Shown: piece by piece, positions 1 through 64,000 of the stretch
Position numbering within the stretch: the stretch's first letter is position 1
Layout of the letters: each line of letters opens with the position of its first letter
Source of the DNA: an uncultured Candidatus Saccharibacteria bacterium
GTDB lineage: Bacteria > Patescibacteriota > Minisyncoccia > 2-02-FULL-40-12
Reading direction: 5' to 3'
Assembly (NCBI GenBank): GCA_964368135.1
Contig: CAYIZI010000001.1
Location: forward strand, 42,926 to 106,925
Length of the DNA: 64,000 nt
Translations under genes and position numbers: made by a program
The notes under the pieces: generated by a model
Database searches by the model: none
What the model saw: the letters and a program-made list of their open reading frames with translations, nothing else
Told to the model about the DNA's origin: nothing

Positions 1-7512: not shown

Positions 7513-8193
7513 TTAACTATCTAAAAGTTTGATCCGAATCTTGTTGATGGCTTTGGTGTGAAGTTGCCGGACTTTGCTCTCAACGACCCCGAGAACCTGT
7601 CCGATCTGCTTAAAGGTGGCATCTTCGAAGTAATAAAGATGCACCACAATTCTTTCTTGCCGAGACAGCGTTGCAATTACATTCCTGAGACGCTTTTGGG
7701 TTTCTTTTCTTTCATATATTTTTTCTGGCGACTCAGGTTGGGGCGGGACAACTTCATCCGGCAACATCGCCGTTTCACCATTCAAACCGGCTATTGATTC
7801 CATGGCTCTGATCCGCCAAATCGTTCGCCTTATGCCTTTCTTCCAGCCGAGTCGAGCAGCTAACTCGGCATAAGAAGGTCCTTCTCCCAGTTCGGCTCGC
7901 AAGGATTCTTCAGCCTCCAAAAGCCGCCGCCTTTGTTTACGTATGGACCGCGGCCAAGCATCATGACGCATACCGTCCATCATCGCCCCGCGAATCCGTT
8001 TTGCAGCAAAAGTCTTGAGCTTGATGCCGCGGCTTTCATCAAATCGGCTGAGAGCATCAATCAAACCGATTACGCCGTATTGAACAAGGTCGTTCGCCTC
8101 AACGCTGGACGGCAGTCCTTTTGCCATATTCCAGGCAATCTGCTTAATAAGTGGAAGGGTCTCAACAATTTTCGAAGAATGATCTTCTGTCAA
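7513..8193 (-). CDS. RNA polymerase sigma factor, FliA/WhiG (sigma-28) family
   Basis: DLVQYGVIGLIDALSRFDESRGIKLKTFAAKRIRGAMMDGMR matches the FliA region 2 pattern (RIRGAMLDELR in E. coli FliA). Region 4 is ATFKQIGQVLGVVESKVRQLHTKAINKIR. TTG start preceded by GGAGGTGA. Confidence 0.8.
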   Translation of the reverse strand: MTEDHSSKIVETLPLIKQIAWNMAKGLPSSVEANDLVQYGVIGLIDALSRFDESRGIKLKTFAAKRIRGAMMDGMRHDAWPRSIRKQRRRLLEAEESLRAELGEGPSYAELAARLGWKKGIRRTIWRIRAMESIAGLNGETAMLPDEVVPPQPESPEKIYERKETQKRLRNVIATLSRQERIVVHLYYFEDATFKQIGQVLGVVESKVRQLHTKAINKIRIKLLDS

Positions 8194-8361
8194 AGTACAT
8201 CACCTCCTAACCGTTAAACCTACTCTATACCTATCAAAAAATTTCAACTTCTACCTGATAGAGATTGATTCCGGAAAAGCTGACTCTGAATTCACCTTGT
8301 ATACTTCACCTCTTTTCCAATCAAAATATATTACTTTTAAAATAAAGCGGCAAGTTAAAAT

Positions 8362-8389
8362 AAAAAAATGGCGAGGAATACTCGCCCCC
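8362..8389 (-). terminator. Intrinsic terminator after the PfkB kinase gene
   Basis: The minus strand reads gggggcgag-tattc-ctcgcc followed by attttttta. Confidence 0.55.
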
Positions 8390-8413
8390 ACACTATTTCA
8401 AAGTTAGTCAAGA

Positions 8414-9463
8414 TTACAAAACTTCAACCTCCACCAGCGGCCACGGACCAAAGTCGCCTTTGTGAAGAATCCCGGCTTTGGGACCGTATTGAGCCACTAC
8501 CGAAGAAGCATTAGCTGTGGCGAATTGGATTGATTTAGTGATATCGCCATTAGATAAAATGTATTGAGCAGTAAAACCTGAAACAAAAGCGTCGCCGGCG
8601 CCGGTGCGTTCAACTTTCGGCGAATCCGGTGTCCCAGCCCGATAAATATTTTTCTTATCTGAAACCAAAACTCCTTTTGGCCCGAGCGTCAAAACCACAA
8701 TCCCCTTCACCAGCTTATCCAATTCTTTTAAAACATCTTCTTTGGTCATTCCTCCATTAGAGTTTGACTGGTCATTGGGATTTGTAATTTGGGATTTTAG
8801 CAAGCTTTTTGCTTCTTCCAAATTGACGCTGAAAATATCAACCTCCGTCAGATAAGGTCTTAAATTCTCTAACCCATTAGCTATCTCTTTTCCGCCAGGA
8901 TTAAAAGCAATTTTAAAATTCCTGGTACTAATATATTCAAATGCTTTTTGTAATAAATCCAAGTTCCCGCCCAGACTGCCTAAAAAAAACCACTTGGCTT
9001 TTAATTTTTTCCATTTAATTTCCTGAAGATTAAGATGTTGACCCTCGCCTTTGTAGCTTAAAATAGTTCGTTCAGCATTTGGATGGACTAAGATAACCGA
9101 GTAAGCGGTGTAATCATCTTTATGAGTCACAAAAAATAGCTTAACTCTTTCTCGTTTTAACTCTTTAATCACCTCTTTTCCGTTAAAATCATTGCCAACC
9201 ATACTGACACAGCCGGTCTTAAGGCCTTGCCTGGCAAAAGTTACGGCTGTATTGGTTGCTCCACCGCCGGTGGTAAAAACAACCTCTCTTATTTCAATCT
9301 TCGCGCCCAAAGGAAAACACTGCTCCACACCGGTCGGCGAATCAGCCCGGCCTTCACTTGCACGCAAGTGAGGGCCGTGCTTGCGGATTTCAAAACCCTC
9401 GCTTTTCAAAAAGACATCGCGGGTAGCCGAACCAATCGTAATAATATCTAATATACTAAACAT
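8414..9463 (-). CDS. PfkB-family carbohydrate kinase (ribokinase-like)
   Basis: N-terminal IGSATRDVF, TGGGATNTAV, and the C-terminal TGAGDAFVSGF anion-hole motif. Confidence 0.75.
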   Translation of the reverse strand: MFSILDIITIGSATRDVFLKSEGFEIRKHGPHLRASEGRADSPTGVEQCFPLGAKIEIREVVFTTGGGATNTAVTFARQGLKTGCVSMVGNDFNGKEVIKELKRERVKLFFVTHKDDYTAYSVILVHPNAERTILSYKGEGQHLNLQEIKWKKLKAKWFFLGSLGGNLDLLQKAFEYISTRNFKIAFNPGGKEIANGLENLRPYLTEVDIFSVNLEEAKSLLKSQITNPNDQSNSNGGMTKEDVLKELDKLVKGIVVLTLGPKGVLVSDKKNIYRAGTPDSPKVERTGAGDAFVSGFTAQYILSNGDITKSIQFATANASSVVAQYGPKAGILHKGDFGPWPLVEVEVL

Positions 9464-10091
9464 TGCTCGTCGTTAATTCTTTTAATGCCTCTCCAATATT
9501 ATCGCTCTTAAAAATATAGCTTCCGACTGCTGCCCGGCTAACCCCGACAGCTTCAACCAACTTTACTATTTCGGGTTTAATTCCGCCATCAACCTGAATT
9601 ACCTTATTTGGATATTGGCTTTGGAAATTCTTGATTTTCTCCAAAACTTCTGGCAAAAACGGCGAACCGTAAAAACCAGGGTCTACAGTCATGAACTGGA
9701 CTAAATCAATCCGATCTGTATAAGGTTCCGATACTATCCAGTTTGTTTGGGGATTAAAAACAAGGCCAATCTCTTTACCATTGGTGCTTAATTCATTTAT
9801 AACGGCATCAATCTCGGCGGTACTCTCCCAATGAATTAGAAACCTTATGGCTTTTGTTTTTAGCCAGCGGCCGATCTGGCCCTCCGGATTATTAACCATC
9901 AAATGAACTTCAAAGTTAAGTTTTGTGTTTATTTTTTGCAATTCCTCATAGCCGCCGATAGTTTTATTCGGCACAAATGCACCATCGGCAATATCTAAGT
10001 GGACTAAATCAGTATGAGGCTCTACCGCGCGAATCATTGTTTCAAATTCTTCTGGCGTTTTAGCGAGGATGGCAGGAATAATTTTTATCAT
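9456..10091 (-). CDS. rpe: Ribulose-phosphate 3-epimerase
   Basis: IIPAILA, HLDIADGAFVPN, HLMV, MTVDPGFYG, QVDGGI. Confidence 0.75.
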   Translation of the reverse strand: MIKIIPAILAKTPEEFETMIRAVEPHTDLVHLDIADGAFVPNKTIGGYEELQKINTKLNFEVHLMVNNPEGQIGRWLKTKAIRFLIHWESTAEIDAVINELSTNGKEIGLVFNPQTNWIVSEPYTDRIDLVQFMTVDPGFYGSPFLPEVLEKIKNFQSQYPNKVIQVDGGIKPEIVKLVEAVGVSRAAVGSYIFKSDNIGEALKELTTSNV

Positions 10092-11053
10092 ATCAAATTC
10101 GGCGGTGTTTTCCCTTCCAGTGCCTCAATTATATTTTTCGCGGTCAGTTCGGCCATCTTATTTCTTGTTTCTTCGGTGGCCGAAGCAATGTGGGGAGTCA
10201 AAATTATGTTGTTTAATCTTAACAGCTCGGGCTCCACTTTAGGCTCGTTTTCAAAAACATCAATCGCCGCTCCGCGAATCCAGCCATCGCTCAAAGCCCT
10301 GGCTAAAGCTTTTTCATCTATCACCGGCCCTCGGGAAGTATTTACTAAATAAGACGTTCTCTTCATTGACTTTAACCGGTTCTCATTGATTAAGTGGCGA
10401 GTTGATTCAAGAAGCGGAACGTGCAAAGAAACATAATCGCATTGGGGCAGTAGATTATCAATATTATTAAAAAAACTGGCCCCAAATTCTTCTTCAAACT
10501 TCTCGTCCTGTTTTACGTCAGTGTATAAAACTTTCATTCCAAAACCTTTGACCGCATGATAAGCAACCCGCGAACCGATTCGGCCAAGCCCAACCACGCC
10601 CAAATTTTTACCAGACAAATCACTGCCGAGCATTAGCATCGGCCCCCAGGCCTGATACAATCCGGCTCGGGTAAATTTATCGGCTTCGGCAATGCGATGG
10701 CTTATTGCCAACATCAAAGCAAAGGTGTGCTCGGCTACGGTATCGGTCAAGACGCCGGGCGTATTAGTAACCATTATGTTTCTTGTTTTGGCCGCTTCTA
10801 AATCAATATTGTCAAAACCAACCGCCATATTGGCGATTATTTTCAGACTCGGCAAGCCGGCATCCATAACTTCTCCATCAATCTGGTCGGTTAAAACAGA
10901 AAGTAAAGCATCAGCCCCTTTAATGCCAACTAAAATTTCCTCTTTGTCTGCCGGTCGATCCCTTGCCTGTTCGTTAACTAAAATCTCATAGCCCTTGCCG
11001 CGCAGCATTTCCACTCCTGCCTCCGGAATTGGTCTGGTAATAAATATTTTCAT
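10088..11053 (-). CDS. D-isomer-specific 2-hydroxyacid dehydrogenase (glyoxylate/hydroxypyruvate reductase-like)
   Basis: GVVGLGRIGSRVA NAD-binding fold, VNTSRGPVIDE, LTPHIASAT. Confidence 0.8.
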   Translation of the reverse strand: MKIFITRPIPEAGVEMLRGKGYEILVNEQARDRPADKEEILVGIKGADALLSVLTDQIDGEVMDAGLPSLKIIANMAVGFDNIDLEAAKTRNIMVTNTPGVLTDTVAEHTFALMLAISHRIAEADKFTRAGLYQAWGPMLMLGSDLSGKNLGVVGLGRIGSRVAYHAVKGFGMKVLYTDVKQDEKFEEEFGASFFNNIDNLLPQCDYVSLHVPLLESTRHLINENRLKSMKRTSYLVNTSRGPVIDEKALARALSDGWIRGAAIDVFENEPKVEPELLRLNNIILTPHIASATEETRNKMAELTAKNIIEALEGKTPPNLI

Positions 11054-11493
11054 AATTGATCAATCTTATTGATCCTTCTGACGTGTCTCTCTTCGCCGGT
11101 AAATTTGGTCTTGAACCAAATCTCAAGCGCTTTTTTAGCCGCTTCTTCATTTACAAAAAAAGTGCCAAGCGATAATACATTAGCGTTATTATGCTCGCGA
11201 GCCAGCTTAATGATTTCTTCTGAACCTCCCTCATATACGGCAGCCCTTACTCCTCTATACCGATTAGCCACCATTGCCTCGCCCTGGCCGGACATACCCA
11301 AAACTATAGCTTCCGAGTTTTCCGGGTCTTGAGAAACTTTTTGGGCAGCTTTGTGAACAAAATCCGGATAATCATCGTCTTTATCATAAACGAAAGCACC
11401 CATGTCTACATATGGATAACCCCACTCGGTCAACCATTCTTTAATTTTCTCTTTAAGTTTAAAACCGCGATGATCGGTAGCTAGGTATATCAT
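11050..11493 (-). CDS. rpiB: Ribose-5-phosphate isomerase B
   Basis: IYLATDHRGFKLKE start, GMSGQGEAMVANR, and the RHxRRI-like C-terminus (ERHVRRINKI). Confidence 0.8.
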   Translation of the reverse strand: MIYLATDHRGFKLKEKIKEWLTEWGYPYVDMGAFVYDKDDDYPDFVHKAAQKVSQDPENSEAIVLGMSGQGEAMVANRYRGVRAAVYEGGSEEIIKLAREHNNANVLSLGTFFVNEEAAKKALEIWFKTKFTGEERHVRRINKIDQL

Positions 11494-12497
11494 CTTAGTC
11501 TATTAAGATAATTAACCGCTTGGAGCAGGGCGCAAGTACCCTGTCCGGCGGCAATGACAATCTGCTTAAACGGCACATCAGTCACGTCGCCGGCGGCAAA
11601 AAGACCCGGAATATTAGTTTCACAGTTTTTGGAAACCACAATTTCGCCGAAATTATTCTTCTCGACGCCTTCGGACACAAGACCGCTATTTGGCACCATG
11701 CCGATATGAATAAAAATACCGTCAACTTTCAGCTCCGACGTTTCAGTCGGAGCCCCGACTTCCGACGTCGGGGTTCCTTTATTTATTTGATACATTAATC
11801 CCCTAACAAAACCATCGCCAAAAATACTGGTGGTTTTAGCATTATAAATCACCTCCACATTTTTCTTGTTCAATAAATTATCTATCAAAACCTGGTCGCC
11901 CTTGAAAGCCGGGTTTTTGTTTATAACATAAACTTTTGAAGCAATATCAGCCATCATTATGCCAGCTTCCAAAGCCGAGTTGCCGCCGCCGATTACAGCC
12001 ACAGTTTTCCCCGGAAACAGGGGGCCGTCGCAAACCGTACAATAACTCACCCCTTTGTTTCTTAATTCTTTCTCGCCCGGGACATTCAACTCTCGGGGGT
12101 GGACGCCGGTGGTTACTATCACGGTTTTAGCGATATAATCGCATTTTGGGGCGCTATTTCCATCTTCTGATATCTTCTCGGCGGCCATAGTCGTTTCTTT
12201 TCCGGTCTTGGCGGTTATACAAAAAGTGCCGTCTTCCTGTTTTGAAATTTTTTCAACTTCAACTCCGATTTCCGGCTCAACGCCGTAGTCGGACAGATGC
12301 TTTTTGAATTTATCGGCCAATTCAATGCCGTCGGTATCAGGCACACCCGGATAATTATCTACTTCGCCGGAAGTAGCCACCTCCCCGCCAAAATCCTTGG
12401 AAATTATTTTGAAACTCAAGTTCCGCCGCACCGCATAAATGGCGGCAGCCGTTGCGGCCGCCGAACCACCAATAATAATTAAATCGTATTTATTCAT
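11490..12497 (-). CDS. trxB: Thioredoxin-disulfide reductase
   Basis: The internal ATG at 12497 gives MNKYDLIIIGGSAAATAAAIYA (FAD fold). Redox CTVCDG, VAVIGGGNSALE (NADPH fold), GLFAAGDV. Carries the hairpin pair at 11733-11773. Confidence 0.8.
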   Translation of the reverse strand: MNKYDLIIIGGSAAATAAAIYAVRRNLSFKIISKDFGGEVATSGEVDNYPGVPDTDGIELADKFKKHLSDYGVEPEIGVEVEKISKQEDGTFCITAKTGKETTMAAEKISEDGNSAPKCDYIAKTVIVTTGVHPRELNVPGEKELRNKGVSYCTVCDGPLFPGKTVAVIGGGNSALEAGIMMADIASKVYVINKNPAFKGDQVLIDNLLNKKNVEVIYNAKTTSIFGDGFVRGLMYQINKGTPTSEVGAPTETSELKVDGIFIHIGMVPNSGLVSEGVEKNNFGEIVVSKNCETNIPGLFAAGDVTDVPFKQIVIAAGQGTCALLQAVNYLNRLR

Positions 12498-12560
12498 AAA
12501 ATAATCATAACAGATAATCCCGCAAACAAAAAACCCAACTGGGGTTAAAACCAACTGGGT

Positions 12561-12950
12561 TTAAAAACTGATCGCTATCCTCAAATTATGAGTTCCGGCA
12601 ATGGTGTGGGCAACGGTTATGGCAACAGGCAACAGATACCACAGTTTGTGGTCTCTTTTCTTCATTTCATAGCTAGCATAGAACACCCCGGCGTCGACAG
12701 ATCCTTGAACCACATAGAGCCACGGCTTCCCTGCTTCTACAAAAGGTCTCATCAAGGGATTTAGCTCTCGGCCATTCTCATGCCTGCTAAAGGCAAAATA
12801 GGTGCTCTCCACGTCATAAATTGTGGAGCCGATCATAAGGGAATTCACGGTCCAGAATTTACTGTCGGCCACTTTTTCTTGCGTCTGGGCAAATGCCATA
12901 GAGCCGATCAGTAGTAAAAAAATGCTCAAAATCAGTGTTTTCTTCGGCAT
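12561..12950 (-). CDS. Hypothetical exported/membrane protein
   Basis: 129-aa ORF with a signal peptide (LILSIFLLLIGSMAFAQT) and an ELNPLMR motif. Confidence 0.45.
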   Translation of the reverse strand: MPKKTLILSIFLLLIGSMAFAQTQEKVADSKFWTVNSLMIGSTIYDVESTYFAFSRHENGRELNPLMRPFVEAGKPWLYVVQGSVDAGVFYASYEMKKRDHKLWYLLPVAITVAHTIAGTHNLRIAISF

Positions 12951-13006
12951 TTCCTTCCGCCTTTCTTTTTAAACTGCTAATATATATTATACCACTAAAC
13001 GCCAAA

Positions 13007-14404
13007 ATGAAAAGGTACCTGCTGATAATCCTGGCTCTAAGTATTGCGACTCATTTCGCTTTTTTCGGCTATCCGCCAGAAACGGTCTTTGACGAAGTTC
13101 ACTTTGGGAAGTTTGTTTCCGGCTACTTTACCGGCGAATACTATTTTGACATTCATCCGCCGCTGGGAAAACTTATCATTGCCGGCATGGCTAAAATTTC
13201 GGGCTTTGAGCCGGGCTTTTCTTTTGAAACCATCGGCCAGGAATACCAGGATAACTCTTATAAATGGTTAAGATTTTTACCAAAACTTGCCGGTAGCCTA
13301 TTACCGGCAATTGCTTTCTTAATCGCATTGGAGTTAGGCATCAGCCAGAAATTCGCCTTTCTGGCCGGACTGCTGATTGTTTTTGAAAACTCATTACTTG
13401 TTCAGTCGCGTCTTATTCTACTTGACTCTTTTCTGCTTCTTTTTGGATTTTTAGGAATCCTTTTTTATCTTAAATTTAGAAAAACCGACGATCTAAAACC
13501 TAAAACCTATCCGGCTATCTGGCTTTTTCTTGCTGGTTTCTTCGCCGCCTTAGCCGCCTCAATAAAATGGACTGGCCTTGGCTTTCTGGCTTTAATGGGG
13601 ATTTTTTATTTTATCAATTTACTCAAATCCCCAGTAGCAGAACCTCGCAGACTCGGCTCACTACGGGGCACGGCAGAAGAAAAGTTAAAACTGGCACTTA
13701 AGGGCCTGGTGTTTTTAATAGTCATACCGTTTATGATTTACTTTTTAATTTTCGCTGTTCATTTTACCTTCCTTGATAAACCAGGGCCAGGTCTTGCCTT
13801 CCATCCGCCTAATTTTCAGGAAGATAATATTTTTAAAAAATTTGTTGAACTGAATACTGAACTTTATGCAAGCAATGCCCGGCTTACCGCCACTCATCCC
13901 TATTCCAGCCAGTGGTATGAGTGGCCGCTTATGATTCGCTCGGTTTTTTACTGGCAAGGAGACAACGAACGCATCTATCTTTTAGGCAATCCGCTGATTT
14001 ACTGGCTCTCAACAGTTGCCGTGATTTATTTTTTAGTTAACTTTTTCAAAAATAGAAAAAATTTCAGTTATTCGTCCCGATTCGCTTCCAGCGAATCGAG
14101 GATCCTCGATTTTCGTTTACGAAAATCGGGATTATTAGTTATCGGTTATTTGTTAAACTTATTGCCTTTCATCTTCATCGGCCGGGTGATGTTTCTGTAC
14201 CATTACTTCATCTCCCTGATTTTCGCGGTTTTAATTACGGCTTATTCACTGGATAAACTTGATTTTGAGCATAAAAAAACTGCCTTCAATGCAATTTTAG
14301 CTGGTTCAGTAGTTTTGTTTCTATTTTTCTCGCCATTGACTTACGGCTTCTCGATTCCAGAATGGTATTATAAGCTTTTAGTCTGGTTACCTTCTTGGAG
14401 ATAA
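13007..14404 (+). CDS. Dolichyl/polyprenyl-phosphate-mannose protein O-mannosyltransferase homologue (GT39, GT-C fold)
   Basis: ATG 13007 (MKRYLLIILALS). TVFDEVHFGKFVSGYFTGEYYFDIHPPLGKL is the PMT loop-1 DE motif. Many TM helices. The track start 12935 overlaps the divergent gene. Confidence 0.75.
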   Translation: MKRYLLIILALSIATHFAFFGYPPETVFDEVHFGKFVSGYFTGEYYFDIHPPLGKLIIAGMAKISGFEPGFSFETIGQEYQDNSYKWLRFLPKLAGSLLPAIAFLIALELGISQKFAFLAGLLIVFENSLLVQSRLILLDSFLLLFGFLGILFYLKFRKTDDLKPKTYPAIWLFLAGFFAALAASIKWTGLGFLALMGIFYFINLLKSPVAEPRRLGSLRGTAEEKLKLALKGLVFLIVIPFMIYFLIFAVHFTFLDKPGPGLAFHPPNFQEDNIFKKFVELNTELYASNARLTATHPYSSQWYEWPLMIRSVFYWQGDNERIYLLGNPLIYWLSTVAVIYFLVNFFKNRKNFSYSSRFASSESRILDFRLRKSGLLVIGYLLNLLPFIFIGRVMFLYHYFISLIFAVLITAYSLDKLDFEHKKTAFNAILAGSVVLFLFFSPLTYGFSIPEWYYKLLVWLPSWR

Positions 14405-14440
14405 AAAAAGAGCCTCGTTTCTCCTTGCGAAGAAACGGGG
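14404..14440 (-). terminator. Rho-independent terminator, minus-strand specific
   Basis: The minus strand reads ccccgtttct-tcgcaagg-agaaacgagg, then ctcttttttt. There is no T-tract on the plus strand. Confidence 0.7.
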
Positions 14441-14566
14441 CTGGCGAATCACCTGATATAAAGAAGTTCCTTAGTGGAAATAATAGTACTAAACCTCAAT
14501 TTTTCTTAATTTAATGTTGATTTTTACCATTACTGTCCACTAAGCAACCTCCCCTTTTCCCCTGAT
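14404..14566 (-). ncRNA. Candidate small RNA (unclassified) between a consensus promoter and a terminator
   Basis: Promoter at 14573-14600 and terminator at 14404-14440 on the same strand. No ORF longer than 13 codons. Internal long hairpin: 14536-14551 pairs with 14463-14478. Confidence 0.4.
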
Positions 14567-14572
14567 AATGCC

Positions 14573-14600
14573 ATTATAACACAGCTATATTTGTTGTCAA
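14573..14600 (-). promoter_or_regulatory. Near-consensus extended sigma-70 promoter
   Basis: The minus strand reads TTGACA, a 16-nt spacer ending in TGt, then TATAAT. It starts 7 nt after the glutaredoxin stop codon. Confidence 0.55.
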
Positions 14601-14606
14601 GTTTTG

Positions 14607-14849
14607 TTAATTTACCCCGAGTGCTTCATCTATCGCCCCTCGGTCAAATCCAACAATCACCTTGCCGTCAATTAAAATCAGCGGCACAGCCATTTGGCCG
14701 CTTATCTGAACAAGCTCCTGAATTCTGTCAGGATTCTTGCCCAAATCTATTTCTTCATACTCAACTCCTTTTTCTTTAAAGTATTCTTTAGCCCCCTTGC
14801 AGTAAACGCAAGTCGGAGTGGTGTAAATTTTTACGGTTTTTTGTTCCAT
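14607..14849 (-). CDS. Glutaredoxin-family protein (NrdH/Grx-like)
   Basis: 80 aa. KIYTTPTCVYCKGAKEYF (CxxC), and VPLILIDGKVIVGFD. Confidence 0.75.
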   Translation of the reverse strand: MEQKTVKIYTTPTCVYCKGAKEYFKEKGVEYEEIDLGKNPDRIQELVQISGQMAVPLILIDGKVIVGFDRGAIDEALGVN

Positions 14850-14856
14850 TAATTTA

Positions 14857-14895
14857 ATTATAACAAAAGAAAAAATATCATCAAGATGATATAAT
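14857..14895. promoter_or_regulatory. Divergent -10 boxes placed 6-7 nt from both start codons (leaderless-type arrangement)
   Basis: Minus-strand TATAAT (14862-14857) lies 7 nt before the grx ATG. Plus-strand TGaTATAAT (14887-14895) lies 6 nt before the DUF763 ATG. The palindrome atatcatc-aa-gatgatat overlaps. Confidence 0.4.
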
Positions 14896-14901
14896 CAAAA
14901 T

Positions 14902-16050
14902 ATGAGAACAGGAATTGCGAATTTTACTTTAGATTACGGAAAAGCCCCCCGGTGGCTGATTGAACGGATGGTAAAACTCGGCCGGATAATCGGCATTGCT
15001 ATTGTTGAAGAATTCGGAACCGAGGAATTCATAAAACGGCTGTCTGATCCGGTCTGGTTTCAGAGTCTTGGCTGTGTCCTTGCTTTTGACTGGAACGCAT
15101 CGGGTCTCACCACAACCACCATGGGCGCCCTAAAAGAGGCCTTTCGCGGACTTGAGCAAGAATTCGGCATTTATATTTGCGGCGGCAAAGGCAAAACCTC
15201 GCGCAAAACGCCTGATGAAATTTTTGATTGGGGATTAAAAATTGGGCTGGACGAAAACAAGGGTAAACGGTTGATTTTTGCTTCCAAAGCCGCGGCCAAA
15301 GTAGATAGTTCTCTGATTCAAGACGGTTTTCAAATCTATCACCATAATTTTATCTTCACTCATAACGGAAAATGGTCAGTAATCCAGCAAGGCATGAATA
15401 CAATTTGGCAAAAAGCCAGGCGCTACCACTGGTTCGGCGATTTAACTTTGTCTGATTTTGTGAACGAGCCTCATAGCGGTATCGCCAGTCAGGCAAAATT
15501 AAAACAGGTATTAAATCTAACCTCTGGCCATAGCGAGAAAAATAGAGTCATATCAACTCAATTGGTGGATGACCGGAAAAATTTAGTCAAAGATATTAAT
15601 CTTATCCAAACATTCTCAAACCCAACAGCTTCCCTTTTTGAAAATGATGGAGTAAAAATCCTCAACCTGACTGACAATGACTTTAGAACTCATCGGGTGG
15701 TAGATGAAAAAATCAATTTTGAATCGCCGCATCTCAAAAAAAGCTTTGATAAAATTTTCACCGAACAGCCAAAAACCTTTCAAGATTTAATGATGATCCG
15801 CGGCGTCGGGCCAAAAACTATTCGCGCCTTGTCTTTGGTCGCCGAAATAATCTATGGCGCCAAGCCCTCATACGAGGACCCGGCCCGCTACTCATTTGCC
15901 CATGGCGGCAAAGACCATATCCCCTACCCGGTTGACCGCCAGACTTATGACAAAACCATTGACATTATGGGGCGAGCCGTCAGAAACGCTAAGAATCTCT
16001 CCTCAAAAGAAAAAGACGGCGTCCAGCGCCGCCTTGCCCAGATAAATTGA
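14902..16050 (+). CDS. DUF763-family protein
   Basis: N-terminal GKAPRWLIERMVKLGRIIGIAIVEEFGTEEFIKRLSDPVWFQSLGCVLAFDWNASGLTTT matches my recollection of DUF763. Helix-hairpin-helix-like IRGVGPKTIRALSLVAEIIYG. Confidence 0.65.
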   Translation: MRTGIANFTLDYGKAPRWLIERMVKLGRIIGIAIVEEFGTEEFIKRLSDPVWFQSLGCVLAFDWNASGLTTTTMGALKEAFRGLEQEFGIYICGGKGKTSRKTPDEIFDWGLKIGLDENKGKRLIFASKAAAKVDSSLIQDGFQIYHHNFIFTHNGKWSVIQQGMNTIWQKARRYHWFGDLTLSDFVNEPHSGIASQAKLKQVLNLTSGHSEKNRVISTQLVDDRKNLVKDINLIQTFSNPTASLFENDGVKILNLTDNDFRTHRVVDEKINFESPHLKKSFDKIFTEQPKTFQDLMMIRGVGPKTIRALSLVAEIIYGAKPSYEDPARYSFAHGGKDHIPYPVDRQTYDKTIDIMGRAVRNAKNLSSKEKDGVQRRLAQIN

Positions 16051-16055
16051 GAGTT

Positions 16056-16813
16056 TCAAAGATTAATGAGCTTCTGGGCCAGCTTTCTCACCCCCTCTTT
16101 CCACAGAGCCGGTTCGGTCGTGTCAATGTCAGCCAGAAGATAAGCCGGCGGTTTTTTCAAAATCCACTTGCCGCCGCCTTCTCTGGACCAGCGATAATGG
16201 TGCGGCGTTCTCCGCCACATCTCCTTGAATTTAATCACTGCTCCTTTCTGCTGTCCCTTGCCTTCTTTCCAGGTGCTCTTTGCACCGCCGAAGAAATCTT
16301 CAGACGAATCTTCGTAAGAGGCTGAGAGCATTCGGCCCAACATCACTTCTGGATCAGTATAGGTTCGGATAAAGAAGAGTTCTGCTCCGGCCTTGGCGAC
16401 TTTTGCTTTCAAGCTGGCTCTTTTTTTCTCATCAGCAAAGTCAGCATCAAAAATGACATTGCCGCCCCGTTTCAAGATTTCAAGAGATACATTTTCGGCA
16501 ATCTGCCGGACATAGAGATACTTCTCGCCGACTTTTCGAAGCTGGACCCTGATCGCATCTCCTTCAATTACCACGCCGCCGATCCTCAAGCCAGCTCTTT
16601 GGCCACCGAGCTCTTGCCCGAACCGACAAGTCCCAAAAGAGCAACAACAACCCTGTTTTTGGTCTTGCGTTTGACAGGCCCAATATCAGACTGAACCTTG
16701 TTGATGAAGGCTTCTTGGGCCTTTTTTGCTTTAGCAGAGAGGGTTTCTTTCCTATGAACCATTACCTTCATGATAAAAGGCAGAATGGCCTCGGTCAATC
16801 TTCTAAACATCAC
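16056..16813 (-). pseudogene. P-loop kinase/NTPase (zeta-toxin/AAA_33-like) split into two ORFs by a frameshift
   Basis: The 75-aa ORF ends LLGLVGSGKSSVAKELA* (Walker A). The 177-aa ORF starts one base out of frame at TTG 16589 with RIGGVVIEGDAIR...NVIFDADF. Together they read as one protein. Confidence 0.5.
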
Positions 16814-16865
16814 TCACCTCCGTATACGTATAAAAGTTTAAAACCAACCCAAACGAGCTAATTTA

Positions 16866-16894
16866 AAAATACCACGAAAAACTAAGAGTGTCAA
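16866..16894 (-). promoter_or_regulatory. Candidate sigma-70 promoter for the P-loop kinase gene
   Basis: The minus strand reads TTGACA, 17 nt, TATTTT. Downstream, GGAGGTGAgtgATG. Confidence 0.4.
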
Positions 16895-16898
16895 AAAC

Positions 16899-17161
16899 AA
16901 AAACTGCAAACATGAAACTTTAGCTTAAGGGCCGCAGGGTATAGCCAATTTCCGAGAGTTCGGCCGGAGCAGATACAAATAACCGAAGCGAGTAAAAATT
17001 TGCCGGTAACACAAAGTTGGTGGAGGATCCAATTTTGTCGGCAAATTTTAGTGAGTAAATTCTTATTTACGAACAATACTCGCTGAGGATTATTTGTCTG
17101 CGGAGGTTGCTTGAGGAAATTGGCTATACCCGAGAGCCCTAATTGGATGTTTGCGGTTTTT
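16899..17161. repeat. ~260-bp imperfect fold-back (long palindromic) element
   Basis: Outer arms 16899-16913 / 17147-17161. Perfect 17-bp arms 16937-16953 / 17115-17131. Central hairpin 16997-17047. An arm copy recurs at 22692-22748. Confidence 0.8.
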
Positions 17162-19856
17162 AGTGCCTCATTTGCTCCTTAATCCTCACCTTGAAATTTT
17201 TATCGTAATCAATCTCAATGGCGCTGCCCCGCTCCGGTTCTTCTTTTAAAAGCAATTCCGAAATTCTATTCTCAATCTGCCGCTGAATCACCCGGCGAAG
17301 TTCCCTGGCCCCAAAATGCGGGTCATAACCCTCTTCAGCTAATTTTTTAATCGCTTGAGACGAAATATTTAGATTATAGCCGAGCATCTTCAGTTTCTCG
17401 GTCAGCTTTTCCAGCTGAAGAACAACAATCTTTTGAATCTGTTCTTTCTCAAGCGATTTAAAGACAATCACTTCGTCAAAACGATTCAAAAACTCAGGCC
17501 GGAAATAGGTCCTTAAATTGTTTACCAAAAGCTCGCGCAAAGATTCATAGCCCATTCGGTCGCTGTCGGACTTATCAAATTCGCGGTGAATTATATCAGA
17601 ACCGACATTAGAAGTGGCGATAATAATGGTGTTTGAAAAATCAACCTTGCGGCCCTGGCCGTCAGTCAAACGGCCGTCTTCCAAAACCTGAAGCAGAATA
17701 TTAAAAACATCGGGGTGGGCTTTTTCAATTTCATCCAGTAAAATTATTGAATGCGGACGGCGGCGGACAATTTCTGTCAGCTGTCCCCCTTCTTCGTAGC
17801 CGACATATCCGGGCGGCGCGCCGATTAAACGGGAAACATTGTGCTTTTCCATATATTCAGACATATCCAGGCGGGCCATTGCATTTTCATCGCCAAAAAG
17901 CACATTAGCCAAAGTCCGAACCATTTCGGTTTTGCCGACACCGGTCGGCCCAAGAAACAAAAACGAAGCAATCGGCCGGTGAACATCGCCCAATCCGGCC
18001 CGGCCCCGCCTGATTGCTTCAGCCACAGCCTTAACCGCCTCTTCCTGGTCAATTAACCGTTCGTGAATCCTATTTTCCAGATTCAGCAGCTTCTCCTTTT
18101 CGGCCTGGGTCAATTGAGTCACCGGAACTCCGGTCAGCTTAGAGACCACTTCCGCCACATTTTCAAAGGTAACTTCTGGGATAATCTTCGCTTTTTTATT
18201 TTCCCAGGTGTCAAGCTTCTCGGCTCTTTCTTTTTCCAATTCAACAAGTTCCTTTTCAATCAGCGACACTTTTTTGCTTTTAGAATGCTTGGCCGCATCA
18301 AGCTCTTTTTTCAGGCCGCGAATTTTTTCTTCAATTCTTTTCAGCTCATCCGGCTCGGTAGTGAACTTAATCCTGACTCGCGAGGCGGCCTGGTCAATTA
18401 AATCAATAGCTTTGTCCGGCAAGAAGCGGCCGGTGATGTAGCGATGCGAAAGTTCGGCCGCGCCGACAATGGCTTCATCAGAAATCTTAACCCGGTGATG
18501 CGACTCATAGCGGTCGCGTAAACCATGCAATATCTCCACGGTTTCGCCAACTGTCGGCTCACTGACATAAATCGGTTGGAAGCGACGCTCCAGAGCCGCA
18601 TCTTTCTCAATGTGCTTTTGGTACTCTTTCAAAGTGGTGGCGCCGACAATATGAAGCTCGCCCCGAGCCAAAGCCGGCTTAAACATATTAGCCGCGTCCA
18701 TTGCCCCGCCTTCAGCCCGGCCAGCACCGACAAGTAAATGCAATTCATCAATAAAAACAATCAACTTGTTGGAATTGGCAACTATTTCTTCCAAAACTGA
18801 CTTTAGCCGCTCTTCAAACTGGCCGCGAAACTGGGTGCCGGCTAAGATGCCGGACAAATCTAATTCAACCACTCTTTTACCTTGCAAGGGCTCGGGCACA
18901 TTTCCAGAAACGATTCTTTGGGCGAGCCCTTCAATAATGGCTGTTTTACCGACTCCGGGCTCGCCGATTAAAACCGGGTTGTTCTTGGTTCGGCGGGCCA
19001 AAACTTCAATTGCCGTTTCAATCTCTTTGTGCCGGCCAATAACCGGGTCTAACTTCCCTATTCTGGCAAGTTGGGTAAGGTCGCGGGAAAACTGATCCAA
19101 AGCAGGGGTCTGCATCATCGGAATAAAACCTTCTTTGGCTCCCCGGCCCACCGCCTTAACCACCGCGTTCCTTAGTTTCTCGTAATCAAGCTTTTGTTTC
19201 TTTAAAACACGAGCACCCAAACCCTCACCCTCCTGCATCAAAGCCAAAAGCAGATGTTCTGGACCGACATAGTTGTGGTGTAAATTTTGGGCTTCAGGCA
19301 AAGCAATATCCAGAATTCTTTTCATTCGCGGTGAAAACTCTAACTCGTCTTCAGCAGTCCCGCCCTTTTGAATACTTTTTTCAAGATTAGACCTGACTTC
19401 TGTTTCCGAAATTCTTAAATTATTCAAAATCTTTTTGATGACCTGGTCATTTATCAAAGCCAAAAGCAGGTGCTCGGTGTCAACTTCCGAACTGCCGAAA
19501 GCTTGAGCCTGACCGCCGGCCTCTCCTAAAATGTGCTTGGCTGATTCGGAAAGGTAATCCTGGACGTCAACTCTTTCCTGAACTCTTGGCTCGGCCTGAA
19601 ATATGTCGCCGAAAAAATCGCCGAAAATATCGTCGCCAAAAATACTGCCAAACCCAAACGGATCGCGCGGATCGCGGCCGCGACCGCTTGGTTTTTTAGG
19701 GCTATCTCCTTGCCCTGAACCTGCTGAACCGCCAAAACTAAAACTCACTCCTTTGGCAGAGCACTGGTCACAAACATTGGTCACCGACTGGACCCCATTA
19801 ACTATCTTAACCACTCGCCGTGTAGCAGAATTTTTCTTGCAAATATCACAGAGCAT
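17160..19856 (-). CDS. clpC: ATP-dependent Clp protease ATP-binding subunit ClpC with an N-terminal zinc ribbon
   Basis: Two Clp_N repeats. Two AAA modules (GEPGVGKTA, GPTGVGKTE; DEIEKAH). Short coiled-coil middle domain (ClpC-like, not ClpB-length). The N-terminal CDIC...CDQC ribbon resembles McsA. Confidence 0.85.
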   Translation of the reverse strand: MLCDICKKNSATRRVVKIVNGVQSVTNVCDQCSAKGVSFSFGGSAGSGQGDSPKKPSGRGRDPRDPFGFGSIFGDDIFGDFFGDIFQAEPRVQERVDVQDYLSESAKHILGEAGGQAQAFGSSEVDTEHLLLALINDQVIKKILNNLRISETEVRSNLEKSIQKGGTAEDELEFSPRMKRILDIALPEAQNLHHNYVGPEHLLLALMQEGEGLGARVLKKQKLDYEKLRNAVVKAVGRGAKEGFIPMMQTPALDQFSRDLTQLARIGKLDPVIGRHKEIETAIEVLARRTKNNPVLIGEPGVGKTAIIEGLAQRIVSGNVPEPLQGKRVVELDLSGILAGTQFRGQFEERLKSVLEEIVANSNKLIVFIDELHLLVGAGRAEGGAMDAANMFKPALARGELHIVGATTLKEYQKHIEKDAALERRFQPIYVSEPTVGETVEILHGLRDRYESHHRVKISDEAIVGAAELSHRYITGRFLPDKAIDLIDQAASRVRIKFTTEPDELKRIEEKIRGLKKELDAAKHSKSKKVSLIEKELVELEKERAEKLDTWENKKAKIIPEVTFENVAEVVSKLTGVPVTQLTQAEKEKLLNLENRIHERLIDQEEAVKAVAEAIRRGRAGLGDVHRPIASFLFLGPTGVGKTEMVRTLANVLFGDENAMARLDMSEYMEKHNVSRLIGAPPGYVGYEEGGQLTEIVRRRPHSIILLDEIEKAHPDVFNILLQVLEDGRLTDGQGRKVDFSNTIIIATSNVGSDIIHREFDKSDSDRMGYESLRELLVNNLRTYFRPEFLNRFDEVIVFKSLEKEQIQKIVVLQLEKLTEKLKMLGYNLNISSQAIKKLAEEGYDPHFGARELRRVIQRQIENRISELLLKEEPERGSAIEIDYDKNFKVRIKEQMRH

Positions 19857-19918
19857 AAATATAAAAAACTAACCATTATATTTTATGATTTTTTAAAAAG
19901 AGAGTCAATAGAAGACCG

Positions 19919-20275
19919 CTACTTCATCGCAAATCCGCCGCCGATCAGTGCACCGACCATATTCATTTCAAGGGCAAAAACAGCCAAAGGCCAAACATCG
20001 TTAACGCCCATTGCCTTAACTACTCCCCATCCTAAAACTATTAATATTGCCCAAACCACACCAATCACAACTCCGCTCGAGAATGCTTTGCCCCAGCCCT
20101 GGCCTCCGTTTTGATAACCAACCCAAAGACCAAAAGCCAAAGCAATCAATGCCCAAGTGTCTACCGACATCATTGATTCCACTCCTTCAACATAGCTTAA
20201 AATAACCGCTACAACAGCAACTAAGACGGCTGCGGTAACAGGCACTCTCATCATTCCTCCCATATTTAGTTCCAA
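19919..20275 (-). CDS. Hypothetical small polytopic membrane protein
   Basis: 118-aa ORF with about four hydrophobic helices, Gly/Trp-rich. Start ambiguous (TTG 20275, ATG 20263, or GTG further in). Confidence 0.45.
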   Translation of the reverse strand: MELNMGGMMRVPVTAAVLVAVVAVILSYVEGVESMMSVDTWALIALAFGLWVGYQNGGQGWGKAFSSGVVIGVVWAILIVLGWGVVKAMGVNDVWPLAVFALEMNMVGALIGGGFAMK

Positions 20276-20410
20276 TTACTTAAGCTGCTTAAGTTTAAGT
20301 AACCAGATAAATTATTAAAGTTCCCGAAACACTTATTTTATAAGTGTACGGATAAACAGCTGCTCGACTCGCCTGCTTTTCGCAGACCTTATATCAGCCG
20401 ATTATATCGT

Positions 20411-20438
20411 GAATATATGGATTTGAATCCATATATTC
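20411..20438. repeat. Perfect 12-bp inverted repeat
   Basis: gaatatatggat-ttga-atccatatattc in the 190-bp intergenic region, followed by the atttcg-N6-cgaaat hairpin. Confidence 0.8.
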
Positions 20439-20465
20439 ATTTCGCTCGGTCGAAATAAATGACAA

Positions 20466-21143
20466 TCATTCATTTCTTCCTCGCTCGTGAATATCATCTA
20501 CCCAGCGGCAGTAATCGCATTTTTCATGCTTGTCCGGTATTGGACCAGCCAGTAAACTGATTGCCTTGTAAAATAACTCTTTGGCGTTTTCTTTTGATGT
20601 CTCTATCCTCTTTGGTATTATATCAAATTCTATCAAATTGTTGCTGTGGATTTTTAAGGGCGCGAAAAAGACCAGGTAGCCGATATCTTTGGTCGGATAG
20701 CCGTTTTCGTCCAAAAGCCAGGTGTAAATATTAAGCTGATTTTGATGAAAGATATGGGAATCATCCCTGATTTCACCTTTTGATTTGTAATCCAAGGGTA
20801 AAAAGCGGTTGTCTTCAGAAACAAGGCAATCGTCCAAAGCACTAACTAACTTTGTATCGGCTTTTTTGTCAATAAAACTTAAACCGGTCCGCCAATTCCG
20901 CCATTTTTTCAAAAGCTCCTGGTTATCCATCAACCGATCTTCAACCAAGTTCTCAAGCTGGGGCGGCAATTTACCTTTGGCTCGGAAACCGTCAAAATAA
21001 CTTTTAATCAAAAGATCCATCTTGGTGTAAAGCGGCATCGGGATGCCCTGGGGCCGCCTGACTCTTTCTTTTACTTGTAAATAAAAACAGCGCGGACACT
21101 CGTTGAACAAAGCTAAACTTGAAGCGGATAAAATAGTCATCAA
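20466..21143 (-). CDS. PD-(D/E)XK nuclease, Cas4-like (four-Cys cluster)
   Basis: N-terminal ECPRCFY and C-terminal KCDYCRW cysteines. LPLDYKSKG (D/ExK) and QLNIY (QxxxY) motifs. Confidence 0.6.
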   Translation of the reverse strand: MMTILSASSLALFNECPRCFYLQVKERVRRPQGIPMPLYTKMDLLIKSYFDGFRAKGKLPPQLENLVEDRLMDNQELLKKWRNWRTGLSFIDKKADTKLVSALDDCLVSEDNRFLPLDYKSKGEIRDDSHIFHQNQLNIYTWLLDENGYPTKDIGYLVFFAPLKIHSNNLIEFDIIPKRIETSKENAKELFYKAISLLAGPIPDKHEKCDYCRWVDDIHERGRNE

Positions 21144-21914
21144 TTATTTTTTCCCGAATAAACTCAATAAAAATATGCCGACGCCAATTAAAATAATAAT
21201 CGGGCCAGGCGGCAAGCCATATGTTCTGGCGATCATTAAACCGGACGGTGCGGTCAATAAACCAAAAATAGTACTCAAAGAAGCATATCTTCCAATACTG
21301 CGGCTTAAATTTTTAGCGGCCGTGGCTGAAACTATTATTAAAGCACCCATTAGTAGTGTGCCGACAACCTTTACTCCCAAAGCCACCACGGCCGAGACCA
21401 AAACCAAAAACAATAAGTTAATTTTCCTCAACTTCACGCCATTGGCAATGGCCAAATCCTCGGAAATAGTTCCCAAAACCAGGCCTCTGTAAATTTTAGC
21501 CCCGATAGTAAACACGGCAGCTGAAAGTAAAATCGCCAGCGCGGTATCAAAAAAATCAATTTCGGAAATATCGCCGAAAAGCGCCTCACCAAGCTCTTCC
21601 AAATCAGGAATAAGCATTACGCCAATGGCCAGCGAAGCGACAAAGAAAATACCGATTAAGGCCTCGGTTGGAATTCTGGTCCTGCCTTCAAGCAGCCAAA
21701 TCAGCCACGAGGCGGCAAAGAGAAACACAAAAGCCAGCAAAAACGGATTAAGATTAAAAAGCAAGGCAAGGCCGATACCGGGCAAAGCGACATGGCTTAA
21801 AACATCGCCGGCCAAAGCCAGCCGCCTCAAAACCATTATTGAGCCAAGATATCCGGCGGCCGCGCCGACCACTCCGGCGGTGATTAGCGAAAAAAGTAAA
21901 TTTTGGTCAATCAT
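21144..21914 (-). CDS. Metal (Zn/Mn) ABC transporter permease, ABC-3 family
   Basis: The internal ATG at 21914 (MIDQNLLFSLITAGVVGAAAGYLGSIMVLRRLALAGDVLSHVALPG) overlaps the upstream ATPase stop as ATGA. 8-9 TM helices. Confidence 0.8.
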   Translation of the reverse strand: MIDQNLLFSLITAGVVGAAAGYLGSIMVLRRLALAGDVLSHVALPGIGLALLFNLNPFLLAFVFLFAASWLIWLLEGRTRIPTEALIGIFFVASLAIGVMLIPDLEELGEALFGDISEIDFFDTALAILLSAAVFTIGAKIYRGLVLGTISEDLAIANGVKLRKINLLFLVLVSAVVALGVKVVGTLLMGALIIVSATAAKNLSRSIGRYASLSTIFGLLTAPSGLMIARTYGLPPGPIIILIGVGIFLLSLFGKK

Positions 21915-22669
21915 ATACGTTTGTGAGTATGCGGATAAATTCCAACTTCTGTTCCATAAAGTTTTTTTAACTCCTCCCTGCTTAACGCCTCCTGGGGAGG
22001 ACCAAAACAAACTTTTTCCTTGTTGATGCACAAAACGCTGGAGGCCTGTTCATAAACAACATGAATGTCATGGGAAATAAAAATTATAGTCAAATCATGC
22101 TCGTCTCTTAACTTACGAAGGAGATTGTAAATCGTTTCTTCACCGCCGATATCTACTCCGGTGGTTGGCTCATCAAAAAGCAAAACTTTTGGATTACCCA
22201 AAAGAGCAAAAGCAATTAAAACCTTCTGAAGCTCACCGCCAGACAGCACCCCAAGTGGCTGGTTTAAAATGTGATGGACTAAGTGGTGCTCATCATGGGT
22301 ACCTGCCCCGTAGCTCGCCGCAGGCGATGGTTCGGGGTGAAAACCGACCCATTTTAAAACCTCGGCTACTTTACTCTTGCCGGCTTTTTTATAGTTCAAA
22401 AACTCTTTGACACTCAAAGGCAGATCGCGTTCAACAATGAAACGCTGGGGCACGTAGCCGACTTTAATATTTTTATACCAAAGGAACTTTCCTGAATAAG
22501 GCACCAGGCCCAGCAAAGTCCGGAATAAAACCGTCTTCCCGGCGCCGTTTGGTCCGACCACGGCCATGATGTCGCCTTTCTTGACTTCAAAACTCAAATC
22601 GCTGATAACTTTATCGCCGTTAAACTGAACATTCAGGTTCTCCACTTTGAGGATTAAATCGTTGGGCAT
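21911..22669 (-). CDS. Metal ABC transporter ATP-binding protein (ZnuC-like)
   Basis: Walker A GPNGAGKT, signature LSGGELQ, Walker B LLLFDEPT, H-loop SHD. Carries an in-frame hairpin at 22306-22337. Confidence 0.85.
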   Translation of the reverse strand: MPNDLILKVENLNVQFNGDKVISDLSFEVKKGDIMAVVGPNGAGKTVLFRTLLGLVPYSGKFLWYKNIKVGYVPQRFIVERDLPLSVKEFLNYKKAGKSKVAEVLKWVGFHPEPSPAASYGAGTHDEHHLVHHILNQPLGVLSGGELQKVLIAFALLGNPKVLLFDEPTTGVDIGGEETIYNLLRKLRDEHDLTIIFISHDIHVVYEQASSVLCINKEKVCFGPPQEALSREELKKLYGTEVGIYPHTHKRI

Positions 22670-22691
22670 CGGTTTTAATGATAACAGATTG

Positions 22692-22748
22692 CTCGGGTAT
22701 AGCCAATTTCTTTTCTGACTTTTTTAGACAAATAATCCTCAGAGAGTA
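22692..22748. repeat. Solo copy of the fold-back element arm
   Basis: ctcgggtatagccaatttc (19/19) and agacaaataatcctcag (17/17) are identical to the reverse complement of 17083-17134. The spacer has diverged. Confidence 0.85.
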
Positions 22749-22775
22749 TCCGGTTTTCGTTTTTTAAAAATTTTA

Positions 22776-22804
22776 TTGACAAATACCTTAAATTATTTTA
22801 CTCT
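22776..22804 (+). promoter_or_regulatory. Candidate promoter of the ClpP-like gene
   Basis: TTGACA at 22776-22781, then a 17-nt spacer and tactct (TAnnnT). A strong SD, AAAGGAGGTG, lies 7 nt before ATG 22832. Confidence 0.3.
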
Positions 22805-22831
22805 TTCCAAAGCTCAAAAGGAGGTGTAGTA

Positions 22832-23437
22832 ATGGAACCAAAGGAAGAAATAGCCAAAAAGTTGCTGGAAAGACGGATTTTAGTGATGACCGGCGAAATA
22901 ACCAAAGAGAAAGTTGATGAAGTGAGGAGTGGCCTGATATGGCTGAATGCCCTCTCCAATGACGAAATCAAACTGATCATTGACACAAAAGGAGGTGAAT
23001 GTGAGCCTGGGTTTTGGTTGGTAGATTTCGTCCAGATGCTTAGTGCTCCTGTTATAGGTATAGTGAACGGGGAATGTTACTCAATAGGCATCGCCATTCT
23101 CCAAGGATGCCGCAAGAGGCTGGCGACGCCCCATAGCTGGTTCCAAGTTCATTTCACCGGTGGCACCTTCAGGTACGCTCCCCGCGACGAGAAAAGAGAA
23201 AAGAAGTTTGAAATCAGATTGACACAGAGCCAAAAAGTCCAGGAACAGATGCTCCAACTTCTTTCCTCCAGAACCGGCAAAACTCCGAAGGAAATAATCG
23301 CTCTCTGTGAAAAAGGAGAGAAGTACGATTGGAGGTTTTCGGCCTCCGAAGCAAAGGAGCTGGGATTCGTTGACAAGGTAGTGGAAAAGTTCGAGTTATT
23401 TCCTGCTCCACCTTTGACAACACCGCCAACGCCTTAG
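22832..23437 (+). CDS. ClpP-family serine protease paralogue (divergent, short N-terminus)
   Basis: Aligns by eye to ClpP: LLERRILVMTGEI, IDTKGGE, GECYSIG (Ser), QVHFTGG (His), YDWRFSASEAKELGFVD (Asp). Pro/Thr-rich tail. Confidence 0.65.
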   Translation: MEPKEEIAKKLLERRILVMTGEITKEKVDEVRSGLIWLNALSNDEIKLIIDTKGGECEPGFWLVDFVQMLSAPVIGIVNGECYSIGIAILQGCRKRLATPHSWFQVHFTGGTFRYAPRDEKREKKFEIRLTQSQKVQEQMLQLLSSRTGKTPKEIIALCEKGEKYDWRFSASEAKELGFVDKVVEKFELFPAPPLTTPPTP

Positions 23438-23459
23438 GGCCGCGGCGGTTTTTCGTTTT

Positions 23460-23717
23460 TTATTTATACAAATTCGGGTGAGTATCTAAAGCAATAAAGT
23501 ATGCAGTATTATCATCAACTAACTCATAAACCGCTCGATAATTTCCGGTAATATTAATACTGCGACAGCCTTTATACTTTCCAGTGAGTCCGTGATTATT
23601 CAAAATTGGATCAAACGGGTCTTTCGAAAATAAAACAAGTCGTTCATCGACTTTTTTCTGAATAGCTCGTAGTTTCTTAAACTTCTTCTTAAAATTTTGG
23701 TGAAAAAGAATTTTCAC
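23460..23717 (-). CDS. Type II toxin, RelE/ParE/YafQ superfamily
   Basis: 85 aa. The KKFKKL...NNHGLTGKYKGCRSINITGNYRAVYE pattern is typical of YafQ/RelE-type mRNA interferases. Starts at the base right after the upstream antitoxin stop (no intergenic gap). Confidence 0.65.
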   Translation of the reverse strand: MKILFHQNFKKKFKKLRAIQKKVDERLVLFSKDPFDPILNNHGLTGKYKGCRSINITGNYRAVYELVDDNTAYFIALDTHPNLYK

Positions 23718-23990
23718 TTACGAATGCAGGTAATCAAAGGCTTCTTCAATAGAATCAAAAACAGGAGAAATATTCTTCTTGGCTTTATAATCTTTTCTGG
23801 CCTGACCAATAAGCTTTTCTAATTCCGGAGTCATTTTAGGCATAACTGAAAAGTAAAGTCTTCGGCTTCTAATAAACTGTTTAAGGTTTGCATTTATAAT
23901 TGTACTTAAATTAAGACCTAATTCTTTGGCTAATTTTTGAGCATTCTCTTTAACTTCCTTATCTGCTTTTATATTGATCATCGTCTTCAT
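23718..23990 (-). CDS. Type II antitoxin, RelB/DinJ family
   Basis: From ATG 23990: MKTMINIKADKEVKENAQKLAKELGLNLSTIINANLKQFI, which resembles the DinJ/RelB ribbon-helix-helix N-terminus. Confidence 0.6.
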   Translation of the reverse strand: MKTMINIKADKEVKENAQKLAKELGLNLSTIINANLKQFIRSRRLYFSVMPKMTPELEKLIGQARKDYKAKKNISPVFDSIEEAFDYLHS

Positions 23991-24101
23991 CCCGTTAGAA
24001 ATTTTACAGACCGTCAACCACTCTAAGCTGGTAGCTAAACTTATAAAACTTCATATCACTTAATTTGTGTTTATTCCCGTTAGGGCTAACTTCTAACGGG
24101 A
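23990..24101. promoter_or_regulatory. Candidate toxin-antitoxin operator: three copies of TCCCGTTAG
   Basis: tcccgttag at 23990-23998 (touching the antitoxin start codon) and 24075-24083, with the inverted copy ctaacggga at 24093-24101. Confidence 0.4.
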
Positions 24102-24136
24102 TTCATATCTAAAGTATATACAACGGATATTTAATG

Positions 24137-25960
24137 TCAAGGGTTAATATTTTTTAATTCCAAGTTTTTCGTATTCTTGCATTTCGGGAAATTCGAGCAG
24201 GCCAGGAATTTGCCGAAGCGGCCCATCCGAATGACCATCTTGCCGCCGCATTTCTCGCAGATTTCATCGGTCTCCTCCACTTCCTTTCCGCCGACTTCTT
24301 TGTACTTCTTTTCAAGGTTAGCCGAAAACGGTCCGTAAAATTCTCTAATCAAACTAACCCACTTTTCTTTACCTTCAGCCACATCATCCAATTCGTTTTC
24401 CATATTGCTGGTAAATTTTATATCAACCACGTCCGGGAAGTGCTCAACAAGAAGGTCGTTGACCATTTTGCCAATTTCGGTCGGGTGAAAATAACGAGAA
24501 CGGTCTTTTTGAACATAGTTCCTTAGCTGAATGGTGGAAATTATCGGCGCGTAAGTTGAGGGTCGGCCGATTCCGTATTTTTCCAAAATTTTAACCAATG
24601 AGGCTTCGTTATAACGGGCCGGCGGTTTGGTAAAATGCTGTTCCGGCTTTAATTCCAAAAGTCTTAATTTTTCTTTTTCCTCAAGCGGCGGTAACTCGGT
24701 TTCTTCGTATTTAATCGGATAGACTTTTAAAAAGCCGTCAAATTTCAAAGTCTGGCCATTGGAGCTGAAAGTATAATTCTTGGCCAAAATTTCCACGCTC
24801 ATCGTGTCAAACACCGCCTCTTTCATCTGAGTGGCCATAAAGCGCCGCCAGATTAAATCATAGAGTTTGAACTGCTGGGGGGTTAAACCGCTTTTGATGC
24901 TTTCCGGTGTTCGCGAAGGCTCGGTCGGCCGGATAGCTTCGTGAGCTTCTTGGGCCAAACGAGACTTGGTTTTATATTTTCTCGGAAATCCGGCATAGTA
25001 TCTTTGGCCAAACAGATTTATAATCGCCTCTTTAGCCGCAAAAAGTGATTGTTCCGAAAGATTAGTGGAGTCGGTCCTCATATAGGTAATATAGCCGTTT
25101 TCGTAAAGCTGCTGAGCTATCATCATTGTCTGCTTTGAGGAGAATCTTAATTTTTTAAACCCTTCCTGCTGGAGGGTGCTGGTGGTAAATGCCGCCGCCG
25201 GAATTCTTTTCATCTCTTTTCGCTCAATTTTTGAAACGGCATAATCCGCGCCTTCCAAATCTTTCAAAATCTTATCGGCTTCGGCTTTGTTTTTTATCCC
25301 TAATTTTTCTATTGCTTCACCGTTCAATTTTGAAAGCAAAGCTGTAAGTTTGCCTTGTTTTGCTTTCAATAACGCCTCAATACTCCAATATTCCTGGGGT
25401 TTAAAATTCTCAATTTCTCTTTCCCGCTCAACCACCAGCCGCACCGCCACTGACTGAACCCGGCCGGCTGAAAGGCCGCGGGCAACTTTCTTCCATAAAA
25501 ACGGCGAGAGCTTATAACCAACCAAACGGTCAAGTACTCTGCGGGCCTGCTGGGCATCAACCAAATTCATATCAATATCGCGCGGATTTTTGAGAGCTTC
25601 TTCAATTGCCCGCTTGGTGACTTCGTGAAAAACAATTCTTTCAACTGCTTTTTTACCGCCCTTATCCAAACCTAAGGCCTTAACCAAATGCCAGGAAATT
25701 GCCTCCCCTTCTCGGTCTTCATCAGTGGCCATTATCACTTTTTCCGCCTTTGGCAGAAATTTCTTCAAAATAGTAATGGTTTTTCTGGCTTTTGGCGGAA
25801 TCACATACTTTGGCTGAAAATCATTTTCAACATCCACGCCCAAATCGGTCTTGGGCAAATCCCGCACATGGCCAAACGAAGACTGAACCGAATAATCCCG
25901 GCCTAAAAACTGACTTATTGTCCGCGCTTTGATCGGACTCTCAACCACAATCAACTTCAT
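24137..25960 (-). CDS. topA: DNA topoisomerase I
   Basis: Toprim start KLIVVESPIKARTI, DEDREGEAI, active-site region YITYMRTDST, and the C-terminal zinc ribbon CEKCGGKMVIRMGRFGKFLACSNFPKC. Confidence 0.9.
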   Translation of the reverse strand: MKLIVVESPIKARTISQFLGRDYSVQSSFGHVRDLPKTDLGVDVENDFQPKYVIPPKARKTITILKKFLPKAEKVIMATDEDREGEAISWHLVKALGLDKGGKKAVERIVFHEVTKRAIEEALKNPRDIDMNLVDAQQARRVLDRLVGYKLSPFLWKKVARGLSAGRVQSVAVRLVVEREREIENFKPQEYWSIEALLKAKQGKLTALLSKLNGEAIEKLGIKNKAEADKILKDLEGADYAVSKIERKEMKRIPAAAFTTSTLQQEGFKKLRFSSKQTMMIAQQLYENGYITYMRTDSTNLSEQSLFAAKEAIINLFGQRYYAGFPRKYKTKSRLAQEAHEAIRPTEPSRTPESIKSGLTPQQFKLYDLIWRRFMATQMKEAVFDTMSVEILAKNYTFSSNGQTLKFDGFLKVYPIKYEETELPPLEEKEKLRLLELKPEQHFTKPPARYNEASLVKILEKYGIGRPSTYAPIISTIQLRNYVQKDRSRYFHPTEIGKMVNDLLVEHFPDVVDIKFTSNMENELDDVAEGKEKWVSLIREFYGPFSANLEKKYKEVGGKEVEETDEICEKCGGKMVIRMGRFGKFLACSNFPKCKNTKNLELKNINP

Positions 25961-25966
25961 AACTTA

Positions 25967-27103
25967 TTATGCTTCTTCATCTTCAACTTCGGTTAAATAT
26001 TTTTCTTCCAAGACATACTGCCCATTGCCTAAGTTCTTGATTATTCCCTTAACTTCCATTGCTGTCAATGCAGAATTAACTTTTTGAACAGTAAAATCCG
26101 AGTTTCTTGCAATTTCGTCAATATTTTTCGGCTCGCCGGTTTTGTTTAAAATGTCAAAAATCCTCTCTTCAATCTGGTTGTCGGGTTTAAATTCTTTTTT
26201 CAAAACAGATCCAAGGTTAAATTTCAAATTCAGCTCCTGAAAAATGTCTTCGGCTCGGGTAACTAAGGCTGCCCCTTGTTTGATGAGCAGATTGGTTCCA
26301 TAAGACATTCTTGAAGAAATATTTCCCGGAATAGCAAAAACCTCGCGGTTTTGCTCAAGGGCATGCCGGGCCGTAATCAAAGCGCCTGACCGCAAAGGTG
26401 CTTCAACAATTAAAACGCCGCGCGATAAACCGCTGATGATTCGGTTTCTGGCAACAAATTTCTCTCTGTCGGCATTCATTCCAAGGGCATGTTCGGAAAT
26501 TAAAGCACCCCGTTCAATAATTTTTCTGGATAGCCCCGCATTTTCCTGCGGAAACAAACTCTTTTCATCCAAACCAGAAGCAACCACGGCGATAGTTCGG
26601 CCTTTGGCGGCTAAAGCCCCTTTATGAGCCTCGGTATCAATCCCTACGGCCATTCCGCTGACAATAGTCAAGCCGGTTTGAGCGAGCTTAAAACCAATCG
26701 TGTAAGCGGTTTCTTTGCCATAACCCGTAGCCAGTCTCGTCCCGACTATCCCGAATGAAAAATCATCTTCTTTCTTTAGCTCTCCTTTGACATAAAAAAA
26801 GAGCGGCGCCGCTGGTATCTGTTTTAAAAGTTTAGGGAACTCCGCCTCATCAGAAACAATCATCTTAACTCTCTCTTTTTCAAGCTTGCGCCACTCTTTT
26901 TCAGGATTTATTTTACTTCGGCCATTCAAAACCGCGGCTAACTCGGTATTTTCTACCGCCCCAGCCCTAAGTTGACTCTCGGATGCTTCAAAACCAGCTT
27001 CAAAATCACCGCCAAAAAAAATTTCAATCTTTTTCAGCGTCTCATAGCCAACACCGGGAACACAATTTAGAGCATTTAAAAATATTTTTTGACTTTGAAT
27101 CAT
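25967..27103 (-). CDS. dprA: DNA-processing protein DprA (Smf)
   Basis: IVGTRLATGYG, SGMAVGIDTEAHKGAL, and the Rossmann-like core with VVEAPLRSGALITA. C-terminal winged-helix-like tail. Confidence 0.85.
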   Translation of the reverse strand: MIQSQKIFLNALNCVPGVGYETLKKIEIFFGGDFEAGFEASESQLRAGAVENTELAAVLNGRSKINPEKEWRKLEKERVKMIVSDEAEFPKLLKQIPAAPLFFYVKGELKKEDDFSFGIVGTRLATGYGKETAYTIGFKLAQTGLTIVSGMAVGIDTEAHKGALAAKGRTIAVVASGLDEKSLFPQENAGLSRKIIERGALISEHALGMNADREKFVARNRIISGLSRGVLIVEAPLRSGALITARHALEQNREVFAIPGNISSRMSYGTNLLIKQGAALVTRAEDIFQELNLKFNLGSVLKKEFKPDNQIEERIFDILNKTGEPKNIDEIARNSDFTVQKVNSALTAMEVKGIIKNLGNGQYVLEEKYLTEVEDEEA

Positions 27104-27666
27104 AAAATAGAAATAATTTTCTGGGCCGTTTCTTTTACTACTTTACTTACTTTTGTTTTTTCGCTCGCGCCGAAAGGGCTAATCACGAATTTGTTCATTT
27201 CACTCAACCTTTTCCTTTTATCTTTGATTTTTCTTATTTTAGCAAGCTGATTATTAAAAGTGCCGATTCTGATTCGGTAGAATTTATCGGTTTTCAAAGC
27301 CCTGATTATTGATTCAACTCCTTTGTGGCCGGCGGAACCACGAGCAAAAGACATTTTTACCTTGCCGAAAGGAATATCCAGATCGTCATGAACGATGACT
27401 AAATTTTCAATTTTAAATTTTAAATTTTCAATTAACTTCTTAATGGCTTGGCCGGAGTTATTCATAAAAATCTGGGGCTTGGCTAATAATATTTTTTTAC
27501 CGTTGACCTTAATTTCCGAAACTTCTGAATCTGATTTTTTATCAAAAGTGAAACTGCGGCCGTACTCTTTATTTAAATAACCGACCACTCTAAACCCAAG
27601 ATTATGACGAGTATTTTCGTATTCTTCACCGGGATTGCCAAGACCAACAATTAATTTCACTTTCAT
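27100..27666 (-). CDS. pth: Peptidyl-tRNA hydrolase
   Basis: The internal ATG at 27666 gives MKVKLIVGLGNPGEEYENTRHNLGF. Also VHDDLDIPFGKVK and GSAGHKG. Confidence 0.85.
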   Translation of the reverse strand: MKVKLIVGLGNPGEEYENTRHNLGFRVVGYLNKEYGRSFTFDKKSDSEVSEIKVNGKKILLAKPQIFMNNSGQAIKKLIENLKFKIENLVIVHDDLDIPFGKVKMSFARGSAGHKGVESIIRALKTDKFYRIRIGTFNNQLAKIRKIKDKRKRLSEMNKFVISPFGASEKTKVSKVVKETAQKIISIL

Positions 27667-27701
27667 TTTTCTGAATTTTATTTTATATTTACAAATGAGA
27701 T

Positions 27702-27761
27702 AGAAATGAATGAAATTCATTTCTATCGAATGAAATAAATATATAGATACTTATCTATATA
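27702..27761. promoter_or_regulatory. Two perfect 10-bp inverted repeats in the pth/lepB divergent region
   Basis: agaaatgaat-gaa-attcatttct (27702-27724) and tatatagata-ct-tatctatata (27740-27761). The second ends 6 nt before the lepB ATG. Confidence 0.4.
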
Positions 27762-27767
27762 TCATCT

Positions 27768-28370
27768 ATGTTAATGGACGGAGAGATACAAAGTCAAAAG
27801 GAAGAAAGGGGTGGAGGCTTTTTTTTATTTGTCTGGGAAATAGTCAAAATCACTATTCTGGCTTTGGTGATAATCGTGCCGATCCGTTACTTTATCGCCC
27901 AGCCGTTTTTCGTCAAAGGCGCTTCAATGGAGCCGAGTTTTGAGAACGGCGACTATCTAATAATTGACGAAATAAGCTACCGATTCGCAAAGCCCTTGCG
28001 GGGCGATGTGGTTGTTTTCCGTTTCCCCGAAGACCCGAAGCAGTTTTTTATAAAAAGAATTGTCGCTCTGCCCGAGGAAACAATCCAGATAAAAAACGGG
28101 GAAATTATGATTTTCAACGAGTCAAATCCGCTGGGCTTTGTTTTGGACGAATCCGGCTATCTTAGCCCGAATGAAACCACTACCGGCGATTTAAGAATGA
28201 AGCTCGACGATAATGAATACTTTGTTATAGGCGACAATCGCTCCCAAAGCTCTGATTCAAGAAGATGGGGCGCTTTAAACAGACATTTTATTATCGGGAA
28301 AACTTTTATCAGGGCTTGGCCAATAGATAGAGCTAAATATTTCAGGCCAGTCCCCTATCCGGCGAATTAA
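27768..28370 (+). CDS. lepB: Signal peptidase I
   Basis: GASMEPSF (catalytic Ser box), GDVVVFRFP, FIKRIVALPEE (Lys box), GDNRSQSSDSRRWG. Confidence 0.85.
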   Translation: MLMDGEIQSQKEERGGGFFLFVWEIVKITILALVIIVPIRYFIAQPFFVKGASMEPSFENGDYLIIDEISYRFAKPLRGDVVVFRFPEDPKQFFIKRIVALPEETIQIKNGEIMIFNESNPLGFVLDESGYLSPNETTTGDLRMKLDDNEYFVIGDNRSQSSDSRRWGALNRHFIIGKTFIRAWPIDRAKYFRPVPYPAN

Positions 28371-28417
28371 GTTTTTGGAGTAATAAGAGTTGTTCTTTGG
28401 TGAAATTAGACCAAATT

Positions 28418-29212
28418 TTATCTAATCTCGTAAGTAAGAGTAACGTTAATAATTACTTCCTGGGAACCGGGCTCAATTGATGGACCGGCGCCGCCTGCAT
28501 CTTTTGCTATTGTTTCTAATCTAAAAGGAATCGGTCCGCCAAATCCTTCCTGAATTGAAATGAGTTTTCCCAGTCTAAACTTTCCTGCCTTCGACATCAG
28601 TACCGCTTTCTCTCTGGCTTCTTTGATTGCTTTTTCTCGAGCTTCATTTTGAAGTCCAACCGGGTCGTCAATTGTGAAATTAGGACCATAAATCGCATTC
28701 GCCCCGCGCTCAACCGTTCCGGCTAAAATATCCCCGGCTTTATTTAAATCTCTTACCTTAACCGAAAGGCTCTGGCTGATGCTATAACCGATAATTTCCG
28801 GGACATCTGTTGGACAAGGCCGAACTATTTCCGGGAAAGTTTGTAAAATGACCGGCGGACAGTAAACATTGCTGTATCTTGGCGAAATATTATAATACTC
28901 GGTTTTAATATCTTCCTTTTTTATCCCCTGCTCTTTTAAATAATCAATGACTCTATTTATTTTTTCGGTGTTTTGTTTTTGCAAATCAGTCAGATTTTTG
29001 CCGCCTTCAGTCAAGACGCCGATAGAAAGCTGGGCGATATCAGGCACGGCCACCACTTTTCCTTCGCCCGAAACAGTGAAGCTGCGTTCGGGCACCACCG
29101 AACGCGAATAAGCGCTGACGTACCAAAAAACGGCAATTATAAAAAGAAAAAGTAAAACAACTTTTGTTTCTCTAAACCAAAAACCGTGGTAATTTTTAAT
29201 TTCTTTATCCAT
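28418..29212 (-). CDS. SIMPL/DUF541-domain protein (BP26-like)
   Basis: Signal anchor, then SGEGKVVAVPDIAQLSIGVLTEG ... the C-terminal GSQEVIINVTLTYEI pattern of SIMPL proteins. Confidence 0.65.
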   Translation of the reverse strand: MDKEIKNYHGFWFRETKVVLLFLFIIAVFWYVSAYSRSVVPERSFTVSGEGKVVAVPDIAQLSIGVLTEGGKNLTDLQKQNTEKINRVIDYLKEQGIKKEDIKTEYYNISPRYSNVYCPPVILQTFPEIVRPCPTDVPEIIGYSISQSLSVKVRDLNKAGDILAGTVERGANAIYGPNFTIDDPVGLQNEAREKAIKEAREKAVLMSKAGKFRLGKLISIQEGFGGPIPFRLETIAKDAGGAGPSIEPGSQEVIINVTLTYEIR

Positions 29213-29226
29213 ATTTTAAGTATAGA

Positions 29227-29370
29227 CTATTTCTGCAATTTTTTCCAGAGCCAGCCAATTGCCAAAATCCCGACGATCAGCCAGACAATAGAGTTTAAAC
29301 CAAGAATGAACCCCCAAAAGCCCAGCCATCCGGAGTCCATCATACCGTACCCCCAAAAATTCCCCATCAT
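29227..29370 (-). CDS. Small Gly/Trp-rich membrane protein (47 aa), missed by the ORF track
   Basis: The minus strand reads MMGNFWGYGMMDSGWLGFWGFILGLNSIVWLIVGILAIGWLWKKLQK*. Last gene of the Cu-ATPase string. The plus-strand track ORF 29186-29416 is probably its shadow. Confidence 0.35.
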   Translation of the reverse strand: MMGNFWGYGMMDSGWLGFWGFILGLNSIVWLIVGILAIGWLWKKLQK

Positions 29371-29376
29371 AAACTT

Positions 29377-29748
29377 TTATATCTTATTTTTAATTCTTCG
29401 ACCTGATAGAAAATAAAGCGCTAACGGCGCTCCCCAATTAGCCCAACGTTCAACAAAATCCCAGACTGGCTGGCCGACAAGCGGCCGGATAAGCGCCGTC
29501 CAAAATCCCCAAAACGCCATCCATAATAAAACGGGGCGAATTGGTTTAACTAACACTAAAATTGCCAAAGCGACATCTATAATGCCGATAAAAACTAAAA
29601 GTTGGGTTGCTAACCCAGTATCATAAACACCAAAATTTAAAAACCAGTTAATCCAATCTTTTTTACCCTGTAAAGCAAGCACGCCATGGCCCAAAAACTC
29701 ACCAAAAACCGCAACCCGTAAAATCCATTCAATAAGTTTTGTATTCAT
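29377..29748 (-). CDS. Hypothetical 4-TM membrane protein (DoxX-like?)
   Basis: 123-aa hydrophobic ORF overlapping the ATPase stop by 4 nt. Confidence 0.4.
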   Translation of the reverse strand: MNTKLIEWILRVAVFGEFLGHGVLALQGKKDWINWFLNFGVYDTGLATQLLVFIGIIDVALAILVLVKPIRPVLLWMAFWGFWTALIRPLVGQPVWDFVERWANWGAPLALYFLSGRRIKNKI

Positions 29749-31781
29749 AAAACTTTCTTTTTTAATAATAGCGCGTTTACCGCCACAATTACAGTTGATA
29801 AAGACATAAACAAAGCGGCTAAAGCCGGTTCAAGTATAATTCCTTTTGAGTACATCGCGCCGGCCGCCAAAGGCAAAGCCACCACATTGTAGCCGGTTGC
29901 CCAGAAAAGATTCTGCATCATTTTGGCATAAGTCAGGTGAGAAAGCTTAATAATCTTAACGATGTCTCTTGGGTCATTTTTAGCTAAAATTATCCCGGCC
30001 GACTCAATCGCCACATTAGTGCCGGCGCCAATGGCAATGCCTAAATCTGCCTGAACCAAGGCCGGAGCATCATTAATCCCATCCCCCACCATTGCCACTT
30101 TAACTCCCTTTGCTTGTAAAGCTCTGATTTTTTCCGACTTCTCATGAGGAAGAACTTTTGAAAAATATTCCTCGATGACAAGCTCTTTTGCCACCCAAGA
30201 AGCAACATCTTCCGAATCGCCGGTAATCATCGAAACTTTTACACCCATTTTCTTCAAATCTTTTATTGCTTCCTTTGATTCGTCTCTGATTAAATCGGCT
30301 AAAGCTAAAACTCCGGCCAACTCTTTTTCTTGAATGACGTAGATAATCGTCTCTCCTTTCCCGCTCTCAGCGTCAACTTCTTTTTTGATTTCCGGCGGAA
30401 CTGAAACTCCGGAATCAATTAAAATAACATAACCGCCCACCATAACTTCCCTGCCGTTCAAAATTCCCTTAACCCCTTTGCCGGGAATCCTGACAAAATC
30501 TTTTACTTCCGAAGTCACTACTCCTACTTCCTTTGCCTTTTTCACAATAGCCCTTGAAATATAATGCTCGGAATGAAAACCTATTGAAGCCGCCAATCGC
30601 AAAACTTCTTTCTCATCTTGGACCTTAAGGGACCAGATTTTGGTTATACCAAACTCACCCTTAGTCAAAGTTCCTGTTTTATCAAAGATAACCAGGTTAA
30701 CTTTTCGAGCAAGCTCTAAAGCAAGGCGTTGTTTCACTAAAAAACCCTGCCTGGCAGCAAGAGTGGTTGAAATCGACGCCACCAAAGGAACAGCCAAACC
30801 CAAAGCATGAGGACAAGCAATGACTAAAACCGCCACTAATCGTTCAAGAGCAAACCCGAACCCAGCTTGTGCCAGAATCCATAATACAAATGTAAGAGCT
30901 CCGCCACCGATGGCGATTATGGTAAGGTAAAAAGCGGCTCGGTCAGAAAGAATCTGAAGCCGCGATTTTGAGGCCTGGGCTTCTTTGACCAGCCGCATCA
31001 CTCCGGCTAAAAACGTCTTCTCGCCTACTTTGATTACTTTGACTTTTAACGAACCGTCACCGTTAATGGTACCGGCAATAACTTCTTTACTGATATCTTT
31101 TTCAACTGGTTTTGATTCTCCAGTAATCGCCGCTTCATTGACATGCGACTTTCCTTCTATAACCCTTCCGTCAGCCGGAATTCTGGCTCCAGGCCTGATG
31201 AAAACAATGTCGCCTTCTTTCAACTCCGCCAACTGAATTGTTTCCAGCTTTCCGTCCCTTTCAATTTCGGCTGTATCCGGCAAAAGTTTTGAAAGTTCTT
31301 TTAATGCCCCTTGAGCCGAACTGACAGCCCGCATTTCCATATAGTGACCAAGGAGCATAACCGTAATTAAAGTGGTCAATTCCCAGAAAAGCGTTTCCCT
31401 CTGACCTAAAATAACGGCTCCAACGCTGTAAAAATAAGCTGTTGAAATGGCCAGACCGATTAAAGTCATCATCCCGGGCAGTCGGGCTTTTAATTCGCGG
31501 GCTGCCCCCTCAAGGAAAATCCAGCCGCCATAGAAAAAAACAATTGAGCCAAAAATAAGCGGAAAAAATACAGGGAATTCCTTAAAAACAAAATTGTAAA
31601 GAACCACTGGAACGGTCAAAACCAAACTGACCCAAAATTTTTTGAGAAACATCTCAGTAGTGTGACCGGCGTGTTTTTTATATTCTTCTTCTCTGGCCGG
31701 CAAAAGATTCATTCCGCACTCACTGCAAATGCCCGGAGTCTCACTCCTTATATTTGGATGCATCGGACAAGTATAAATCAT
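29745..31781 (-). CDS. Heavy-metal (copper) translocating P1B-type ATPase, CPH subtype
   Basis: N-terminal YTCPMHPNIRSETPGICSECGMNL metal-binding ribbon. TGES, CPH in TM6 (IACPHALGLAVP), DKTGTLT, GDGINDAP. Confidence 0.9.
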   Translation of the reverse strand: MIYTCPMHPNIRSETPGICSECGMNLLPAREEEYKKHAGHTTEMFLKKFWVSLVLTVPVVLYNFVFKEFPVFFPLIFGSIVFFYGGWIFLEGAARELKARLPGMMTLIGLAISTAYFYSVGAVILGQRETLFWELTTLITVMLLGHYMEMRAVSSAQGALKELSKLLPDTAEIERDGKLETIQLAELKEGDIVFIRPGARIPADGRVIEGKSHVNEAAITGESKPVEKDISKEVIAGTINGDGSLKVKVIKVGEKTFLAGVMRLVKEAQASKSRLQILSDRAAFYLTIIAIGGGALTFVLWILAQAGFGFALERLVAVLVIACPHALGLAVPLVASISTTLAARQGFLVKQRLALELARKVNLVIFDKTGTLTKGEFGITKIWSLKVQDEKEVLRLAASIGFHSEHYISRAIVKKAKEVGVVTSEVKDFVRIPGKGVKGILNGREVMVGGYVILIDSGVSVPPEIKKEVDAESGKGETIIYVIQEKELAGVLALADLIRDESKEAIKDLKKMGVKVSMITGDSEDVASWVAKELVIEEYFSKVLPHEKSEKIRALQAKGVKVAMVGDGINDAPALVQADLGIAIGAGTNVAIESAGIILAKNDPRDIVKIIKLSHLTYAKMMQNLFWATGYNVVALPLAAGAMYSKGIILEPALAALFMSLSTVIVAVNALLLKKKVL

Positions 31782-31790
31782 ATAAAGAAA

Positions 31791-32249
31791 CTACTTAAAC
31801 CAAATTGGTATTTCCAGGGCGTCATCATATTCCGGTAGACCGGAGGGATTGCTTTTTTGTAAAATCAAGTACCCGCGCCGACTAAAATGGTTTTCATCTG
31901 CCCCGGGGAAGGCCGGACTTTCAAATTCCAGCACCGCCTTAAACGGCACATACTCTTCGGTCATCCATTCGTCTTGGGCCTGGGCATAATGCTGGGCGAT
32001 TATCAGACCGTCCCAGTTTGTGAGCACCACCGGAAAAGTGGCTTCAAAAAACCAATAACCCCGCGCCTCGCCTTCTATTATAAGAGGGCTTGAGATGGCT
32101 TGGTTTGGCCTGGGCGTAAAAACTCTGATTAAACCGGGTTTTTCAGCAATGGGTTCTACTTTTTCACCTTCTTTAGAAAAAAAGGAAAACCACGAAGCCA
32201 AGGCAGCCGCAGCGATAATTATTAAAATAACAGGTAATCTCTTAGACAT
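31791..32249 (-). CDS. Secreted Gmad2-like immunoglobulin-fold protein
   Basis: Signal anchor, then the SSPLIIEGEARGYWFFEATFPVVLTNWDGLIIAQHYAQA pattern as I recall for the Gmad2 domain. Confidence 0.45.
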   Translation of the reverse strand: MSKRLPVILIIIAAAALASWFSFFSKEGEKVEPIAEKPGLIRVFTPRPNQAISSPLIIEGEARGYWFFEATFPVVLTNWDGLIIAQHYAQAQDEWMTEEYVPFKAVLEFESPAFPGADENHFSRRGYLILQKSNPSGLPEYDDALEIPIWFK

Positions 32250-32261
32250 TATTTGAAAATA

Positions 32262-33482
32262 CTATAATGCTTCTTCGGTGTAAATATTGGCCGGGTTCCA
32301 GAGCATAAAGCCGCGGTACTGTTCGGCATCTTCTCCGCCAAAAGCATCAATCACCGCCTGAATCTGGGCCTGGACTTTTTCAACGTCATAATCAGCGCCA
32401 AGGTCAAAATCCTGAAGCCAAGGCCGCAAAGAAACACTGGCCTTGCTATTATTTAATCTAACCAAAGCCGCATCCATTGACTTGCGAACCACTTCATAAG
32501 GATATTCGGCCGGTTTTCTCTGTCCTTCGGAGGCGATTCCCGTGCCTTCGGCACGTGAACCTTCGCCTGAACCTGGCGGGTCAAGAAACGACAGCGGGAA
32601 ATGGGACGGATAAAGCATCGGTGAAACAAAATCAAAATAATCATAGGCATCTTCAATCATCTGGCCGACTCCAAAATCATAAAAAGTGTCGGCGGCCAAA
32701 CCGAAAAGGTCTACTGAAAGCGTCGCGTCAGGCATTTGGCGCCGAATCTCTTTGTAAAAATCTTTTATCACTAAACTCATCAGCCGTTTGCCGTCCCAAA
32801 CCGGAAACTTTCGGTCGTCCAAATCGCCATCGGTCGGAAAACGGATGTAGTCAAAATTTATCTCGTCAAAGCCGCGGTCCCAGGTATCGCGGGCAATTTT
32901 AATATTGTAATCCCATGAGACGCTGGCCGCCGGGTCAATCCAAGCCAAACCTTTGTAATCGCGCCAAATATCGTCGGAGGCAGTAGCACTTTCGCTCAAC
33001 TTTATGCTTTTAACCGCCAGCTCTGGCCGAGCCGCAGCTAAAACTGGATCCTGAAACACCGCGAGCCGGGCAATGACATAAATATTTTCATCATGAAGCC
33101 GCTTGATTAAAGCATTGGGTCTCGGGAAAAGATACGTTTTACCGGAAAAATCTTTTATGTCTATGACCACCGCGTTTATTTTCCCGGCCCGGGCCAAATT
33201 TATCACCTCCTGAATCTTGGCTTCTTTGCCGCCTGACCAGCCGGTCAAATAAATTGCTCTCACCACCTTTGGCGGGTCTTCAATTTGCTTTTGCGCTTCA
33301 ATATCCGGAAGAAAAGCGGTTCTTAAAACTGTTGGTAAAGGAGTAGCCGGAGTTGGAGAAACTAAAGATTCGGCCTCGGATAATGAATTTTCCACCTCAA
33401 TCATTCTACCGGGCAGATAAAAGAAAAAAAATCCGACTGCGGCCAGAGCCAAAATTATTAAGATCAGAATCAGAAACTTCAC
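32262..33482 (-). CDS. Putative glycoside-hydrolase-like TIM-barrel protein (DUF4015-like)
   Basis: Signal anchor, VRAIYLTGWSGG, AVVIDIKDFSG, EINFDYIRFP. Carries an in-frame hairpin repeat at 32531-32568. Confidence 0.45.
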   Translation of the reverse strand: MKFLILILIILALAAVGFFFFYLPGRMIEVENSLSEAESLVSPTPATPLPTVLRTAFLPDIEAQKQIEDPPKVVRAIYLTGWSGGKEAKIQEVINLARAGKINAVVIDIKDFSGKTYLFPRPNALIKRLHDENIYVIARLAVFQDPVLAAARPELAVKSIKLSESATASDDIWRDYKGLAWIDPAASVSWDYNIKIARDTWDRGFDEINFDYIRFPTDGDLDDRKFPVWDGKRLMSLVIKDFYKEIRRQMPDATLSVDLFGLAADTFYDFGVGQMIEDAYDYFDFVSPMLYPSHFPLSFLDPPGSGEGSRAEGTGIASEGQRKPAEYPYEVVRKSMDAALVRLNNSKASVSLRPWLQDFDLGADYDVEKVQAQIQAVIDAFGGEDAEQYRGFMLWNPANIYTEEAL

Positions 33483-33523
33483 TCTTTAATTATTATATAG
33501 AGTATTGAAAAAAACCGCCAAAC

Positions 33524-34279
33524 TCATAGAGTATGACCAAAATCAAGCGGATATATTCCGCCCGAAGAACGGACAAAACAAAACCGTATGACGGTATCAA
33601 CAAATTCCTGAACCCCTTCTTTATCACTTATCGGGTATTTGATAATTGAGCCGGCTCGAATCTCCTGCCACTCTTTATCAGTAATATCATCTGGCTTTAG
33701 AACCGGCCCGGGGGCAATTGAATTTATGAAAATACCTCTCGGCCCGAGTTCAACCGCCAAAGCCCGGGTCATGGCCGCGACTGCCGATTTAGTAACCACA
33801 TAGGGCAGATGATCCGCATAGATTTTTCCGATTGAAGTCCGGTCAGCCACGGTAATAATGTGTGAACCGGCTGGCATCAAAGGCAAACTCAACTGAACCG
33901 GCCAGAAAGTGCCTTTAATGTGGGCCGCGAAATTTCCATCCCAGTCCTTGTCTAAAATTTCTTCCAGCTTCACCGGCTTAAACATAGATGCCAGTAAAAT
34001 CAGGATATCCAATTTGCCAAACTTGTTTTTGATTTGCTTAACGGCTGTGACAACACTTTCCCGATCACTTACATCAACCTGAATCAATAAAACTTTTCTT
34101 TTAAATTTTTTGACTTTTTTGGCAGTCTGGTCAGCTTCTTCTTTTGATGACCGATAGCTGATCGCTAAATCCGCACCCAGCTCGGCCAAAGCCGCAGCAA
34201 TTTCCTGGCCAATCCGTTTTCCGCCGGTAATCCAGACAGTCTTGCCTCTTAGAGAGTGTCGTTTTAAAAATTCAGTCAT
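33524..34279 (-). CDS. SDR-family oxidoreductase
   Basis: VWITGGKRIGQEIA (TGxxxGxG variant), YVVTKSAV (YxxxK), NSIAPGPV. Confidence 0.8.
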   Translation of the reverse strand: MTEFLKRHSLRGKTVWITGGKRIGQEIAAALAELGADLAISYRSSKEEADQTAKKVKKFKRKVLLIQVDVSDRESVVTAVKQIKNKFGKLDILILLASMFKPVKLEEILDKDWDGNFAAHIKGTFWPVQLSLPLMPAGSHIITVADRTSIGKIYADHLPYVVTKSAVAAMTRALAVELGPRGIFINSIAPGPVLKPDDITDKEWQEIRAGSIIKYPISDKEGVQEFVDTVIRFCFVRSSGGIYPLDFGHTL

Positions 34280-34328
34280 AACTATATCCTACCAGATTTT
34301 TGAACTAAAATATGCAGGCTAAAAACGA

Positions 34329-35579
34329 TTAGTGTCTAAAACTGAAAATCATCTTAATAAATGAAAGTAAGTAATAGACAAAATTTCCCCCTTGTTTAAC
34401 AAGAGTTATCTCAACTTGCTGGTTTTGAGTCGCTACGTTTAAAACCTCGTCCAAGTAGCCTTCAGCAGAAACGTTTAACTGAAGGAGGCTGTCATTTTTC
34501 AGATAAGGAAGCTCAAAATAACCGTTGCTTCTGGTTGTCGCGGACCTGTAATTATTTTTAACAATGGCTCCGGCAATGGGCCTATCCAGCCTATCTTTAA
34601 CAAAACCGGAAATAAGTAAAGGTTTATAAAAAGACTTTATGACTTCAACTGCCGGGGCAGGCATTCCTTTTTCATTCCACAACTGGGTTGAACCTCCGAT
34701 ATTAGTCCAATAGTTTATGCCTTTTAATTCTTCAATTTTTACTAACTCTTCCAGGGCGCTTTCTATCCAAGCCGCCTGGCCAGCTTTAGAAAGCCGGCCG
34801 TGGATATCCGGAATCGGAGCCCCGAACTCGCCCAAAACAACTTCTCCTCCGCTTATCTTGGCAAAATTTTTGATATCGCTGACGAGTTTCTCCACGGTTC
34901 TTACATAGTGGTCAATAGTAACTGCGCCGCCAAGGTTTTCAGTCGTGCTTTTATTCATAACCAACCTGGCAACATCTCCGTTCATTGAAAAATAGCTGGC
35001 TTTGACATCCTTATCTATTTTTTCAAAGGCGGCTTGGACTTTGTTGTACTCGTTGATCAAAAACTGCCTGTGGCCTGAAACATCGCCGTTATGCCTTGGG
35101 TCGCCCGGCCCGCCGTTCTCGCATTCAGGACAAGCGGTAAATATGTCGCCGTCTTCAAATAAGTTTTCGTTGTTCAATATAAACTTTTCGGTCAAAGCAA
35201 TATGGTTAGCCCTTGATATAATAGGATAATCAAACCAACCTTCCCAGCCTGACCAGTTACCCCTGAACCAAACATTAAGGTTATATTTTCTCGCCGCCGC
35301 CACCCACCGCCTAAGCATCGGCAGAAACTCCGCGTCATAAGGCGTGCCGACGGCCACATGGGTGGCGCCGGTGCCAGCGATAGCTTTTATTTGTTGGTCT
35401 ATTACCGCGTCAAAAGAACGGACATTAAGTTTTTCTCTGGCCAAATCTCTTGAATACTTCATTGTGTCTATGGATTGGACTTCCCAGAAAGTTGTCCTGC
35501 TCTCTTCCTGCGCATTTGAAATAGAAAAAACCGTAAATAGATAGATGATAAAAACAAAAATAAACGATTTGATTTTCAT
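34329..35579 (-). CDS. Secreted protein, TIM-barrel glycosidase-like core plus C-terminal CarboxypepD_reg-like beta-sandwich
   Basis: Signal peptide. C-terminal ISGFVKDRLDRPIAGAIVKNNYRSATTRSNGYFEL is typical of the carboxypeptidase-regulatory fold. The core family is not identified. Confidence 0.4.
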   Translation of the reverse strand: MKIKSFIFVFIIYLFTVFSISNAQEESRTTFWEVQSIDTMKYSRDLAREKLNVRSFDAVIDQQIKAIAGTGATHVAVGTPYDAEFLPMLRRWVAAARKYNLNVWFRGNWSGWEGWFDYPIISRANHIALTEKFILNNENLFEDGDIFTACPECENGGPGDPRHNGDVSGHRQFLINEYNKVQAAFEKIDKDVKASYFSMNGDVARLVMNKSTTENLGGAVTIDHYVRTVEKLVSDIKNFAKISGGEVVLGEFGAPIPDIHGRLSKAGQAAWIESALEELVKIEELKGINYWTNIGGSTQLWNEKGMPAPAVEVIKSFYKPLLISGFVKDRLDRPIAGAIVKNNYRSATTRSNGYFELPYLKNDSLLQLNVSAEGYLDEVLNVATQNQQVEITLVKQGGNFVYYLLSFIKMIFSFRH

Positions 35580-35580
35580 A

Positions 35581-37206
35581 TTAATCTTGGTTTTCCAAAA
35601 TTGGCTCGGTATTCAAAATATCCAAATACTCATCCCTTAATTGGTAAATATCGGCAAACGGATAAGAATCAACTAAATCGTATCTTTCAAATCCGGGCGT
35701 TCTTGAAACAAAACTCCATACCGAATCATTATCATCATGAGTCCGCATCACTATCCATCTTGCCCAATGGTCAGGCAGAGTTGTCGCCTCTTTCCAATAA
35801 TCGCCTGTTCCTTCATGGATGAATTTTTTCATCGGCATGCCGGACGAGAATATGATGGCGTCATGCGAAGCGGCGGATATTAATACAAATCCATCTTTAC
35901 CAGCGGCGTTTTGAGCCAGCCAGCCGCTTACTTCGGCGACGTTCTTCTGGCTTGAACCGACTCTGGCATCATCTATAGTAACCGCATCACCGCTTGAAAA
36001 CTGGAAAAAGAGAACAAAAAGAATCAATCCGATGATGACCGGCCTTAATTTTGAAACATAATGAATAAGATATCCGACAAATATCGCGATTGTCGGCATC
36101 AGCATTACTCCGTATCGGGCGTTAAACCAGGTGTCTCCTGATAAACCCTGAATAAATAATACCGAATGGCCAAGATAAAGAGCTAATATATTGAAGAAAA
36201 GGGGGGCCAACAAAACAAAAGTGGCAAAACGCACGCCTCGTCTTATATTCCCTGAAAACCAAAGAGCGACCGCCCCAACAAGACCCATAAGCGCTAAAAA
36301 CGCATTGGAATTATATGCCAAAGCGTAGAAATAGACTTTTAATGAAAAAAACCAATCCCCTTTTGTTGAAAGAACTCCGGCCGCTTCAAGCTGGGTCTGC
36401 TGGGTTCTGGCCGAATAAGGCCCGAAGGCAAAGTAAAGAGGATCGCCGAATATCAAAAGATTCCATAAAAACCACAATACTATGCCAAGCCCGGCCAGAG
36501 TAATGAATAAAATAAGCTTGCCCTCGGCCTGCTTATAGCCGTTTTTCTTCCATACGTAAAAAACAATCATCATTGAGGCTAAAACTAAAAGGAGCCAGCC
36601 GTCATACCTGACCAAGGTTGAAAGCATTATCCAAAAAGCTGACTTGACCAAGTCTACAACCTTGTCATCTTTGAACCACAGCATCAGATAATACGCACCC
36701 GCGGTCATAGCGGCGACAAGCGTTAATTCAGTCATGGCCGTTGACTGAAGATAAAGAACATTCAAATTTGAAGCAAATATCCCCACCCCGATTAATCTGC
36801 CGGTCATTTTAACTCCTATTTTTTCTAAGAACTTATAGATTATCAACCCGGTCAAAACAAAACCAAACATTGACCAGATCGTGCCGGCTAAGCCGGAATG
36901 CCACATAAAATCATTCCAGATTGTCAGGACCATAAGAAGGTGGGTAAGCGGCAGCCAGACGCTTCCCAACTGGGCAAACCCCGGCTTTAATCCCTCAACG
37001 ACCCGGCGGCCAATATCCAAGTGAGAACGGGCATCGTTATAAGCCAAGCTAAGCCCGTTCTGGAAATAAAACATGAAACTTAACACCGAGATAACTGATA
37101 GTATCGCCGCCACAATGGCAAAACCGTTTCTTTCAAAGAAAACTCCGACTCTATTTAGAGCATCGCTGCTTATATTGATTTTAATTACGCCCTTACTTTT
37201 GTTCAT
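35581..37206 (-). CDS. Polytopic GT-C-type glycosyltransferase-like membrane protein (ArnT/PMT-like)
   Basis: 541 aa, more than 10 TM helices, early loop YNDARSHLDIGRRV, and a soluble C-terminal domain. Confidence 0.45.
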   Translation of the reverse strand: MNKSKGVIKINISSDALNRVGVFFERNGFAIVAAILSVISVLSFMFYFQNGLSLAYNDARSHLDIGRRVVEGLKPGFAQLGSVWLPLTHLLMVLTIWNDFMWHSGLAGTIWSMFGFVLTGLIIYKFLEKIGVKMTGRLIGVGIFASNLNVLYLQSTAMTELTLVAAMTAGAYYLMLWFKDDKVVDLVKSAFWIMLSTLVRYDGWLLLVLASMMIVFYVWKKNGYKQAEGKLILFITLAGLGIVLWFLWNLLIFGDPLYFAFGPYSARTQQTQLEAAGVLSTKGDWFFSLKVYFYALAYNSNAFLALMGLVGAVALWFSGNIRRGVRFATFVLLAPLFFNILALYLGHSVLFIQGLSGDTWFNARYGVMLMPTIAIFVGYLIHYVSKLRPVIIGLILFVLFFQFSSGDAVTIDDARVGSSQKNVAEVSGWLAQNAAGKDGFVLISAASHDAIIFSSGMPMKKFIHEGTGDYWKEATTLPDHWARWIVMRTHDDNDSVWSFVSRTPGFERYDLVDSYPFADIYQLRDEYLDILNTEPILENQD

Positions 37207-38764
37207 TTTTTAAGAAAAATAAACTAACCATTAATGATAAAGTCACGGCTATTACTAAAGCTGTCATCATCTGATGATACTCTTGAGCGGTTAGGTATTG
37301 GCTGGCATATCTTTGGAATATAAACGACTTGGATTTATTCTTTTTCAATAAATCAAAATTTCTCTCATAAGTGAACTTTTCTTCTTTTCCTGACACCTCT
37401 TCAAGAGAAAGGACCTGCGCTTGCGGAGGATTAGTATCAGAAGTTATTGCTCCAAGAACATTAACCCAAACTGAATAGCTTACTAAAACAATAAATATTA
37501 TGCCGAATAAATAATTTTTCCTGAATTTAGTAAGAGCGAGTGAAAGGCCTATCCCTCCCAAGGCATAAGACGGAATCAGATATCTTGAACCAAATGCCCA
37601 CCCACCCCAAGGATCTCCCCAAAGAGAATAAAGAATTATATTAAATCCAATAGTTGCCAAAATTAAATTAGCGGCGGATCTATTTAACTTATACAAATAA
37701 GCAAAGCCCAAAATGCTTAAAAGAATAACCGGCGTGAACCAGACAATTCCCCTATCCGGACTTATGAAGTGGATATAAAATCCGTTAAGTAAATTCCTGG
37801 TTTTGAAAAATCCGACTGCTGTTTTCTCTTTATGGTAAGTTTTCTGTAGATTTAATAACTTGCTTATTTCTGATTGGGTTGGTAAACCTTTTTCATCTAT
37901 GGCCTCGACTGATTGAAGCGTACCGGGCAACTGGAATGGGTTGCCGGTAGAAGCCTGGTTAAACCATAGAAATAAAACGATGGGGGGGATAACGGCAAGT
38001 AGGGTTAAAAACCCGAGTATGTTGAAATTAATCTTTAATTTGAATTTTTCTTTTTCAATCCAGATTATTCTGGCCAAGGCAAAAACTCCAAGCGGAATCA
38101 TAAAAAATATGTTCGGGTTGTCCACCACGACCGAAAAGGCGATTAAAAACCATATCAAAGCCACTGACCAAAGATTATTCCAGCGGATAAGCGCATAAAT
38201 ACCCAATAGAATCAAAAAAGTTGATATATGATGCTGGTATAAAGTGGCGGCATAAGCAAAAGCCGGCGAAGCAAAAGCAAAAACAAGAGCCCCGATACTG
38301 GCCGCCAAAGGATTAGACCCTAACCTTATCGCTATCAACCTCACAAAGATTATATTCAAAAGAGCGAATAAAGCTGCGGTTGAAAATGCTCCCACTTGTG
38401 ATAATCCAAACTCTCTTCCTATCACGTAACCAGGTATAGCCAAAAAAGAAACACCCGGATTAAAAAGAGAAACATAACCGCCATTAACATAAGCAACATC
38501 TGGGGTAGTGAATTTGGCTAATGGCACTGAAAACTGAAAAGACTTATCCTCAACTAAAGAATAAGTCAAAGCAAATCTGCCCCTTTCCGGAGATAATTCA
38601 AAAGGCGCGCTTTCTGTAGGTTCATTAGGCTTCCACTGAGAAGTATTTAAGGCATCTTTGTTTGGATTTCCGGGAATGCCGCGCAAACCAAGAATTAAGA
38701 TAGCGGCGCAAAATAGTATAAACAATATGGCCGGAATTAATTGTAATATTTTAATTTTATCCAT
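37193..38764 (-). CDS. Polytopic GT-C-type glycosyltransferase-like membrane protein (ArnT/PMT-like)
   Basis: 523 aa, more than 10 TM helices, first loop FELSPERGRFALTYSLVEDKSF. Overlaps both neighbouring genes. Confidence 0.45.
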   Translation of the reverse strand: MDKIKILQLIPAILFILFCAAILILGLRGIPGNPNKDALNTSQWKPNEPTESAPFELSPERGRFALTYSLVEDKSFQFSVPLAKFTTPDVAYVNGGYVSLFNPGVSFLAIPGYVIGREFGLSQVGAFSTAALFALLNIIFVRLIAIRLGSNPLAASIGALVFAFASPAFAYAATLYQHHISTFLILLGIYALIRWNNLWSVALIWFLIAFSVVVDNPNIFFMIPLGVFALARIIWIEKEKFKLKINFNILGFLTLLAVIPPIVLFLWFNQASTGNPFQLPGTLQSVEAIDEKGLPTQSEISKLLNLQKTYHKEKTAVGFFKTRNLLNGFYIHFISPDRGIVWFTPVILLSILGFAYLYKLNRSAANLILATIGFNIILYSLWGDPWGGWAFGSRYLIPSYALGGIGLSLALTKFRKNYLFGIIFIVLVSYSVWVNVLGAITSDTNPPQAQVLSLEEVSGKEEKFTYERNFDLLKKNKSKSFIFQRYASQYLTAQEYHQMMTALVIAVTLSLMVSLFFLKNEQK

Positions 38765-40010
38765 TATATTGGTGATTTATCCTGCTATACGACTGAATAC
38801 CTATATCCTTTGAACTATTAGGGTTTTTGACTATCTGTTTATATAAACTATTCATACTATCGGCAACTTCCCTCCAAGAATTTCCAAGACTAAAGTTCAC
38901 GCAGTTTTTTTGCATATCTTTTATAAATTTGGAGCCATTATTTTTAAGGACAAAATCTATTTTCTTAGCTAAGGCTTTGTGATCACGAATCCCGATGCAG
39001 TATCCGTTTATTCCATTCTTAATCAAATATGTCAGGGCTTCATTATTAGAAACAATACATATTAAACCTTGACTTAAACCTTCATTTATAACATTTGGAT
39101 AAGCTTCTTTAATAGACATCAGAATCATCATCCCGGCCTTTTTAATTATATAGTACTTATCTATGCCTTTTATCAGCCCAGTAAATACCACTCTGTCTTG
39201 TAAACCTAATTTTTCTATAAGCTCCTGGAGGTATTTTTTATAAGAATTATCATCTTCTGGCCCTACAATCACAAACTTAAGATTTTTAGGCAGTATGGCC
39301 AGGGCTTTAATAGCGGTTTCGTAATTTTTAATTGGGTGGATCCTGCCTACCTGAATTATGTAATTACCTAATCCCTCAACTATTTTCTTTATTTCGGGAC
39401 TGGCCTTAGTTTCAACATCTTCAAAGGCCTCGCTTTCAATCCCGTTCTCAATAACCACAACAAGTTCTGGTTTTACTCCTTTTTCAATTATTTCAGATTT
39501 TTCTAATTCAGAAACAGCCCTGACCGCATCAACAACAAGATTTATAAAAAGTATTCCCGCTGTATAATGGTAGACTATTTTTATTATCTTCTGGATGGGA
39601 TTGAATATGGACCAGTCTGGAGTAAAGCCGCCGTGAGGAGTTAAAACCAAAGCAAAATTCTTTTTGCCTAAGATTTTTAGGAACAAAGCTTTAAACAAAA
39701 TGTGGAAGTGCGGAAAGATATTAAAATTGTGAAGGCAAACAAGGTTTGTATTTTTCCAGTTTATACTTGGCAAATAGCCATACCATTTAAAAGGATATCT
39801 TCTAATCTTGATGCTTCTAACTTCGTCTGTGTTAGGCAGATAATTTTTATTCGTAAACGTGTCTTTAGAAGTGTGGATAGTAACATCCCATCCTTTTTCG
39901 GCAAGAACGCTGTAAGTCTCCAAAATATTTGTCTCGGCGCCGGCTACAACCGGATAGAAGTACTTTTGTACTATATCAATATGACCAAGTTTTTCTGATT
40001 TTATATTCAT
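38757..40010 (-). CDS. Glycosyltransferase family 4 (GT-B)
   Basis: N-terminal YFYPVVAGAETNI. The C-terminal half with the E...E region (KEAYPNVINEGLSQGLICIV) fits GT4. Confidence 0.65.
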   Translation of the reverse strand: MNIKSEKLGHIDIVQKYFYPVVAGAETNILETYSVLAEKGWDVTIHTSKDTFTNKNYLPNTDEVRSIKIRRYPFKWYGYLPSINWKNTNLVCLHNFNIFPHFHILFKALFLKILGKKNFALVLTPHGGFTPDWSIFNPIQKIIKIVYHYTAGILFINLVVDAVRAVSELEKSEIIEKGVKPELVVVIENGIESEAFEDVETKASPEIKKIVEGLGNYIIQVGRIHPIKNYETAIKALAILPKNLKFVIVGPEDDNSYKKYLQELIEKLGLQDRVVFTGLIKGIDKYYIIKKAGMMILMSIKEAYPNVINEGLSQGLICIVSNNEALTYLIKNGINGYCIGIRDHKALAKKIDFVLKNNGSKFIKDMQKNCVNFSLGNSWREVADSMNSLYKQIVKNPNSSKDIGIQSYSRINHQYNG

Positions 40011-40019
40011 GATAATTTT

Positions 40020-40961
40020 TTATTCAGTTTGTTTATAAATTAATGTTTTGGATGACCTGTGAGGCATAAATAGAGGATCAAATTTTGAAACTTTTAATGT
40101 CGTAATCCTATTGATACATACCTCCAATAAATACAAGACGATCAAAACAGGATTCCTGAAAAAGCTTGATAAAACAGACTTAACGACCAACCCGAACGGC
40201 GGGCTATATTCCTTTTTAATCCAGGCTGGTTCAAAATACTTACAAAATGATCTTCGGCCGCTTATGAATTTAGTGCACTGCTTTTTCCTATCTTTGAAAT
40301 TGGTAACATTCCTAAAATAAAATCTTGCGCGATGTTGTTTAACCATTTTTAAATTCAACTGTTTTAACCTGAAATAAGTGTAAACGTCTTCTGGAAGGTC
40401 TAATGGCCATGTGAGATTTTGGGTAAAGTTCCTTGATAAAATTTTGGCTGAATTGCAACAATAAATATTATCGCCTCCTCGCCACTCACTGAACATCTTA
40501 CTTTTCATACGACTACCTTGAGTCATTACCTTTTCAAATAAACCAACGGGTTTAACCGGCTCTGCATTGCCGACTGCAATGCCCAGATTTTTAATACTTG
40601 ATTTCTTAAATGGATGCACCAACTCATCAATAACTCCTGTGTCGGCGGGCAAGGCGTCGCCTTCCACTATCATTAATAAGTCGCCGGAATATTTTTTAAG
40701 CATCAAGTTCTGCATAGCTTGCTGGCCTGATCTTTTTTTAAAGATAAACATTTTAATTATCTTAAATCTATTTGCCAAAGATTTAACAATATCTACAGAA
40801 TTATCTGTGGTGCCATCAAAGAAAACCATAATTTCTTTAAGCATATAATTATCCTGTTCCTGTTTAACCAGCCTCAAAATAAGCTCTTTAATATTGGCTT
40901 CCTCGTTGTAAACCGGAATGCCTATAGAAACCGTCAATTTTCTTGTTTTTTTCTGGTTCAT
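40020..40961 (-). CDS. Glycosyltransferase family 2
   Basis: VSIGIPVYNEEANI start, DGTTDNS, VEGDALP (DxD-like). Confidence 0.7.
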   Translation of the reverse strand: MNQKKTRKLTVSIGIPVYNEEANIKELILRLVKQEQDNYMLKEIMVFFDGTTDNSVDIVKSLANRFKIIKMFIFKKRSGQQAMQNLMLKKYSGDLLMIVEGDALPADTGVIDELVHPFKKSSIKNLGIAVGNAEPVKPVGLFEKVMTQGSRMKSKMFSEWRGGDNIYCCNSAKILSRNFTQNLTWPLDLPEDVYTYFRLKQLNLKMVKQHRARFYFRNVTNFKDRKKQCTKFISGRRSFCKYFEPAWIKKEYSPPFGLVVKSVLSSFFRNPVLIVLYLLEVCINRITTLKVSKFDPLFMPHRSSKTLIYKQTE

Positions 40962-40962
40962 T

Positions 40963-41871
40963 TTATTTATTTATTTGCTTAGTCGACGCATCAACATCCC
41001 AAACAGGATCAATAACTTTCTTTTCCGGTTGTTTATTTAATCTGGTATAAATAAACACACCCATATAAGAAACCAAAGATATAGGATGCCTAATAAATTC
41101 CTCTAAAAAGCTTAAAACTAATGCCTTGATTGGGATTTTATATTCGGCTGCTACTTGCTGACCAAAATAAGACACCATTTCTTTTAGAGCATATTGGTAG
41201 CGGCTGCTTGGACCCACCTGGTCGCTAATTTTTTGGGGACAGCGGATTTTAACAATAGCTTTGTCTGCTAAGGCAAACCTTCCGCCTAATCTCCTGTTTT
41301 CCAAGTACATATACATATCGCCGGTTACAATATTTTCGCGAAGATTAAACCTTTTAAAATGCTCGGTTCTAAATGCAAGACAACGACCGCTGGCCAATAG
41401 ATGGTTGCTCTTGCCTTTTAATTTTAAGACCATGTGGTCAATAACCCTGACCATACTTGCCATTGCCGACTCAAAAAAAGTTTCAGGCGGCAAAGGCAAA
41501 ACTCTTGCCCCAACCATGGTTGCTTCTGGATTACTCTGAAAAACAGACAGTATTTCTTTTAAAGTCCCGGGTTCAAAGGTTATATCGTCTTGAGTGGAAA
41601 CATAAATATCGCTATTGCATACATCAACCGTCTGCTTAATTTTTTTAAGCTGGCTCCCCTCTTTTTCATTCCAAATCAATTCAACTCCCAATTTGGAAAG
41701 CTCGGATTTAATTTCAGGCGATATCGGCGTGCGGTCAGCGCAAATTATAAATCTGAAGTTGCCCACTCCTTTTGAATTTCTAAGACCTTTGGCGGTGTCC
41801 GAAAGAGATTCGCCTCCGTAGCAAGTGGGTATAGCGACGGTTAATGTCAATTGTTTTTCTTTGTTATCCAT
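40963..41871 (-). CDS. Glycosyltransferase, GT-A fold (GT2-like)
   Basis: LTVAIPTCYGGESL start and a QDDITF acidic motif. Weaker match than the neighbouring GT2. Confidence 0.5.
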   Translation of the reverse strand: MDNKEKQLTLTVAIPTCYGGESLSDTAKGLRNSKGVGNFRFIICADRTPISPEIKSELSKLGVELIWNEKEGSQLKKIKQTVDVCNSDIYVSTQDDITFEPGTLKEILSVFQSNPEATMVGARVLPLPPETFFESAMASMVRVIDHMVLKLKGKSNHLLASGRCLAFRTEHFKRFNLRENIVTGDMYMYLENRRLGGRFALADKAIVKIRCPQKISDQVGPSSRYQYALKEMVSYFGQQVAAEYKIPIKALVLSFLEEFIRHPISLVSYMGVFIYTRLNKQPEKKVIDPVWDVDASTKQINK

Positions 41872-43150
41872 TTTTGAAATGTTTGGTTTGTTCTTCTCTT
41901 AACTTATCTGATAAACGACCGTCCGGCCGCTCAACATCGGCATATGTAATTACTTCATCTTGTTTTATATCTCTCTTTAAAACACAGCCGTCCGTTAAAC
42001 CCATCGACAAGAGATTTTCTTTCAAACTGACATCATAATTTTCAATAACTCCATAACAGGTGAATCCGCCGATTCCGTCCAAAACTTCTCCTTTCTTAAG
42101 ATCTTTTTTGGCTAAAGTAATGACATCACAAAATGGCCTGCCGACTGGAGCCAAGGTGGCGTCTTTCATTAATACGGCTCTGGCCACACTGGCTGGTGTC
42201 TCAATAGGACTTAAATGATATGGCCTGTAAAATGTATATACTGGGCCATTGCCCATCTTATAGACCTTCATATACCTCTGTTTTATCGGGTGCTCGCTAT
42301 AAGCCAAGACAAAAACTCCAAAACTTGGTTCGGCTCCCAAGATATAATCCACTATCGGCCTGTCTTTTATTTCTTCAAACGGAAATAAATTAACGGCTTG
42401 CTCCACTCTCTCACAGCGATGGCCGAACATTCCTCTTTTTCCGACTCCAAACCCGACGGCATTGCCGATTGTGGCCATTTCCATGGCTATCTTTGTGCCA
42501 TCGGCAAAAGAAGTAATCATTTTCGGCCTCTGGAAATGGGCTTCGGCAAACGCCTTCTGGGTCTCCGGAGTTCTCCTCGCATCAATCAAGCTTTTTATAT
42601 TGCCCGCTAATATGGGTTTAAACCCCCACATTTTTACTTCCCTAATCAAATTCATTAAAACCGCAGGCTGGTCTCCGTCTCCTTGGGTATAGATAACTCC
42701 GGCAGCGTCAGCGTACTTTTTTAATATCGGCCCCAAAGTTGCATCAAGCTCGGCATTTATCAAAACGATGTGCTTTTTATTTTTTATCGCCTCCATCGCC
42801 ACTTTTGCCCCAAATTCAACTTCTCCGGTAGCATCAACAATTGCATCAATATAGGAAGAATTGCATAACAGCATTGGATTATCGGTGATAACATATTCTC
42901 CTGACTTAATAGCCGAATCTAAATCATTTTGATTATCCGCGCGCCTAATCGGACTGGCATTAAGTTCTTTCAGCGCCTCCTCCGCCGTATCTATAGTCCT
43001 ATTGGAAACTGCGCTCAACTTCATCCCCGGAGTTGAAGTAATAAGCTGAAGCATAAAACCCTTAGCCGCAAAGCCGGCGCCAACAAGGCCTACTCTTATG
43101 AGTTGGCTGTTGTTCTTTAATTCCTCTAATTTTTTATCAATGATAATCAT
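41864..43150 (-). CDS. NAD(P)-dependent oxidoreductase with C-terminal SAF domain (COG4091-like)
   Basis: IRVGLVGAGFAAKG Rossmann start. About 430 aa. C-terminal KKDLKKGEVLDGIGGFTCYG SAF-like segment. Confidence 0.55.
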   Translation of the reverse strand: MIIIDKKLEELKNNSQLIRVGLVGAGFAAKGFMLQLITSTPGMKLSAVSNRTIDTAEEALKELNASPIRRADNQNDLDSAIKSGEYVITDNPMLLCNSSYIDAIVDATGEVEFGAKVAMEAIKNKKHIVLINAELDATLGPILKKYADAAGVIYTQGDGDQPAVLMNLIREVKMWGFKPILAGNIKSLIDARRTPETQKAFAEAHFQRPKMITSFADGTKIAMEMATIGNAVGFGVGKRGMFGHRCERVEQAVNLFPFEEIKDRPIVDYILGAEPSFGVFVLAYSEHPIKQRYMKVYKMGNGPVYTFYRPYHLSPIETPASVARAVLMKDATLAPVGRPFCDVITLAKKDLKKGEVLDGIGGFTCYGVIENYDVSLKENLLSMGLTDGCVLKRDIKQDEVITYADVERPDGRLSDKLREEQTKHFKNG

Positions 43151-43159
43151 ATTTATTTA

Positions 43160-43690
43160 TTAGCTTTTAAAATCCGGCCAAGATGAATCTTTTTCAGAAA
43201 CATGCTCTACCGCTACCGGCCAATCAAAATTAAATTTCTTATCATTAAATCTAATTCCTTTTTCACATTCGGCCGTAAACGGCGCCGTATATAAATTTAT
43301 AAATTCAACATCGTCTCCCAGGGTTAAAAATCCGTGGGCAACGCCTTTAGGAACATACAGTGATTTCATATCTGAATCGCTAAGCTTAAAACCCTGCCAC
43401 TTCAGGTATGTCGGAGAGTTAGGTCTTACATCAACAATAACTTCATAGATAGAACCCCTGGTAACTCTGGTCAACTGGGCCATCTCTTGAGGTTTAATCT
43501 GATAATGGATTCCTCTGATTGTGCCTTTATTTTTTGTAAAAGAAATATAGCCCTGAACAATTTCATTGCTTATATTTACTTTTTTAAACTCATCCTTGCC
43601 GAATATGCGGGTTAAATTGCCTCGGTCATCCTCTCGCTTGGCAAGTTGAATTAAATACGAACCTTCAATGTTTGTTTTTATAAATTCCAT
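43160..43690 (-). CDS. NDP-4-keto-6-deoxyhexose 3,5-epimerase (RmlC-like cupin)
   Basis: REDDRGNLTRIF, GTIRGIHYQ, LYVPKGVAHGF. Confidence 0.75.
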   Translation of the reverse strand: MEFIKTNIEGSYLIQLAKREDDRGNLTRIFGKDEFKKVNISNEIVQGYISFTKNKGTIRGIHYQIKPQEMAQLTRVTRGSIYEVIVDVRPNSPTYLKWQGFKLSDSDMKSLYVPKGVAHGFLTLGDDVEFINLYTAPFTAECEKGIRFNDKKFNFDWPVAVEHVSEKDSSWPDFKS

Positions 43691-43691
43691 A

Positions 43692-44723
43692 TTATTTTTT
43701 AACTTTCCAATTAAGCATATTGTCCAACTGGCCAGTTTCCATCAGGTATTTTATTTCTTTTAATCTGGTGAATGGATTCGACTCAAATACCTCCTTGGTC
43801 ATGGAAATTTTTTCAAATATTTGTTTTAACTGCTCGGCCCCGTCTTTAATGCTCCACTGGCATTTAAATCCGGGCAGTTTAGAATATATTTTGTCAAAAT
43901 TTACTCTGTAACTTCTGTTGTCGCTGCCGGCCTGGTCCATTGTAATTTTGCAATTGGGGAATACGTCAGATATTACTTTGGCAATATCTCTGACCTGATA
44001 ATTCCCTTTGTTGCTCCCAACATTGAATACTTGATTATGGACGACTTCTTTAGGCGCTTTAGCGGCGCAAATCATTGCCTGGCAAATATCAAGAATATGA
44101 ACCAATGGCCTCCAGGGAGTACCGTCGCTATTTAGTTTTATCTCTTTATCAACCCAGGCCAAGCCACTAAGGTTATTCAATACGATATCAAATCTCATTC
44201 TTGGAGAGGGTCCGTAAGCCGTGGCATTTCTTAAAAATACGGGCGAAAAATTATCATCGGCCAGTTTAAATAATTCTTTTTCCACCAATATTTTGCATTT
44301 AGCATAAGCTGTCTGGGGATTGACGGCAGACTCTTCAGTCACCAAATCATCTTTGGCAATGCCGTAAACGCTGCACGAAGACGAATATATAAACCTTTTG
44401 ACACCGGCTTTCTTGCATTTTTCAGCCAGTGAAACCGAGCCATGATAGTTTATGGAATAGGTTAAATCAGGGTTAATTTCGCCGAGAGGATCATTAGACA
44501 GCTCGGCCAGATGAATAACAACGTCAAATCCTCTTAAATCATCTTCGGTCACATCACGGGTATCTTTGCGCAGAATTTCCGGCTGTTTGCCAAAACCGTT
44601 ATAAAGCTGGCCGGACTTATAAAATCCGGCATCTAAACCAACCACCTCATATCCTTTTTCGATCATTTTAGGAGCTAAGACAGAACCGATATATCCGTCT
44701 GCTCCGGTTATTAATATTTTCAT
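43692..44723 (-). CDS. NAD-dependent sugar epimerase/dehydratase (extended SDR)
   Basis: The internal ATG at 44723 gives MKILITGADGYIGS. SSCSVYG and YAKCK (YxxxK). The upstream gene stops 2 nt before it. Confidence 0.8.
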   Translation of the reverse strand: MKILITGADGYIGSVLAPKMIEKGYEVVGLDAGFYKSGQLYNGFGKQPEILRKDTRDVTEDDLRGFDVVIHLAELSNDPLGEINPDLTYSINYHGSVSLAEKCKKAGVKRFIYSSSCSVYGIAKDDLVTEESAVNPQTAYAKCKILVEKELFKLADDNFSPVFLRNATAYGPSPRMRFDIVLNNLSGLAWVDKEIKLNSDGTPWRPLVHILDICQAMICAAKAPKEVVHNQVFNVGSNKGNYQVRDIAKVISDVFPNCKITMDQAGSDNRSYRVNFDKIYSKLPGFKCQWSIKDGAEQLKQIFEKISMTKEVFESNPFTRLKEIKYLMETGQLDNMLNWKVKK

Positions 44724-44725
44724 AA

Positions 44726-45448
44726 TTACCAAACCTTCCAAAGGGCCTGGCCTTTTTGCCAAAGCTCCTCCAGAATATTTTTATCTCTTAGCGTATCCAG
44801 ACACATCCAAAATCCTTTGTGGCGATACGCGGCTAATTTACCGTCTTCGACCAACTGCTTCATTGGTTCTTGTTCAAAAACAGTTTCATCTCCTTGGATG
44901 TAATCAATTACTTTCGGGTCAAGAATAAAAAATCCGCCGTTTATCCACGAACCCCCATTTTTTGGTTTTTCCCTGAAACTTGATACCAATCCATTCTTGC
45001 CCTCAATTTTTAAAATACCGAACCTCCCTTCCGGCTGAACTGCTGTTACGGTGGCTGGTAAATTATGGCCATTATGGAATTCTAAAAGTTTTTTTAAATC
45101 AACATCGGCAACACCGTCGCCATAAGTAAGGAAAAACTGGCCATTACCAAGATAATCTTTTATTCTCTTTATCCTGCCGCCGGTCATGGTTTCCTGTCCG
45201 GTATCAACAATGGTTATATTCCAATTTTCATTATCAATCCCTTTGCTAAAATACTCCTTTATCATGTCGCCTTTGTAGCCGGCACAAATGATAAAGTCGT
45301 TAAAACCCTGGGTTGAAAATATTTTCATAACATGCCAAAGCATCGGTTTGCCGCCGATTTCAACCATTGGCTTAGGCCTGACCGAAGTTTCCTCGGCTAT
45401 CCTGGTGCCATAACCGCCTGCTAAAATTACCACTTTCATATCATTCAT
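44726..45448 (-). CDS. rfbF: Glucose-1-phosphate cytidylyltransferase
   Basis: MKVVILAGGYGTRIAEETSVRPKPMVEIGGKPMLWHVMKIFS..GFNDFIICAGYKG matches the RfbF N-terminus well. Confidence 0.8.
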   Translation of the reverse strand: MNDMKVVILAGGYGTRIAEETSVRPKPMVEIGGKPMLWHVMKIFSTQGFNDFIICAGYKGDMIKEYFSKGIDNENWNITIVDTGQETMTGGRIKRIKDYLGNGQFFLTYGDGVADVDLKKLLEFHNGHNLPATVTAVQPEGRFGILKIEGKNGLVSSFREKPKNGGSWINGGFFILDPKVIDYIQGDETVFEQEPMKQLVEDGKLAAYRHKGFWMCLDTLRDKNILEELWQKGQALWKVW

Positions 45449-45452
45449 ATAG

Positions 45453-46364
45453 TTAATTATTCTTACAAAAATCTTTGACGTAATTTATGTCTTCCTGGGA
45501 CAGCTTCGGCCAATACGAACTCACCAGCCACTTGCCGCCTAACATCACTGAATTACTGTTAAAAGCTTCCTGCGTCTTCAGATTGGACAGACCAATGGCG
45601 TGACCAAAACCGTGAATCATTTCTCTTATCAAGGCGGATTCTATTAATTTCCCTTCATCTGCTAAACTGCCTAAATAAACATTACTGTTGGCTGCATAGT
45701 CAAATAAGGCCGTAAAAATATTCAGCATAAAATGATCCACGGTTCCATTGCTATATATCTTTTGATACGAAACATCAGTATAATCATAATCTTCCCCATT
45801 CTTAAATTTAAAGGCCGGGTCAAGAATAAAGTTAACCGTATTTACGGTTCCTTGGTAATTATTGAATAAATCAATACCCAAAGCATCTTCCCACTGTTTT
45901 TCGGCATAACCGAGAAGCTCGTTAAGCCGCTGGCGGCTATAACCCAGTTCAAATAATCTCACATCAACATTCCCTAATTTGTAGGTTAGTTGAATTGAAC
46001 AATGAGCCGGAGGCGGCAGAGGCGTAGGCGTGGGAGTTGGAGTTGGGGTCGGAGTTGGAGTTGGGGTCGGTTTCGGAACTGGTTTTGGTTTTTGCGTAGA
46101 ACTTGGAGTAGAAACCGGCCCAATCGGCGATTCAGACGGTTCTGACGTAGCCGATGGACTTAAAATAGGAGTCGGCGTCGGAGTTGATTCTTCAAATAAT
46201 TGGGCAATGAGGGCCGCCGGGTTATTATCAGTATTCATTATCTTACTTAAACCAAAAGTAAATCCGACTGAAATAATCAATGCAAAAGCAGGAACTAATA
46301 CAGACAGTGGGATGAAACCTGACTTTATGCTTATTATTTTTTTGTTTTTGTTGGTTTTATTCAT
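45453..46364 (-). CDS. Secreted protein with (PT)n linker and degenerate metzincin-like motif
   Basis: Signal anchor, PKPVPKPTPTPTPTPTPTPTPTPLPPP, and C-terminal HGFGHAIGLSN (HExxHxxGxxH with E to G and the last H to N). Confidence 0.5.
   Translation of the reverse strand: MNKTNKNKKIISIKSGFIPLSVLVPAFALIISVGFTFGLSKIMNTDNNPAALIAQLFEESTPTPTPILSPSATSEPSESPIGPVSTPSSTQKPKPVPKPTPTPTPTPTPTPTPTPLPPPAHCSIQLTYKLGNVDVRLFELGYSRQRLNELLGYAEKQWEDALGIDLFNNYQGTVNTVNFILDPAFKFKNGEDYDYTDVSYQKIYSNGTVDHFMLNIFTALFDYAANSNVYLGSLADEGKLIESALIREMIHGFGHAIGLSNLKTQEAFNSNSVMLGGKWLVSSYWPKLSQEDINYVKDFCKNN
46033..46068. repeat. Perfect 18-bp tandem duplication inside the (PT)n coding tract
   Basis: ggagttggagttggggtc occurs twice (46033-50 and 46051-68), embedded in a longer ggNgtN periodic tract. 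Confidence 0.9.
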
Positions 46365-46370
46365 ATTTTT

Positions 46371-49300
46371 TTACTTACTGATTATTGATAAAAACGCCTT
46401 GCTTGTTTTACTCCAGTCAAAATTACTGGCCCATTTTACTGCTTCCTGGCTCATCCGGTCGCGGAGATCCTTGTCTCGAATTATCGTTAAGATACTCTCC
46501 GCGAATGCATCGCTATTGCCGTAAGAAACAAGGCGGCCAGTTTCCATATTTTTCACAGAATCCCTTAAGCCCGGTACGTCAGAAGCCACTATCGGGGTGC
46601 CGCAAGCATTGGCTTCAATCGTGGTAATGCCCCACCCTTCCATAAACGAAGGATTTACAAATACCCAGGCTTTTTGAAAAAGTTCTATTTTCTCTTTTTC
46701 AGAAACCTTTCCTCTAAATACTACTTTGCCGTTAAGATTAAGTTCAGAGGCTAATCTTTTTAACGAATTTTCTTCTTCGCCGCTGCCGACAATGACCAAC
46801 CGGGCATCATCAACTTGTCTTATAACCTTTTCAAAAGCTCTTACTAAAACATCAACCGACTTATAGGCTTTAAGCCTTCCCAAATAAAGAATAGTCGGTT
46901 CCGGACTCTTTCTCCCAAGAGTTAAATTTTTAGAATTGACTCCGGGATGGACTATTTCAATTCCTTTCTTAGTTCCAAGGCCAAAACTCTGAATATCTTT
47001 TTTGCTTGATTCCGAAACCGTAATAAACTTTACATTCCGGTAGACTATGGGCATCAAATCCTTCTCTAAAAATATTGCCAGCTTTGCTAAGGGTTTAGGC
47101 AAAGAATGCCTGAAGACTTCCTGATGGATATGATGGATAAGACAATAAATCGGCTTCCTTGAATAGATGGGCGTAAAAAAAGGAATGCCGTTATGACAAT
47201 CAACTATGATGTCATATTTGCCTCTGAATTGGGTCAGGTAGTAAATAAAAGCCCAGAGGTAAACAAAGTAAAACCCGCCTCTTCTTATGATTTCAACCCC
47301 ATCTATAATTTCTCTTCTCTTTGAATAACTGTCATTGCCGCAAAAAACAGTGACCTGGTGTCCATCCTTGACCCACTGTTTGGCGATTTCGTGGACATAA
47401 AGTTCTGCTCCGCCACCATATATATGCCTTGTGTCTCTCCAGTTAAATATAAGAATCCTCTTGCCGAGCTTCGCCATCGGAGCCTCGGTTTCAATAGGTC
47501 TAAACGCATCTTTCAAATCAATAATGCCCCTCCAGACAAACTTAAGCCTGCCCTCAAGTACGTGGAATAAATAAACCAGGCCCAACCCAAAGATGCTGGC
47601 CCATAAAATAACATTGACTATCTCTTCGACGCTGCCGTGATTTAGGATTATGCCGATAGACATAAACAATGAAGCAGTCATTGAAATAATCGGGAATATA
47701 AATTGCCTTTTAGCCAAATGATAGACGACTATAGAATTTGAAATCGTGAAAACAGTAAGCGCGAGAGTGTAAATATTAAGATAAGGCAGAATGGCCAGCG
47801 TCTTGGAGCCAAAAAGTATCGGCACGGTTAAATTGCCCAGAGGGCCCAAAAAAATAAACCCGGCTAATGACAAAAGGACGGTTGAACCAACCAGCAGCTC
47901 AAATGTCTTTTTAGTATTTCTCTTTAATCCCTCGTCTCGGCCAATCAAAGTAATCATAAATATATTGGGCAGAGAGCCGAGAAAATATATCATCTTGCCG
48001 ACAAGCGATATTAGAGTGTACTCGCCGGCCAAACGCGGCGATAAAAAGTGTTTGACTAAAATAATGTCAATGCTTAAAAATATCGTCGCCGACATTAAAG
48101 TAAGTATTGAGGCGTAGAAAAACCTGCCCGGAAACTTATGGTTTTTAGTCTGAATAAAATCTTCAGAATGCCTTGAAACAGCCAAAACAGAAGCCATTGA
48201 AGCAACCGCTATGGATATCGGAATTGAAAGATAAACTAAATGATTTAACCCATACCAGGCGAAAAGAGCCGCCGCAATAAACTTACTTACTGATTCAAAA
48301 AGAATAACGAAAGCAACACTGGTAAAGTAAAGATTGCCATTAAGAAACCCCCTGTTTGCCGACGCAATCACTCCCAAAGTCAGAACCGGAGTGAACATAA
48401 AAAGGATGGACTGGCTGCTTATGTTAAAGAAATTAGAAAGGAATGAAACTGAAACTATCCACATTACCGATATGCCTAAGGCAATAGGAATTGCTTTGTT
48501 CAAAGTTGATTTGAGAAACGCAAGCGCCGACCCCTCACCCTTTTCAACGGCCAGATGAGCAGTCTTATGGTTTACCGTTGAGGAAACCGCGCCCATAAAT
48601 ATCGCCGCTACTGACCATAAAGTATTAACCAGTATCACTAGACTAAGTTCTTCAAAAGACAAAACCCTTCCCAGGAAAGCGTTAAAAAGAAAATTAAGGA
48701 AATTGGCGAACATCATCGCCGCAATCATAAGCGCCGCTCCCGAAAGAGCATTTTCGGTCAGCGATAACGGCAAAAATTTATTAGTGGTTTTTTTCAGCCA
48801 AGAATCTTTCTTTATAAAATTAAGAGTCAATTCAGGTTTCGGGGCCGGTCCCGATTTTATCGTCCCTAAAACAGGTAAGGGTTTTAATTTCTTTAAATGC
48901 AGGCCGTGCTTGGTCTTTTCCCAGAAATGCGGCTTAATGAAAAGCTGGTAAGTTGCCATTACCGCGGCAATACTCATAAAGAACCAATAGAAAGGTATTA
49001 AAAAGACATATTTTATTATTGGCCAGTGGCCCCTTTTGGCACAGCCGATCATGTAATAGTAAAAATAGAGAAAATTCCCGAAGACCAGAGAAAAAACGGC
49101 GATATAAAAGACCGGGGTCGGATATATTGATTCTATGGTCGGACCGACAACGGAACGCAGGGCGAAATAAGAGATCGTCATAAACCACAAAATTGGATTT
49201 ATAAGCATAAAGACAATTTTGCCGCCGATGTTAAGCTGGAAAAGAAAAGTATGGATGCCGCTTTTTTTCAAAAATTCCATCGGCTTTCTCATATGAACCA

Positions 49301-51047
49301 GATATGTCTGCATATAGCCCTTAATCCACCTTGACCTCTGCCTTATCCAGTTCCAAACCTGACTATTTGCTTCTTCAAGAGTTATTGAATCAATAATCGC
49401 CGTGTTGAAACCCTGTTTAAATAACCGCACCCCCAAGTCGGCGTCTTCGGTAACGTTGAAGGGATCCCAACCCTTAAGATTCCTTAAGTCGGCGGTCCGG
49501 AAATGGTTGCTGGTGCCGCCAAGAGGAATTGAAGTATTAATTGACTGAAGACCCGGCAGAATGATTTCAAACCACAACGAGTACTCGGCCGTAAAAAGCC
49601 GGGTCAAAAGATTTTGATTGGTGTTATAATAATTGAGTTTTGCCTGAAGACATTTAACTTTTTCTGGCACTCTTTGAAAAGCCAAATAAGCTTTCTTAAG
49701 CTGCTGGGGTTCGGGCATATCTTCGGCGTCGTAAACGACAAGATACTCACCCTTGGCTGAATTAAGACCATAATTGCAGGCCTTGGGCTTGGTCTTAGGC
49801 AAAGAGTGAGGAACGATTACTATCCTTACGTAGCTTGGCAAATCTATTGACCTGGCAGTATCTATTGTCTCTAAGTCGTTTTCTTCTAAAAGCAGCTGGA
49901 CATCCAATTTATCCTTAGGCCACTCCAATTTGCTTATTGAATTTAAAAATTTTGGAAGAACCGCTGATTCCCGATAAAGCGGGCAGAGAATCGCATAAAC
50001 CGGCAGAGAACTTTCGTCTATCCGGGAAAGTTCCTCATCAGTAAAACTAAGTTCCGGAGGATTATGCAGACTTTTTGTGATAAGGAATAAATTAAACAAA
50101 ACGTCAAAAAAGTATAGAGAGCTTAAAACAGCCATTAAAGCTATGGCCGTATAGAGCGGGAAAAATAAAAATCCGGCAACAGCCAAAATAACGGATAGAA
50201 ATATTAAAAATTTCTGGCTGGCGGTAAATGTGATTAGGGCCGAGGTTTCACTGTCAAGATTAGAATGAGTAATGAACCTTCTGCCTTTATGGGCCATTCC
50301 GGCGCCGATCATACTTGATTCGTCTTGCGGCGGTATTTGAATCGGCTTTTTCTTTTTTAACTTGTTGGCCAACGCGTTAGTGCCTATTTCCCAACTGGCT
50401 TTTATGACATTGATTTTTGATTCACCGGAATGCCTCTTTTCAAAATCTATATTAACGGTGGCTATTTCATGGCCGGCGTATCTGGCGTTAACCAAGAATT
50501 CCAGATCAAAGGTCCACTGGGACGGATTAACTGCTATTTCCTTGGTTATCTGTTTTTTAAAAACTTTTAACCCTGACTGGACATCGCACTTAAGCCCGTG
50601 AAGAATCCGGCCAAAAACAAAATTAAAACCTTTGCTGGCCAGCTTTCTTAAGGGGCTTATGCCTTTATAACGTCTATTGGCCACAACTACGCCGGCGCCA
50701 TCTCTAATTTTTCTCACCATTTCCGGTATCGCTTCCGGCGGGTACTGCAGGTCAGCGTCAATCATCCCGACAGTGTCATACTTGGCATAATCAAAACCCT
50801 CAAGAATAGAAAAGGCCTTACCCTTTTTGCCTTTCTTCAAATGACAACTAATTGGATATTCGTCGGCCAGATTATTGGCAATCTTAACCGTATTATCGGT
50901 TGAGTGGTCATCTATTGTGACTATTTCATACTCAATACCGCCTTTTTTTAAAGCATTATCAATCCTCTTGACTAACTTCTGGATATTTCCTTCTTCATTA
51001 AAAGTAGGAATAATTATTGATACTTTTTCAGTGTTTTTGGCCTCCAT
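46371..51047 (-). CDS. 1558-aa multidomain glycan-assembly protein: GT2 (polyprenyl-phosphate-sugar-synthase-like) + processive GT2 + MOP/Wzx-like flippase + GT4
   Basis: aa 8-230: IIIPTFNEE, DDHSTDNT, DADLQYPP. aa 347-585: YDAED, TEDADL, QRSRW. aa ~765-1165: about 12 TM helices with a polysaccharide-biosynthesis/flippase-like N-terminus. aa 1196-1558: EGWGITTIEANACGTPIVASDVPG. Confidence 0.8.
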   Translation of the reverse strand: MEAKNTEKVSIIIPTFNEEGNIQKLVKRIDNALKKGGIEYEIVTIDDHSTDNTVKIANNLADEYPISCHLKKGKKGKAFSILEGFDYAKYDTVGMIDADLQYPPEAIPEMVRKIRDGAGVVVANRRYKGISPLRKLASKGFNFVFGRILHGLKCDVQSGLKVFKKQITKEIAVNPSQWTFDLEFLVNARYAGHEIATVNIDFEKRHSGESKINVIKASWEIGTNALANKLKKKKPIQIPPQDESSMIGAGMAHKGRRFITHSNLDSETSALITFTASQKFLIFLSVILAVAGFLFFPLYTAIALMAVLSSLYFFDVLFNLFLITKSLHNPPELSFTDEELSRIDESSLPVYAILCPLYRESAVLPKFLNSISKLEWPKDKLDVQLLLEENDLETIDTARSIDLPSYVRIVIVPHSLPKTKPKACNYGLNSAKGEYLVVYDAEDMPEPQQLKKAYLAFQRVPEKVKCLQAKLNYYNTNQNLLTRLFTAEYSLWFEIILPGLQSINTSIPLGGTSNHFRTADLRNLKGWDPFNVTEDADLGVRLFKQGFNTAIIDSITLEEANSQVWNWIRQRSRWIKGYMQTYLVHMRKPMEFLKKSGIHTFLFQLNIGGKIVFMLINPILWFMTISYFALRSVVGPTIESIYPTPVFYIAVFSLVFGNFLYFYYYMIGCAKRGHWPIIKYVFLIPFYWFFMSIAAVMATYQLFIKPHFWEKTKHGLHLKKLKPLPVLGTIKSGPAPKPELTLNFIKKDSWLKKTTNKFLPLSLTENALSGAALMIAAMMFANFLNFLFNAFLGRVLSFEELSLVILVNTLWSVAAIFMGAVSSTVNHKTAHLAVEKGEGSALAFLKSTLNKAIPIALGISVMWIVSVSFLSNFFNISSQSILFMFTPVLTLGVIASANRGFLNGNLYFTSVAFVILFESVSKFIAAALFAWYGLNHLVYLSIPISIAVASMASVLAVSRHSEDFIQTKNHKFPGRFFYASILTLMSATIFLSIDIILVKHFLSPRLAGEYTLISLVGKMIYFLGSLPNIFMITLIGRDEGLKRNTKKTFELLVGSTVLLSLAGFIFLGPLGNLTVPILFGSKTLAILPYLNIYTLALTVFTISNSIVVYHLAKRQFIFPIISMTASLFMSIGIILNHGSVEEIVNVILWASIFGLGLVYLFHVLEGRLKFVWRGIIDLKDAFRPIETEAPMAKLGKRILIFNWRDTRHIYGGGAELYVHEIAKQWVKDGHQVTVFCGNDSYSKRREIIDGVEIIRRGGFYFVYLWAFIYYLTQFRGKYDIIVDCHNGIPFFTPIYSRKPIYCLIHHIHQEVFRHSLPKPLAKLAIFLEKDLMPIVYRNVKFITVSESSKKDIQSFGLGTKKGIEIVHPGVNSKNLTLGRKSPEPTILYLGRLKAYKSVDVLVRAFEKVIRQVDDARLVIVGSGEEENSLKRLASELNLNGKVVFRGKVSEKEKIELFQKAWVFVNPSFMEGWGITTIEANACGTPIVASDVPGLRDSVKNMETGRLVSYGNSDAFAESILTIIRDKDLRDRMSQEAVKWASNFDWSKTSKAFLSIISK

Positions 51048-51146
51048 TTCTCAAATTTAACCAAATAAAAATCCCATATTATGGGATATTAGGTATCTAT
51101 CTAACCTATCGCCCTACTTTACATCATCTTAATGAAAACAGTCAAG

Positions 51147-51614
51147 TTAGAGGTTTGGCCTGAATTCAAGACGATGAAACTTATGGCCATTATACTGGCC
51201 TGGCTCATCCAGCAGTTGAAAGCCATTTTTTATGTAAAAATCTTTCACGCCGTACTCGTAAAAAGAAGTTGTCCGTAAAATTTTAAAGCCATTTTCCCGA
51301 GCAAATTGTTTGGCAAACTCAATTAGCCTTGAACCGACTCCCTTGGCCTGCCCCCCACTTGCGGGCAAGCGGGGGGCCTGAATATCTTTGGCCACAGCCA
51401 ATGTTTCAATATAAAGCATCTTGTTTCTTTCTCTTAAACTCATTACTCCGGTTGTTTTACCATTCTCTTCGCTTAAATAATACTCCCCTTTCTCAATTTG
51501 CTTCCTAATAAATTTTTCGGTCGTCCACACAAAATCAGGTATCTCTAAATAAAGAACTTGGGCTATTTCAACGACTCTTTCTACATCTTCAGAAACTGCT
51601 TTTCTTATACTCAT
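51147..51614 (-). CDS. GNAT-family N-acetyltransferase
   Basis: 155 aa. IETLAVAKD...QAKGVGSRLIE (Q/RxxGxG acetyl-CoA motif). C-terminal NGF..L fold pattern. Confidence 0.75.
   Translation of the reverse strand: MSIRKAVSEDVERVVEIAQVLYLEIPDFVWTTEKFIRKQIEKGEYYLSEENGKTTGVMSLRERNKMLYIETLAVAKDIQAPRLPASGGQAKGVGSRLIEFAKQFARENGFKILRTTSFYEYGVKDFYIKNGFQLLDEPGQYNGHKFHRLEFRPNL
51345..51380. repeat. 24-nt GC palindrome flanked by the 6-bp direct repeat ggcctg, in frame inside the GNAT gene
   Basis: ggcctg | ccccccacttgcgggcaagcgggg | ggcctg. The gene strand encodes Q A P R L P A S G G Q A. Confidence 0.85.
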
Positions 51615-52159
51615 TTCTTTAATCTATCCTTGAACTTTTTTCTGAATTTTTCCAGCTTCGGATTAATCACTGCCTGGCAATAAGGCGCCTCTGGATTATG
51701 GGAATAATAATCCTGATGATATTGTTCGGCCGGGTAAAATTTATCAAGCGGCACAATTTCGGTAACGATTGGTTTTTCAAATTCACCCGAATCACCCAAC
51801 CGCTTCTTTGACTCCTCGGCCAACCTCTTTTGTTCATCATCATAGTAAAAAATCATTGACCGATACTGATGACCCACATCCGGCCCCTGGCGGTTTACTT
51901 GGGTCGGATCATGAGTCGCCCAGAAAACTTCCAGTAAATCTGCATAAGAAATCTTTTCCGGGTCATAAGTTATCTGAATGGCTTCGGCATGGCCGGTTCG
52001 GCCGCCGGAAACTTTTTCGTAAGTTGGTTTTTCTTTACCGCCGCCAGCATAACCGTTCTCAACTAAAACTACGCCTTCAAGTTCCTCAAATATTGCCTCT
52101 CCGCACCAAAAACAGCCGGAGGCAAAAGTCGCTTTTTCAAAATTTTTATTTTCACTCAT
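51611..52159 (-). CDS. msrA: Peptide-methionine (S)-S-oxide reductase
   Basis: ATFASGCFWCGEAIF active-site motif, GHAEAIQITYDP, YHQDYY. Confidence 0.9.
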   Translation of the reverse strand: MSENKNFEKATFASGCFWCGEAIFEELEGVVLVENGYAGGGKEKPTYEKVSGGRTGHAEAIQITYDPEKISYADLLEVFWATHDPTQVNRQGPDVGHQYRSMIFYYDDEQKRLAEESKKRLGDSGEFEKPIVTEIVPLDKFYPAEQYHQDYYSHNPEAPYCQAVINPKLEKFRKKFKDRLKK

Positions 52160-52587
52160 TGTAAAAATTCTATCATGCCACCAATTCTAATTCCGTTCTT
52201 TTCGGTAAAACCGGCGTTGACTTCCAGAATATATAGGGCCGGCGCTCGCGGTTCAAATACTTCCGGAAACGAATCTGACTGAACATCAGAAGCAATGTCT
52301 ACCACCCGGTAATTTCCGTCCAGCCAAATCACATCAATCGGAAACTTCATATCTTTCATCCAGATGCCGTAGATGCCAGGTTTATCGTGGATAAAAAGAA
52401 GACCGGTGCTCTTATCTAAACTCTCACGGCCGGAAAGGCCTTTAGCTCTTTCGTCAGGCGTATCAGCTATTTCAATAGTGATATCAATATCCCTGACCCC
52501 TGCCATTTCACCTTTATTCTCGTTTCGGCTGAAAACATAAAATCCAAGCCCAATGATAATTACTATTATTAATAATAAAATCTTCAT
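52156..52587 (-). CDS. DUF192-domain protein
   Basis: The internal ATG at 52587 gives a signal anchor. ERAKGLSGR...GLLFI...GIWMKDMKFPIDVIWLD is the DUF192 pattern. TATAAT (52602-52597) lies 9 nt upstream. Confidence 0.65.
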   Translation of the reverse strand: MKILLLIIVIIIGLGFYVFSRNENKGEMAGVRDIDITIEIADTPDERAKGLSGRESLDKSTGLLFIHDKPGIYGIWMKDMKFPIDVIWLDGNYRVVDIASDVQSDSFPEVFEPRAPALYILEVNAGFTEKNGIRIGGMIEFLQ

Positions 52588-52633
52588 ATATCTTAGATTA
52601 TACCTATGAAATGGGATACTGAAAATTAGAATC

Positions 52634-52660
52634 ATAAAACCGCCTCTTGGGTGGTTTTAT
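52634..52660 (-). terminator. Terminator hairpin after the major pilin gene
   Basis: ataaaaccgcc-tcttg-ggtggttttat (one mismatch), preceded by a second palindrome cactcat-at-atgagtg at 52674-52689. Confidence 0.45.
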
Positions 52661-52702
52661 GATTTAGTTTACCCACTCATATATGAGTGAGGGGTTGCTC
52701 TC

Positions 52703-53179
52703 TTAACGAGTGACTTCGATTATTTGTCCAAGCTCAGCTGAAGGCGCACTAATTGTAACCCTTCCAGCTGAATCAACTTCTAAATCATAGCCAGTATCGT
52801 CTCCTACTGCTGATGTTGGATCTGTAGGAAATGACGGAACGTATGTTGGTGTAAGGCAAGAAAGATCAATATCTCCTGCCACGGCACCAGAAGTAACAAT
52901 ATCGACTGCCGAACCGGCAGCTGGAAGCGATGGACATGTATATGTAGTGCCGCCGATTGTGAATGAACCGCTGAAAATTCCTTTATTATCAGCAATCCTT
53001 TGGCCAACTGAGTTCAAAATAGTGTTAGCATTACTGGTTCTCTGGGTATTTCTGCCTTGGGCAAACTGTCTGGCTGGGTTTATGGCGATCAAGACAATAG
53101 TTGCTAAAATAGCAATAATCCCGATAACTACCAGAATTTCAATAAGGGTAAAGCCCCTATTTTTTCTTTGATTTTTCAT
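52703..53179 (-). CDS. pilA: Type IV pilin (prepilin with class III signal peptide), probable major subunit
   Basis: MKNQRKNRG/FTLIEILVVIGIIAILATIVLIAINP: canonical G/F cleavage site and Glu+5. Own promoter-like signal and AGGAG SD. Last gene of the operon. Confidence 0.8.
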   Translation of the reverse strand: MKNQRKNRGFTLIEILVVIGIIAILATIVLIAINPARQFAQGRNTQRTSNANTILNSVGQRIADNKGIFSGSFTIGGTTYTCPSLPAAGSAVDIVTSGAVAGDIDLSCLTPTYVPSFPTDPTSAVGDDTGYDLEVDSAGRVTISAPSAELGQIIEVTR

Positions 53180-53239
53180 AATCTCCTGATTTTTTAAACT
53201 ATATCAATTTATCGACCTGATTTTTAAAGATAAAGAGAG

Positions 53240-53266
53240 GTTATAATGGGATATGGGTCTTGTCAA
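53240..53266 (-). promoter_or_regulatory. Candidate promoter for the major pilin gene
   Basis: The minus strand reads TTGACA (53266-53261), 15 nt, TATAAC (53245-53240). AGGAGA SD before the ATG. The spacer is shorter than optimal. Confidence 0.35.
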
Positions 53267-53269
53267 TAT

Positions 53270-53731
53270 TTATGGAAAATTTCCTATCTCTTCCCAAGAT
53301 TCAACTTCTATTTTGCCAAATGGTTTTGAAACAATTATTTCAAGATTAGTATAGGAACTTTTATTGCCGTCTTGAGGGTATTTGCCTTGAACTTGGATTG
53401 TCTTAGTCCCAGAGCCGGATATTGAATAAATAATACATGAATCATCACCAACCGGAATAGTTTCGCCAGGCGGCGAAAGCGAGTAATCATTAAATTCGTC
53501 ATCATTTAGCGCCTGTAATTTTAAAATCGCGGTGTCGGCGCAGGCCTCGGCCAAGCCAATGCTTTTTTCCTTAAACTCTGAATCAAGAACATTTATCCTG
53601 GCGAAAAAACTGCGAAAGCCCAAAGCAAAAGTAATAGTCATCAAAATAATGGCAATAATGACCGTAGAAATCAAAGCAATATAGCCGTTTTTATTTCCGG
53701 ATAAATTTGGTGGTCTCATAATAAAAATCAT
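53270..53731 (-). CDS. Minor pilin-like protein lacking Glu+5 (PilX/GspK-like position)
   Basis: SGNKNG/YIALISTVIIAIILMTITFAL hydrophobic N-terminus without Glu at +5. Overlaps the upstream gene by 41 nt. Confidence 0.45.
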   Translation of the reverse strand: MIFIMRPPNLSGNKNGYIALISTVIIAIILMTITFALGFRSFFARINVLDSEFKEKSIGLAEACADTAILKLQALNDDEFNDYSLSPPGETIPVGDDSCIIYSISGSGTKTIQVQGKYPQDGNKSSYTNLEIIVSKPFGKIEVESWEEIGNFP

Positions 53732-54209
53732 TTAAGTAAAAGTTGGTCTTGACTGCTGGGGGCTGGCCAGTGGCTGAAGGAGGAATATACTCAAAGCTCA
53801 AAGTGGCGGCTTTTACGCTATCGCTGTCTAAGGCCAAAAAAACTCCTATCCCTGGATCAATCTCAATATTTTCGTTAACCAATCTAAATTTGACTCGTTG
53901 GGATAAACCATATTTATCAACTGACAGTTCATCCCCTTCTGGCGGGATAATTATTGGAGTTGGGTTTGATAAATCTATTCCAGTCAACGCCCAATTTATT
54001 TTCCGCAAAACAAAGTTGGCCTCGTCGCTGATTAAAACCTTAATGTTGGAACGGTCGGTTGCTTCAATAACTGAATAAACCGAAACAATCACTCCGGCCA
54101 TTAATAGAGAAAAAAGAGCTATATATATTAGCACTTCAATAATGGTAAATCCATTTTCGTGACTAAATTTAGACATCAGAAAATCAATTGCAAACTGGTG
54201 ATGGTTCAA
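53691..54209 (-). CDS. Pseudopilin/minor pilin with prepilin N-terminus
   Basis: SHENG/FTIIEVLIYIALFSLLMAGV. Confidence 0.65.
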   Translation of the reverse strand: MNHHQFAIDFLMSKFSHENGFTIIEVLIYIALFSLLMAGVIVSVYSVIEATDRSNIKVLISDEANFVLRKINWALTGIDLSNPTPIIIPPEGDELSVDKYGLSQRVKFRLVNENIEIDPGIGVFLALDSDSVKAATLSFEYIPPSATGQPPAVKTNFYLNDFYYETTKFIRK

Positions 54210-55785
54210 TAATCCGCAGTTTGCTTTGTTGGTTAGTTACTGTGTAGATAACGTCGTTCTCATAAGCAAAGTTTTGCGGGTCTACTGAAAAGTTATAGGG
54301 ACAGGTATCCCATCTCTCAATATTGGCCGGATCACTTACATCTAAAACAAGAAAGGGGTCGTTGGGATCTCTTGTTGTAACAAAAGCTAACTGTCCTGAA
54401 ACTTTAATGCCGGTAATGCCCGCACCCTGGTTATAATTAAAAAAATCATTAAAGTTTACTGACCCAGGAGCAGAAGATAAGTCGTTAGTATCAACAACGT
54501 AAAAATCTCGGTCATTCCCTGGATTTGAACGTCCTATTCCAAGATAAATTTTATTTCCAATAACATATAAATCTCTCCCGTCTTTTGAACTTGCCGAACC
54601 GTCGGCTCTTTCCGCATCAAAGGTACCGGCAATAGTTATATTTAAAGGATTGGCTATATTAAGAACGATAATTTCCTCGTTATTAGAAGAAGTGGCAAGA
54701 TAGGCCCTATCCTCTCTTACTTCAATATCATTGATATTATGATCTACTTGGGTAGAGCCTGTATTCCCAAGGTGAACGGGGTTTGTTGGATCAGTTACAT
54801 CAAAAATGTGAAACTCCGAACCGCCAACTCTATGGGTACCTATATAAATGCGGTTATTGTAATAAGCAATGCTTCGTCCGCCGGGACAAGTAAAATTACA
54901 AGTTCCACTTACTCCGGGTAAAGACACAGAAGCAATTTGAATAGGCGCCGCGGGGTCAGTCACATCAATTACCTGGAGTTGGCCGCTGGCTTTTTCATTG
55001 CCGCTGCCACTGCCGTCATCCGGATCGTAAAAATCTCCGTGGATACTGGCCGCAAAAATATAACGTTTATTTAACGATTGAAAATCAACGGCCACTAAAT
55101 CAACAATCCCGTTTAGTTTTTTACCTGGTCCCCAATCCACCCCGATACTCCCTAAAAAAACTGGGTTTGAAGTATTAGCCGCATCATAAATAAATAGGTC
55201 ATCTAAATTTTCATTAGAATCATAGACCCCTAAGTAAACAATCTTATTCAGGACGGCAATACTTTCACCGTTAACAGTATTTATAATAATATTGTCGTGA
55301 TTGGTTACGGGATTCCTCCAATTATCATTTGACGGAGATATTATGGAACAATTACTGCCAGCATCAATAAAAGCTTTTAGACTGCCGATAATACTAGAAA
55401 TACTTATTGATTGAGGCCTGTTTTCCACATCCCAATCAATAGTACTTTTAATTTCTTTGACACAGGGAGAGATATCTAATACTTCTAAAGTTTTAGTGTA
55501 AATGTCAGTCGTAGTCGGAGTTGTAGAAATAATGGAGTTAAATTCTCCGACTGTACCACGAGATTGAGCTCGAGTATTCTCAAGTTCCTCTTGAGCAAAA
55601 TACAAAGCTTCCTGATTTGTCTCGGTGTCTATTTCGGTTGACTGACCGCCAAACAAAACCATTATCACCGCGGAAATCGTCAAAACGAAAATAAACATCG
55701 CAATCATAATTTCCATTGTGGTCAGACCGCTTTCTAACCCGCTCTGGCGCTTAAGTTTCTTAGTAATTGATCCGGCCTTGTTCAT
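54184..55785 (-). CDS. Pseudopilin N-terminus fused to an LVIVD-repeat beta-propeller
   Basis: LESG/LTTMEIMIAMFIFVLTISAV. Then repeated strands LFIYDAANTSNPV, LQVIDVTDPAAPI, FHIFDVTDPTNPV, IIVLNIANPLN, FYVVDTNDLSS, FLVLDVSDPANI. Confidence 0.65.
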   Translation of the reverse strand: MNKAGSITKKLKRQSGLESGLTTMEIMIAMFIFVLTISAVIMVLFGGQSTEIDTETNQEALYFAQEELENTRAQSRGTVGEFNSIISTTPTTTDIYTKTLEVLDISPCVKEIKSTIDWDVENRPQSISISSIIGSLKAFIDAGSNCSIISPSNDNWRNPVTNHDNIIINTVNGESIAVLNKIVYLGVYDSNENLDDLFIYDAANTSNPVFLGSIGVDWGPGKKLNGIVDLVAVDFQSLNKRYIFAASIHGDFYDPDDGSGSGNEKASGQLQVIDVTDPAAPIQIASVSLPGVSGTCNFTCPGGRSIAYYNNRIYIGTHRVGGSEFHIFDVTDPTNPVHLGNTGSTQVDHNINDIEVREDRAYLATSSNNEEIIVLNIANPLNITIAGTFDAERADGSASSKDGRDLYVIGNKIYLGIGRSNPGNDRDFYVVDTNDLSSAPGSVNFNDFFNYNQGAGITGIKVSGQLAFVTTRDPNDPFLVLDVSDPANIERWDTCPYNFSVDPQNFAYENDVIYTVTNQQSKLRIIEPSPVCN

Positions 55786-56275
55786 TGATGGTTATGGTTA
55801 AGGGAGGTTTACCCACGCTAATCAGAGTAATCTCAAGCGGCGCCGCCGCTACATTCCCAGTCAGCTGCTCAAAATTTATAATCCCGGACCAGGCTATCCC
55901 TAATCTTTCTATCGGGATACTTTCATTGCTTGGATCATTTGGAACGTAAACTGAACCTTCAAAAATTACAAGCTCTTTTTTAGCGTCATCATAATAAACG
56001 CTGTAAGACGACTGATTAATATTGCTGACGGCCTGATTCCTGGCTTTCTGCAAAATACTTATCACTATATCTTTGTCGTAATTAAAAGAATAGGTTCGGT
56101 AAAAATCCATACTCAAAAAAAGGCCGATGCCCATTAGCAGAACCAAAATACCGATGGCAACCAGAATTTCAATAATAGAGAATCCGTTACTACGCCGGCC
56201 GGCTAAATTAAGGCGAGAGGTTCCTGGTAATTTCATAAATCGGGGTAATGATTGAAACAGCAATAAAGCCGACAA
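55760..56275 (-). CDS. Pseudopilin (GspH/FimT-like) with prepilin N-terminus
   Basis: RRSNG/FSIIEILVAIGILVLLMGIGL. The true start may be the internal ATG at 56236. Confidence 0.65.
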   Translation of the reverse strand: MSALLLFQSLPRFMKLPGTSRLNLAGRRSNGFSIIEILVAIGILVLLMGIGLFLSMDFYRTYSFNYDKDIVISILQKARNQAVSNINQSSYSVYYDDAKKELVIFEGSVYVPNDPSNESIPIERLGIAWSGIINFEQLTGNVAAAPLEITLISVGKPPLTITINEQGRINY

Positions 56276-57278
56276 TCAAACCCATAAACACCATCAAAGC
56301 CGGCTCAAGGATCGTAGATAAATTCTTAGTCAGTTCGTCCATCTCGGCCTCATACATTTCGGCCAGATAAAGTAAAGTTTCATCCAAGCGGCCGGTTGAT
56401 TCGCCGATTTCAATCAAATGAGTCAAAATATGCGGGAAAAGGTCTGGCCTTCTTTCCATCTGACTGACTATTTTTTCGCCCTTAACCACGCACTTTGAAA
56501 TCTTCACAAGTTCGTTTCGGTAGACCAGATTAGTGGTCGTCTGCGAGGCAATTAAAAAAGCATTAATCACTCTGATGTCGCTTTTGATCAAAATTCCAAG
56601 GGTCCGGCAAATATTGGCCAAGTGATAATTCTTGAATATCGGACCAATCAAAGGCATTTTAAAGCTGGCCAGGTGCAGAAGATAGCGAAACTTATCCGAA
56701 GTCCTAAAAAAAACAATTAAACCAACCGCCAAAACAATAATCCCGGCAACTAAAAACAACCCATAGGCCTTCAAAAAATCAACGCTGGCAATCAGGGCCC
56801 GGGTAGTAAGGGGCAGGTTCACATTCAAACTGGCGAAAATCGGCAAAATCTTCGGGAAAATATAAAGAGTTAAAAGGCCGGCCAAACCTAAAGTAGCAAT
56901 AATTATAAAAATCGGATAAACCAGCGCGCCCATCACTTTACGCTGCAGGGCCTGCTTTTTCTTCATCTCATCGGCCAAATAGTTCAGGTTCTCGTCCAGA
57001 GTACCGCTCTCTTCGCCGACCCGAATCAAATTAATGGCCAGCTGGTCAAAGTTATGCCGAAACTTAGCCAAACTGCTTGAAAGATACTGACCGTTGGAAA
57101 CGTCTTTAATCACCTGGTCAAGAACCAATGACTTGGCGCCCGATGGACTTTGTTTTCTTAAAATATTTAAACTCTGGAGCAAGGGCACGCCGGCCTTAAC
57201 CAAAAAAGACAGCCGCTTGGCAAAAAGGGTTTTCTCTTTTACGGAAATTCTGGTAAATAACTCTCTTAATCTACTCAT
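56208..57278 (-). CDS. pilC: Type IV pilus platform protein PilC (T2SS F family)
   Basis: Two T2SSF repeats (FAKRLSFLVKAGVPLLQSL...; LANICRTLGILIKSDIRV...), three TM segments. Ends ITPIYEITRNL. Confidence 0.85.
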   Translation of the reverse strand: MSRLRELFTRISVKEKTLFAKRLSFLVKAGVPLLQSLNILRKQSPSGAKSLVLDQVIKDVSNGQYLSSSLAKFRHNFDQLAINLIRVGEESGTLDENLNYLADEMKKKQALQRKVMGALVYPIFIIIATLGLAGLLTLYIFPKILPIFASLNVNLPLTTRALIASVDFLKAYGLFLVAGIIVLAVGLIVFFRTSDKFRYLLHLASFKMPLIGPIFKNYHLANICRTLGILIKSDIRVINAFLIASQTTTNLVYRNELVKISKCVVKGEKIVSQMERRPDLFPHILTHLIEIGESTGRLDETLLYLAEMYEAEMDELTKNLSTILEPALMVFMGLIVGFIAVSIITPIYEITRNLSP

Positions 57279-58503
57279 TGATCACTCTCAAAACTTCCTC
57301 CAGAGTGGTAATGCCTTCTTTGGCTTTCCTGATGCCGTCCTCAACTATAGTGGTCATCCCATTGCCGGAAGCGATTAACTTAATCTCATTGGCCGAAGCC
57401 CTCCTTAAAAAAGCTTCTCTGACCATATTGTCTACAACCATCACTTCAAATATGCCGACTCGGCCCTGAAAACCGGTCTCGCCGCATTTCTCACAGCCCC
57501 TGCCGTAATAAAACTGCCAGTTGGAATCTGAACCCAAAACCGAATTCTGGAAAAAATTTTCCAAGCTCTTCTTTTCGGCGTCGGTCAGCTTTCTTAAAGT
57601 TTTGCATTTGGGGCAAATTTTCCTGACCAATCTCTGGGCAATGGCCAAGTTGACCGTTGAAGCAACCAGGTACGGCTCAACTTTCATATCTAATAATCTG
57701 GGCAAAGTGGTGGCCGCGTCATTGGTATGCAAAGTGGACAAAAGCAGGTGGCCGGTTAAAGCGGTGTTGACAGCTAAGGCCGCGGTCTCAACATCTCTGA
57801 TTTCGCCAACCATTATTATATCGGGGTCCTGCCGTAAAATTGACCTTAGTCCGTTGGCAAAGTTTAAGCCGACCCGGGAATTAACCTGAATCTGTTCAAT
57901 TCCTTCAACCGCGTATTCAATCGGGTCCTCCACCGTGACAATTGAAACATCTTTGTTGTTTAAAAATTTTAAAACGGTGTAAAGAGTGGTGGTTTTGCCA
58001 GATCCGGTCGGTCCGGTGGCTAAAATCATGCCGTGACTTTTTTTGGCGGCCCTCAAAACCTTTTCCTTGTCTGACGGACTAAAGCCAAGTTTATCCAAAG
58101 TGTATTCTTCTTCCTTATCTGATAAAAGACGCAAAACCGCGTTCTCGCCGTAATAGGTTGGAGCTACGGAAACGCGAATATCAATCGGCGCCTGCCCGTC
58201 AAAAGCAATACTGAACCGGCCGTCTTGAGCAGTCTGGTGTTCGTCAGTCCTTAAGTTTGATAAAATTTTAATTCTGGAAACCACCTCTGATTTGATTTCT
58301 CTTGGAAAAGTAAAAAAATCCTGCAAAACGCCGTCAATTCTAAACCTGATTCTGACTCCCTTTGTGCCCGGGTCAATATGAATATCCGAAGCCCGCGAGT
58401 TGTGGGCGTATTCTATTAAGTTGTCCACCAGGCTGATTAAGGAAATCTGTTCAGAGTTTTGCTCAATTTCCCGCTCAATTTTATTTCTTAGTTCTGTTGA
58501 CAT
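57271..58503 (-). CDS. pilB: Type IV pilus assembly ATPase PilB (GspE family)
   Basis: Walker A GPTGSGKTTTLY, Asp box, Walker B DPDIIMVGEIRD, His box GHLLLSTLHTNDA, tetracysteine CPKC...CEKC. Confidence 0.85.
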   Translation of the reverse strand: MSTELRNKIEREIEQNSEQISLISLVDNLIEYAHNSRASDIHIDPGTKGVRIRFRIDGVLQDFFTFPREIKSEVVSRIKILSNLRTDEHQTAQDGRFSIAFDGQAPIDIRVSVAPTYYGENAVLRLLSDKEEEYTLDKLGFSPSDKEKVLRAAKKSHGMILATGPTGSGKTTTLYTVLKFLNNKDVSIVTVEDPIEYAVEGIEQIQVNSRVGLNFANGLRSILRQDPDIIMVGEIRDVETAALAVNTALTGHLLLSTLHTNDAATTLPRLLDMKVEPYLVASTVNLAIAQRLVRKICPKCKTLRKLTDAEKKSLENFFQNSVLGSDSNWQFYYGRGCEKCGETGFQGRVGIFEVMVVDNMVREAFLRRASANEIKLIASGNGMTTIVEDGIRKAKEGITTLEEVLRVINE

Positions 58504-58583
58504 TAGAGAAAAATTAATCTTAATCGTATAATCTTATATCTTTCCTTTGAATATAGTCAACAAAAAAAGCCCAAAGAGCCATG

Positions 58584-58614
58584 GAACATAATAAATTCAG
58601 AAAAGGTGCGGGGT
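58584..58614. repeat. 31-bp direct repeat, copy 1
   Basis: gaacataataaattcagaaaaggtgcggggt, identical to 59430-59460. Covers the last 5 codons and stop of the membrane-protein gene plus 13 nt downstream. Confidence 0.95.
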
Positions 58615-59181
58615 GTATAGGCCAATAAACGCAGCCAGGGTGTTAAAAACGATATTGCCTAAAGTCATCGGAATCATCAGCCGCCAGTAAGGATAGTGAA
58701 TAAAACCAAGGGGCATGACCACCAAATCATCAGGCAGAGGGATAAAAGCGCCGTAGCTGAAAATGGCCAGACTGGCCAGCCACTTGGGATGAGACAAAGA
58801 CCATTCATAAGCCCGGTCAATGGTTTTTTGAATTCTTGAAGGGATAATTTCCCGGCCATGATATGCAATAACATAAGAAGTTGAATCACCCAAGAAAAGG
58901 CCGATGCCGGCCACAAAACCCAAAAGAAATGGGTTTAACCCGCCGGCGGCAAAAGTCATCACAAAGAGATAATAAGGAATCGGAACAAAGGTTGAGATGC
59001 CGCCCAAGAAAGCCAAAACAAAGGTAATCAAATAGCCGTTTCGGACGCCCAGAATCTCAATAATGTCAGCCGGCGGAATCCGGTAAATAAAAACTGTCCA
59101 GGCGACAAAAAGAGCAATCAGGATTAAAAAAGGAAATTGGGCTTTACTAACTATCCCCCGCACCTTTTCTGAATAGGTCAA
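58597..59181 (-). CDS. YqaA/DedA-like (VTT-domain-like) membrane protein
   Basis: 194 aa, TTG start. FLGGISTFVPIPYYLFVMTFAAGGLNPFLLGFVAGIGLFLGDSTSY. Both gene ends lie inside the repeat copies. Confidence 0.5.
   Translation of the reverse strand: MTYSEKVRGIVSKAQFPFLILIALFVAWTVFIYRIPPADIIEILGVRNGYLITFVLAFLGGISTFVPIPYYLFVMTFAAGGLNPFLLGFVAGIGLFLGDSTSYVIAYHGREIIPSRIQKTIDRAYEWSLSHPKWLASLAIFSYGAFIPLPDDLVVMPLGFIHYPYWRLMIPMTLGNIVFNTLAAFIGLYTPHLF
59156..59174. repeat. Inverted 19-bp copy of the repeat core
   Basis: ccccgcaccttttctgaat is the reverse complement of attcagaaaaggtgcgggg (58595-58613 and 59441-59459). Encodes residues 3-8 of the membrane protein. Confidence 0.95.
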
Positions 59182-59435
59182 GACGACAAACTGCCGAGTA
59201 TTCTTCTCTTAAGCTGAGAATATACTTTACCGAACTGTTTCAGTTTTTTCTCACGGTTTCTGACGTCTTGACCGTTTAGATAACCTTCACAATAAACTAA
59301 CTTCCAAGGAATGAAAGCTTTAGTCGACCGATTATATCCTAAATTATGTTCTCTTATCCTTTTTAAAATATTAGTTGTTATGCCAATATATAATTTCTTG
59401 TTTTTATCGCTTTTCAATAAATAGACATAGAACAT
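59178..59435 (-). CDS. Small stand-alone GIY-YIG nuclease-family protein (85 aa)
   Basis: MFYVYLLKSDKNKKLYIGITTNILKRIREHN...PWKLVYCEGY...RNREKKLK. Only the last 85 codons of track ORF 59178-59765 are credible. Confidence 0.75.
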   Translation of the reverse strand: MFYVYLLKSDKNKKLYIGITTNILKRIREHNLGYNRSTKAFIPWKLVYCEGYLNGQDVRNREKKLKQFGKVYSQLKRRILGSLSS

Positions 59436-59460
59436 AATAAATTCAGAAAAGGTGCGGGGT
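59430..59460. repeat. 31-bp direct repeat, copy 2
   Basis: Identical to 58584-58614. Contains the GIY-YIG start codon and begins 3 nt after the stop of the 345-aa gene. Confidence 0.95.
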
Positions 59461-59463
59461 TCA

Positions 59464-64000: not shown

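What the first reader, a model, noticed from the sequence alone, without database searches (positions are those of the whole stretch)
14404..14600. Orphan consensus promoter plus minus-strand-only terminator enclosing ~160 nt with no ORF: candidate novel small RNA
Seven nt after the glutaredoxin stop, the minus strand reads TTGACA-16 nt (ending TGt)-TATAAT (14600-14573). About 125 nt further on it reads ccccguuucu-ucgcaagg-agaaacgagg-cucuuuuuuu (14440-14404). The U-tract exists only on this strand and overlaps the stop codon of the convergent PMT gene. The enclosed sequence has no ORF longer than 13 codons. It can form a long hairpin, with gaggttgcttagtgga (14551-14536) pairing 14/16 with tccactaaggaacttc (14478-14463). 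The 5' ggaaaagggg mimics the terminator's 3' arm, so an alternative anti-terminated fold is possible; read-through would run antisense into the PMT gene. By eye I could not match it to SRP RNA, 6S, tmRNA, RNase P or any riboswitch class.
Basis: seen in the sequence. Interest (0 to 1): 0.6.

Follow-up and report, generated by a model that had tools for sequence, protein, structure and literature searches.

The report
Conserved undescribed small RNA gene, Parcubacteria
Between two convergent genes of an uncultured groundwater bacterium (Parcubacteria) lies a small RNA gene with its own promoter; its roughly 95-nt hairpin is conserved in 13 related genomes, it matches no catalogued RNA family, and its function is unknown.

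Summary
The minus strand carries the only perfect TTGACA-16-TGnTATAAT promoter in the 64-kb window. It is followed by a 95-nt hairpin (14554-14460) and an intrinsic terminator whose U-tract overlaps the PMT stop codon. No credible ORF lies between them.

Thirteen further distinct versions were found in groundwater Parcubacteria (Hainich, Rifle and other sites). All keep the exact -35 box, a -10 box and the hairpin. The hairpin is more conserved than the neighbouring coding DNA (84% against 66% nucleotide identity; third codon positions 50%). It folds better on the promoter strand in all 13 copies tested, has invariant G-U pairs, and shows a few compensatory changes at its base.

Rfam 15 gives nothing for the window copy or for 12 relatives, so it is not 6S, SRP, tmRNA, RNase P or a riboswitch. 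The RNA is absent from relatives whose PMT is 59% identical or less.

The part 3' of the hairpin is modular: total length runs from about 112 nt to about 590 nt, and the window copy (about 165 nt) is a short form.

Function is unknown. My best guess is a trans-acting, protein-bound hairpin RNA. The main rival is cis-antisense action on a PMT 3' UTR. Expression was not tested.

The parts
14595..14600 (-). -35 box TTGACA of the small-RNA promoter
   Evidence: 12/12 promoter match; unique in the window, 0.04 expected. TTGACA is exact in all 14 family members. In most relatives it lies inside the last codons of grx.
14573..14581 (-). Extended -10 box TGtTATAAT
   Evidence: The -10 box is TAT(A/G/T)(A/G)T in 14 of 14 members after a 16-17-nt spacer, usually preceded by TGn.
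14555..14566 (-). Predicted transcription start (A at 14566, 7 nt after the -10 box) and single-stranded leader AUCAGGGGAAAA. Relatives read AUCAGGCUAAAAAG.
   Evidence: The start position is inferred from promoter geometry and was not measured. Leader conservation is shown. Its complement on the + strand supplies a U-run after the antisense hairpin (read from the sequence).
14460..14554 (-). H1, the conserved long hairpin that forms the core of the family: 31 consensus base pairs, an invariant middle section and a base that covaries
   Evidence: 97.7% of cells paired; 3 pairs and 10 cells compensatory; G-U pairs invariant. The covariance model scores 130.7 bits on the - strand against 33 bits on the + strand. 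The sense fold is more stable in 13 of 13 copies. Nucleotide identity is 0.84 against 0.66 for PMT coding DNA.
14496..14518 (-). A-rich apical loop of H1 (23 nt), containing the conserved run GAAAAUU
   Evidence: Alignment A1 and consensus fold. AAAU at columns 77-80 and the flanking AAAUC/GRUUU helix are conserved.
14441..14459 (-). Linker UAUAUCAGGUGAUUCGCCAG. The motif CAGGUGAUUCGCCA is shared with L054; L051 and L077 have the related motifs GGAGGUGAUUCGUG and GGAGGUGAAUCGUG.
   Evidence: In relatives, 170-420 nt of extra structured modules lie between H1 and this point.
14403..14440 (-). Intrinsic terminator: a 12-bp stem with a GCAA tetraloop (14440-14413), then CUC and U7 (14409-14403). 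The U-tract overlaps the PMT stop codon by 2 nt.
   Evidence: The same hairpin, CCCCGUUUCUUCGCAAGGAGAAACGGGG, occurs in L053 and L054, and its base occurs in L068. There is no U-tract on the + strand.
12935..14404 (+). Convergent neighbour: PMT-family glycosyltransferase. The likely true start is about 13007, giving 465 aa as called in public assemblies.
   Evidence: Pfam PMT and PMT_4TMC and the gene call of 465 aa. The 3' end of PMT abuts the RNA in every family member with enough flanking sequence.
14607..14849 (-). Upstream co-directional neighbour: glutaredoxin. It has no terminator of its own before the small-RNA promoter.
   Evidence: Pfam Glutaredoxin and sequence. Its own promoter-like site is at 14884-14857.

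Best explanation
This is a real, independently transcribed, structured small RNA gene belonging to an undescribed family restricted to one sub-clade of groundwater Parcubacteria (Patescibacteria).

Predicted transcript: a near-consensus sigma-70-type promoter starts transcription at about 14566. The RNA consists of a 12-nt leader, a 95-nt rod-like hairpin (H1), a short linker, and an intrinsic terminator that ends at the PMT stop codon. Total length is about 165 nt.

H1 is the functional core. Its base is kept by structure, since it covaries. Its middle section and parts of its A-rich apical region are kept by sequence on both strands. That pattern is expected for a site recognised by a protein or other partner rather than for a simple stem. 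I therefore infer that the RNA acts in trans as a stable, abundant protein-binding (scaffold or sponge type) RNA. The variable 3' modules of relatives would be accessory domains; the window copy lacks them.

What is shown: the sequence elements, their conservation, the strand specificity of the fold, the absence from Rfam, and the restricted distribution.

What is inferred: transcription itself, the 5' and 3' ends, action in trans, and the protein partner.
For: Promoter: it is perfect and unique in the window. The -35 box is exact and a -10 box is present in 14 of 14 distinct family members, whatever the upstream gene is: grx, ftsW or hicA.

H1: the covariance model built from 12 members scores 86-135 bits on all 14. 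97.7% of cells are paired, against 43-60% when partners are slid. Three base-of-stem pairs switch between G-C and A-U. G-U pairs at alignment A2 columns 31/125 and 51/107 are kept in 13 and 14 of 14 sequences. The sense strand folds better than the antisense in 13 of 13 copies.

Purifying selection: H1 identity is 0.84, against 0.66 for the adjacent PMT coding DNA and 0.50 at third codon positions.

Not coding: all three frames are closed within the conserved core. One-nucleotide indels occur inside the conserved region. The small GTG frame in the 3' module of L051, L077 and L087 shifts frame between members (read).

The 3' modules are RNA-like on the same strand. One module, GUCUCU-[hairpin]-AGAGRCCG, occurs in 10 instances in 8 members. 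It has wobble pairs and one U-A to C-G compensatory change.

Not a known family.

Ten members were recovered by a DNA pattern search that did not use PMT, and every one with enough flanking sequence shows the same gene arrangement.
Against: No expression data were examined, so a discrete RNA of about 165 nt is unproven.

Covariation is thin: 14 of the 26 pairs in the main stem never vary, and only 3 pairs show double changes. The structure therefore rests mainly on conservation, strand asymmetry and thermodynamics.

Ten of the 14 sequences came from a search that required exact matches in two stem segments, which inflates the apparent invariance there. The 7 members recovered through PMT homologues (L051, L053, L054, L055, L087, L089 and L082/L084, which are the L074 and L076 types) show the same invariance apart from one change in L087.

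No protein partner is identified. A 31-35-bp near-perfect duplex would be an RNase III substrate, so the mature species may differ from the primary transcript.

The invariable position against the PMT stop codon also fits a cis role.

These genomes carry small palindromic insertions, so some of the 3' modules may be selfish insertions rather than functional domains.
Confidence: 0.55

Rival explanations
1. Cis-antisense and shared-terminator element of the convergent PMT gene. PMT has no U-tract terminator of its own, so its mRNA would read through the RNA gene on the opposite strand. It would stop only after the antisense copy of H1, which on the + strand is followed by the complement of the conserved leader A-run (CCCCUUUUCC in the window, CCUCUUUUUAG in relatives). 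The PMT 3' UTR would then be fully complementary to the strongly expressed small RNA. The duplex would be cut by RNase III or otherwise change PMT mRNA stability. The element would also insulate grx and PMT transcription from each other.
For: The RNA lies convergent to PMT, and its terminator (or H1 itself) lies within 0-20 nt of the PMT stop in most members. That includes the 10 members found without using PMT as the query. The + strand has no U-tract after the terminator hairpin but has a U-run directly after antisense H1 (read). In L063 and L075 no terminator follows H1, so the small RNA would run into PMT. In L055, H1 is flanked by an A-run and a U-run like a bidirectional terminator.
Against: A cis-antisense pair is complementary by construction, so it does not explain why the H1 sequence is held at 84% identity while third codon positions sit at 50%. 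It also does not explain why G-U pairs are conserved on the small-RNA strand only. Antisense H1 is a poor terminator hairpin: a 23-nt loop, C-A mismatches, and -15 to -37 kcal/mol against -29 to -39 for the sense strand. The whole block rpe-rpiB-trxB-PMT is syntenic in these genomes, so linkage to PMT may simply be inherited. Relatives without the RNA have PMT and grx 5 bp apart and do without it (L090). In L053 about 270 nt separate the RNA terminator from PMT.
Confidence: 0.2
2. Trans-acting base-pairing regulatory small RNA. A conserved single-stranded seed, either the leader AUCAGGCUAAAAAG or the apical loop AAGGAAAAUU, pairs with mRNAs elsewhere in the genome. H1 and the terminator serve only for stability.
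For: The layout is that of a classic bacterial small RNA, with its own promoter, a conserved unpaired 5' end and an intrinsic terminator. The promoter is embedded at the end of the upstream coding sequence, as in MicL- or DapZ-type small RNAs (the comparison is from general knowledge). The leader is conserved in 12 of 14 members.
Against: The most conserved nucleotides are in the paired middle of H1, not in the unpaired parts. The leader is interrupted or displaced by insertions in L051, L073 and L087. There is no above-background complementarity of the leader or loop to the translation-initiation regions of PMT, grx or trxB in 7 loci; percentiles are mostly 0.2-0.99, with a single 0.02 that is not reproduced. 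The putative seeds are A/U-rich and carry little information. Genome-wide targets could not be searched.
Confidence: 0.12
3. Not a gene product of its own. The region is only the grx (or ftsW, or hicA) 3' UTR plus terminator, or a palindromic mobile or DNA-level element, and the promoter-like hexamers are incidental.
For: The upstream gene is always co-directional and has no terminator before the element, so read-through transcripts must contain it. These genomes are rich in small palindromic insertions, even in frame inside PMT. In most members TTGACA is part of grx codons (GCG CTT GAC AAG), which could conserve it for coding reasons.
Against: TTGACA, a 16-17-nt spacer and a -10 box are kept in 14 of 14 members. 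That includes the window, L055, L074 (the L082 type, where hicAB precedes the RNA), L087 and L089, where the box is outside any grx coding sequence. A perfect match is expected 0.04 times in 64 kb. There is one copy per locus and one in the 64-kb window, with none in 47 other Patescibacteria loci, which is unlike a mobile repeat. Strand-asymmetric G-U conservation argues for an RNA-level rather than a DNA-level constraint.
Confidence: 0.1

Closest known systems
6S RNA (ssrS, Rfam RF00013)
   Same: An abundant housekeeping-type small RNA with its own strong promoter and a rod-like, largely double-stranded shape. Like the present RNA's inferred action, it works by binding a protein (RNA polymerase holoenzyme) rather than by base pairing.
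   Different: No match to the 6S model even at E <= 10. H1 is a single hairpin closed by a 23-nt terminal loop. It is not two helices flanking a two-sided central bubble. The minimal members are only about 112-120 nt (L055, L063, L075), too short to mimic an open promoter. Length varies five-fold.
Bacterial SRP RNA (4.5S, RF00169)
   Same: A single hairpin of about 100 nt with a conserved distal part, bound by a protein.
   Different: No Rfam match. H1 lacks the GNRA tetraloop and the conserved symmetric and asymmetric loops of domain IV (read from the sequence). Its distribution is limited to one sub-clade, whereas SRP RNA is universal.
Small RNAs with a promoter inside or at the end of the upstream gene (MicL and DapZ type, 3'-UTR-embedded small RNAs)
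   Same: The -35 box lies in or just after the last codons of the co-directional upstream gene. The small RNA shares its terminator with that gene's mRNA.
   Different: Those are Hfq-dependent base-pairing RNAs of proteobacteria with a conserved unpaired seed. Here the conserved part is a long duplex, the upstream gene is interchangeable, and no target complementarity was found.
Large or modular orphan structured RNAs (OLE, raiA motif, ROOL, GOLLD)
   Same: The long forms (330-590 nt) are multi-domain, clade-restricted RNAs of unknown function with conserved helices and variable insertions.
   Different: No Rfam match to any of them. The core here is a single hairpin that also occurs on its own, and the accessory domains are dispensable: they are absent in the window, L055, L063 and L075.
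Convergent-gene antisense arrangements and bidirectional terminators
   Same: The element sits exactly at a convergent gene junction. H1 is flanked by an A-run and, in L055, a U-run. The terminator U-tract overlaps the PMT stop codon.
   Different: It has a dedicated consensus promoter, and its sequence is conserved far beyond what termination or automatic antisense complementarity requires.

Membership tests
Free-standing bacterial small RNA gene (generic class) | Own promoter directly upstream | tested here: met
   12/12 TTGACA-16-TGtTATAAT, unique in the window with 0.04 expected. Conserved in 14 of 14 homologues with three different upstream genes.
Free-standing bacterial small RNA gene (generic class) | Intrinsic terminator on the same strand that defines a short transcript | tested here: met
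   12-bp GC-rich stem with a GCAA loop followed by U7 at 14440-14403, on the minus strand only. Relatives have terminators at the equivalent place, except L063 and L075.
Free-standing bacterial small RNA gene (generic class) | No conserved reading frame | tested here: met
   No ORF of at least 20 aa lies within the transcript. One-nucleotide indels occur inside the conserved core, and stop codons close all three frames.
Free-standing bacterial small RNA gene (generic class) | Conserved secondary structure supported by covariation | tested here: inconclusive
   97.7% of cells are paired, against 43-60% in the slid controls, and 0 of 500 shuffles reach the observed covariation score. Only 3 of 31 pairs have double changes, and 123 of 500 shuffles reach that count. 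Support is structural and thermodynamic; covariation power is low.
Free-standing bacterial small RNA gene (generic class) | A discrete transcript is detected | not testable with these tools
   No RNA-seq or Northern data are available here.
6S RNA (RF00013) | Match to the family covariance model; two helical arms around a central two-sided bubble | tested here: not met
   Not among the matches at E <= 10 in 14250-14750, nor at E <= 1 in 12 relatives. The consensus fold is a single hairpin with a terminal loop.
SRP RNA (RF00169, RF01854), tmRNA (RF00023), RNase P RNA (RF00010, RF00011) | Match to the family covariance models; for tmRNA, also detection by ARAGORN | tested here: not met
   No Rfam matches. 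ARAGORN finds no tRNA or tmRNA in the window. The GGAAAGUCCG string in L051 and L087 is an isolated 10-mer and is absent from the window copy.
Riboswitch or cis-regulatory leader | Located upstream of, and co-directional with, a regulated gene; terminator and antiterminator alternatives conserved | tested here: not met
   Nothing is encoded downstream on the minus strand; the next gene is the convergent PMT. Leader-terminator complementarity exists only in the window copy, and relatives have a GGCU leader and unrelated terminators. No riboswitch family is matched.
Type I toxin-antitoxin or small-protein gene | A conserved short ORF with a ribosome-binding site | tested here: not met
   Candidate frames after the GGAGG-like strings (GUG or UUG inside H1; GUG in the 3' module of L051, L077 and L087) differ in length and shift frame between members.
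Mobile palindromic element (MITE, REP or RPE-like) | Multiple dispersed copies per genome, with no fixed context | tested here: not met
   One copy in the 64-kb window and one per related locus, always at the same gene junction. No copy in 47 other Patescibacteria loci. Whole genomes could not be scanned.

The most novel reading that the evidence does not exclude
The hairpin is the invariant core of a new, lineage-specific ribonucleoprotein RNA of Parcubacteria. Its size ranges from about 112 to about 590 nt through gain and loss of structured 3' and leader modules. That would make it a small-scale analogue of the expansion segments seen in CPR (Candidate Phyla Radiation) rRNAs, and of orphan large RNAs such as OLE or raiA. 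The window organism would carry a natural minimal version that defines which parts are indispensable.
Probability: 0.2. Interest if true: 0.7.

Novelty: new member of a known kind. Interest (0 to 1): 0.5.

Why it matters
Almost nothing is known about regulatory or structural RNAs in the Candidate Phyla Radiation, whose members are uncultured and have reduced genomes. This is a strongly promoted, sequence-constrained RNA that is kept in at least 14 populations from several aquifers and is absent from Rfam. Such an RNA is likely to have a real cellular role. The natural series of short and long forms shows directly which part is indispensable: the hairpin H1. That makes the RNA a tractable target for metatranscriptome mapping, covariance-model surveys and in-vitro partner searches. 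On its own it is one more orphan small RNA family, not a new principle.

Tried and rejected
- Known RNA families: Rfam was run at gathering score on the whole window, at E <= 10 on the locus and at E <= 1 on 12 related loci. Only chance miRNA, snoRNA and plasmid-RNA matches appeared, plus an unrelated 16S fragment in L068. ARAGORN found nothing.

- Distant homologues: nhmmer and blastn against 47 GTDB loci holding PMT homologues of 52% identity or less found nothing. The covariance model found nothing there either, nor in L085 or L090 with filters off. The family therefore appears clade-restricted; alternatively, it sits elsewhere in those genomes.

- Small peptide: frames starting after the SD-like GGAGG strings are not conserved.

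- CsrA-type sponge: AAGGA motifs looked enriched by eye. In a k-mer test against dinucleotide shuffles, the 15 most enriched 4-mers and 5-mers were dominated by the conserved H1 core, and AAGG/AAGGA were not among them. Dropped.

- Base pairing to neighbouring genes: duplex energies of the leader and loop against the translation-initiation regions of PMT, grx and trxB in 7 loci are not better than the locus background.

- Guide-RNA or phage-target idea: the whole-hairpin pattern gave 0 hits in IMG/VR. Each arm as an 18-mer gave 2 hits, which do not extend beyond the 18-mer and do not match the model, consistent with chance.

- Antiterminator: feasible only in the window copy and not conserved.

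- RNase P resemblance (GGAAAGUCCG in L051 and L087): an isolated 10-mer with no model match, absent from the short forms.

- The GUCUCU...AGAGRCCG module as an independent or mobile motif: no copy elsewhere in the window, and a related pattern for its 3' half (GAAGAGRCCGNRRGG) found no copy outside the RNA genes in the fetched loci.

- Literature: three full-text searches found no description of this RNA.
Full report
**1. The observation**

Reading the minus strand gives, in order:
- the glutaredoxin (grx) stop codon at 14609-14607;
- six nt of spacer;
- TTGACA at 14600-14595;
- a 16-nt spacer ending in TGt;
- TATAAT at 14578-14573.

The consensus scan scores this 12/12 with an extended -10 box, the best site in 10 kb. 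An exact TTGACA-N16/17-TATAAT occurs once in the whole 64-kb window on either strand, where shuffles give 0.04.

Downstream lies a terminator. Its stem-loop is CCCCGUUUCUUC-GCAA-GGAGAAACGAGG at 14440-14413, followed by CUC and seven U at 14409-14403. The PMT stop codon is + strand 14402-14404, so the U-tract overlaps it by 2 nt. On the + strand the same hairpin is followed by CUGGCG, with no U-tract.

The 171 nt between promoter and terminator fold at -58.7 kcal/mol, with z = -6.6 and 0 of 200 shuffles as stable. The + strand gives -39.3 and z = -3.6.

No ORF of 20 codons or more is contained in the transcript. A 21-codon GTG frame (14452-14387) runs through the terminator and beyond it, so it is not credible.

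The description is therefore accurate. The hairpin is longer than stated, spanning 14554-14460.

**2. Organism and context**

The flanking proteins are:
- a PMT-family glycosyltransferase (12935-14404, + strand);
- a glutaredoxin (14849-14607, - strand);
- DUF763, a thioredoxin-reductase-like flavoprotein, DUF5658 and ClpB.

PMT homologues place the window in Patescibacteria/Parcubacteria, close to Yanofskybacteria-like genomes. The identical grx gene lies on Hainich groundwater contigs from well H51. Those contigs contain the identical RNA locus.

**3. Homologues**

PMT homologues of 61-79% identity were traced to their contigs. All have a non-coding gap of 195-820 nt after the PMT stop. All except L085 contain, on the strand convergent to PMT, a sequence clearly homologous to the window's promoter, leader and hairpin.

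A DNA pattern taken only from the two hairpin arms was then searched in JGI metagenomes. It returned 23 loci, 10 of which are true members; the rest are chance matches with no similarity outside the pattern.

Fourteen distinct sequences are now known: the window, L051, L053, L054, L055, L063, L068, L073, L074, L075, L076, L077, L087 and L089. They come from Hainich wells H41 and H51, the Rifle aquifer (RIFCSPLOWO2_01_FULL_40_65), the 'Gr01-1014_2' MAG, other JGI samples and one Logan run.

Two relatives lack the RNA. In L090 (PMT 54% identical), PMT and grx are only 5 bp apart. In L085 (59%) the gap holds unrelated palindromic repeats. None of the 47 more distant PMT loci has it. The window contains a single copy.

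**4. What is conserved**

- Promoter. TTGACA is exact in 14 of 14 members, with a 16-17-nt spacer, a TAT(A/G/T)(A/G)T -10 box, and usually TGn before it. In most members the -35 box lies inside the last grx codons. It is equally present where the upstream gene is ftsW (L055, L087, L089) or hicA (L082), and in the window, where it lies after the stop.
- Leader. AUCAGGCUAAAAAG is present in 12 of 14 members. The window reads AUCAGGGGAAAAG. L051, L073 and L087 carry hairpin insertions of 35-80 nt before or inside the leader.
- Hairpin H1. It has 31 consensus pairs. On the 14-sequence alignment, 97.7% of cells are standard pairs, against 43-60% when partners are slid by 1-3 columns. Three pairs at the base of the stem switch between G-C and A-U (10 cells). 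Two G-U pairs are kept in 13 and 14 of 14 sequences. Fourteen of the 26 main-stem pairs never vary.

The fold is more stable on the promoter strand than on the opposite strand in 13 of 13 copies. The covariance model scores 130.7 bits on the minus strand of the window against 33 on the plus strand.

Mean pairwise identity of H1 is 0.84. The last 600 nt of PMT give 0.66, and third codon positions give 0.50. The RNA is therefore under stronger constraint than the adjacent coding DNA.

The pattern of a covarying base and a sequence-invariant middle is what one expects when the middle is recognised specifically by a partner.

One caveat applies. The pattern search forced identity in two 9-12-nt stem segments. 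The members found through PMT show the same identity there, and the neighbouring segments AGUAAUGGU and ACUAUUAUU, which were not in the pattern, are nearly invariant as well.

**5. The variable 3' part**

The RNA ends differently in different lineages.

| Member(s) | Approximate length | What follows H1 |
|---|---|---|
| L055 | 112 nt | A U-run directly after H1 |
| L063, L075 | about 120 nt | The PMT stop about 10 nt later, with no evident terminator |
| Window | 165 nt | A 19-nt linker and the terminator |
| Others | 330-590 nt | Structured modules, then a terminator |

The recurring modules are:
- GUCUCU-[hairpin]-AGAGRCCG followed by a long hairpin. It occurs in 10 instances in 8 members, and its closing helix shows wobble changes and one U-A to C-G compensatory change.
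- GUUCGGCAGGGCGCUGA... in L054 and L068.
- GGAGGUGAWYCGUGCGGAC...GUCCGUAGAGG in L051, L077, L087 and L089.

At least three unrelated terminators are used. The window's terminator is shared with L053 and L054.

None of these modules matches Rfam. The first module has no other copy in the window, and a related pattern for its 3' half (GAAGAGRCCGNRRGG) found none outside the RNA genes in the fetched loci.

The window copy is therefore a natural short form. H1 is the only element common to all members.

**6. What it is not**

- Not 6S, SRP, tmRNA, RNase P, a riboswitch or any other Rfam 15 family.
- Not a peptide gene: frames are not conserved.
- Not a dispersed repeat: one copy per locus, always at the same junction.
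The leader GGGG can pair with the terminator's CCCC in the window. Relatives have GGCU at that position and different terminators.
- No support for pairing with the start regions of PMT, grx or trxB.
- No phage matches beyond chance.
- No k-mer evidence for a CsrA-type sponge.

**7. Most likely mechanism**

I conclude that this is a genuine, separately promoted structured small RNA. My confidence that it is a functional RNA gene is about 0.8.

How it works is inference. The constraint is concentrated in a long duplex and its A-rich apical region, not in an unpaired seed. The promoter is of consensus strength. The 3' domains are dispensable. Together these features favour a stable RNA that acts in trans by binding a protein or another macromolecule. 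Confidence in the combined statement is 0.55.

The main rival (0.2) uses the one striking positional fact: the RNA always abuts the PMT stop codon. PMT lacks a U-tract terminator. On the + strand the first hairpin followed by a U-run is the antisense of H1 followed by the complement of the conserved leader A-run. A PMT 3' UTR would then be fully antisense to the small RNA. This rival does not explain the sequence conservation or the strand-specific G-U pairs. The whole neighbourhood is also syntenic, so the linkage may simply be inherited.

The remaining rivals are a base-pairing small RNA (0.12) and a 3' UTR or DNA-level element without its own transcript (0.1).

**8. Comparison with known systems and novelty**

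In kind, this is an ordinary object: an orphan bacterial small RNA gene with a sigma-70-type promoter and an intrinsic terminator, placed like a MicL- or DapZ-type RNA at the end of an upstream gene. In sequence and structure it belongs to no described family.

The long forms resemble clade-restricted multi-domain orphan RNAs such as OLE or raiA, but are not related to them.

I rate it a new member of a known kind. It is of moderate interest because regulatory RNAs of the Candidate Phyla Radiation are essentially uncharted. The five-fold natural size series around an invariant core is also unusual and experimentally useful.

Expression data and a wide covariance-model survey are the decisive missing pieces.

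Noticed in passing
window ~14080-14150 (within PMT, 12935-14404 +); also L063: The window's PMT carries an in-frame insertion of about 19 aa (SSRFASSESRILDFRLRKS) that is absent from six relatives. Its DNA is two adjacent near-perfect palindromes, CCCGATTTTCGTAAACGAAAATCGAGG and ATCCTCGATTCGCTGGAAGCGAATCGGGAC on the minus strand. A second 15-aa insertion (PVAEPRRLGSLRGTAE) is shared only with P0001. This resembles in-frame insertion of small palindromic elements into coding sequence, as known for Rickettsia RPEs.
   Followed up: partly
L051 ~4245-4320, L073 ~510-580, L087 ~4722-4760 (minus strands): Hairpin-forming insertions of 35-80 nt lie between the promoter and H1, or inside the leader, of the small RNA in three relatives. 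The RNA gene tolerates insertions at its 5' end as well as at its 3' end.
   Followed up: partly
L085 4560-5000; L087 4840-5140: MITE-like palindromic repeats (TTGCCGAyrAAT...ATTTGTCGGCAA) fill the region downstream of PMT. In L085 they occupy the place where the small RNA would be.
   Followed up: no
L053 ~3800-4060; L073 1-40; L055 ~3800-3850: A further conserved element (GAGCGAGGG...TATACCCCGAGCG, or GGCTATGCCCAAGCG) lies between the small-RNA terminator and the PMT stop in some relatives. Its nature is unknown.
   Followed up: no
L082/L083 4799-5316: A hicA-containing pair (a HicA toxin gene and an adjacent 93-aa ORF) is inserted between grx and the small-RNA promoter. The promoter and RNA are kept intact.
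   Followed up: no
L087 and L089 (both from GCA_007376425.1): One MAG holds two diverged versions of the same syntenic block: rpe-rpiB-trxB-PMT-sRNA-ftsW, with PMT 66% and 61% identical to the window. The bin is probably a mixture of two populations.
   Followed up: no
L090 3620-3626: In a relative whose PMT is 54% identical, PMT and grx are convergent with only 5 bp between them and no small RNA. The RNA gene was either gained in, or is retained only by, a sub-clade.
   Followed up: partly
window 14857-14884 (-) and 14902 (+): The grx promoter-like site (TTGATG-16-TGtTATAAT) lies in the 52-bp gap between grx and the divergent DUF763 gene. grx has no terminator before the small-RNA promoter.
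   Followed up: no
L068 8110-8300 (-): The 3' end of a 16S rRNA gene (116.8 bits) lies about 1.3 kb upstream of the small RNA in this relative. It could be used for taxonomic placement.
   Followed up: no

Follow-up and report, generated by a model that had tools for sequence, protein, structure and literature searches.

A lineage-specific family of non-coding hairpin repeats in groundwater Parcubacteria, with one copy abutting the clpC stop codon

Introduction

Several kinds of small non-coding elements that fold into hairpins have been described in bacterial genomes. The Correia/NEMIS elements of Neisseria, the pneumococcal RUP, and the cyanobacterial Nezha are sequences of 100-300 bp with terminal inverted repeats; ERIC/IRU (127 bp in the case of ERIC) and the pneumococcal BOX are imperfect palindromes located in transcribed intergenic regions; and REP/BIME are extragenic palindromes, made of units of 20-40 nt with a conserved GTAG-type head, that are often found after stop codons. 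Two further systems have a comparable shape. The attC sites of integrons, 57-141 nt long, are imperfect palindromes that carry the consensus core sites R'' (RYYYAAC) and R' (GTTRRRY), and bidirectional intrinsic terminators combine a GC-rich basal stem with A-run and T-run flanks. The genomes of Patescibacteria (candidate phyla radiation) are very small and gene-dense, and our full-text search of the literature retrieved no relevant work on MITEs or hairpin repeats for either Patescibacteria or Parcubacteria.

In this study, we analyzed a fold-back element that abuts the stop codon of a clpC gene in a stretch of 64 kb of DNA, which we refer to as the window. Our results identify this element as one copy of an undescribed, lineage-specific family of non-coding hairpin repeats of groundwater Parcubacteria (Patescibacteria). 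A first-pass annotation of the window had offered three readings of the element, namely a MITE-like fold-back repeat, a very long terminator or processed RNA, and a regulatory module shared by Clp genes, and they are considered below together with the evidence that bears on each of them.

Results

The fold-back element at the clpC stop codon

The element spans positions 16899..17161 (~263 nt); its G-rich apical loop lies on the + strand, which is the strand that folds better, and clpC lies on the - strand. The gene at 17160-19856 (- strand) encodes a ClpC-type double AAA+ ATPase, and its stop codon TAA (17160..17162, - strand) overlaps the outer arm, so that the element starts at the stop codon itself and leaves the conserved ClpC C-terminus (...EQ[VM][KR]H*) unchanged. 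The outer 5' arm AAAAACTGCAAACAT (16899..16913, + strand) is the outer module of the family and pairs with the outer 3' arm ATGTTTGCGGTTTTT (17147..17161, + strand), which overlaps the stop codon and has a T-run at its end. According to an inverted-repeat search, these 15-nt arms are 93% complementary, their sole non-Watson-Crick position being a G.T on the + strand, and the sequence directly after the hairpin on the - strand is TTTTTGTTTTTG. Farther inside, a 17-bp perfect terminal inverted repeat, GGGTATAGCCAATTTCC (16937-16953 / 17115-17131), which can be extended to 26 nt at 85%, bounds an inner unit at 16933..17131 (+ strand). The center contains a perfect 11-nt hairpin (16995-17005 / 17039-17049), the apical stem-loop ACAAAGTTGG / TGGAGGAT / CCAATTTTGT at 17011..17038 (+ strand; loop at 17021-17028), which is the most conserved block of the family, and a small side hairpin GTAAAT TCTT ATTTAC at 17055..17070 (+ strand), located at a three-way junction. 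The imperfect pairs cagatacaaataa/ttatttgtctg and agcgagt/actcgct belong to the minimum-free-energy fold. All the complementary blocks that had been described in the first-pass annotation are thus present where it had placed them.

The predicted fold of a 301-nt stretch containing the element is a single long hairpin with a three-way junction near its tip. With RNA parameters, the + strand folds at -126.3 kcal/mol (z -11.1) and the - strand at -105.2 kcal/mol (z -8.5), and no shuffled sequence was as stable in either case; with DNA parameters, the same 301 nt yield -69.2 for the + strand vs -61.0 for the - strand. The proposed fold-back is therefore real and lies far beyond chance on both strands. 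A promoter-like site (TTGACA, 17 nt, TG-TATTTT; 16866..16894, - strand), called by consensus match only, is located directly past the hairpin and before a gene of 75 aa; in the window, this placement of the next gene's promoter-like site fits a terminator view of the hairpin.

The fold scan across the 64-kb window returned one other comparable outlier, at ~1600-1900, which was rejected as a copy of the family, being a string of short unrelated hairpins between convergent genes. A second perfect inverted repeat, at 59156-59459, was found to be unrelated and was also rejected. Consequently, the window contains one full copy and one half copy of the family, and no further full copies were found within its 64 kb. 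The only internal ORF of the element (61 aa, 16891-17076, - strand) lies in arms that vary among copies and has no Pfam match, and the short peptides that might be encoded after the GGAGGA loop were discarded as coding candidates since, by inspection, they are not conserved among copies. A tRNA-like reading of the GGGTATAGCC end was likewise rejected, as ARAGORN identifies no tRNA in the window.

Dispersed copies in related genomes

Copies were sought by means of pattern scans, a sequence profile, and a covariance model; a fuzzy regular expression for the terminal module was dropped because it gave hundreds of matches per locus, controls included. A ClpC protein identical to that of the window is encoded on a 126.9-kb Hainich groundwater contig (well H51, 0.1 um fraction), and the closest ClpC relatives, with 73-84% identity, are labelled Parcubacteria or Patescibacteria group. 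When a 16-mer of the terminus was compared with species-representative genomes, nearly all the listed matches were due to chance (the one in L069, for example, was rejected as a coding-sequence coincidence), and the only relevant one among them was L015, a contig of a metagenome-assembled genome, labelled Saccharibacteria, that has both termini at the same spacing as in the window. Positions 1473-1671 of L015 are 99% identical to 16933-17131 of the window over 199 nt, and this copy (L015a) lies in flanks unrelated to those of the window, between a divergent gene and dnaE, upstream of dnaE. A second, diverged copy (L015b) directly follows the dnaE stop codon; it shares the termini GGGTATAGCC...GGCTATACCC and the apical block, and its arms differ from those of the window with their pairing kept.

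The apical block TTGGTGGAGGANCCNATTTTGTC was found in metagenomes at 13 loci, from Hainich assemblies and one JGI metagenome, all of which are hairpins of 230-360 nt; it has 0 matches in viral contigs. The core profile recovered extra diverged copies in these loci and in those of the ClpC relatives: four in 14 kb of L122, three in 8 kb of L015, two each in L124, L128, and L136, and one in L139, which belongs to a separately deposited assembly. No profile matches occurred in ~870 kb of unrelated control loci. The covariance model identified 24 forward copies in ~235 kb of related loci, and its match in the window covers 16944-17114 (16945-17110 with the profile). Rfam has 0 matches in the window at the gathering threshold; in six other copy-bearing loci it returned rRNA and tRNA only, and around two copies, at E values up to 10, only matches at chance level.

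A modular and covarying structure

The copies are ~200-330 nt long, all of them fold as long hairpins, and they are mosaics of recurring modules. The outer stem is either CCGCAAACAT...ATGTTTGCGG (in the window, L126, L129, and L130) or GAAAAGCC...GGCTTTTC; the outer 5' arm of the window is homologous to the outer stems of those three loci and also to a remnant found after the clpC stop codon in L139. Next to it is a terminal module in which GGG[TC]ATA.C.AATTTC(TGA) pairs with (GAA)GAAAT.G.TAT.CCC, usually with CGCA before it and GAGA after it on the G-rich strand, and nested twice in one sub-family. The arms are variable and define at least four sub-families, one of which comprises the copies of the window, L015a, and L127. 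An inner conserved stem (ATTGCCG...CGGCAAT) leads to the apical stem, which covaries (AGTTGG/CCAATT, GCTAGGG/CCCTAG, ATCTATGG/CCTGAT) and supports a loop that is always G-rich (GGTGGAGG, GGCGGAGG or GGGGTGGAC), also in the diverged copies. In the model alignment, 92% of the cells are paired vs 35-50% in slid controls, and 35 of the 47 pairs show compensatory changes; the arms differ among sub-families, and their pairing is kept. The polarity of the whole element is conserved (read along the G-rich strand, CGCA is 5' and GAGA is 3'), and the conservation of the center equals or exceeds that of the termini, in part through ascertainment by the search pattern. Membership of the window element in this family, the dispersion of the family, and the conservation of its structure are direct observations.

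Closely related strains document how the modules behave. L015 and L123 are 98% identical; at one shared locus they have the same arms and flanks, and the apical hairpin and the side hairpin have been replaced, which means that copies exchange modules. In L126, a copy that is otherwise 97% identical contains two additional small hairpins. Orthologous copies located after yceG are 96.9% identical vs 74% at the third codon positions of yceG, and copies at different loci reach 98.7% identity. Judging from these sequence comparisons, an identity above that of synonymous sites points to recent spread or homogenization, or to very strong constraint.

The two strands of the element are not equivalent. 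In 14 of 14 copies, folding is 5-27 kcal/mol more favorable for the G-rich strand than for its complement, and the fixed structure read on this strand contains 73 G.U vs 18 A.C, including one U.G pair that is mostly conserved. In most copies the G-rich strand is antisense to the upstream gene, and the mRNA-sense hairpin is consequently the weaker one. The GC skew of the window is negative and, given the gene orientation, the G-rich strand would lie on the leading-strand template; a deamination bias on the coding or lagging-template strand predicts the opposite of what is observed, so selection on the G-rich strand, as RNA or as single-stranded DNA, is possible.

These asymmetries are what would be expected if the family consisted of genes for a structured small RNA read from the G-rich strand (+ in the window), in which the G-rich, Shine-Dalgarno-like apical loop GGUGGAGG would be the functional site and the convergence with upstream genes, described below, would reflect a shared bidirectional termination. 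The wobble bias and the better fold of this strand, its conserved U.G pairs and strong covariation, a loop conserved on a stem that covaries, the fixed polarity, a T-run after the base on the G-rich strand in ~10 of 14 copies, and the conservation of orthologous copies far above that of synonymous sites are all in line with such genes. We nevertheless regard this explanation as unlikely: no consistent sigma-70-like promoter was found upstream of the G-rich strand across copies, no Rfam family matches, the copy at the clpC site is decayed in L139 and absent in three relatives, and the occurrence of up to four copies in 14 kb, together with half copies, nested modules, and module swaps, is the behavior of a repeat.

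Genomic neighborhoods and the clpC site

The genes that flank other copies are some 20 different housekeeping genes in mixed orientation, including fmt, efp, frr, yceG, a glycosyltransferase, dnaE, an aminoacyl-tRNA synthetase, lepA, dnaB, ftsZ, cobO, def, and those of ribosomal proteins L15 and S16; no Clp gene was found beside any other copy among the flanking genes scanned. No transposase was identified among 30 proteins flanking copies in related loci, nor among the 10 ORFs scanned in the surroundings of the window copy and of the solo arm described below. In 17 of 22 distinct copies, the G-rich strand and the gene that touches its 3' end converge; counting distinct loci, ~14 of 19 have a convergent abutting gene. 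In these convergent copies, the C-rich strand is the mRNA-sense one, and the element starts a few bases from the stop codon (4-95 nt separate this codon from the core).

The 3' end of clpC was compared among eight ClpC relatives. In L134, L138, and L142 (82-83% ClpC identity), clpC and grx (glutaredoxin) are separated by 5-6 nt and there is no element. In L139 (81%), the stop codon is followed by ~95 nt homologous to the clpC-proximal arm of the window and then by nothing more, and this remnant does not fold (z 0.2). L133 (84%) has an element with termini as in the window and a different interior, and L136 and L141 (81% and 76%) have other genes at this position. The occupancy of the orthologous clpC site is therefore variable, this site being empty, decayed, or replaced. 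In the comparison of empty sites that the first-pass annotation had suggested, the site is empty in three relatives, and at 81-84% ClpC identity no clean insertion boundaries can be delimited.

The second, partial copy of the window is a solo arm at 22692..22749 (+ strand), a decayed half copy whose sequence is that of the right arm (17076-17134) in reverse complement, the spacer having diverged: positions 22692-22710 match the reverse complement of 17116-17134 in 19 of 19 nt, and 22726-22749 match that of 17076-17099 in 23 of 24. It has no pairing partner, is not picked up by either the core sequence profile or the covariance model, and lies between the start of an ABC-transporter ATPase gene (22669, - strand) and a ClpP-like gene (22832-23437, + strand) with a weak Clp_protease domain. 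The blocks of 19 and 17 nt that had been noted as shared with the full element are thus genuine, but the promoter of the ClpP-like gene proposed for ~30 nt past the solo arm was not called by our consensus scan, which finds a TTGACA with a poor -10 element.

A full copy abutting clpC and a half copy upstream of a ClpP-like gene had led to the proposal of a cis-regulatory module shared by both genes. We find this highly improbable and read the arrangement as coincidence only. The full copy is downstream of clpC and not upstream; three close ClpC relatives (L134, L138, and L142) lack the element, and L139 retains a remnant that does not fold; the ClpP-like gene is itself absent from L134; and the other copies are flanked by ~20 housekeeping genes, none of them a Clp gene. 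The link to Clp is coincidental since the clpC 3' end of relatives is empty, decayed, or replaced, and as the ClpP-like gene is an islet gene (see below), the meeting of two Clp genes lends no support to regulation. The first-pass annotation had itself named many copies without relation to Clp genes as the outcome that would tell against Clp regulation, and such copies are what our searches revealed.

Terminator-like features

In at least 9 of 14 copies, inspection identifies GAAAAGCC...GGCTTTTC or an equivalent base, and many copies have at their base a GC clamp with an A-run on one side and a T-run on the other. The hairpin of the window is followed by T5 on one strand and by T5GT5 on the other, with U5GU5 on the clpC-sense strand; the copies in L126, L129, and L130 have no T-run. 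It is important to consider that, in an automated count, the 12 nt that follow the hairpin contain T at a background level because the T-runs lie inside the basal stem; this count is uninformative, and the terminator reading accordingly draws on inspection. The consensus terminator scanner does not call stems as long as these. The copy between fmt and the essential gene efp in L120 has the opposite orientation and immediately precedes efp in sense, which excludes that it terminates all transcription at this site. The suggestion of a very long terminator or processed RNA thus describes a plausible effect of the element, which abuts stop codons and in many copies has a base of the form A-run/GC/.../GC/T-run, although three copies lack the T-run. 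A role as a portable terminator or as a structure protecting 3' ends would be compatible with these observations.

A more conventional version of the same idea would hold that we are dealing with a vertically inherited, ordinary terminator or 3'-UTR structure, duplicated a few times with no mobility involved. Its position right after stop codons, the design of its base in many copies, and the fact that the fmt-efp and yceG-3' sites are occupied in several diverged genomes agree with this explanation, which we nonetheless judge improbable for the following reasons. First, a 199-nt unit that is 99% identical occurs in two unrelated contexts. Second, the identity between copies is 97-99% vs 74% at neighboring third codon positions. 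Third, the fmt-efp spacer is occupied in three genomes whose Fmt proteins are 58-70% identical, but these copies differ in sub-family, in orientation, and in the accompanying hairpin elements of other types. Fourth, the clpC site is empty in three relatives. Finally, the ordinary terminators of this organism (e.g., 1761-1805 and 62459-62505) are short hairpins; they have the same A-run/GC/T-run design with short loops.

Gene islets at the edges of copies

In comparison with the syntenic relative L134, the window contains two inserted gene blocks. The first measures 2.3 kb (genes of 75 aa, 177 aa, and DUF763) and separates clpC from grx, the hairpin marking its border on the clpC side. The second measures 1.5 kb (the ClpP-like gene and a toxin-antitoxin-like pair) and separates topA from the ABC transporter, with the solo arm at one border. 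At this same border of clpC, L133 contains another islet, bounded by termini as in the window, and in L122 the genes def and fmt are separated by an inserted DUF5680 gene that two inverted copies enclose.

This distribution could be explained if the hairpin were, as single-stranded DNA, a recombination or transposition site through which small accessory islets are inserted between housekeeping genes; such a site can be modelled on the folded bottom strand of integron attC, or on the ends of IS200/IS605 and REP. The element and the solo arm are each at the edge of a block absent from L134, the islets of L133 and L122 are bounded by copies or their termini, the better-folding strand is complementary to the upstream ORF as is the attC bottom strand, and G.T pairs stabilize the + strand with DNA parameters too. 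Despite these points, we assign this explanation a low probability. No integrase, HUH, or other recombinase, and specifically no tyrosine recombinase, was detected beside any copy among the neighbors scanned, and there are no cassette arrays. The elements are two to five times as long as attC, their ends (CGCAAAC / GTTTGCG and GGGTATAGCC / GGCTATACCC) do not match the RYYYAAC / GTTRRRY consensus, and many copies, such as those at fmt-efp, dnaE-3', and yceG-3', have no accessory gene nearby.

Discussion

Taken together, our results favor, with somewhat better than even confidence, a new MITE/ERIC-like family of modular non-coding hairpin repeats that is probably co-transcribed as a terminator-like 3' hairpin. 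The idea of a MITE-like fold-back repeat has held up well, given that copies are found at unrelated loci, one of them 99% identical, and that the state of the clpC site varies. The element is small (263 nt) and non-coding; it has terminal inverted repeats (GGGTATAGCCAATTTCC, 17 bp, perfect) and pairs along its whole length, and termini as in the window bound copies in L015, L133, and L139. Multiple dispersed copies are present in related loci (24 forward copies), and presence and absence at an orthologous site are observed at clpC, where the relatives have 81-84% ClpC identity and the boundaries are not clean. A target-site repeat can be proposed for L015a, which is flanked on both sides by GAGCGAA(G), a direct repeat of 7-8 nt; the window copy, L015b, L128, and others have CGCA...GAGA flanks, which do not form a direct repeat. 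The ends that a partner gene of the repeat family would carry are inverted repeats of GGGTATAGCCAATTTC. No inverted pair of termini 0.7-3 kb apart was found in the window or in the loci, which cover a small part of each genome, and no autonomous partner or transposase with matching ends was present in the DNA examined. Mobility by transposition may be considered on the basis of the distribution of the copies.

According to this MITE/ERIC-like reading, near-identical copies would have spread to unrelated loci, where they would have been gained, lost, halved, and rebuilt by module exchange. Copies lodge just 3' of stop codons, mostly in one orientation, and since they do so, the element would be transcribed into the 3' end of the upstream mRNA, where such a very stable hairpin would most likely act as a portable terminator or as a structure that protects the 3' end. 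The 57-nt arm upstream of the ClpP-like gene would then be a decayed half copy, and the two Clp genes would be neighbors of the family by coincidence. In practical terms, annotations of this window should not present the apparent Clp connection as regulation. A family that reaches several copies per 10 kb, placed right at the stop codons of essential genes, would be a notable part of the non-coding DNA of these small genomes. The hairpins probably affect the 3' ends of transcripts, may cause breaks in metagenome assemblies, and offer a convenient marker of variation among strains.

Because of its high conservation and of the wobble bias toward one strand, the family is a candidate functional RNA or single-stranded DNA structure. 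A broader claim, that the hairpins are a new class of strand-specific structured nucleic-acid element in bacteria of the candidate phyla radiation, appears doubtful to us in either of its versions. In the RNA version, which has a low probability, a multi-copy structured RNA would be made from the G-rich strand and its Shine-Dalgarno-like loop would act in trans; in the DNA version, whose probability is also low, the hairpins would be attC-like single-stranded recombination sites that, with an unrecognized recombinase, would bring islets into streamlined genomes. The conserved polarity, the wobble bias of the antisense strand, the conservation above synonymous sites, and the position at islet edges are compatible with such a class.

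In relation to the described systems, the family resembles attC in being an imperfect palindrome right after the stop codon of an ORF, in a fixed orientation to it, whose strand complementary to the ORF folds better and which is found at accessory-gene edges; unlike attC, its members are 200-330 nt long, many of them have no accessory gene nearby, and they lack R''/R' boxes, an integrase, and a cassette array. Many copies share with bidirectional intrinsic terminators the GC-rich basal stem, the A-run and T-run flanks, and the location at gene 3' ends, but here 150-250 nt of conserved, structured sequence take the place of the "loop", T-runs are absent from some copies, and one copy is placed in sense upstream of an essential gene. 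From REP/BIME, the family differs in its length (200-330 nt), in the absence of a conserved GTAG-type head, and in that no RAYT (Y1 HUH) gene was found among the neighbors of copies; it is similar to them in consisting of extragenic palindromes often after stops, in forming mosaic clusters with alternating orientation, and in its possible roles in termination and mRNA 3'-end protection.

We know of no sequence similarity of the family to Correia/NEMIS, RUP, or Nezha, and it differs from these in that no cognate transposase is known for it, in that it has no consistent target-site duplication, and in its fixed polarity with an orientation bias to the upstream gene; unlike a typical MITE, its center is as conserved as its termini. 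Its members are, like these, non-coding elements of comparable size with terminal inverted repeats, multi-copy and intergenic, with near-identical copies at unrelated loci as well as partial copies, and transcribed with neighboring genes as hairpin RNA, which for our family is a prediction. With regard to ERIC/IRU and BOX, the family is about twice as long as ERIC, belongs to another host lineage, has an unrelated sequence, and forms hairpins that are much more stable (-100 to -130 kcal/mol) than those of ERIC and BOX. Nevertheless, like ERIC/IRU and BOX, it is composed of imperfect palindromes in transcribed intergenic regions that are modular mosaics, with size variants produced by extra blocks at fixed internal sites and with compensatory changes that maintain their pairing.

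Further hairpins and a putative superfamily defined by the terminal module

A second family of hairpin repeats, with the interior ...GTAAAGTCAAGAC...ATCTTGACTTACCCTGCTACT..., was identified in the contig of a ClpC relative (L133:10811-11013) and in two contigs that carry family-1 repeats (L120:6830-7030 and L122:8615-8760, the latter in reverse orientation). In L133, this interior is enclosed by the same GGGTATAGCC termini, and in L120 and L122 the second-family hairpins adjoin family-1 copies within the fmt-efp spacers. A third hairpin type was located at L132:4500-4700. Therefore, the terminal module, the recurring end block of family-1 repeats, seems to define a superfamily whose members differ in their interiors. 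The family-1 elements themselves take up small palindromic insertions, as shown by the copy in L126: two additional perfect mini-hairpins of about 40 nt (L126:650-700 and 790-830) interrupt its 5' and 3' arms, while the rest of the copy is 97% identical.

Within the window, the region at 1660-1840 ranks second in structure (z about -6). It lies between convergent genes and consists of a row of four to five separate short hairpins, one of which is a textbook bidirectional terminator (1761-1805); the first hairpin (GGGGTTATAGCAAATTGA...) bears a faint resemblance to the terminal module. A perfect 19-bp inverted repeat, CCCCGCACCTTTTCTGAAT, encloses about 266 bp at 59156-59459 and has no sequence relationship with the clpC hairpin, the family-1 copy abutting the clpC stop. 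This stretch sits between two minus-strand ORFs and contains a short ORF, also on the minus strand, that by eye resembles a small nuclease of the GIY-YIG (UPF0213) type; the stretch may be a small mobile cassette.

Gene insertions around clpC and the ClpP-like gene

Two gene islets of the window are missing from its syntenic relative L134, where clpC and the glutaredoxin gene (grx) lie 5-6 nt apart. The first, between clpC and grx (14854-17158), comprises two genes of 75 and 177 aa plus DUF763; the second, between topA and an ABC transporter (22656-24161), comprises the ClpP-like gene with its terminator as well as two genes resembling a toxin-antitoxin pair (23460-24017). Four other ClpC relatives (L133, L136, L139, and L141) each carry different genes at the clpC-grx junction, including AAA_33, DUF2283, and DUF763, among others, which marks this site as a hotspot.

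At the second islet, the end of the solo arm, a decayed half copy of the family-1 repeat, contributes a -35-like TTGGCT located 17 nt from a TG-extended TATCAT (22678-22706, minus strand). This promoter-like site lies about 8 nt upstream of the start codon of the ABC-transporter ATPase and may be a hybrid promoter yielding a nearly leaderless mRNA.

Directly upstream of clpC, Cas1 genes are inserted in two ClpC relatives (L133:6484-7351, where Cas1 is fragmented, and L136:2078-3049), accompanied by a protein that lacks Pfam matches and is about 505-530 aa long; in the window and in L134, only a PD-(D/E)XK gene occupies that position. On the contig of another ClpC relative, a reverse transcriptase gene (RVT_1) adjoins a bAvd gene (L138:1-1055), a pair that is the signature of a diversity-generating retroelement, and an AbiEii/DUF6922 pair is found close to them.

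In L122 (9918-10925), a DUF5680 gene is inserted between the usual neighbours def and fmt. Two mutually inverted copies of the family-1 repeat flank this gene, a layout similar to that of a composite transposon.

Follow-up and report, generated by a model that had tools for sequence, protein, structure and literature searches.

A predicted cell-surface glycopolymer locus with a conserved frame and a variable interior in an ultra-small groundwater bacterium

Gene content of the locus

The contig studied here comes from a 0.1-um groundwater fraction and an ultra-small bacterium, and the window analysed is a 64-kb stretch of it. Between positions 34329 and 51047 the open reading frame list holds 12 consecutive genes, all on the minus strand, with products of 416, 541, 523, 417, 313, 302, 428, 176, 356, 240, 303 and 1558 aa in order from 34329. 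Neighbouring genes overlap by 8-37 nt or are separated by gaps of 1-9 nt, and the plus-strand frames in this interval (80-164 aa only) are nested in minus-strand genes. Coordinates and junctions bear out the first-pass annotation, which had described a run of twelve consecutive, often overlapping genes. The features are as follows, from the giant gene downstream.

50058..51047, minus strand: module 1 (aa 1-330) of the 1558-aa protein, polyprenyl-phosphate glycosyltransferase-like GT2 followed by two transmembrane (TM) helices
48828..50057, minus strand: module 2 (aa 331-740), membrane-embedded cellulose-synthase-like GT2 (PF13641, PF13632)
47463..48827, minus strand: module 3 (aa 741-1195), about 11-12 TM helices by hydropathy, putative divergent MOP/Wzx-like flippase domain
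46371..47462, minus strand: module 4 (aa 1196-1558), retaining-type GT4 (PF00534 1.5e-45, PF13439)
45453..46364, minus strand: (PT)n protein, 303 aa, membrane-anchored, with a Ser/Thr/Pro-rich linker of 60 residues
44726..45448, minus strand: glucose-1-phosphate cytidylyltransferase (makes CDP-glucose), 240 aa (TIGR02623, 357.6 bits against a cutoff of 300.25)
43692..44762, minus strand: extended SDR of the epimerase/oxidase type, 356 aa (PF01370)
43160..43690, minus strand: RmlC-like cupin sugar-nucleotide 3,5-epimerase, 176 aa (PF00908 7.4e-53)
41864..43150, minus strand: DRL-family (DXR-II/DLO) NAD(P) oxidoreductase with a C-terminal SAF domain, 428 aa (PF21135 1.6e-46, SAF)
40963..41871, minus strand: GT2, 302 aa, variable cassette (PF13641 1.7e-10)
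40020..40961, minus strand: GT2, 313 aa, C-terminal hydrophobic helix (PF00535 1.3e-17; TM 271-289)
38757..40010, minus strand: GT4, 417 aa, variable cassette (PF00534 1.3e-29)
37193..38764, minus strand: 523-aa polytopic GT-C-fold glycosyltransferase, unannotated family
35581..37206, minus strand: 541-aa polytopic GT-C-fold glycosyltransferase, unannotated family at the edge of PMT_2
34329..35579, minus strand: 416-aa protein with signal peptide, clan-GH-A-like hydrolase core, CarboxypepD_reg domain and hydrophobic tail
12935..14404, plus strand: PMT/GT39 homologue, bacterial-type protein O-mannosyltransferase, outside the cluster (PF02366 1e-53, PF16192 1.2e-43)

The 1558-aa protein joins two GT2 modules, a membrane block and a GT4, which agrees with the four modules first ascribed to it. 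Module 1 (PF00535, E 7.5e-29) has its best PDB relatives in the P. furiosus dolichol-P-mannose synthase (DPMS) 5mlz (E 1.5e-33), ArnC and GtrB, and its top NCBIfam matches (ArnC, PgfS and AglJ) all lie below cutoff. These relatives, the invariant D46, D47 and D97-A-D99-LQYPPE and the C-terminal TM pair (280-298 and 305-323) support the earlier proposal of a likely polyprenyl-phosphate-sugar synthase module in the window. A PF13506 (GT21) match also occurs at aa 74-140. In module 2, DAED (440-443, the DxD), TED (533-535) and QRSRW (570-574, the QxxRW) are invariant, the nearest NCBIfam families are CelA (2.8e-17) and PgaC (9e-14), both far under cutoff, and the closest solved structure, 6yv7, is a weak match (E 0.004). 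To our knowledge, GT2s of the QxxRW type are not invariably processive. Module 3 itself gave no Pfam or NCBIfam match; among 30 full-length homologues, partly selected for carrying a flippase-family mark, 10 match PF01943 Polysacc_synt (best 2.5e-9), four MatE and one Polysacc_synt_3, and through these homologues the module is likely a divergent Wzx-like flippase. The GT4 of module 4 retains an invariant E1470 and E1478.

The 541-aa protein finds its best structural counterparts in Pmt4, Pmt2, STT3B, PglB and AglB; PimE, AftA/B/D and Emb are among the GT-C matches of the 523-aa and 541-aa proteins. Both have invariant loop acids (D89 and D58, respectively). Together with the PMT homologue, which reaches 69.7 bits against the cutoff of 800 of the NCBIfam PMT equivalog, they make up the three GT-C enzymes first counted in the window. 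Almost all first-pass gene assignments stand, and those of the glycosyltransferases are upheld throughout, by Pfam for the GT4, the two GT2s, the giant protein's modules and the PMT homologue, and by fold for the 523-aa and 541-aa proteins. The 416-aa protein carries PF13620 at 323-393 and has no significant hydrolase family match of its own; it is only through homologues, three of seven family members matching PF11790 Glyco_hydro_cc (best 1.2e-6), that the family is related to the clan GH-A hydrolase core, in agreement with its description as a secreted glycosidase-like protein. E113, E152, E154 and E251, the last within GEFG, are invariant in this family.

The supposed four-gene CDP-sugar module proved only partly canonical: the cytidylyltransferase is genuine, but the canonical 4,6-dehydratase is absent. 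The SDR, which probably starts at the ATG at 44723 and not at the TTG at 44762, was rejected as a CDP-glucose 4,6-dehydratase on the basis of its TIGR02622 score (21 bits against 278) and the lack of a T-D-E motif. It carries the motifs SSSCSVYG and YAKCK, and its best PDB match is 6vo6 (E 7.8e-34), which we take to be Cj1427. The RmlC-like cupin scores 146.9 against TIGR01221, below the cutoff of 155.75. The DRL-type protein, which matches Brucella DRL 3upl (E 1.3e-69), is proposed as a candidate sugar-nucleotide keto-reductase or dehydrogenase; its gene turned up in 20 of the 80 related glycan loci, frequently beside the RmlC-like gene. In the variable cassette, the 302-aa GT2 shares a median identity of 35% with its counterparts and the 417-aa GT4 is Agl16-like (174 bits, under cutoff). 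The (PT)n protein, the sole STP-rich ORF of the window, is present as first described, but it is membrane-anchored (TM helix at 17-35) and lineage-specific. Its C-terminal domain has a metzincin-like motif without its Glu.

Conserved frame and variable interior in related genomes

The new result is a comparative one, a fixed frame with a strain-variable middle and natural fusions. The 80 species genomes compared, from Microgenomates and Parcubacteria, share an order that runs from the giant protein through a variable GT/sugar-nucleotide cassette to the 523-aa, 541-aa and 416-aa proteins, with the locus interior differing between species. The GT-C pair is universal in related loci. The 523 gene adjoins 541 in 68 of 70 loci, in at least 52 of 71 the next gene downstream of 541 is 416, and the giant protein is encoded at most 10 kb upstream in 37 of 47. 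Homologues carry names such as Patescibacteria, Woesebacteria and Gottesmanbacteria. Judged by gene order, the cluster appears to represent a locus type that Microgenomates and some Parcubacteria have conserved; this type is attributed to hundreds of related species, the order having been counted in the 80 genomes. Median identity is highest in module 2 (68%), followed by the 541-aa protein (63%), a conserved core enzyme, and the 416-aa protein (52%); it falls to 47% in the 523-aa protein, 37% in module 3 and about 30% in the interior glycosyltransferases. The 523-aa gene and the GT cassette are also low in GC (0.352 in the 313-aa gene and 0.343 in the 417-aa gene). The gene run originally termed a supercluster is real, but instead of a single indivisible unit it consists of a variable cassette set in a conserved frame.

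Five kinds of natural fusion join modules 1 and 2 of the giant protein, the 313-type GT2, 523, 541 and 416, which implies physical coupling of these parts. They include 523 with 541, 541 with 416 (P0250, P0273, P0389), the 313-type GT2 with the 523-family GT-C (P0155, L043) and, as the type combining module 1/2 with 541, module 2 with the 541-family GT-C (P0303, P0308, P0349, P0385, P0386). In GT-C paralogues the corresponding C-terminal place is occupied by a GH5 or GH113 domain. Sequence, fold and synteny together establish the enzyme types, the conserved frame, the variable interior and the coupling through fusions.

Two samples yielded independent ENA contigs, of 126,877 bp and 82,408 bp, with the identical gene order. 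This, with the core order recurring in the 80 genomes, rules out a chimeric assembly, a concern attached to the first-pass annotation. A 164-kb contig on record also carries the 541-aa and 1558-aa proteins, and one ENA contig ends inside the 302-aa GT2 gene. It is very improbable that the locus encodes no single pathway, a reading in which a synthase-dependent exopolysaccharide gene of the usual kind would simply adjoin a sugar-nucleotide cassette and unrelated membrane proteins, and dense packing in a small genome would account for the clustered look. The window is mostly minus-strand and tightly packed throughout, promoter and terminator scans were indistinguishable from shuffled sequence, and the CDP cassette and (PT)n protein are lineage-specific, as such a reading would have it; synteny across 80 species and the five fusion kinds nonetheless count heavily against it.

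Predicted assembly route and acceptor

With moderate confidence, and with activities taken from family and fold, we propose that the locus directs the synthesis of a cell-surface glycopolymer that varies between strains, through a multi-component route that depends on a lipid carrier. The predicted lipid-sugar synthase, the flippase-like block and three GT-C enzymes are all present, which supports the initial reading of lipid-linked, extracytoplasmic glycosylation. Module 2 would make a conserved beta-linked backbone and probably export it, and the 541-aa GT-C and the 416-aa GH-A-like protein would work on it from the outer side of the membrane, which could mean decoration, attachment or trimming/transglycosylation. 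In a parallel arm, module 1 would load a sugar onto polyprenyl phosphate, and soluble GT2/GT4 enzymes (417, 313 and 302 aa, and module 4) would lengthen it with sugars that may include a rare CDP-hexose, made from CDP-glucose by oxidation (SDR), epimerisation (RmlC-like) and reduction (DRL-type). Module 3 would flip the lipid-linked glycan, and the less conserved, low-GC 523-aa GT-C, proposed as its transferase or polymerase, would transfer or polymerise it onto the backbone. Purely from the conservation and GC gradients, we infer this split into conserved backbone and variable side chain. No diphosphate-priming transferase of the WecA/Bac_transf family was found among the 12 genes, nor a DE[LIV]PQ motif in the window, and for this reason the carrier linkage is probably a monophosphate, as in lactococcal Wps.

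A polysaccharide acceptor is favoured by the fusions to synthase-like GT2 and hydrolase-like domains. Protein O-glycosylation, in which one or both GT-Cs would move the cluster's lipid-linked glycan onto Ser/Thr-rich secreted or membrane-anchored proteins in a manner akin to PMT, streptococcal Pgf or TfpW-type pilin glycosylation, is considered unlikely. Candidate substrates would be the in-cluster (PT)n protein, S-layer proteins, sortase substrates and type IV pilins. The structural matches of the 541-aa protein suit this alternative, as do two features of the same window, its PMT homologue and its type IV pilus locus, and the sortase and fn3 genes that come after the locus in relatives. Streptococci are described in one source as glycosylating Ser/Thr-rich disordered regions of membrane-associated proteins (PMC12041528). 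The (PT)n protein, with its S/T/P linker, is kept in the closest relative, and a full-length homologue, 81% identical, occupies the same position in L086; it is a possible, lineage-specific O-glycosylation substrate. It was nevertheless found in none of the 80 related loci, yet the GT-C pair is universal there, and the fusions of the 541 family to cellulose-synthase-like GT2, GH5, GH113 and GH-A-like domains point to a polysaccharide substrate.

A membrane-anchored lipoglycan or glycolipid, like LM/LAM or glycosylated lipoteichoic acid, is quite improbable as the product. Here the GT4/GT2 enzymes would glycosylate a membrane lipid, and the GT-Cs would elongate it externally, drawing on the polyprenyl-phosphate sugars that module 1 would make. 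Similarities to MshA, PimA-type and glycolipid-forming GT4s are seen in both module 4 and the 417-aa protein, PimE, AftA/B/D and Emb are among the GT-C matches, module 1 has its GT21 match, and neither an LCP-type ligase nor an evident wall-anchoring enzyme turned up among the cluster's genes. Nothing in the locus points specifically to a lipid acceptor, however; the invariant TED and QxxRW of module 2 and its CelA/PgaC affinity suit a polymer synthase better, and a hydrolase-like partner is typical of secreted or wall polysaccharides.

Comparison with known systems

The closest mechanistic analogue of the proposed glycopolymer route would be the lactococcal/streptococcal system for multi-component transmembrane glycosylation (WpsA-J, GacI-L). 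There, a GT-A first primes C55-P, glycosyltransferases in the cytoplasm lengthen the chain, a Wzx-type flippase carries it across the membrane and a GT-C polymerase and transferase complete it (PMC9574508). By enzyme type, module 1 would correspond to the GtrB/GacI-type GT-A priming polyprenyl monophosphate (PMC9574508), and the cassette glycosyltransferases and module 3 to the extending enzymes and the Wzx-family flippase. Two external GT-C-fold enzymes, here a putative polymerase and a putative transferase onto a conserved backbone, and a locus with conserved and strain-variable halves are further likenesses. The locus is placed in neither the Wps/Gac system nor the Wzx/Wzy pathway. Here, the putative priming enzyme, synthase-like GT2, flippase and GT4 are fused in one 1558-aa protein, the GT-Cs form two unannotated families and have a constant partner in a secreted GH-A-like protein; a rhamnan/ABC-transporter arm is missing, and the backbone would be the product of a cellulose-synthase-like GT2.

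Three-component systems (GtrA/GtrB/GtrX, ArnC/ArnEF/ArnT, CsbB/GtcA/YfhO) transfer just one sugar and rely on a small flippase of the GtrA or SMR type, whereas the present locus combines a MOP-type block with several elongating glycosyltransferases, two GT-Cs and a synthase-like GT2. A membrane GT2 (D, DxD, TED, QxxRW) paired with a secreted glycoside-hydrolase-like protein also occurs in synthase-dependent exopolysaccharide systems (BcsA/BcsZ cellulose, PgaC/PgaB PNAG). In contrast to these, the NCBIfam scores here are far under the equivalog cutoffs (CelA 62 against 699), BcsB, PilZ and deacetylase partners are absent, and fusion with GT-C enzymes is not known from Bcs/Pga systems.

For the CDP-sugar genes, the nearest parallel is the capsular heptose modification of Campylobacter jejuni, which employs the C4-dehydrogenase Cj1427, a C3/C5-epimerase and a C4-reductase (PMC10680097). 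Both would proceed by C4 oxidation without deoxygenation, epimerisation by an RmlC-like cupin and reduction (PMC10680097), consistent with an SDR that lacks the dehydratase residues and has 6vo6 as its best solved relative. The pathway predicted here would differ in acting on a CDP-hexose instead of a GDP-heptose, and its candidate reductase belongs to the DRL/DLO family and carries a SAF domain, whereas that of C. jejuni is an SDR.

Gene content and boundaries of the cluster

The run of twelve minus-strand genes proposed in the first-pass annotation is present at 34329-51047, with ORFs encoding proteins of 416, 541, 523, 417, 313, 302, 428, 176, 356, 240, 303 and 1558 aa, named here by length. 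Inside the cluster, neighbouring genes either share 8-37 nt or leave gaps of 1-9 nt; larger gaps are found only on its two sides, 99 nt on the upstream side and 49 nt on the downstream side. Considering this run of minus-strand ORFs, and that the plus-strand ORFs of the region are short and nested within them, the cluster exists as an object at these coordinates. Scans for promoters and terminators gave counts equal to those of shuffled sequence and were uninformative.

Features of the cluster and its surroundings (coordinates in the window, strand, description)
14902-16050, plus: DUF763 protein (E 7e-123), adjoining the PMT homologue
31791-34279, minus: classical SDR (251 aa), DUF4015 protein (406 aa) and Gmad2 Ig-like protein, directly downstream of the cluster
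34329-35579, minus: 416-aa secreted protein
35581-37206, minus: 541-aa polytopic protein
37193-38764, minus: 523-aa polytopic protein
38757-40010, minus: 417-aa GT4
40020-40961, minus: 313-aa GT2
40963-41871, minus: 302-aa GT2
41864-43150, minus: 428-aa DRL-type protein
43160-43690, minus: 176-aa RmlC-like protein
43692-44762, minus: 356-aa SDR
44726-45448, minus: 240-aa cytidylyltransferase
45453-46364, minus: 303-aa PT protein
46371-51047, minus: giant 1558-aa protein
52703-58503, minus: set of genes for a type IV pilus, lying upstream at 1.6-7.5 kb from the cluster
52703-53179, minus: pilin with N-methylation motif
56208-57278, minus: T2SSF
57271-58503, minus: T2SSE ATPase

The SDR, DUF4015 and Gmad2 genes directly downstream were considered as cluster members and rejected, as they are not conserved beside the core in relatives; the boundary at 34329 therefore stands. 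By name, the DUF4015 protein belongs to a putative glycoside hydrolase, PelA-hydrolase-like family, and it could constitute a second glycan-processing enzyme in this strain. Further away, the PMT homologue (protein O-mannosyltransferase, GT39) at 12935-14404, plus strand, was confirmed, with both PMT domains above their cutoffs (PF02366 at 182.8 bits, PF16192 at 149.4 bits); the NCBIfam equivalog threshold was not reached (69.7 against 800).

A chimeric assembly, which would have undermined the earlier reading, is excluded by the repetition of the gene order on independent contigs. ENA contigs of 126,877 and 82,408 bp carrying the 541-aa protein, from the 0.1-um fraction of two Hainich groundwater samples, have an identical gene order, and identical copies of the 541-aa and 1558-aa proteins are found in public data on a 164-kb contig. 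The 82,408-bp contig (ERZ1292627) stops within the 302-aa GT2 gene, at about 41.0 kb of the window, and a break in this variable cassette is consistent with strain heterogeneity in the population. Homologues come from sources named Patescibacteria, Woesebacteria, Gottesmanbacteria, Levybacteria, Moranbacteria and similar.

Family models place the 417-aa protein in GT4 and the 313-aa and 302-aa proteins in GT2, in agreement with the earlier calls. Even at E 10, no Pfam match was obtained for the 541-aa and 523-aa proteins, for the giant protein between residues 741 and 1195, for the 416-aa protein up to residue 320 or for the C-terminal domain of the 303-aa protein.

The giant protein, the polytopic pair and the secreted 416-aa protein

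The giant protein is composed of four modules. Module 1 (residues 1-330) comprises a GT-A GT2 domain with an invariant D97-A-D99-LQYPPE motif and TM helices at 280-298 and 305-323. Its closest PDB structures are a Pyrococcus dolichol-phosphate mannose synthase (DPMS; E 1.5e-33), ArnC and GtrB, the seven best matches all being one of these three types, while its best NCBIfam models (ArnC, PgfS and AglJ) all score under their cutoffs (ArnC 97 against 529). With PI-GTs as closest relatives, a DxD motif and a C-terminal TM hairpin, module 1 has the architecture of the polyprenyl-phosphate-sugar synthase that had been expected in this region. Module 2 (331-740) is a membrane GT2 whose TM helices fall at about 607-699. 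Its nearest families are CelA and PgaC, with scores far below the curated thresholds of both (62 bits against 699 and 51 against 422, respectively). Its DAED440-443, TED533-535 and QRSRW570-574 motifs are invariant in 30 homologues. Followed by the TM helices, they form the D, DxD, TED and QxxRW set typical of processive beta-glycan synthases (BcsA/PgaC/NodC type) and give the module a cellulose-synthase-like catalytic signature. Module 3 (741-1195) contains about 11-12 hydrophobic segments by hydropathy. It has itself no match to the Polysacc_synt/MatE families, and among 30 full-length homologues (51-86% identity), a set partly chosen for carrying such a mark, PF01943 (Polysacc_synt) is matched by 10, PF01554 (MatE) by 4 and Polysacc_synt_3 by 1. 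On the strength of these family matches, module 3 is a putative, divergent MOP/Wzx-type domain. Module 4 is a GT4 with EX7E glutamates. The four-module architecture is conserved: the 120 cluster representatives listed are all 1,389-1,730 aa long, most aligning over 98-100% of the query at 51-86% identity, with a best segment spanning only about 46% of it in approximately 11. A recurrent 1,550-aa protein, annotated merely as 'glycosyltransferase', is thereby explained.

The two GT-C transferases of the first-pass annotation, the 541-aa and 523-aa proteins, are both polytopic membrane proteins whose GT-C fold is supported. PDB searches with single sequences and with profiles of the 541, 523 and 416 families returned nothing significant, and for the first two proteins structure comparison alone gave relatives in the PDB. 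The 523-aa protein matches ALG12 (23.2), ArnT (20.9), STT3B and AftB. For the 541-aa protein, structure comparison puts protein glycosyltransferases first, a point in favour of protein O-glycosylation as the role of the cluster. The 541-aa protein has no significant match to PF13231 (PMT_2) or PF02366; of its distant relatives, 22 of 41 match PF13231 at scores close to the gathering threshold. Homologues of both proteins are numerous and all unannotated, with 1926 matches for the 541-aa protein (the best at 62-68% identity) and 1129 for the 523-aa protein (about 50-60% identity). An exhaustive HMMER search yielded 2123 cluster representatives in the 541 family, a size of more than 2,000 at 50% clustering. 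A recent paralogous origin of the two families was rejected, hhalign giving a probability of 0.5% and no detectable profile-level kinship. A fold and a pathway context can now be assigned to two large unannotated families.

In both proteins the invariant acidic residues occur in the long loop following the first TM helix, predicted to be extracytoplasmic from hydropathy and the positive-inside rule. In the 541-aa protein this is D58, 10-12 residues past TM1, which does not vary among 30 close or among 41 distant relatives (the latter 27-41% identical); the 523-aa protein has E56, E72 and D89, which lie between TM1 and TM2. The sugar donor of the pair may be polyprenyl-phosphate-linked. As context, a PI-GT-like module is encoded in the same locus and elsewhere fused to 541-family proteins. 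Both families also share an invariant F-x-x-R-Y motif with a preceding conserved Trp (residues 361-366 of the 541-aa and 391-396 of the 523-aa protein), in a loop ahead of the last TM helices, the arginine of which may be a phosphate-binding residue of the donor site.

In the 416-aa protein a signal peptide precedes a 300-residue domain, which is followed by a CarboxypepD_reg domain and then by a hydrophobic tail. Its own sequence matches no glycoside hydrolase family, and PF11790 (the clan GH-A 'glycosyl hydrolase catalytic core') is matched by three of seven family members (best E 1.2e-6). Together with the invariant E113, E152, E154 and E251 (GEFG) and a weak profile match to the PDB, confined to GH2 beta-glucuronidases (E 0.16) and aligning 'GEFGA' with the nucleophile motif, this makes the earlier description of the protein as glycosidase-like reasonable. 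Membership in GH5 is not claimed, as hhalign against GH5-bearing paralogues gave a probability of 17%, out of register.

The sugar-nucleotide cassette

The four-gene CDP-sugar module of the first-pass annotation was upheld in part. The 240-aa protein is a true glucose-1-phosphate cytidylyltransferase (TIGR02623, 357.6 bits against a cutoff of 300.25), and the formation of CDP-glucose is well supported at the level of family models. The 356-aa protein, in turn, is an extended SDR with an epimerase/oxidase-type 'SSSCSVYG ... YAKCK' signature, and a CDP-glucose 4,6-dehydratase was rejected on account of its TIGR02622 score (21 bits against 278) and of SSSCSVYG standing in place of STDEVYG, with no T-D-E. 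Its closest PDB structure is 6vo6 (E 7.8e-34), which we take to be the C4-dehydrogenase Cj1427. The 176-aa protein is an RmlC-family cupin scoring just below the rmlC threshold (146.9 against 155.75).

An RmlC-type epimerase requires a keto sugar, so that oxidation, epimerisation and reduction would be the most economical reading of the cassette. A scheme of this kind has been documented for Campylobacter heptoses (PMC10680097); there the substrate is a heptose, whereas here it would be a CDP-hexose, no 6-deoxygenation would take place, and the second redox step would fall to the DRL-type enzyme. This 428-aa enzyme combines a DRL catalytic domain with a SAF domain, its closest PDB relative being a Brucella DXR-like enzyme (E 1.3e-69). 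The DXR-like (DRL) family includes two uncharacterised oxidoreductase clades, DLO1 and DLO2 (PMC3847144). The steady residence of DRL-type genes in glycan loci (20 of 80 related ones, sometimes without other CDP-sugar genes) argues for a role in sugar metabolism, and hints at a sugar-nucleotide function for one DLO clade or, alternatively, at a link to the supply of the carrier lipid (isoprenoid). A first function is thereby suggested for an uncharacterised clade of DXR-like oxidoreductases. In six related loci (L013, L019, L028, L050, L051 and L082) the DRL-type gene directly follows the 541-family gene. As a block, the cytidylyltransferase, SDR, RmlC and DRL genes occur in only about 5 of the 80 loci.

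Conservation across related loci and the proposed pathway

For comparison, 80 species-representative genome loci around 541-family genes were taken from 345 matching, and their ORFs were searched with the window proteins. Where the flank is long enough (70 loci), the gene directly upstream of the 541 gene belongs to the 523 family in 68. The next gene downstream is of the 416 family in 52 of 71 (more if one inserted gene is allowed), and the giant protein is encoded upstream within the 10-kb flank in 37 of 47. The interval between the giant and 523 genes holds from one to six or more GT2/GT4 genes, which differ between loci. Ranked by median identity to the window proteins, module 2 (68%) comes first, followed by the 541 family (63%), module 4 (54%), the 416 family (52%), the 523 family (47%), module 1 (46%), the putative flippase module (37%) and, last, the interior glycosyltransferases (29-35%). 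This is the pattern of O-antigen, capsule and pellicle loci, with fixed machinery around a diversifying cassette. The GC content is also at its minimum, 0.34-0.38, in the 523 gene and the glycosyltransferase cassette (523-aa GT-C 0.377, GT4 0.343, 313-aa GT2 0.352; the RmlC-like gene is likewise low at 0.371) against 0.418 for the window, resembling the low-GC wzx/wzy/GT cores of O-antigen loci.

Natural fusions join the same parts. One homologue unites the 523 and 541 families (P0242, at 47% and 58% identity), three carry a 416-type domain on a 541-family protein (P0250, P0273 and P0389, E 1e-84 to 1e-90), and three others have a GH5 domain in that position (P0251, P0286 and P0312). Module 2 is fused to a 541-family protein in P0308, P0349, P0385 and P0386, as it is, together with module 1, in P0303, while a 313-type GT2 is fused to a 523-family GT-C in P0155 and in locus L043. 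These fusions make a shared pathway much likelier than chance adjacency, and the parts concerned probably form physical complexes; that unrelated genes merely lie side by side is contradicted by both synteny and fusions.

Further points in favour of protein O-glycosylation are the membrane-anchored, Ser/Thr/Pro-rich PT protein encoded in the cluster, and the PMT homologue and type IV pilus locus close by. The PT protein was rejected as a conserved acceptor because it has no homologue among the 80 related loci; in contrast to the universal GT-C pair it is specific to its lineage. The fusions with synthase and hydrolase domains indicate a polysaccharide, and protein O-glycosylation is considered rather unlikely. 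An 86%-identical relative (L086) retains both the PT protein and the CDP cassette. In its C-terminal domain the PT protein contains 'MIHGFGHAIGL', a metzincin-like HExxHxxG motif with Gly for the catalytic Glu; since this Gly is retained in the L086 homologue (81% identical), the domain may serve in binding or be a pseudo-protease.

Observed are the genes present, their folds and motifs, the synteny and the fusions. On these a polysaccharide pathway with two arms is proposed, for which donors, acceptor, processivity, division of labour and product are inferred. In a conserved arm, module 2 would polymerise a backbone and probably also export it, and the 541-aa GT-C and the secreted GH-A-like 416-aa protein would act on this backbone outside the membrane. 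In a variable arm, module 1 would prime a sugar on polyprenyl phosphate, the soluble GT2/GT4 enzymes and module 4 would extend it, with a rare CDP-sugar added in this strain, module 3 would flip the glycan, and the 523-aa GT-C would then transfer or polymerise it. A lipoglycan as the product is regarded as improbable.

The twelve genes include no PF00953 or PF02397 (WecA/WbaP-type priming) and no Wzy family, indicating that the route is not the classical Wzx/Wzy one; a crude search for a DE[LIV]PQ motif in the window ORFs also found none. The proposed route is more like that of the lactococcal Wps and streptococcal Gac systems, which are primed on a monophosphate; there WpsI and WpsJ, both of GT-C fold, polymerise the C55-P-oligosaccharide once it has been flipped and join it to rhamnan (PMC9574508). 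The logic of the pathway is known and its implementation is distinctive, in the four-module megaprotein, the two unannotated GT-C families as a fixed pair, their fixed GH-A-like partner and the Patescibacteria-wide distribution. Literature searches on the locus in Patescibacteria or Microgenomates found none of these four features.

It is tentatively proposed that the locus, with all of these parts taken jointly, is the Patescibacteria counterpart of the O-antigen or pellicle 'serotype' locus. Its product would be the major surface glycopolymer of the episymbionts, variable between strains and primed on polyprenyl monophosphate. The two previously unrecognised GT-C families would serve as an outside polymerase/ligase pair, in a physical association with a processive synthase and a remodelling enzyme of GH-A type, and the DLO-clade DXR-like relative would act as a sugar-nucleotide reductase that yields a rare CDP-L-hexose. 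If so, the variable cassette would set how the cells attach to hosts and how susceptible they are to phages. Attachment to other cells is the way of life of Patescibacteria, and to our knowledge next to nothing is known of the chemistry of their surface. Present in hundreds of species, with a frame that is fixed and a centre that is hypervariable, the locus is the obvious candidate for the molecule of host contact and phage recognition. With a testable role given to each part, it is a solid lead on the surface chemistry of ultra-small episymbiotic bacteria, involving no new principle.

A second tandem copy of the system was also detected in locus L071, downstream of the first at approximately 13400-19000, comprising a module-2-like GT2, a 541-family gene, a 416-family gene and another 541-family gene.

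Follow-up and report, generated by a model that had tools for sequence, protein, structure and literature searches.

The palindromic sequence at positions 51345-51380 of the window, a stretch of 64,000 nt of DNA from an uncultured Candidatus Saccharibacteria bacterium, is probably (at roughly 70%) a copy of a miniature GC-rich palindromic repeat family of Patescibacteria (CPR), which has inserted into a gene for a GNAT family N-acetyltransferase and is predicted to be mobilised in trans. It entered the gene as a 30-nt insertion, which we read as a 26-nt element and a 4-bp target duplication (CAGG on the gene strand). Copies of the family also lie at gene ends, in the apexes of other hairpins (including those of other copies of the element) and inside coding sequence, where they presumably survive only if they lengthen the gene by a multiple of three, are read in a frame free of stops and sit in a surface loop. 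Such genic copies are likely to be translated, in the GNAT as the peptide QAPRLPASGG, located in the β4-α3 loop just before an intact Q-x-x-G-x-G motif.

The insert in the GNAT gene

The host gene, identified from the list of open reading frames, Pfam and an AF2 model, lies on the minus strand at 51147..51614 and encodes a protein of 155 aa with Pfam matches to Acetyltransf_10 (1e-09), Acetyltransf_7 and Acetyltransf_1. Its start overlaps the stop codon of the upstream msrA (51611..52159). Within this gene the plus strand at 51345-51380 reads GGCCTG CCCCCCACTTGCGGGCAAGCGGGG GGCCTG, the left copy of the direct repeat (gene strand CAGGCC) being at 51345..51350 and the right copy at 51375..51380, both defined from the sequence, an empty site in a related contig (L002) and a test of abutting repeats. 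Read on the gene strand, the 30-nt insert gives QAPRLPASGG, which stands immediately N-terminal to QAKGVGS. The initial annotation had read this arrangement correctly, namely the layout of 36 nt, the 24-mer bracketed by GGCCTG and the peptide D-I-[QAPRLPASGG]-QAKGVGS. It had also described the 24-mer as a palindrome; the sequence is indeed self-complementary, but with one mismatch (an A.C on the plus strand that becomes a G.U pair in the mRNA) and as part of a longer stretch, the maximal self-complementarity (13+2+13 nt) extending over 51350..51377 by hairpin scan and RNA fold. With bounds from C-run to G-run, as in the sequence and the family consensus, the palindromic element is 26 nt long and occupies 51351..51376 (CCCCCCACTTGC GG GCAAGCGGGGGG), possessing 12-nt arms, a 2-nt centre and one mismatch. 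The GG at 51375-51376 may be assigned equally to the G-run of the element or to the right direct repeat.

The mRNA of the insert is predicted to form a hairpin of 12 bp with a 4-nt loop (-25.8 kcal/mol, RNA fold). Compared with shuffled versions of the same GC-rich 46-mer, this fold has a z-score of just -2.0, because shuffled sequences of this composition fold well too, while three related copies have values of -3.1 to -4.7. The GC content of the 24-mer is 79% versus about 41% for the window (range 36-47%). No second match to the 24-mer with up to 3 mismatches was found in the window, nor in 100 shuffles (0 matches); the wider search for similar palindromes which had been proposed did, however, identify a family with the same core, both in the window and in other genomes. 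The GNAT gene with its insert is base-for-base identical in four independently assembled contigs from other samples (Hainich aquifer, well H51), and is therefore real DNA of a stable population and no assembly artefact.

A search of 5.8 billion proteins identified 61 homologues of the GNAT, mostly of 143-146 aa and all from Patescibacteria-type metagenomes. A ten-residue loop at this position is far from universal, as 25 of the 27 aligned orthologues are without exactly these 10 codons and read ...LAVAKDI-QAKGVGS, and a motif scan detected the insert in just two of the 61 homologues, these being the window protein and P0003. The nearest relative, P0002 (80% identity), is encoded on contig L002 with the msrA-GNAT synteny kept, and its DNA is that of an empty site, GATATT CAGGCA AAAGGT, with a single CAGGCA. 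The filled site of the window reads GATATT CAGGCC [ CCCCGCTTGCCCGCAAGTGGGGGG CAGGCC ] AAGGGA on the gene strand, with the added bases in brackets. Removal of one repeat and the palindrome had been predicted to restore the Q-x-x-G-x-G motif, and the empty orthologues do read AKDI-QAKGVGS; these orthologues, the empty DNA of L002 and the repeat family found elsewhere likewise bear out the claim of a 30-nt insertion. The insert of P0003 (contig L001) has the same position and the same repeat, with GG instead of CC at its centre and one arm base different. The reverse complement of either element matches the other at all but one position, and therefore the centre, or the whole palindrome, has been flipped between the window and L001. 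The sequence flanking the insert resembles neither arm of the element, and an insertion is preferred to the loss of an ancestral loop because the same repeat family recurs in other genes and genomes.

An AF2 model of the GNAT built on a 28-sequence alignment has the GNAT fold (mean pLDDT 88.6, pTM 0.83), and the top Foldseek matches of this model are solved GNATs (E = 4e-10). Residues 79-90 (QAPRLPASGGQA), between strand 66-74 (β4) and helix 93-107 (α3), are the only ones with a pLDDT below 50, so that the structure modelling called for by the initial annotation puts the insert in a disordered β4-α3 loop. Directly after the insert, Q89-A-K-G-V-G94 is intact and agrees with the Q/R-x-x-G-x-G/A of the CoA-binding loop between β4 and α3, a loop which binds the pyrophosphate of CoA in the GNAT family. 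In the model, then, the insert most likely loops out, and the intact ORF, the disordered loop and the retained Q-x-x-G-x-G suggest that the protein tolerates it.

A family of palindromes in Patescibacteria

A hairpin scan of the window identified a second element sharing the GNAT core at 9348-9377, within the ORF of a PfkB-family carbohydrate kinase of 349 aa (8414..9463, minus strand; Pfam PF00294 in all homologues, AF2) and encoding HGPHLRASEGRAD. The core common to both inserts is CCC[C/T]CACTTGC-NN-GCAAGTG[A/G]GGG. Based on the hairpin scan, alignment and an empty site at the DNA level, this second copy is a 30-nt in-frame insertion at 9345..9374 (minus strand; gene strand CCCTCACTTGCGTGCAAGTGAAGGCCGGGC), giving the peptide GPHLRASEGR. 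The ten residues are lacking in 29 of 31 aligned PfkB orthologues, including the closest, the 91%-identical P0063, and are present at the same site in the 74%-identical P0072; by motif scan the insert is carried by 2 of 120 homologues. The empty site of L040 and L041 has AAGCACGG followed directly by TGATTCG, the filled site of the window reads AAGCACGG [ CCCTCACTTGCGTGCAAGTGAAGGCCGGGC ] TGAT and that of L042 reads AAACACGG [ CCCTCACTTGCGTGCAAGTGAGGGCCAGGC ] CGAT, so the filled DNA has exactly 30 bases added. When the GNAT insert of L001 and the PfkB insert of L042 are read directly against each other with 3 flanking bases per side, 30 of the 36 positions are identical. The PfkB copy is without a clean flanking duplication; if the element is taken as 26 nt long (GCCC...GGGC), it is bordered by CACG / CAGG in L042 and by CACG / CGGG in the window, with a match at no more than 2-3 of 4 bases, and the orthologue of L104 is empty with CAC GCT GAC. 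Judged from these bases, a decayed target duplication at the PfkB site is possible. As in the GNAT, the PfkB insert falls in a low-confidence stretch of its AF2 model (residues 27-47).

One genome per species, for 185,579 species, was scanned with the pattern CCYCRCTTGCNNGCAAGYGRRGG, which has 16 fixed and 5 two-fold positions and which, by our calculation, should match by chance about 9 times in 596 Gb of uniform composition. It matched at 49 loci, of which at least 32 lie in 26 MAGs that their record titles assign to the Patescibacteria, the richest MAG having 5 copies. Represented among these MAGs are Saccharibacteria, Paceibacterota/Parcubacteria, and Kaiser-, Wolfe-, Azam- and Zambryskibacteria. 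Patescibacteria account for a few percent of species and, by estimate, a far smaller share of bases, so that the matches are strongly enriched in this group. Those outside the CPR belong mainly to a CCCCGCTTGC..GCAAGCGGGG variant in high-GC terminators. A narrower pattern (CCCCRCTTGCNNGCAAGYGGGG) was used on metagenomes and gave 35 loci, mostly high-GC terminator hairpins unrelated to CPR, the sole relevant locus being L024 from Hainich.

The consensus of 36 copies, CCCCTCACTTGC NN GCAAGTGAGGGG, is 26 nt long and consists of two 12-nt inverted arms around a 2-nt centre. The arms are nearly invariant from Saccharibacteria to Parcubacteria, and the central dinucleotide takes many values. No copies were found in viral contigs, Rfam has no family matching the element, and the literature searched describes neither the element nor in-frame palindromes in CPR. 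The palindromic family is taken to be previously undescribed.

Copies of the family are found between, at the end of, and inside genes. Among the intergenic copies with terminator-like features, that of L024 lies between convergent genes and that of L062 has A-tract and T-tract flanks. The copy of L048 sits directly after the stop codon of SecA, and at gene ends the hairpin with a T-run resembles a terminator. Seven of the 36 copies lie at the centre of longer palindromes; at L052 (2033-2135) a copy is nested in a larger hairpin adjoining a tRNA gene and at L083 (5622-5681) a copy lies within a copy. Besides the GNAT and PfkB genes, coding copies are present in DnaE (L059, with PHP and DNA_pol3_alpha domains), SecA (L066, where the Wing/Scaffold domain match is split), a ParB_N protein (L072) and a DUF4012 protein of 823 aa (L056).

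In all six verified coding hosts the element is read in the frame P-H/R-L-x-A-S-E/G-G. Direct translation shows that a second frame is also open (L-T-C-x-Q-V-R) and that the third contains TGA; the sequence being palindromic, these frames are the same in both orientations. The coding copies checked have an added length that is a multiple of three and a stop-free frame, with the TGA frame used in none. The nearest relatives of the DnaE of L059 are only about 60% identical and the region is variable in length; a comparison of the SecA of L066 with that of L048 had the same outcome, the boundaries of the insert not being delimited.

Palindromic indels of other kinds were also observed. When positions 1-14400 of the window are compared with the syntenic L040 and L042, several other indels are strong hairpins of other sequence families, including one of 27 nt (window 7082-7108), one of 33 nt (window 11742-11774) and two of 54 nt each in L040, all multiples of three. 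The GNAT family also has a second insertion hot spot, after GEYYVA, where elements with the core GAAGCTTTAGCGAA are found, sometimes nested. From these hairpin indels and this hot spot, in-frame palindromic inserts appear to be common in these genomes.

Mode of insertion and rival explanations

With element bounds set from C-run to G-run, and with a strict definition of abutting that was chosen after inspection of the data, 6 of 36 independent copies have direct repeats that abut the element exactly and are at least 4 nt long, versus 0.59 expected, and 0 of 5000 permutations of the right flanks reach six. The repeats are CCTG in the GNAT (51347-51350 and 51377-51380, the minimal duplication at this insert), CGATG at L046, CGAAG at L054, TGGG at L056, CTTG at L066 (SecA) and TTTA at L089. 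The remaining 30 copies, that of PfkB included, have no abutting duplication of at least 4 nt, and no significant excess emerged from a looser test, in which the longest substring shared by the flanks was taken regardless of offset (P = 0.47 for repeats of 5 nt or more and 0.07 for those of 6 nt or more). The nested copy of L083 reads CCCCTCAC TTGC [26-nt copy] TTGC AC GCAAGTGAGGGG and so has a clean 4-bp duplication inside another copy. The sum of 26 and 4 is the exact length of the GNAT insert and the apparent length of those in SecA and L056. On these sequences, a 26-nt element with a 4-bp duplication (CCTG, or CAGG on the gene strand) fits the data better than 24 nt with 6 bp, and the repeat in the GNAT may seem to be of 6 bp because the next two bases of the target (CC) equal the first two of the element. 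The initial proposal of a 6-bp target-site duplication is therefore retained in part: a duplication is supported statistically for the family and by the nested copy, but its length is better taken as four, and the PfkB copy has no clean duplication.

The element would be moved in trans by a sequence-specific enzyme encoded outside the window, most likely a transposase making short staggered cuts. Within the window, Pfam analysis of about 45 ORFs identified no transposase or other candidate enzyme and tblastn no Y1_Tnp. A Y1_Tnp gene (IS200/RAYT-type, 201 aa) exists in a relative sampled in the same well (L092, 6813-7418), at a distance of 3 kb from its GNAT orthologue, with no family copies flanking it. 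An all-against-all comparison of the ORFs around 35 copies, together with Pfam, gave no recurrent transposase or other gene near the copies; NYN-domain genes lie near two to three copies, probably by coincidence. A half-site search for a parent IS with the arms as terminal repeats found no solo arms bracketing an ORF and nothing convincing.

A rather improbable alternative to transposition is a templated, microhomology-mediated insertion, by copy-choice or gene conversion from another copy, in which case the direct repeat would be no target duplication at all. The replisome or a repair polymerase would switch to an ectopic hairpin copy and return via the CAGGCC tail of the element, which matches the native CAG GCC (Gln-Ala) of motif A. 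Such a route would suit the occurrence of CAGGC(C/T) directly after the G-run of the coding copies in GNAT, PfkB-L042, DnaE-L059 and ParB-L072, four unrelated cases of which the last three have no matching left flank; the motif could belong to the element as its tail, reflect a preferred target or be the microhomology used in templated insertion, and the GNAT 'duplication' could itself be an element tail matching the target. The PfkB insert, which is of 30 nt yet lacks a clean duplication, and the variable length of the flanking repeats (4 to 7 nt) also fit with templating. However, the nested copy of L083 has its clean TTGC duplication with element bounds exactly at the C-run and G-run, and staggered-cut integration would be expected to leave just such an excess of exactly abutting repeats as is observed. 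Short-tract transfer of alleles among co-occurring CPR could fill the same sites in non-sister lineages, but at the PfkB site the flanks of the window are like those of its empty sister L040 and unlike those of the filled L042, and therefore no conversion tract is visible.

The lineages in which the two sites are filled also bear on the history of the element. In neighbour-joining gene trees (without support values) of both GNAT and PfkB, the two filled orthologues are non-sisters and the window sequence groups with an empty one. This occupancy of both sites in non-sister lineages is not predicted by simple random transposition. Copies at the same site share derived states, namely the CCCCCAC variant in the GNAT pair and the GT centre in the PfkB pair, and one origin per site is therefore favoured. 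A single origin per site needs many precise losses, for which replication slippage at a hairpin bracketed by repeats is plausible, such slippage being an established means of palindrome removal in E. coli. Lateral exchange of alleles is the alternative to one origin followed by losses.

It is very unlikely that the hairpin is kept for a function of its own, such as ribosome pausing, transcript stabilisation or termination, protein binding or, at the extreme, translational bypass with CAG GCC ... CAG GCC as take-off and landing codons and a protein without the 10 residues. The conservation of the arms from Saccharibacteria to Parcubacteria with a free centre, the terminator-like A-tract and T-tract flanks of the intergenic copies (L062, L024, L048) and the identical codon pairs which bracket the stable GNAT hairpin are what such a function might produce. 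Nevertheless, the lengths in multiples of three and the stop-free frames of the coding copies are the signature of read-through translation under selection and speak against bypass or removal, and matched flanking codons are found in the GNAT copy only, the PfkB copy having none. Occupancy is patchy (2/61 and 2/120 homologues), which disfavours a conserved role at these sites, and the lack of an Rfam match also speaks against one. The inserts with known empty sites, being exactly 30 nt long with stop-free frames, likewise differ from bypass of the T4 gene 60 or byp type.

Short palindromes can arise through intrastrand template switching, and the flipped centre between the two GNAT copies indicates that hairpin-driven rearrangement does occur here, but a hairpin made de novo by template switching or slippage, an ancestral loop lost in most orthologues and an assembly artefact are all effectively refuted, since the same 20-26-nt sequence is found in unrelated genes and at least 26 other genomes and so was not made locally, neither arm is like the GNAT flanks, 25 of 27 orthologues are empty, the GC content is 79% in the insert but 41% in the genome, and the allele is identical in four independent assemblies.

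A number of other candidates were considered and ruled out, these being a CRISPR repeat (single copies without an array), a DNA uptake sequence (whole-palindrome insertions polymorphic between orthologues), an excision footprint with P-nucleotides (palindrome unrelated to its flanks) and an intein or intron (too short and without catalytic features).

Relation to known elements and significance

Returning to the reading of the insert as a mobilised palindromic repeat, the CPR element has features in common with several known systems. The Rickettsia palindromic elements (RPE) are palindromes of about 100-150 bp found in frame in protein-coding genes (PMC10969869). Like these, the CPR element appears as a selfish palindrome in intergenic regions and in frame in unrelated, often essential genes, with an added peptide that is predicted to be compatible with the fold. 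RPEs, however, belong to Rickettsia and encode 30-50 residues, whereas the CPR element, at 26 nt, adds 30 nt and 10 residues on insertion and has no sequence in common with them. It is not a member of the RPE families, which it resembles in function only.

By definition, REPs lie outside genes, and they bear a conserved GTAG or CGTC tetranucleotide at one end (PMC3733652). The CPR element resembles REPs and REPINs in being a GC-rich imperfect palindrome of the 20-40-nt class, present in many copies, often 3′ of genes and terminator-like. It differs from them in that copies lie inside the ORFs of GNAT, PfkB, DnaE, SecA, ParB and DUF4012 proteins, and in having ends of a C-run and a G-run, the GTAG/CGTC tag being absent from the listed flanks. 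REPs and REPINs are mobilised by RAYT (Y1/HUH) transposases, and around the copies examined no RAYT flanked by CPR copies was found. The insertion sequence IS1397 inserts into REP loops, which parallels the nested CPR copies.

In-frame cases are also known for MITEs, examples being QMITE1 of Coxiella and MITEs of cyanobacteria (PMC10969869, PMC5896051). Terminal inverted repeats (the 12-nt arms of the 36 copies), a putative short target duplication in a significant subset of copies, a non-autonomous and multi-copy nature and occasional in-frame fusion are features shared with the CPR element. The latter, consisting of just two 12-nt arms and 2 nt, is several-fold shorter (26 nt versus roughly 50-500 bp), no parent IS was identified for it and most of its copies are without a recognisable duplication. 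As it fails at least one defining feature each of RPE, REP/REPIN and MITE, the element is not filed as a member of any of these.

The byp elements of fungal mitochondria are skipped by the ribosome, and their reading frame need not be kept. Together with the GC-rich palindromic clusters of the same organelles and the coding palindromes of Nematomorpha mitochondrial DNA (PMC6649704), they are like the CPR element in being GC-rich hairpins that invade AT-rich coding sequence. They differ in residing in organelle genomes and having no sequence relation to it and, in the case of byp, in being skipped, whereas the CPR copies preserve the frame.

To our knowledge, CPR/Patescibacteria combine tiny genomes with a lack of cultured genetics, and their mobile DNA is poorly known. 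If the conserved 26-nt palindrome spreads into hairpins between genes and, with the frame kept, into core genes, this would explain part of the many lineage-specific short inserts which complicate alignment and annotation of CPR proteins, and would offer a marker for recent genome change and strain typing, for instance in aquifer time series. It would also hint at a sequence-specific DNA enzyme common to the whole radiation, and extend the 'selfish DNA in protein-coding genes' of Rickettsia to a much smaller element in an unrelated lineage with reduced genomes. The GNAT insert is in addition a natural 10-residue loop adjoining a CoA-binding loop. A bolder view, which we consider somewhat doubtful and put forward tentatively, is that this 26-bp palindrome, with two 12-bp ends and a 2-nt spacer, is a 'nano-transposon' smaller than any other known mobile element that duplicates its target. 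It would be active throughout the Patescibacteria, be moved in trans by a sequence-specific enzyme, prefer hairpin apexes and repeatedly land at, or be exchanged into, the same codon of orthologues across lineages. If true, essential proteins such as DnaE, SecA and ParB would regularly gain new 10-residue surface loops (PHLxASEG) from it.

A second palindromic family

The ORF at 6164-7441 on the minus strand carries a 27-nt in-frame insertion at positions 7082-7108 of the window, encoding the peptide FAKASEGTA and having the sequence CCCTCC TTCGCTAAAGCTTC GGAGGG. This insertion is missing from L040, a contig from a relative that is syntenic with this part of the window. Its 14-nt core, GAAGCTTTAGCGAA in reverse complement, is found again in GNAT orthologues, and palindromes with this core constitute a second palindromic family beside the 26-nt element.

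In the GNAT family, a second insertion hot spot was identified after the residues GEYYVA, with inserts present in the orthologues on contigs L098 (10001-10450), L099 (1168-1653) and L001 (159-671). These inserts are 18-57 nt in length, have the GAAGCTTTAGCGAA core as their basis with additional hairpins nested within, and encode the peptides VSFEALAK, VFSDLSAEASAQAGALAK and VSSDSAFVATSAKEVALAQ. The GEYYVA site is empty in the GNAT gene of the window.

GNAT neighbourhood, nuclease-like genes and a transposase-type gene

Directly downstream of the GNAT gene lies a 1558-aa ORF (46371-51047, minus strand), in which a glycosyltransferase of family 2 at the N-terminus is fused, across a long region of multi-pass membrane segments, to a glycosyltransferase of family 1/4 at the C-terminus. 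The window also possesses a type IV pilus/T2SS-like cluster (52703-58503). Two nuclease-like genes, and no others, were seen in the window: those for a small GIY-YIG domain protein (59178-59765) and a PD-(D/E)XK nuclease-family protein (20466-21143), neither showing a link to the 26-nt element.

On L092, from a relative sampled at Hainich well H51, a gene for a 201-aa Y1_Tnp protein (PF01797, IS200/RAYT-type; 6813-7418) is located 3 kb from the GNAT orthologue, and upstream of it is another GC-rich hairpin, CCACACCCGTAAGGGTGTGG. The same gene is also present on contig L093 (4322-4927). The window has no homologue of it.

Nested and paired copies of the 26-nt element

On contig L083 (5622-5681), the 26-nt element is inserted into a second copy of itself with TTGC duplicated. 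The open frame there, which either precedes a sugar transferase gene or forms its beginning, thereby encodes a repeated peptide, PLTCVQPLTCVQVRGQVRG. Contig L052 has a larger hairpin (2033-2135; DNA fold of -45.8 kcal/mol, z = -9.8) which encloses a copy of the element, its outer arms CCCCCTCACTTGG...CCAAGTGAGGGGG resembling the element itself, and which directly adjoins the apparent 3′ end of a tRNA gene.

Contig L051 has two inverted copies (301-323 and 2542-2564), 2.2 kb apart and with flanks identical over at least 20 nt. This arrangement could reflect either a duplication in inverted orientation or a segment that can invert. The gene bracketed by these copies encodes an NYN-domain protein; NYN genes also adjoin element copies in locus L080, and PfkB in locus L104.

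Other in-frame hairpin insertions and hairpin-coded stretches

A TrxB-like ORF (11490-12554, minus strand) has a 33-nt in-frame insertion at 11742-11774, encoding TPTSEVGAPTE and forming two adjoining GC-rich hairpins (-26.6 kcal/mol), which is absent from both L040 and a second syntenic contig, L042. L040 itself has 54-nt nested (cloverleaf-like) palindromes as in-frame insertions at 9316-9369 and 1757-1810, an example being VPIRKANRGSSISQSDIG, with a similar CCCGATTCGC...GCGAATCGAGGATCCTCGAT unit occurring at about 14076-14130 in the PMT-family glycosyltransferase gene of the window (12935-14404, plus strand).

GC-rich hairpin-coded stretches with ...ASEG... were identified at 32480-32560 (GSRAEGTGIASEGQ), within the minus-strand ORF 32262-33482 for a DUF4015 glycosyl hydrolase-like protein, and at about 1830 in the C-terminus of L25 (PSAKASEG). 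Both may be degraded relatives of the 26-nt element family or of the second family.

Follow-up and report, generated by a model that had tools for sequence, protein, structure and literature searches.

A seven-gene type IV filament locus with a propeller-fused minor pilin in Patescibacteria from groundwater

In type IV filaments, the H-, I-, J- and K-type pilins form a tip complex that is capped by K, the subunit without Glu5, and that primes assembly (PMC9934059). Modular pilins, in which an adhesive module has been grafted onto a pilin, are widespread and occur in CPR bacteria as well (PMC8179133), and in the Saccharibacteria TM7x (Nanosynbacter lyticus) a beta-propeller minor pilin, PilX2, is required for host binding and not for filament extrusion (PMC11623550). 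[quoted passage not shown] The TM7x genes, however, are spread over four loci, one of them adjoined by PilM/N/O, PilT and PilD, whereas the present cassette is self-contained and has none of these nearby. The propellers differ as well, that of PilX2 consisting of RCC1 repeats on a protein with a non-canonical signal peptide, and ours of LVIVD repeats on a putative I-type pilin whose Gly(-1)/Glu5 signal is canonical.

In gene content a close counterpart is comGA-comGG of Bacillus and Streptococcus, likewise a monoderm machine of seven genes for an ATPase, a platform protein, one major pilin and four H/I/J/K minor pilins, with a K-type subunit lacking Glu5, a peptidase encoded elsewhere, and no PilM/N/O, PilT or secretin. 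Our locus shares this composition, with putative H-, I- and J-type subunits, but not the order, since the major pilin gene stands third in comG and last here; the putative I-type subunit also carries a propeller of about 390 residues, and no comEA or comEC is annotated within 81 kb. Compared with GspH-I-J-K of the type II secretion system (T2SS) and FimU-PilV-PilW-PilX with PilY1 of type IVa pili, the K-type subunit is minimal and without an alpha-domain, and the propeller and a pilin form one polypeptide, in place of a separate, non-pilin PilY1. The modular pilins of Streptococcus sanguinis bear other modules (PilB-vWA, PilC-lectin; PMC8179133, PMC9934059), and its three-member PilABC set with a Glu5-less PilA contrasts with a four-member H-I-J-K-like set here.

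Genes of the locus

The window, by which we mean the whole 64,000-nucleotide stretch of contig CAYIZI010000001.1 that was analysed, derives from the 0.1 µm fraction of Hainich groundwater, and the nearest relatives of its source, an ultra-small bacterium, are Candidatus Yanofskybacteria. Seven ORFs, all intact, occupy positions 52703-58503 on the minus strand and encode PilB, PilC, four minor pilins and the major pilin (Table 1). Both the coordinates of these ORFs and their original prediction as a compact type IV pilus operon were upheld, the latter by searches against protein families, by predicted structures and by synteny. Identical copies of the locus were assembled in several independent samples. 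Its upstream boundary is marked by a terminator-like hairpin with which the preceding VTT-domain gene ends.

Table 1. Features of the locus and dprA, with positions in the window
Feature	Position	Strand	Size	Evidence or remark
terminator-like hairpin and T-run	58568..58580	-		GGCTCTTTGGGCT then TTTTTTGTTG; consensus match only
promoter-like site 5' of pilB	58531..58560	-		TTGACT, 18-nt spacer, TAAGAT; hexamer scan not above shuffled
pilB, assembly ATPase (gene 1)	57271..58503	-	410 aa	Pfam T2SSE, 410 bits
pilC, platform protein (gene 2)	56208..57278	-	356 aa	two Pfam T2SSF stretches, 172 bits
minor pilin 1 (gene 3), putative H-type, GspH/FimT-like	55760..56236	-	158 aa	N_methyl, SNG↓FSIIE
minor pilin 2 (gene 4), putative tip adhesin	54184..55785	-	533 aa	pilin module and seven-bladed LVIVD beta-propeller
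minor pilin 3 (gene 5)	53691..54176	-	161 aa	N_methyl, ENG↓FTIIE
minor pilin 4 (gene 6), K-type cap without Glu5	53270..53719	-	149 aa	longest ORF from 53731
spacer 5' of major pilin	53183..53266	-		promoter-like hexamers; Shine-Dalgarno AGGAG at 53183-53187
major pilin (gene 7)	52703..53179	-	158 aa	N_methyl, 37.8 bits; TIGR02532
two terminator-like hairpins 3' of major pilin stop	52630..52691	-		RNA fold
dprA (PF02481)	25967-27103			25.6 kb from operon; directly adjoins topA

PilB contains the Walker A motif GPTGSGKT, the Walker B motif DPDIIMVGEIRD, the His box TGHL and two CxxC pairs (CPKC and CEKC), and is without the N-terminal MshEN/GspE-N domain. Among NCBIfam models it scored 509 bits to GspE and 487 bits to PilB, with the PilB profile covered at positions 169-563 only, while PilC scored 278 bits to GspF and 242 bits to PilC, both under the cut-offs. 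A PilB/GspE-family ATPase, a platform protein of the PilC/GspF family with two T2SSF stretches and class III signal peptides on the pilins thus place the locus in the type IV filament superfamily.

A motif scan of the whole window found five prepilin-like ORFs, all of them inside the operon. In four of these (longest ORFs 55760-56275, 54184-55785, 53691-54209 and 52703-53179) the sequence G↓F(T/S)xxE is followed by a hydrophobic helix, and in the fifth (53270-53731) it is replaced by G↓YIALIS, which lacks Glu5. A neighbouring DUF5671 gene (59464-60501), whose C-terminus had been suspected to be pilin-like, was rejected for want of Pfam support. The major pilin has a 9-residue leader (MKNQRKNRG↓FTLIE) and a mature length of 149 aa with two Cys and 40% Gly/Ala/Ser/Thr; its orthologues occupy the same position in related loci.

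The pilin fold was modelled for two subunits, the proteins of genes 4 and 6. The AlphaFold2 model of the former (pLDDT 86) consists of a helix (residues 20-75), a head (91-134), a linker and a propeller (about 150-533), which is the architecture of a modular pilin: an N-terminal pilin module, a linker and a grafted module, here a propeller. What had been noted as an LVIVD pseudopilin is more than a pseudopilin, being a pilin, apparently of I-type, fused to a seven-bladed propeller. The I-type (ComGE/PilV/GspI-like) character of the module is suggested by profile matches to ComGE (15/17), PilV (11/17) and XpsI (8/17), all under cut-offs. The top structural matches of the propeller were generic WD40/YncE-type propellers, with no characterised adhesin or PilY1 among them; the protein matches Pfam LVIVD, has no PilC/PilY1 domain and is itself a prepilin, and it differs in these respects from the PilY1/PilC adhesin family.

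For the protein of gene 6, comparison of the structure model identified a true pilin fold with GspK and the Glu5-less PilA of S. sanguinis as its nearest relatives, which bears out the earlier description of a pilin-like protein without Glu5, the feature that distinguishes K-type subunits. A match of this protein to the MET receptor IPT domain in a profile search against solved structures is probably spurious, and here the fold comparison was the informative one. With gene 3 and the pilin module of gene 4, the same profile search recovered nothing beyond the N-terminal helix that pilins share. Gene 3 had been called GspH/FimT-like, a label that stands at the level of the family, in which 7 of 13 orthologues match Pfam GspH (best E 6e-4), but not for the window copy, which has no match; its orthologue alignment follows the pattern ...QKAR..A..N...HGV...F.G...F.QL(S/T)GN...IN..G.I. 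The protein of gene 5 has an invariant Tyr at +10, and its NCBIfam matches are N-terminal only and spread over minor-pilin types, with ComGF the best (E 5.4e-6), so that it is a J-type candidate only by position. On this evidence the four minor pilins would stand in the canonical H-I-J-K order, with H, I and J assigned from sub-threshold, mostly N-terminal matches.

Gene junctions and expression signals

Overlaps of 8, 68, 26, 26 and 41 nt had been reported for the gene junctions. These values are exact for the longest ORFs but too large with the likely starts, which give 8 nt (pilC/pilB), 29 nt and 26 nt, then a 7-nt gap or a 26-nt overlap, and finally 29 nt. The longest ORF of gene 3 begins at TTG 56275, and its likeliest start, also the choice of the gene caller, is ATG 56236, with a 29-nt overlap; for gene 6 ATG 53719 is likeliest, again with 29 nt. 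The two candidate starts of gene 5 are ATG 54176, which leaves a 7-nt gap, and TTG 54209 (172 aa, 26-nt overlap), and this junction may not overlap at all. Four junctions are forced to overlap because the Gly(-1) codon lies 4-31 nt past the upstream stop and the gap contains no canonical start. No Shine-Dalgarno sequence precedes any of the minor pilin genes, and a strong one is present at the major pilin only, a distribution that, with the forced overlaps, is consistent with translational coupling of the minor pilin genes.

The major pilin follows gene 6 after a spacer of 90 nt with promoter-like hexamers at 53198-53227 (TG in front) and a further TTGACA at 53261-53266. The two hairpins beyond its stop have a predicted dG of -28.5 kcal/mol (z -5.08), and 0/200 shuffles were as stable. 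The hexamers and hairpins behind the claim that the major pilin has its own promoter-like signal and terminator are present, but the hexamers are at chance level, with 19 promoter-like sites in the region against 15.9 +/- 4.6 in shuffled sequence. The spacing itself is kept in relatives, where the Gly(-1) codon of the major pilin lies 74-270 nt past the upstream stop, compared with 4-80 nt at most uninterrupted minor-pilin junctions.

Conservation and absent components

Genomes were scanned with an alignment of 11 propeller pilins as the seed, a 35-sequence alignment being too diverse for this purpose. The complete seven-gene order was found at 11 related loci (Yanofsky-, Nomura-, Giovannoni- and Wolfebacteria and other Patescibacteria MAGs) and a partial order at 8 further loci, and the cassette is also present on two long metagenome contigs. 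Each related locus has one PilB homologue. Across the full-order loci, identity was 59-88% for PilB versus 27-66% for the propeller pilin. In relatives, genes for GIY-YIG nucleases have been inserted in frame into prepilin leaders, and one of the long metagenome contigs has a GIY-YIG insertion in gene 6; the operon at 52703-58503 has no such insertion. In these GIY-YIG-prepilin fusions a single-stranded CTCTAACGGGGTTTACCCCGTTAGAG may, hypothetically, be the substrate of the nuclease.

The original prediction that the window holds no prepilin peptidase, PilM/N/O, retraction ATPase or secretin was correct, and the statement can be extended to positions 9625-90975 of the 126.9-kb source contig (about 81 kb, including the whole window), where no Peptidase_A24, second T2SSE ATPase (PilT), PilM/N/O or secretin is annotated. 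In this annotation the missing parts do not lie adjacent to the operon outside the window, the outcome that had been named in advance as counting against the prediction, and the linked PilM/N/O, PilT and secretin PilQ of a type IVa machine are lacking within this 81 kb. Absence of a secretin is expected with the CPR envelope. The Pfam annotation of two related contigs likewise lists no PilM/N/O for about 10 kb around the cassette, and other Patescibacteria from Hainich do encode PilM and PilO (PMC8672522). With no prepilin peptidase in the annotation of these 81 kb, processing of the prepilins depends on a gene not seen here.

Assembly, function and alternatives

Our preferred explanation, which as a whole we hold with moderate confidence, is that the locus represents a type IV filament cassette conserved in Parcubacteria (class Paceibacteria, CPR/Patescibacteria), encoding every component peculiar to a single pilus apart from the prepilin peptidase, and that the product is a pilus of Com-like, monoderm type whose predicted tip is a propeller adhesin. 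In this scheme an unlinked PilD-type peptidase would have to cut all five prepilins at Gly(-1), and PilB, presumably a hexameric ATPase whose tetracysteine motif binds zinc, would drive PilC in the cytoplasmic membrane. The four minor pilins, translated from overlapping frames without ribosome-binding sites, would be made at a low level and could come together in the membrane beforehand, forming a priming complex of H-I-J-K type with the Glu5-less GspK-like subunit on top. Because the propeller is borne by the putative I-type subunit of that complex, we propose that it sits at the pilus tip. The major pilin would be expressed from signals of its own, a strong ribosome-binding site among them, and would then polymerise beneath the tip complex and push it through the monoderm-type envelope. 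The propeller could bind some ligand there, either on host cells or on a surface. The order of these assembly steps is a proposal, and the propeller probably serves to stick the cell to its host or to a surface.

A competence (Com-type) pseudopilus used mainly for DNA uptake, in the manner of comGA-GG of Firmicutes, is the most serious alternative, although we consider it clearly less probable than the adhesive pilus. A short filament would bind extracellular DNA and pass it to ComEA/ComEC, an activity that would suit a CPR cell unable to make nucleotides. The match to the Com machinery is one of composition, however, and the individual Com models were all under their cut-offs (ComGA 251 versus 300 bits, ComGB 139 versus 240, ComGC 21 versus 75), PilB scoring higher to GspE and PilB than to ComGA; the gene order, with the major pilin last, is also unlike Com, and ComGC is smaller than the 149-aa mature major pilin. 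Com pili are not known to include a large propeller module, which one pilin of the cassette carries here. The presence of dprA had been taken to make DNA uptake plausible. The distance of 25 kb was right but the argument is weak, as dprA stands in its usual pair with topA and neither comEA nor comEC is annotated in the 81 kb, and we rejected a functional link, polysaccharide and housekeeping genes lying between dprA and the operon. One pilus could serve both adhesion and DNA uptake.

The highest NCBIfam scores of the ATPase and the platform protein, to GspE and GspF, together with minor pilins resembling GspH, I and K, could instead indicate a non-adhesive pseudopilus akin to type II secretion, with which a monoderm-type cell would push proteins across its wall or S-layer. 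We regard this as very unlikely: the scores fall short of the equivalog cut-offs (509 versus 630 for GspE, 278 versus 424 for GspF), GspC, D, L and M are absent from the 81 kb annotation, and a propeller pilin with a separately expressed, fairly large major pilin better matches a surface filament. Least probable of all, in our judgement scarcely credible, is a decaying or silent remnant that retains operon structure without function; the prepilin peptidase not seen in the 81 kb would fit such a locus, but all seven ORFs are intact, order and sequence are kept across distant Parcubacteria lineages at the identities given above for PilB and the propeller pilin, and identical copies come from several independent samples. 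A bolder form of the adhesive-pilus explanation, in which the seven genes and one unlinked prepilin peptidase are the whole machine, without PilM/N/O and PilT, is in our view rather unlikely. It would make this the smallest bacterial adhesive type IV pilus system, common to most Parcubacteria, with the PilY1-like adhesin function moved inside the I-type priming pilin.

Since type IV pili of CPR bacteria, a propeller minor pilin in Saccharibacteria and modular pilins have all been described, our finding refines the existing picture rather than changing it, and the locus illustrates well a kind of machine that is already known. It offers evidence that H-I-J-K priming, universal among type IV filaments, reaches the CPR in stripped-down form. 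Few uncultured bacteria are as abundant in groundwater as Parcubacteria, and a defined, conserved cassette with a single candidate adhesin, the propeller pilin, gives expression studies, binding assays and host prediction something definite to work on. If the seven genes and an unlinked peptidase did prove to be the whole machine, variation in the propeller (27-66% identity, versus 59-88% for PilB) would be the main determinant of the host or surface to which each uncultured episymbiont attaches.

Pilus operon and pilin types

The ORF listing of the window gave seven consecutive minus-strand genes (52703-58503), namely pilB, pilC, gene 3, the propeller pilin (gene 4), gene 5, gene 6 and the major pilin. 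Pfam assigned T2SSE and T2SSF to the two motor proteins (Table), an N_methyl prepilin motif to three ORFs and an LVIVD repeat, which we take to be IPR013211, to one. A six-frame motif scan of the window found exactly five prepilin-like N-termini, all within the operon: four with G↓F/LxxxE followed by a hydrophobic helix, and a fifth, G↓YIALIS, lacking Glu5. The ORFs, the Pfam matches and the five motifs all confirm the compact seven-gene pilus operon of the original prediction.

The nearest NCBIfam models were GspE/PilB for the ATPase and GspF/PilC for the platform protein, with every score under the equivalog cut-off. Both motor proteins were shorter than in model systems; the match of the ATPase to the PilB model was confined to positions 169-563, hence the N-terminal MshEN/GspE-N domain is missing, and PilC aligned to the GspF model only from about position 56. 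The Walker A, Walker B, His box and two CxxC motifs of the ATPase are the signature of assembly ATPases, not retraction ATPases.

Gene 3 had been called GspH/FimT-like. Alignment revealed such a pattern common to its orthologues, of which 7/13 matched Pfam GspH (best E 6e-4), but the window copy gave no match, so the call found support among the orthologues only. Isolated pilin modules of the propeller pilin matched ComGE (15/17), PilV (11/17) and XpsI/GspI (8/17), which are all I-type minor pilins, although every score was under the cut-off. Matches of gene 5 were N-terminal only and scattered over several minor-pilin types, and only its position assigns it to the J-type. Taken together, the order of the minor pilins matches gspH-I-J-K, fimU-pilV-pilW-pilX and comGD-GE-GF-GG. 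There, the four minor pilins form a priming complex at the tip, with K, which lacks Glu5, as the cap (PMC9934059).

Gene spacing and expression signals

The predicted overlaps of 8, 68, 26, 26 and 41 nt were reproduced as longest-ORF values, but both the gene caller and the location of the cleavage motif favoured ATG 56236 for gene 3 and ATG 53719 for gene 6, making a 29-nt overlap more likely for each, and gene 5 starts at either ATG 54176 (a 7-nt gap) or TTG 54209 (26 nt). As a start-independent measure of spacing we took the interval between the upstream stop codon and the codon for Gly(-1): 22, 31, 31 and 4 nt in the four minor pilins, and 114 nt in the major pilin. In genes 3, 4 and 6 this interval contains no canonical start codon, so the leader must begin within the upstream gene. 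The tight spacing was repeated at most uninterrupted junctions of related loci, where a longer spacer always precedes the major pilin.

A Shine-Dalgarno sequence was absent from all minor pilin genes, and the major pilin is preceded by AGGAG, 4 nt before its ATG, and followed by two hairpins (dG -28.5 kcal/mol, z -5.1). Promoter-like hexamers precede both pilB and the major pilin; a promoter scan showed no enrichment over shuffles. Based on the spacing and the expression signals, it is reasonable to infer that minor pilins of low abundance may be translationally coupled and the major pilin separately and highly expressed.

GIY-YIG nuclease domains in prepilin genes

In several related loci, pilin genes carry a GIY-YIG nuclease domain in frame in the leader region, with no stop codon (Table). 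One Yanofskybacteria operon contains three copies in consecutive genes 3, 4 and 5, two of them ~99% identical at the DNA level; three further related loci have single copies. The usual junction is ...LKNRLKRSLSLTG↓FTLIE... (also given as ...LKRSLSLTG↓FTLIE...), so the nuclease domain is followed by a restored Gly(-1)/Phe(+1)/Glu(+5) cleavage site, and the original leader is often kept upstream of it as ...GFTPLE. Such fusions made up 33 of the 120 listed homologue clusters in a homology search and 24 of the 150 best representatives in an exhaustive profile search. They come from Patescibacteria and from records with an Omnitrophota label, affect both major and minor pilins, and in one case lie within a locus carrying a secretin and PilM/N/O. 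We found no description of GIY-YIG fusion to prepilins in the searchable literature. It is a plausible idea that the insertion, possibly a selfish element, is tolerated because the leader that bears the nuclease is cytoplasmic and would be cut off by prepilin peptidase.

The GIY-YIG ORFs are flanked by inverted repeats, ACCCCGTTAGAG and CTCTAACGGGGT, also found as short hairpin elements without an ORF. Joined as a hairpin, these read in frame L-T-G-F-T-P-L-E, a mimic of the prepilin cleavage motif. Ssn-family single-strand-specific nucleases are likewise flanked by cognate hairpin repeats (PMC11893778), and the small GIY-YIG proteins resemble this family.

The window operon is without any GIY-YIG insertion. 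A GIY-YIG gene that stands alone and ends in a stop codon of its own sits between the DUF5671 and VTT-domain genes and is ~45% identical to the pilin-inserted copies of relatives. One degenerate copy of the repeat lies in the window, intergenic and just beyond the 3' end of topA.

Coordinates of features in the window and in related loci (L numbers, each with its own coordinates)
Feature	Locus	Position	Strand	Remarks
PilB	window	57271-58503	-	T2SSE, 410 bits; 410 aa
PilC	window	56208-57278	-	two T2SSF stretches; 356 aa
GIY-YIG gene, free-standing	window	59181-59444	-	88 aa; just upstream of pilB; Pfam E 1e-14
Glycosyltransferase	window	46371-51047	-	1558 aa; several GT2 and GT4 domains, large membrane region
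dTDP-rhamnose synthesis genes	window	40020-46364	-	with further glycosyltransferases; after the 1558-aa protein
dprA	window	25967-27103		adjoins topA directly
Degenerate repeat	window	23989-24003 / 24088-24102		15-nt arms, 93% complementary, 84 nt apart
GIY-YIG in prepilin	L009	9006-9282, 9764-10040, 11617-11893		three copies
GIY-YIG in prepilin	L013	2520-2900
GIY-YIG in prepilin	L021	9322-9600
GIY-YIG in prepilin	L029	12106-12480
GIY-YIG in prepilin	L030	279-1073
GIY-YIG in prepilin	L031	6001-6750
Inverted-repeat motif	L030	523-554
Inverted-repeat motif	L009	1505-1627
Inverted-repeat motif	L029	4791-4900, 13596-13659
PaaX_M-domain protein	L028	13175-13642		PaaX_M genes downstream of cassette in one relative, upstream in the other
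PaaX_M-domain protein	L029	6305-6844

Conservation, neighbourhood and function

The propeller pilin had 152 homologues at E <= 1e-3, mostly from Patescibacteria and mostly unannotated, with the closest in Candidatus Yanofskybacteria (66% identity); aligning 35 of these showed Glu5 to be nearly invariant. Scanning GTDB genomes, one for each species, yielded 19 loci, and gene order was determined by comparing the seven window proteins with the ORFs of each locus by BLAST. The full order was present in 10, whose labels are Yanofsky-, Nomura-, Giovannoni- and Wolfebacteria, Patescibacteria and, assigned automatically, Saccharibacteria. The other nine had a partial order, some on truncated contigs; in five of the nine, which are more distant, BLAST recognised pilB, pilC and the propeller protein alone. 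The same seven-gene block was found in unrelated neighbourhoods on two long metagenome contigs, of 640 kb and 303 kb; in one of them gene 6 carries a GIY-YIG fusion, and no PilD, PilM/N/O or PilT was listed within 10 kb of the cassette in either. On this evidence, the cassette is a mobile-looking, self-contained unit of this lineage.

An identical PilB is encoded by a 126,877-bp contig of Hainich groundwater (well H51, 0.1 µm fraction; ENA ERZ1292643) and by shorter contigs of other samples. Precomputed Pfam annotation covering contig positions 9625-90975, the whole window included, listed no Peptidase_A24, second T2SSE ATPase, PilM/N/O, secretin, ComEA or ComEC, in agreement with the predicted absence of peptidase, PilM/N/O, retraction ATPase and secretin from the window. 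The prepilin peptidase, like any PilM/N/O or PilT, may be encoded in the remaining 45 kb of this contig or in another part of the genome. The flanking genes have housekeeping or envelope roles. Upstream are those for VTT-domain and DUF5671 membrane proteins and peroxiredoxin, with rpoD and dnaG, and downstream are DUF192, msrA, an acetyltransferase, the 1558-aa multi-domain glycosyltransferase and the dTDP-rhamnose cluster. The dprA gene, predicted to be 25 kb away, lies 25.6 kb from the operon. The glycosyltransferase block, starting 1.6 kb downstream of the major pilin, could serve cell-envelope or protein glycosylation. In two distant relatives, small (155-179 aa) PaaX_M-domain proteins, which may be regulators, flank the cassette; no counterpart adjoins it in the window.

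Grafted-module pilins are widespread, CPR included, and a published table has IPR012902-IPR013211 architectures (PMC8179133). Type IV pilus genes are reported to be enriched in small-cell Patescibacteria of the same aquifer, with PilM and PilO listed in representative genomes (PMC8672522), and in another Paceibacteria family host attachment was linked to a pilBCDMT cluster (PMC9763046). Grafted-module pilins, the propeller minor pilin PilX2 of Saccharibacteria and CPR type IV pilus genes are already described.

The composition and context of the operon fit the predicted monoderm-type machine, one resembling the Com pilus, which likewise has seven genes and an unlinked peptidase and lacks an alignment complex, a retraction ATPase and a secretin. 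Gene order, similarity scores and a large, presumably adhesive module set the window operon apart from it. It is unlikely that the operon encodes a secretion pseudopilus or is a dead locus. DNA uptake is a live alternative or additional role. The nearest functional precedent is Saccharibacteria TM7x, which needs its propeller-bearing minor pilin PilX2 to bind the host but can extrude filaments in its absence (PMC11623550).
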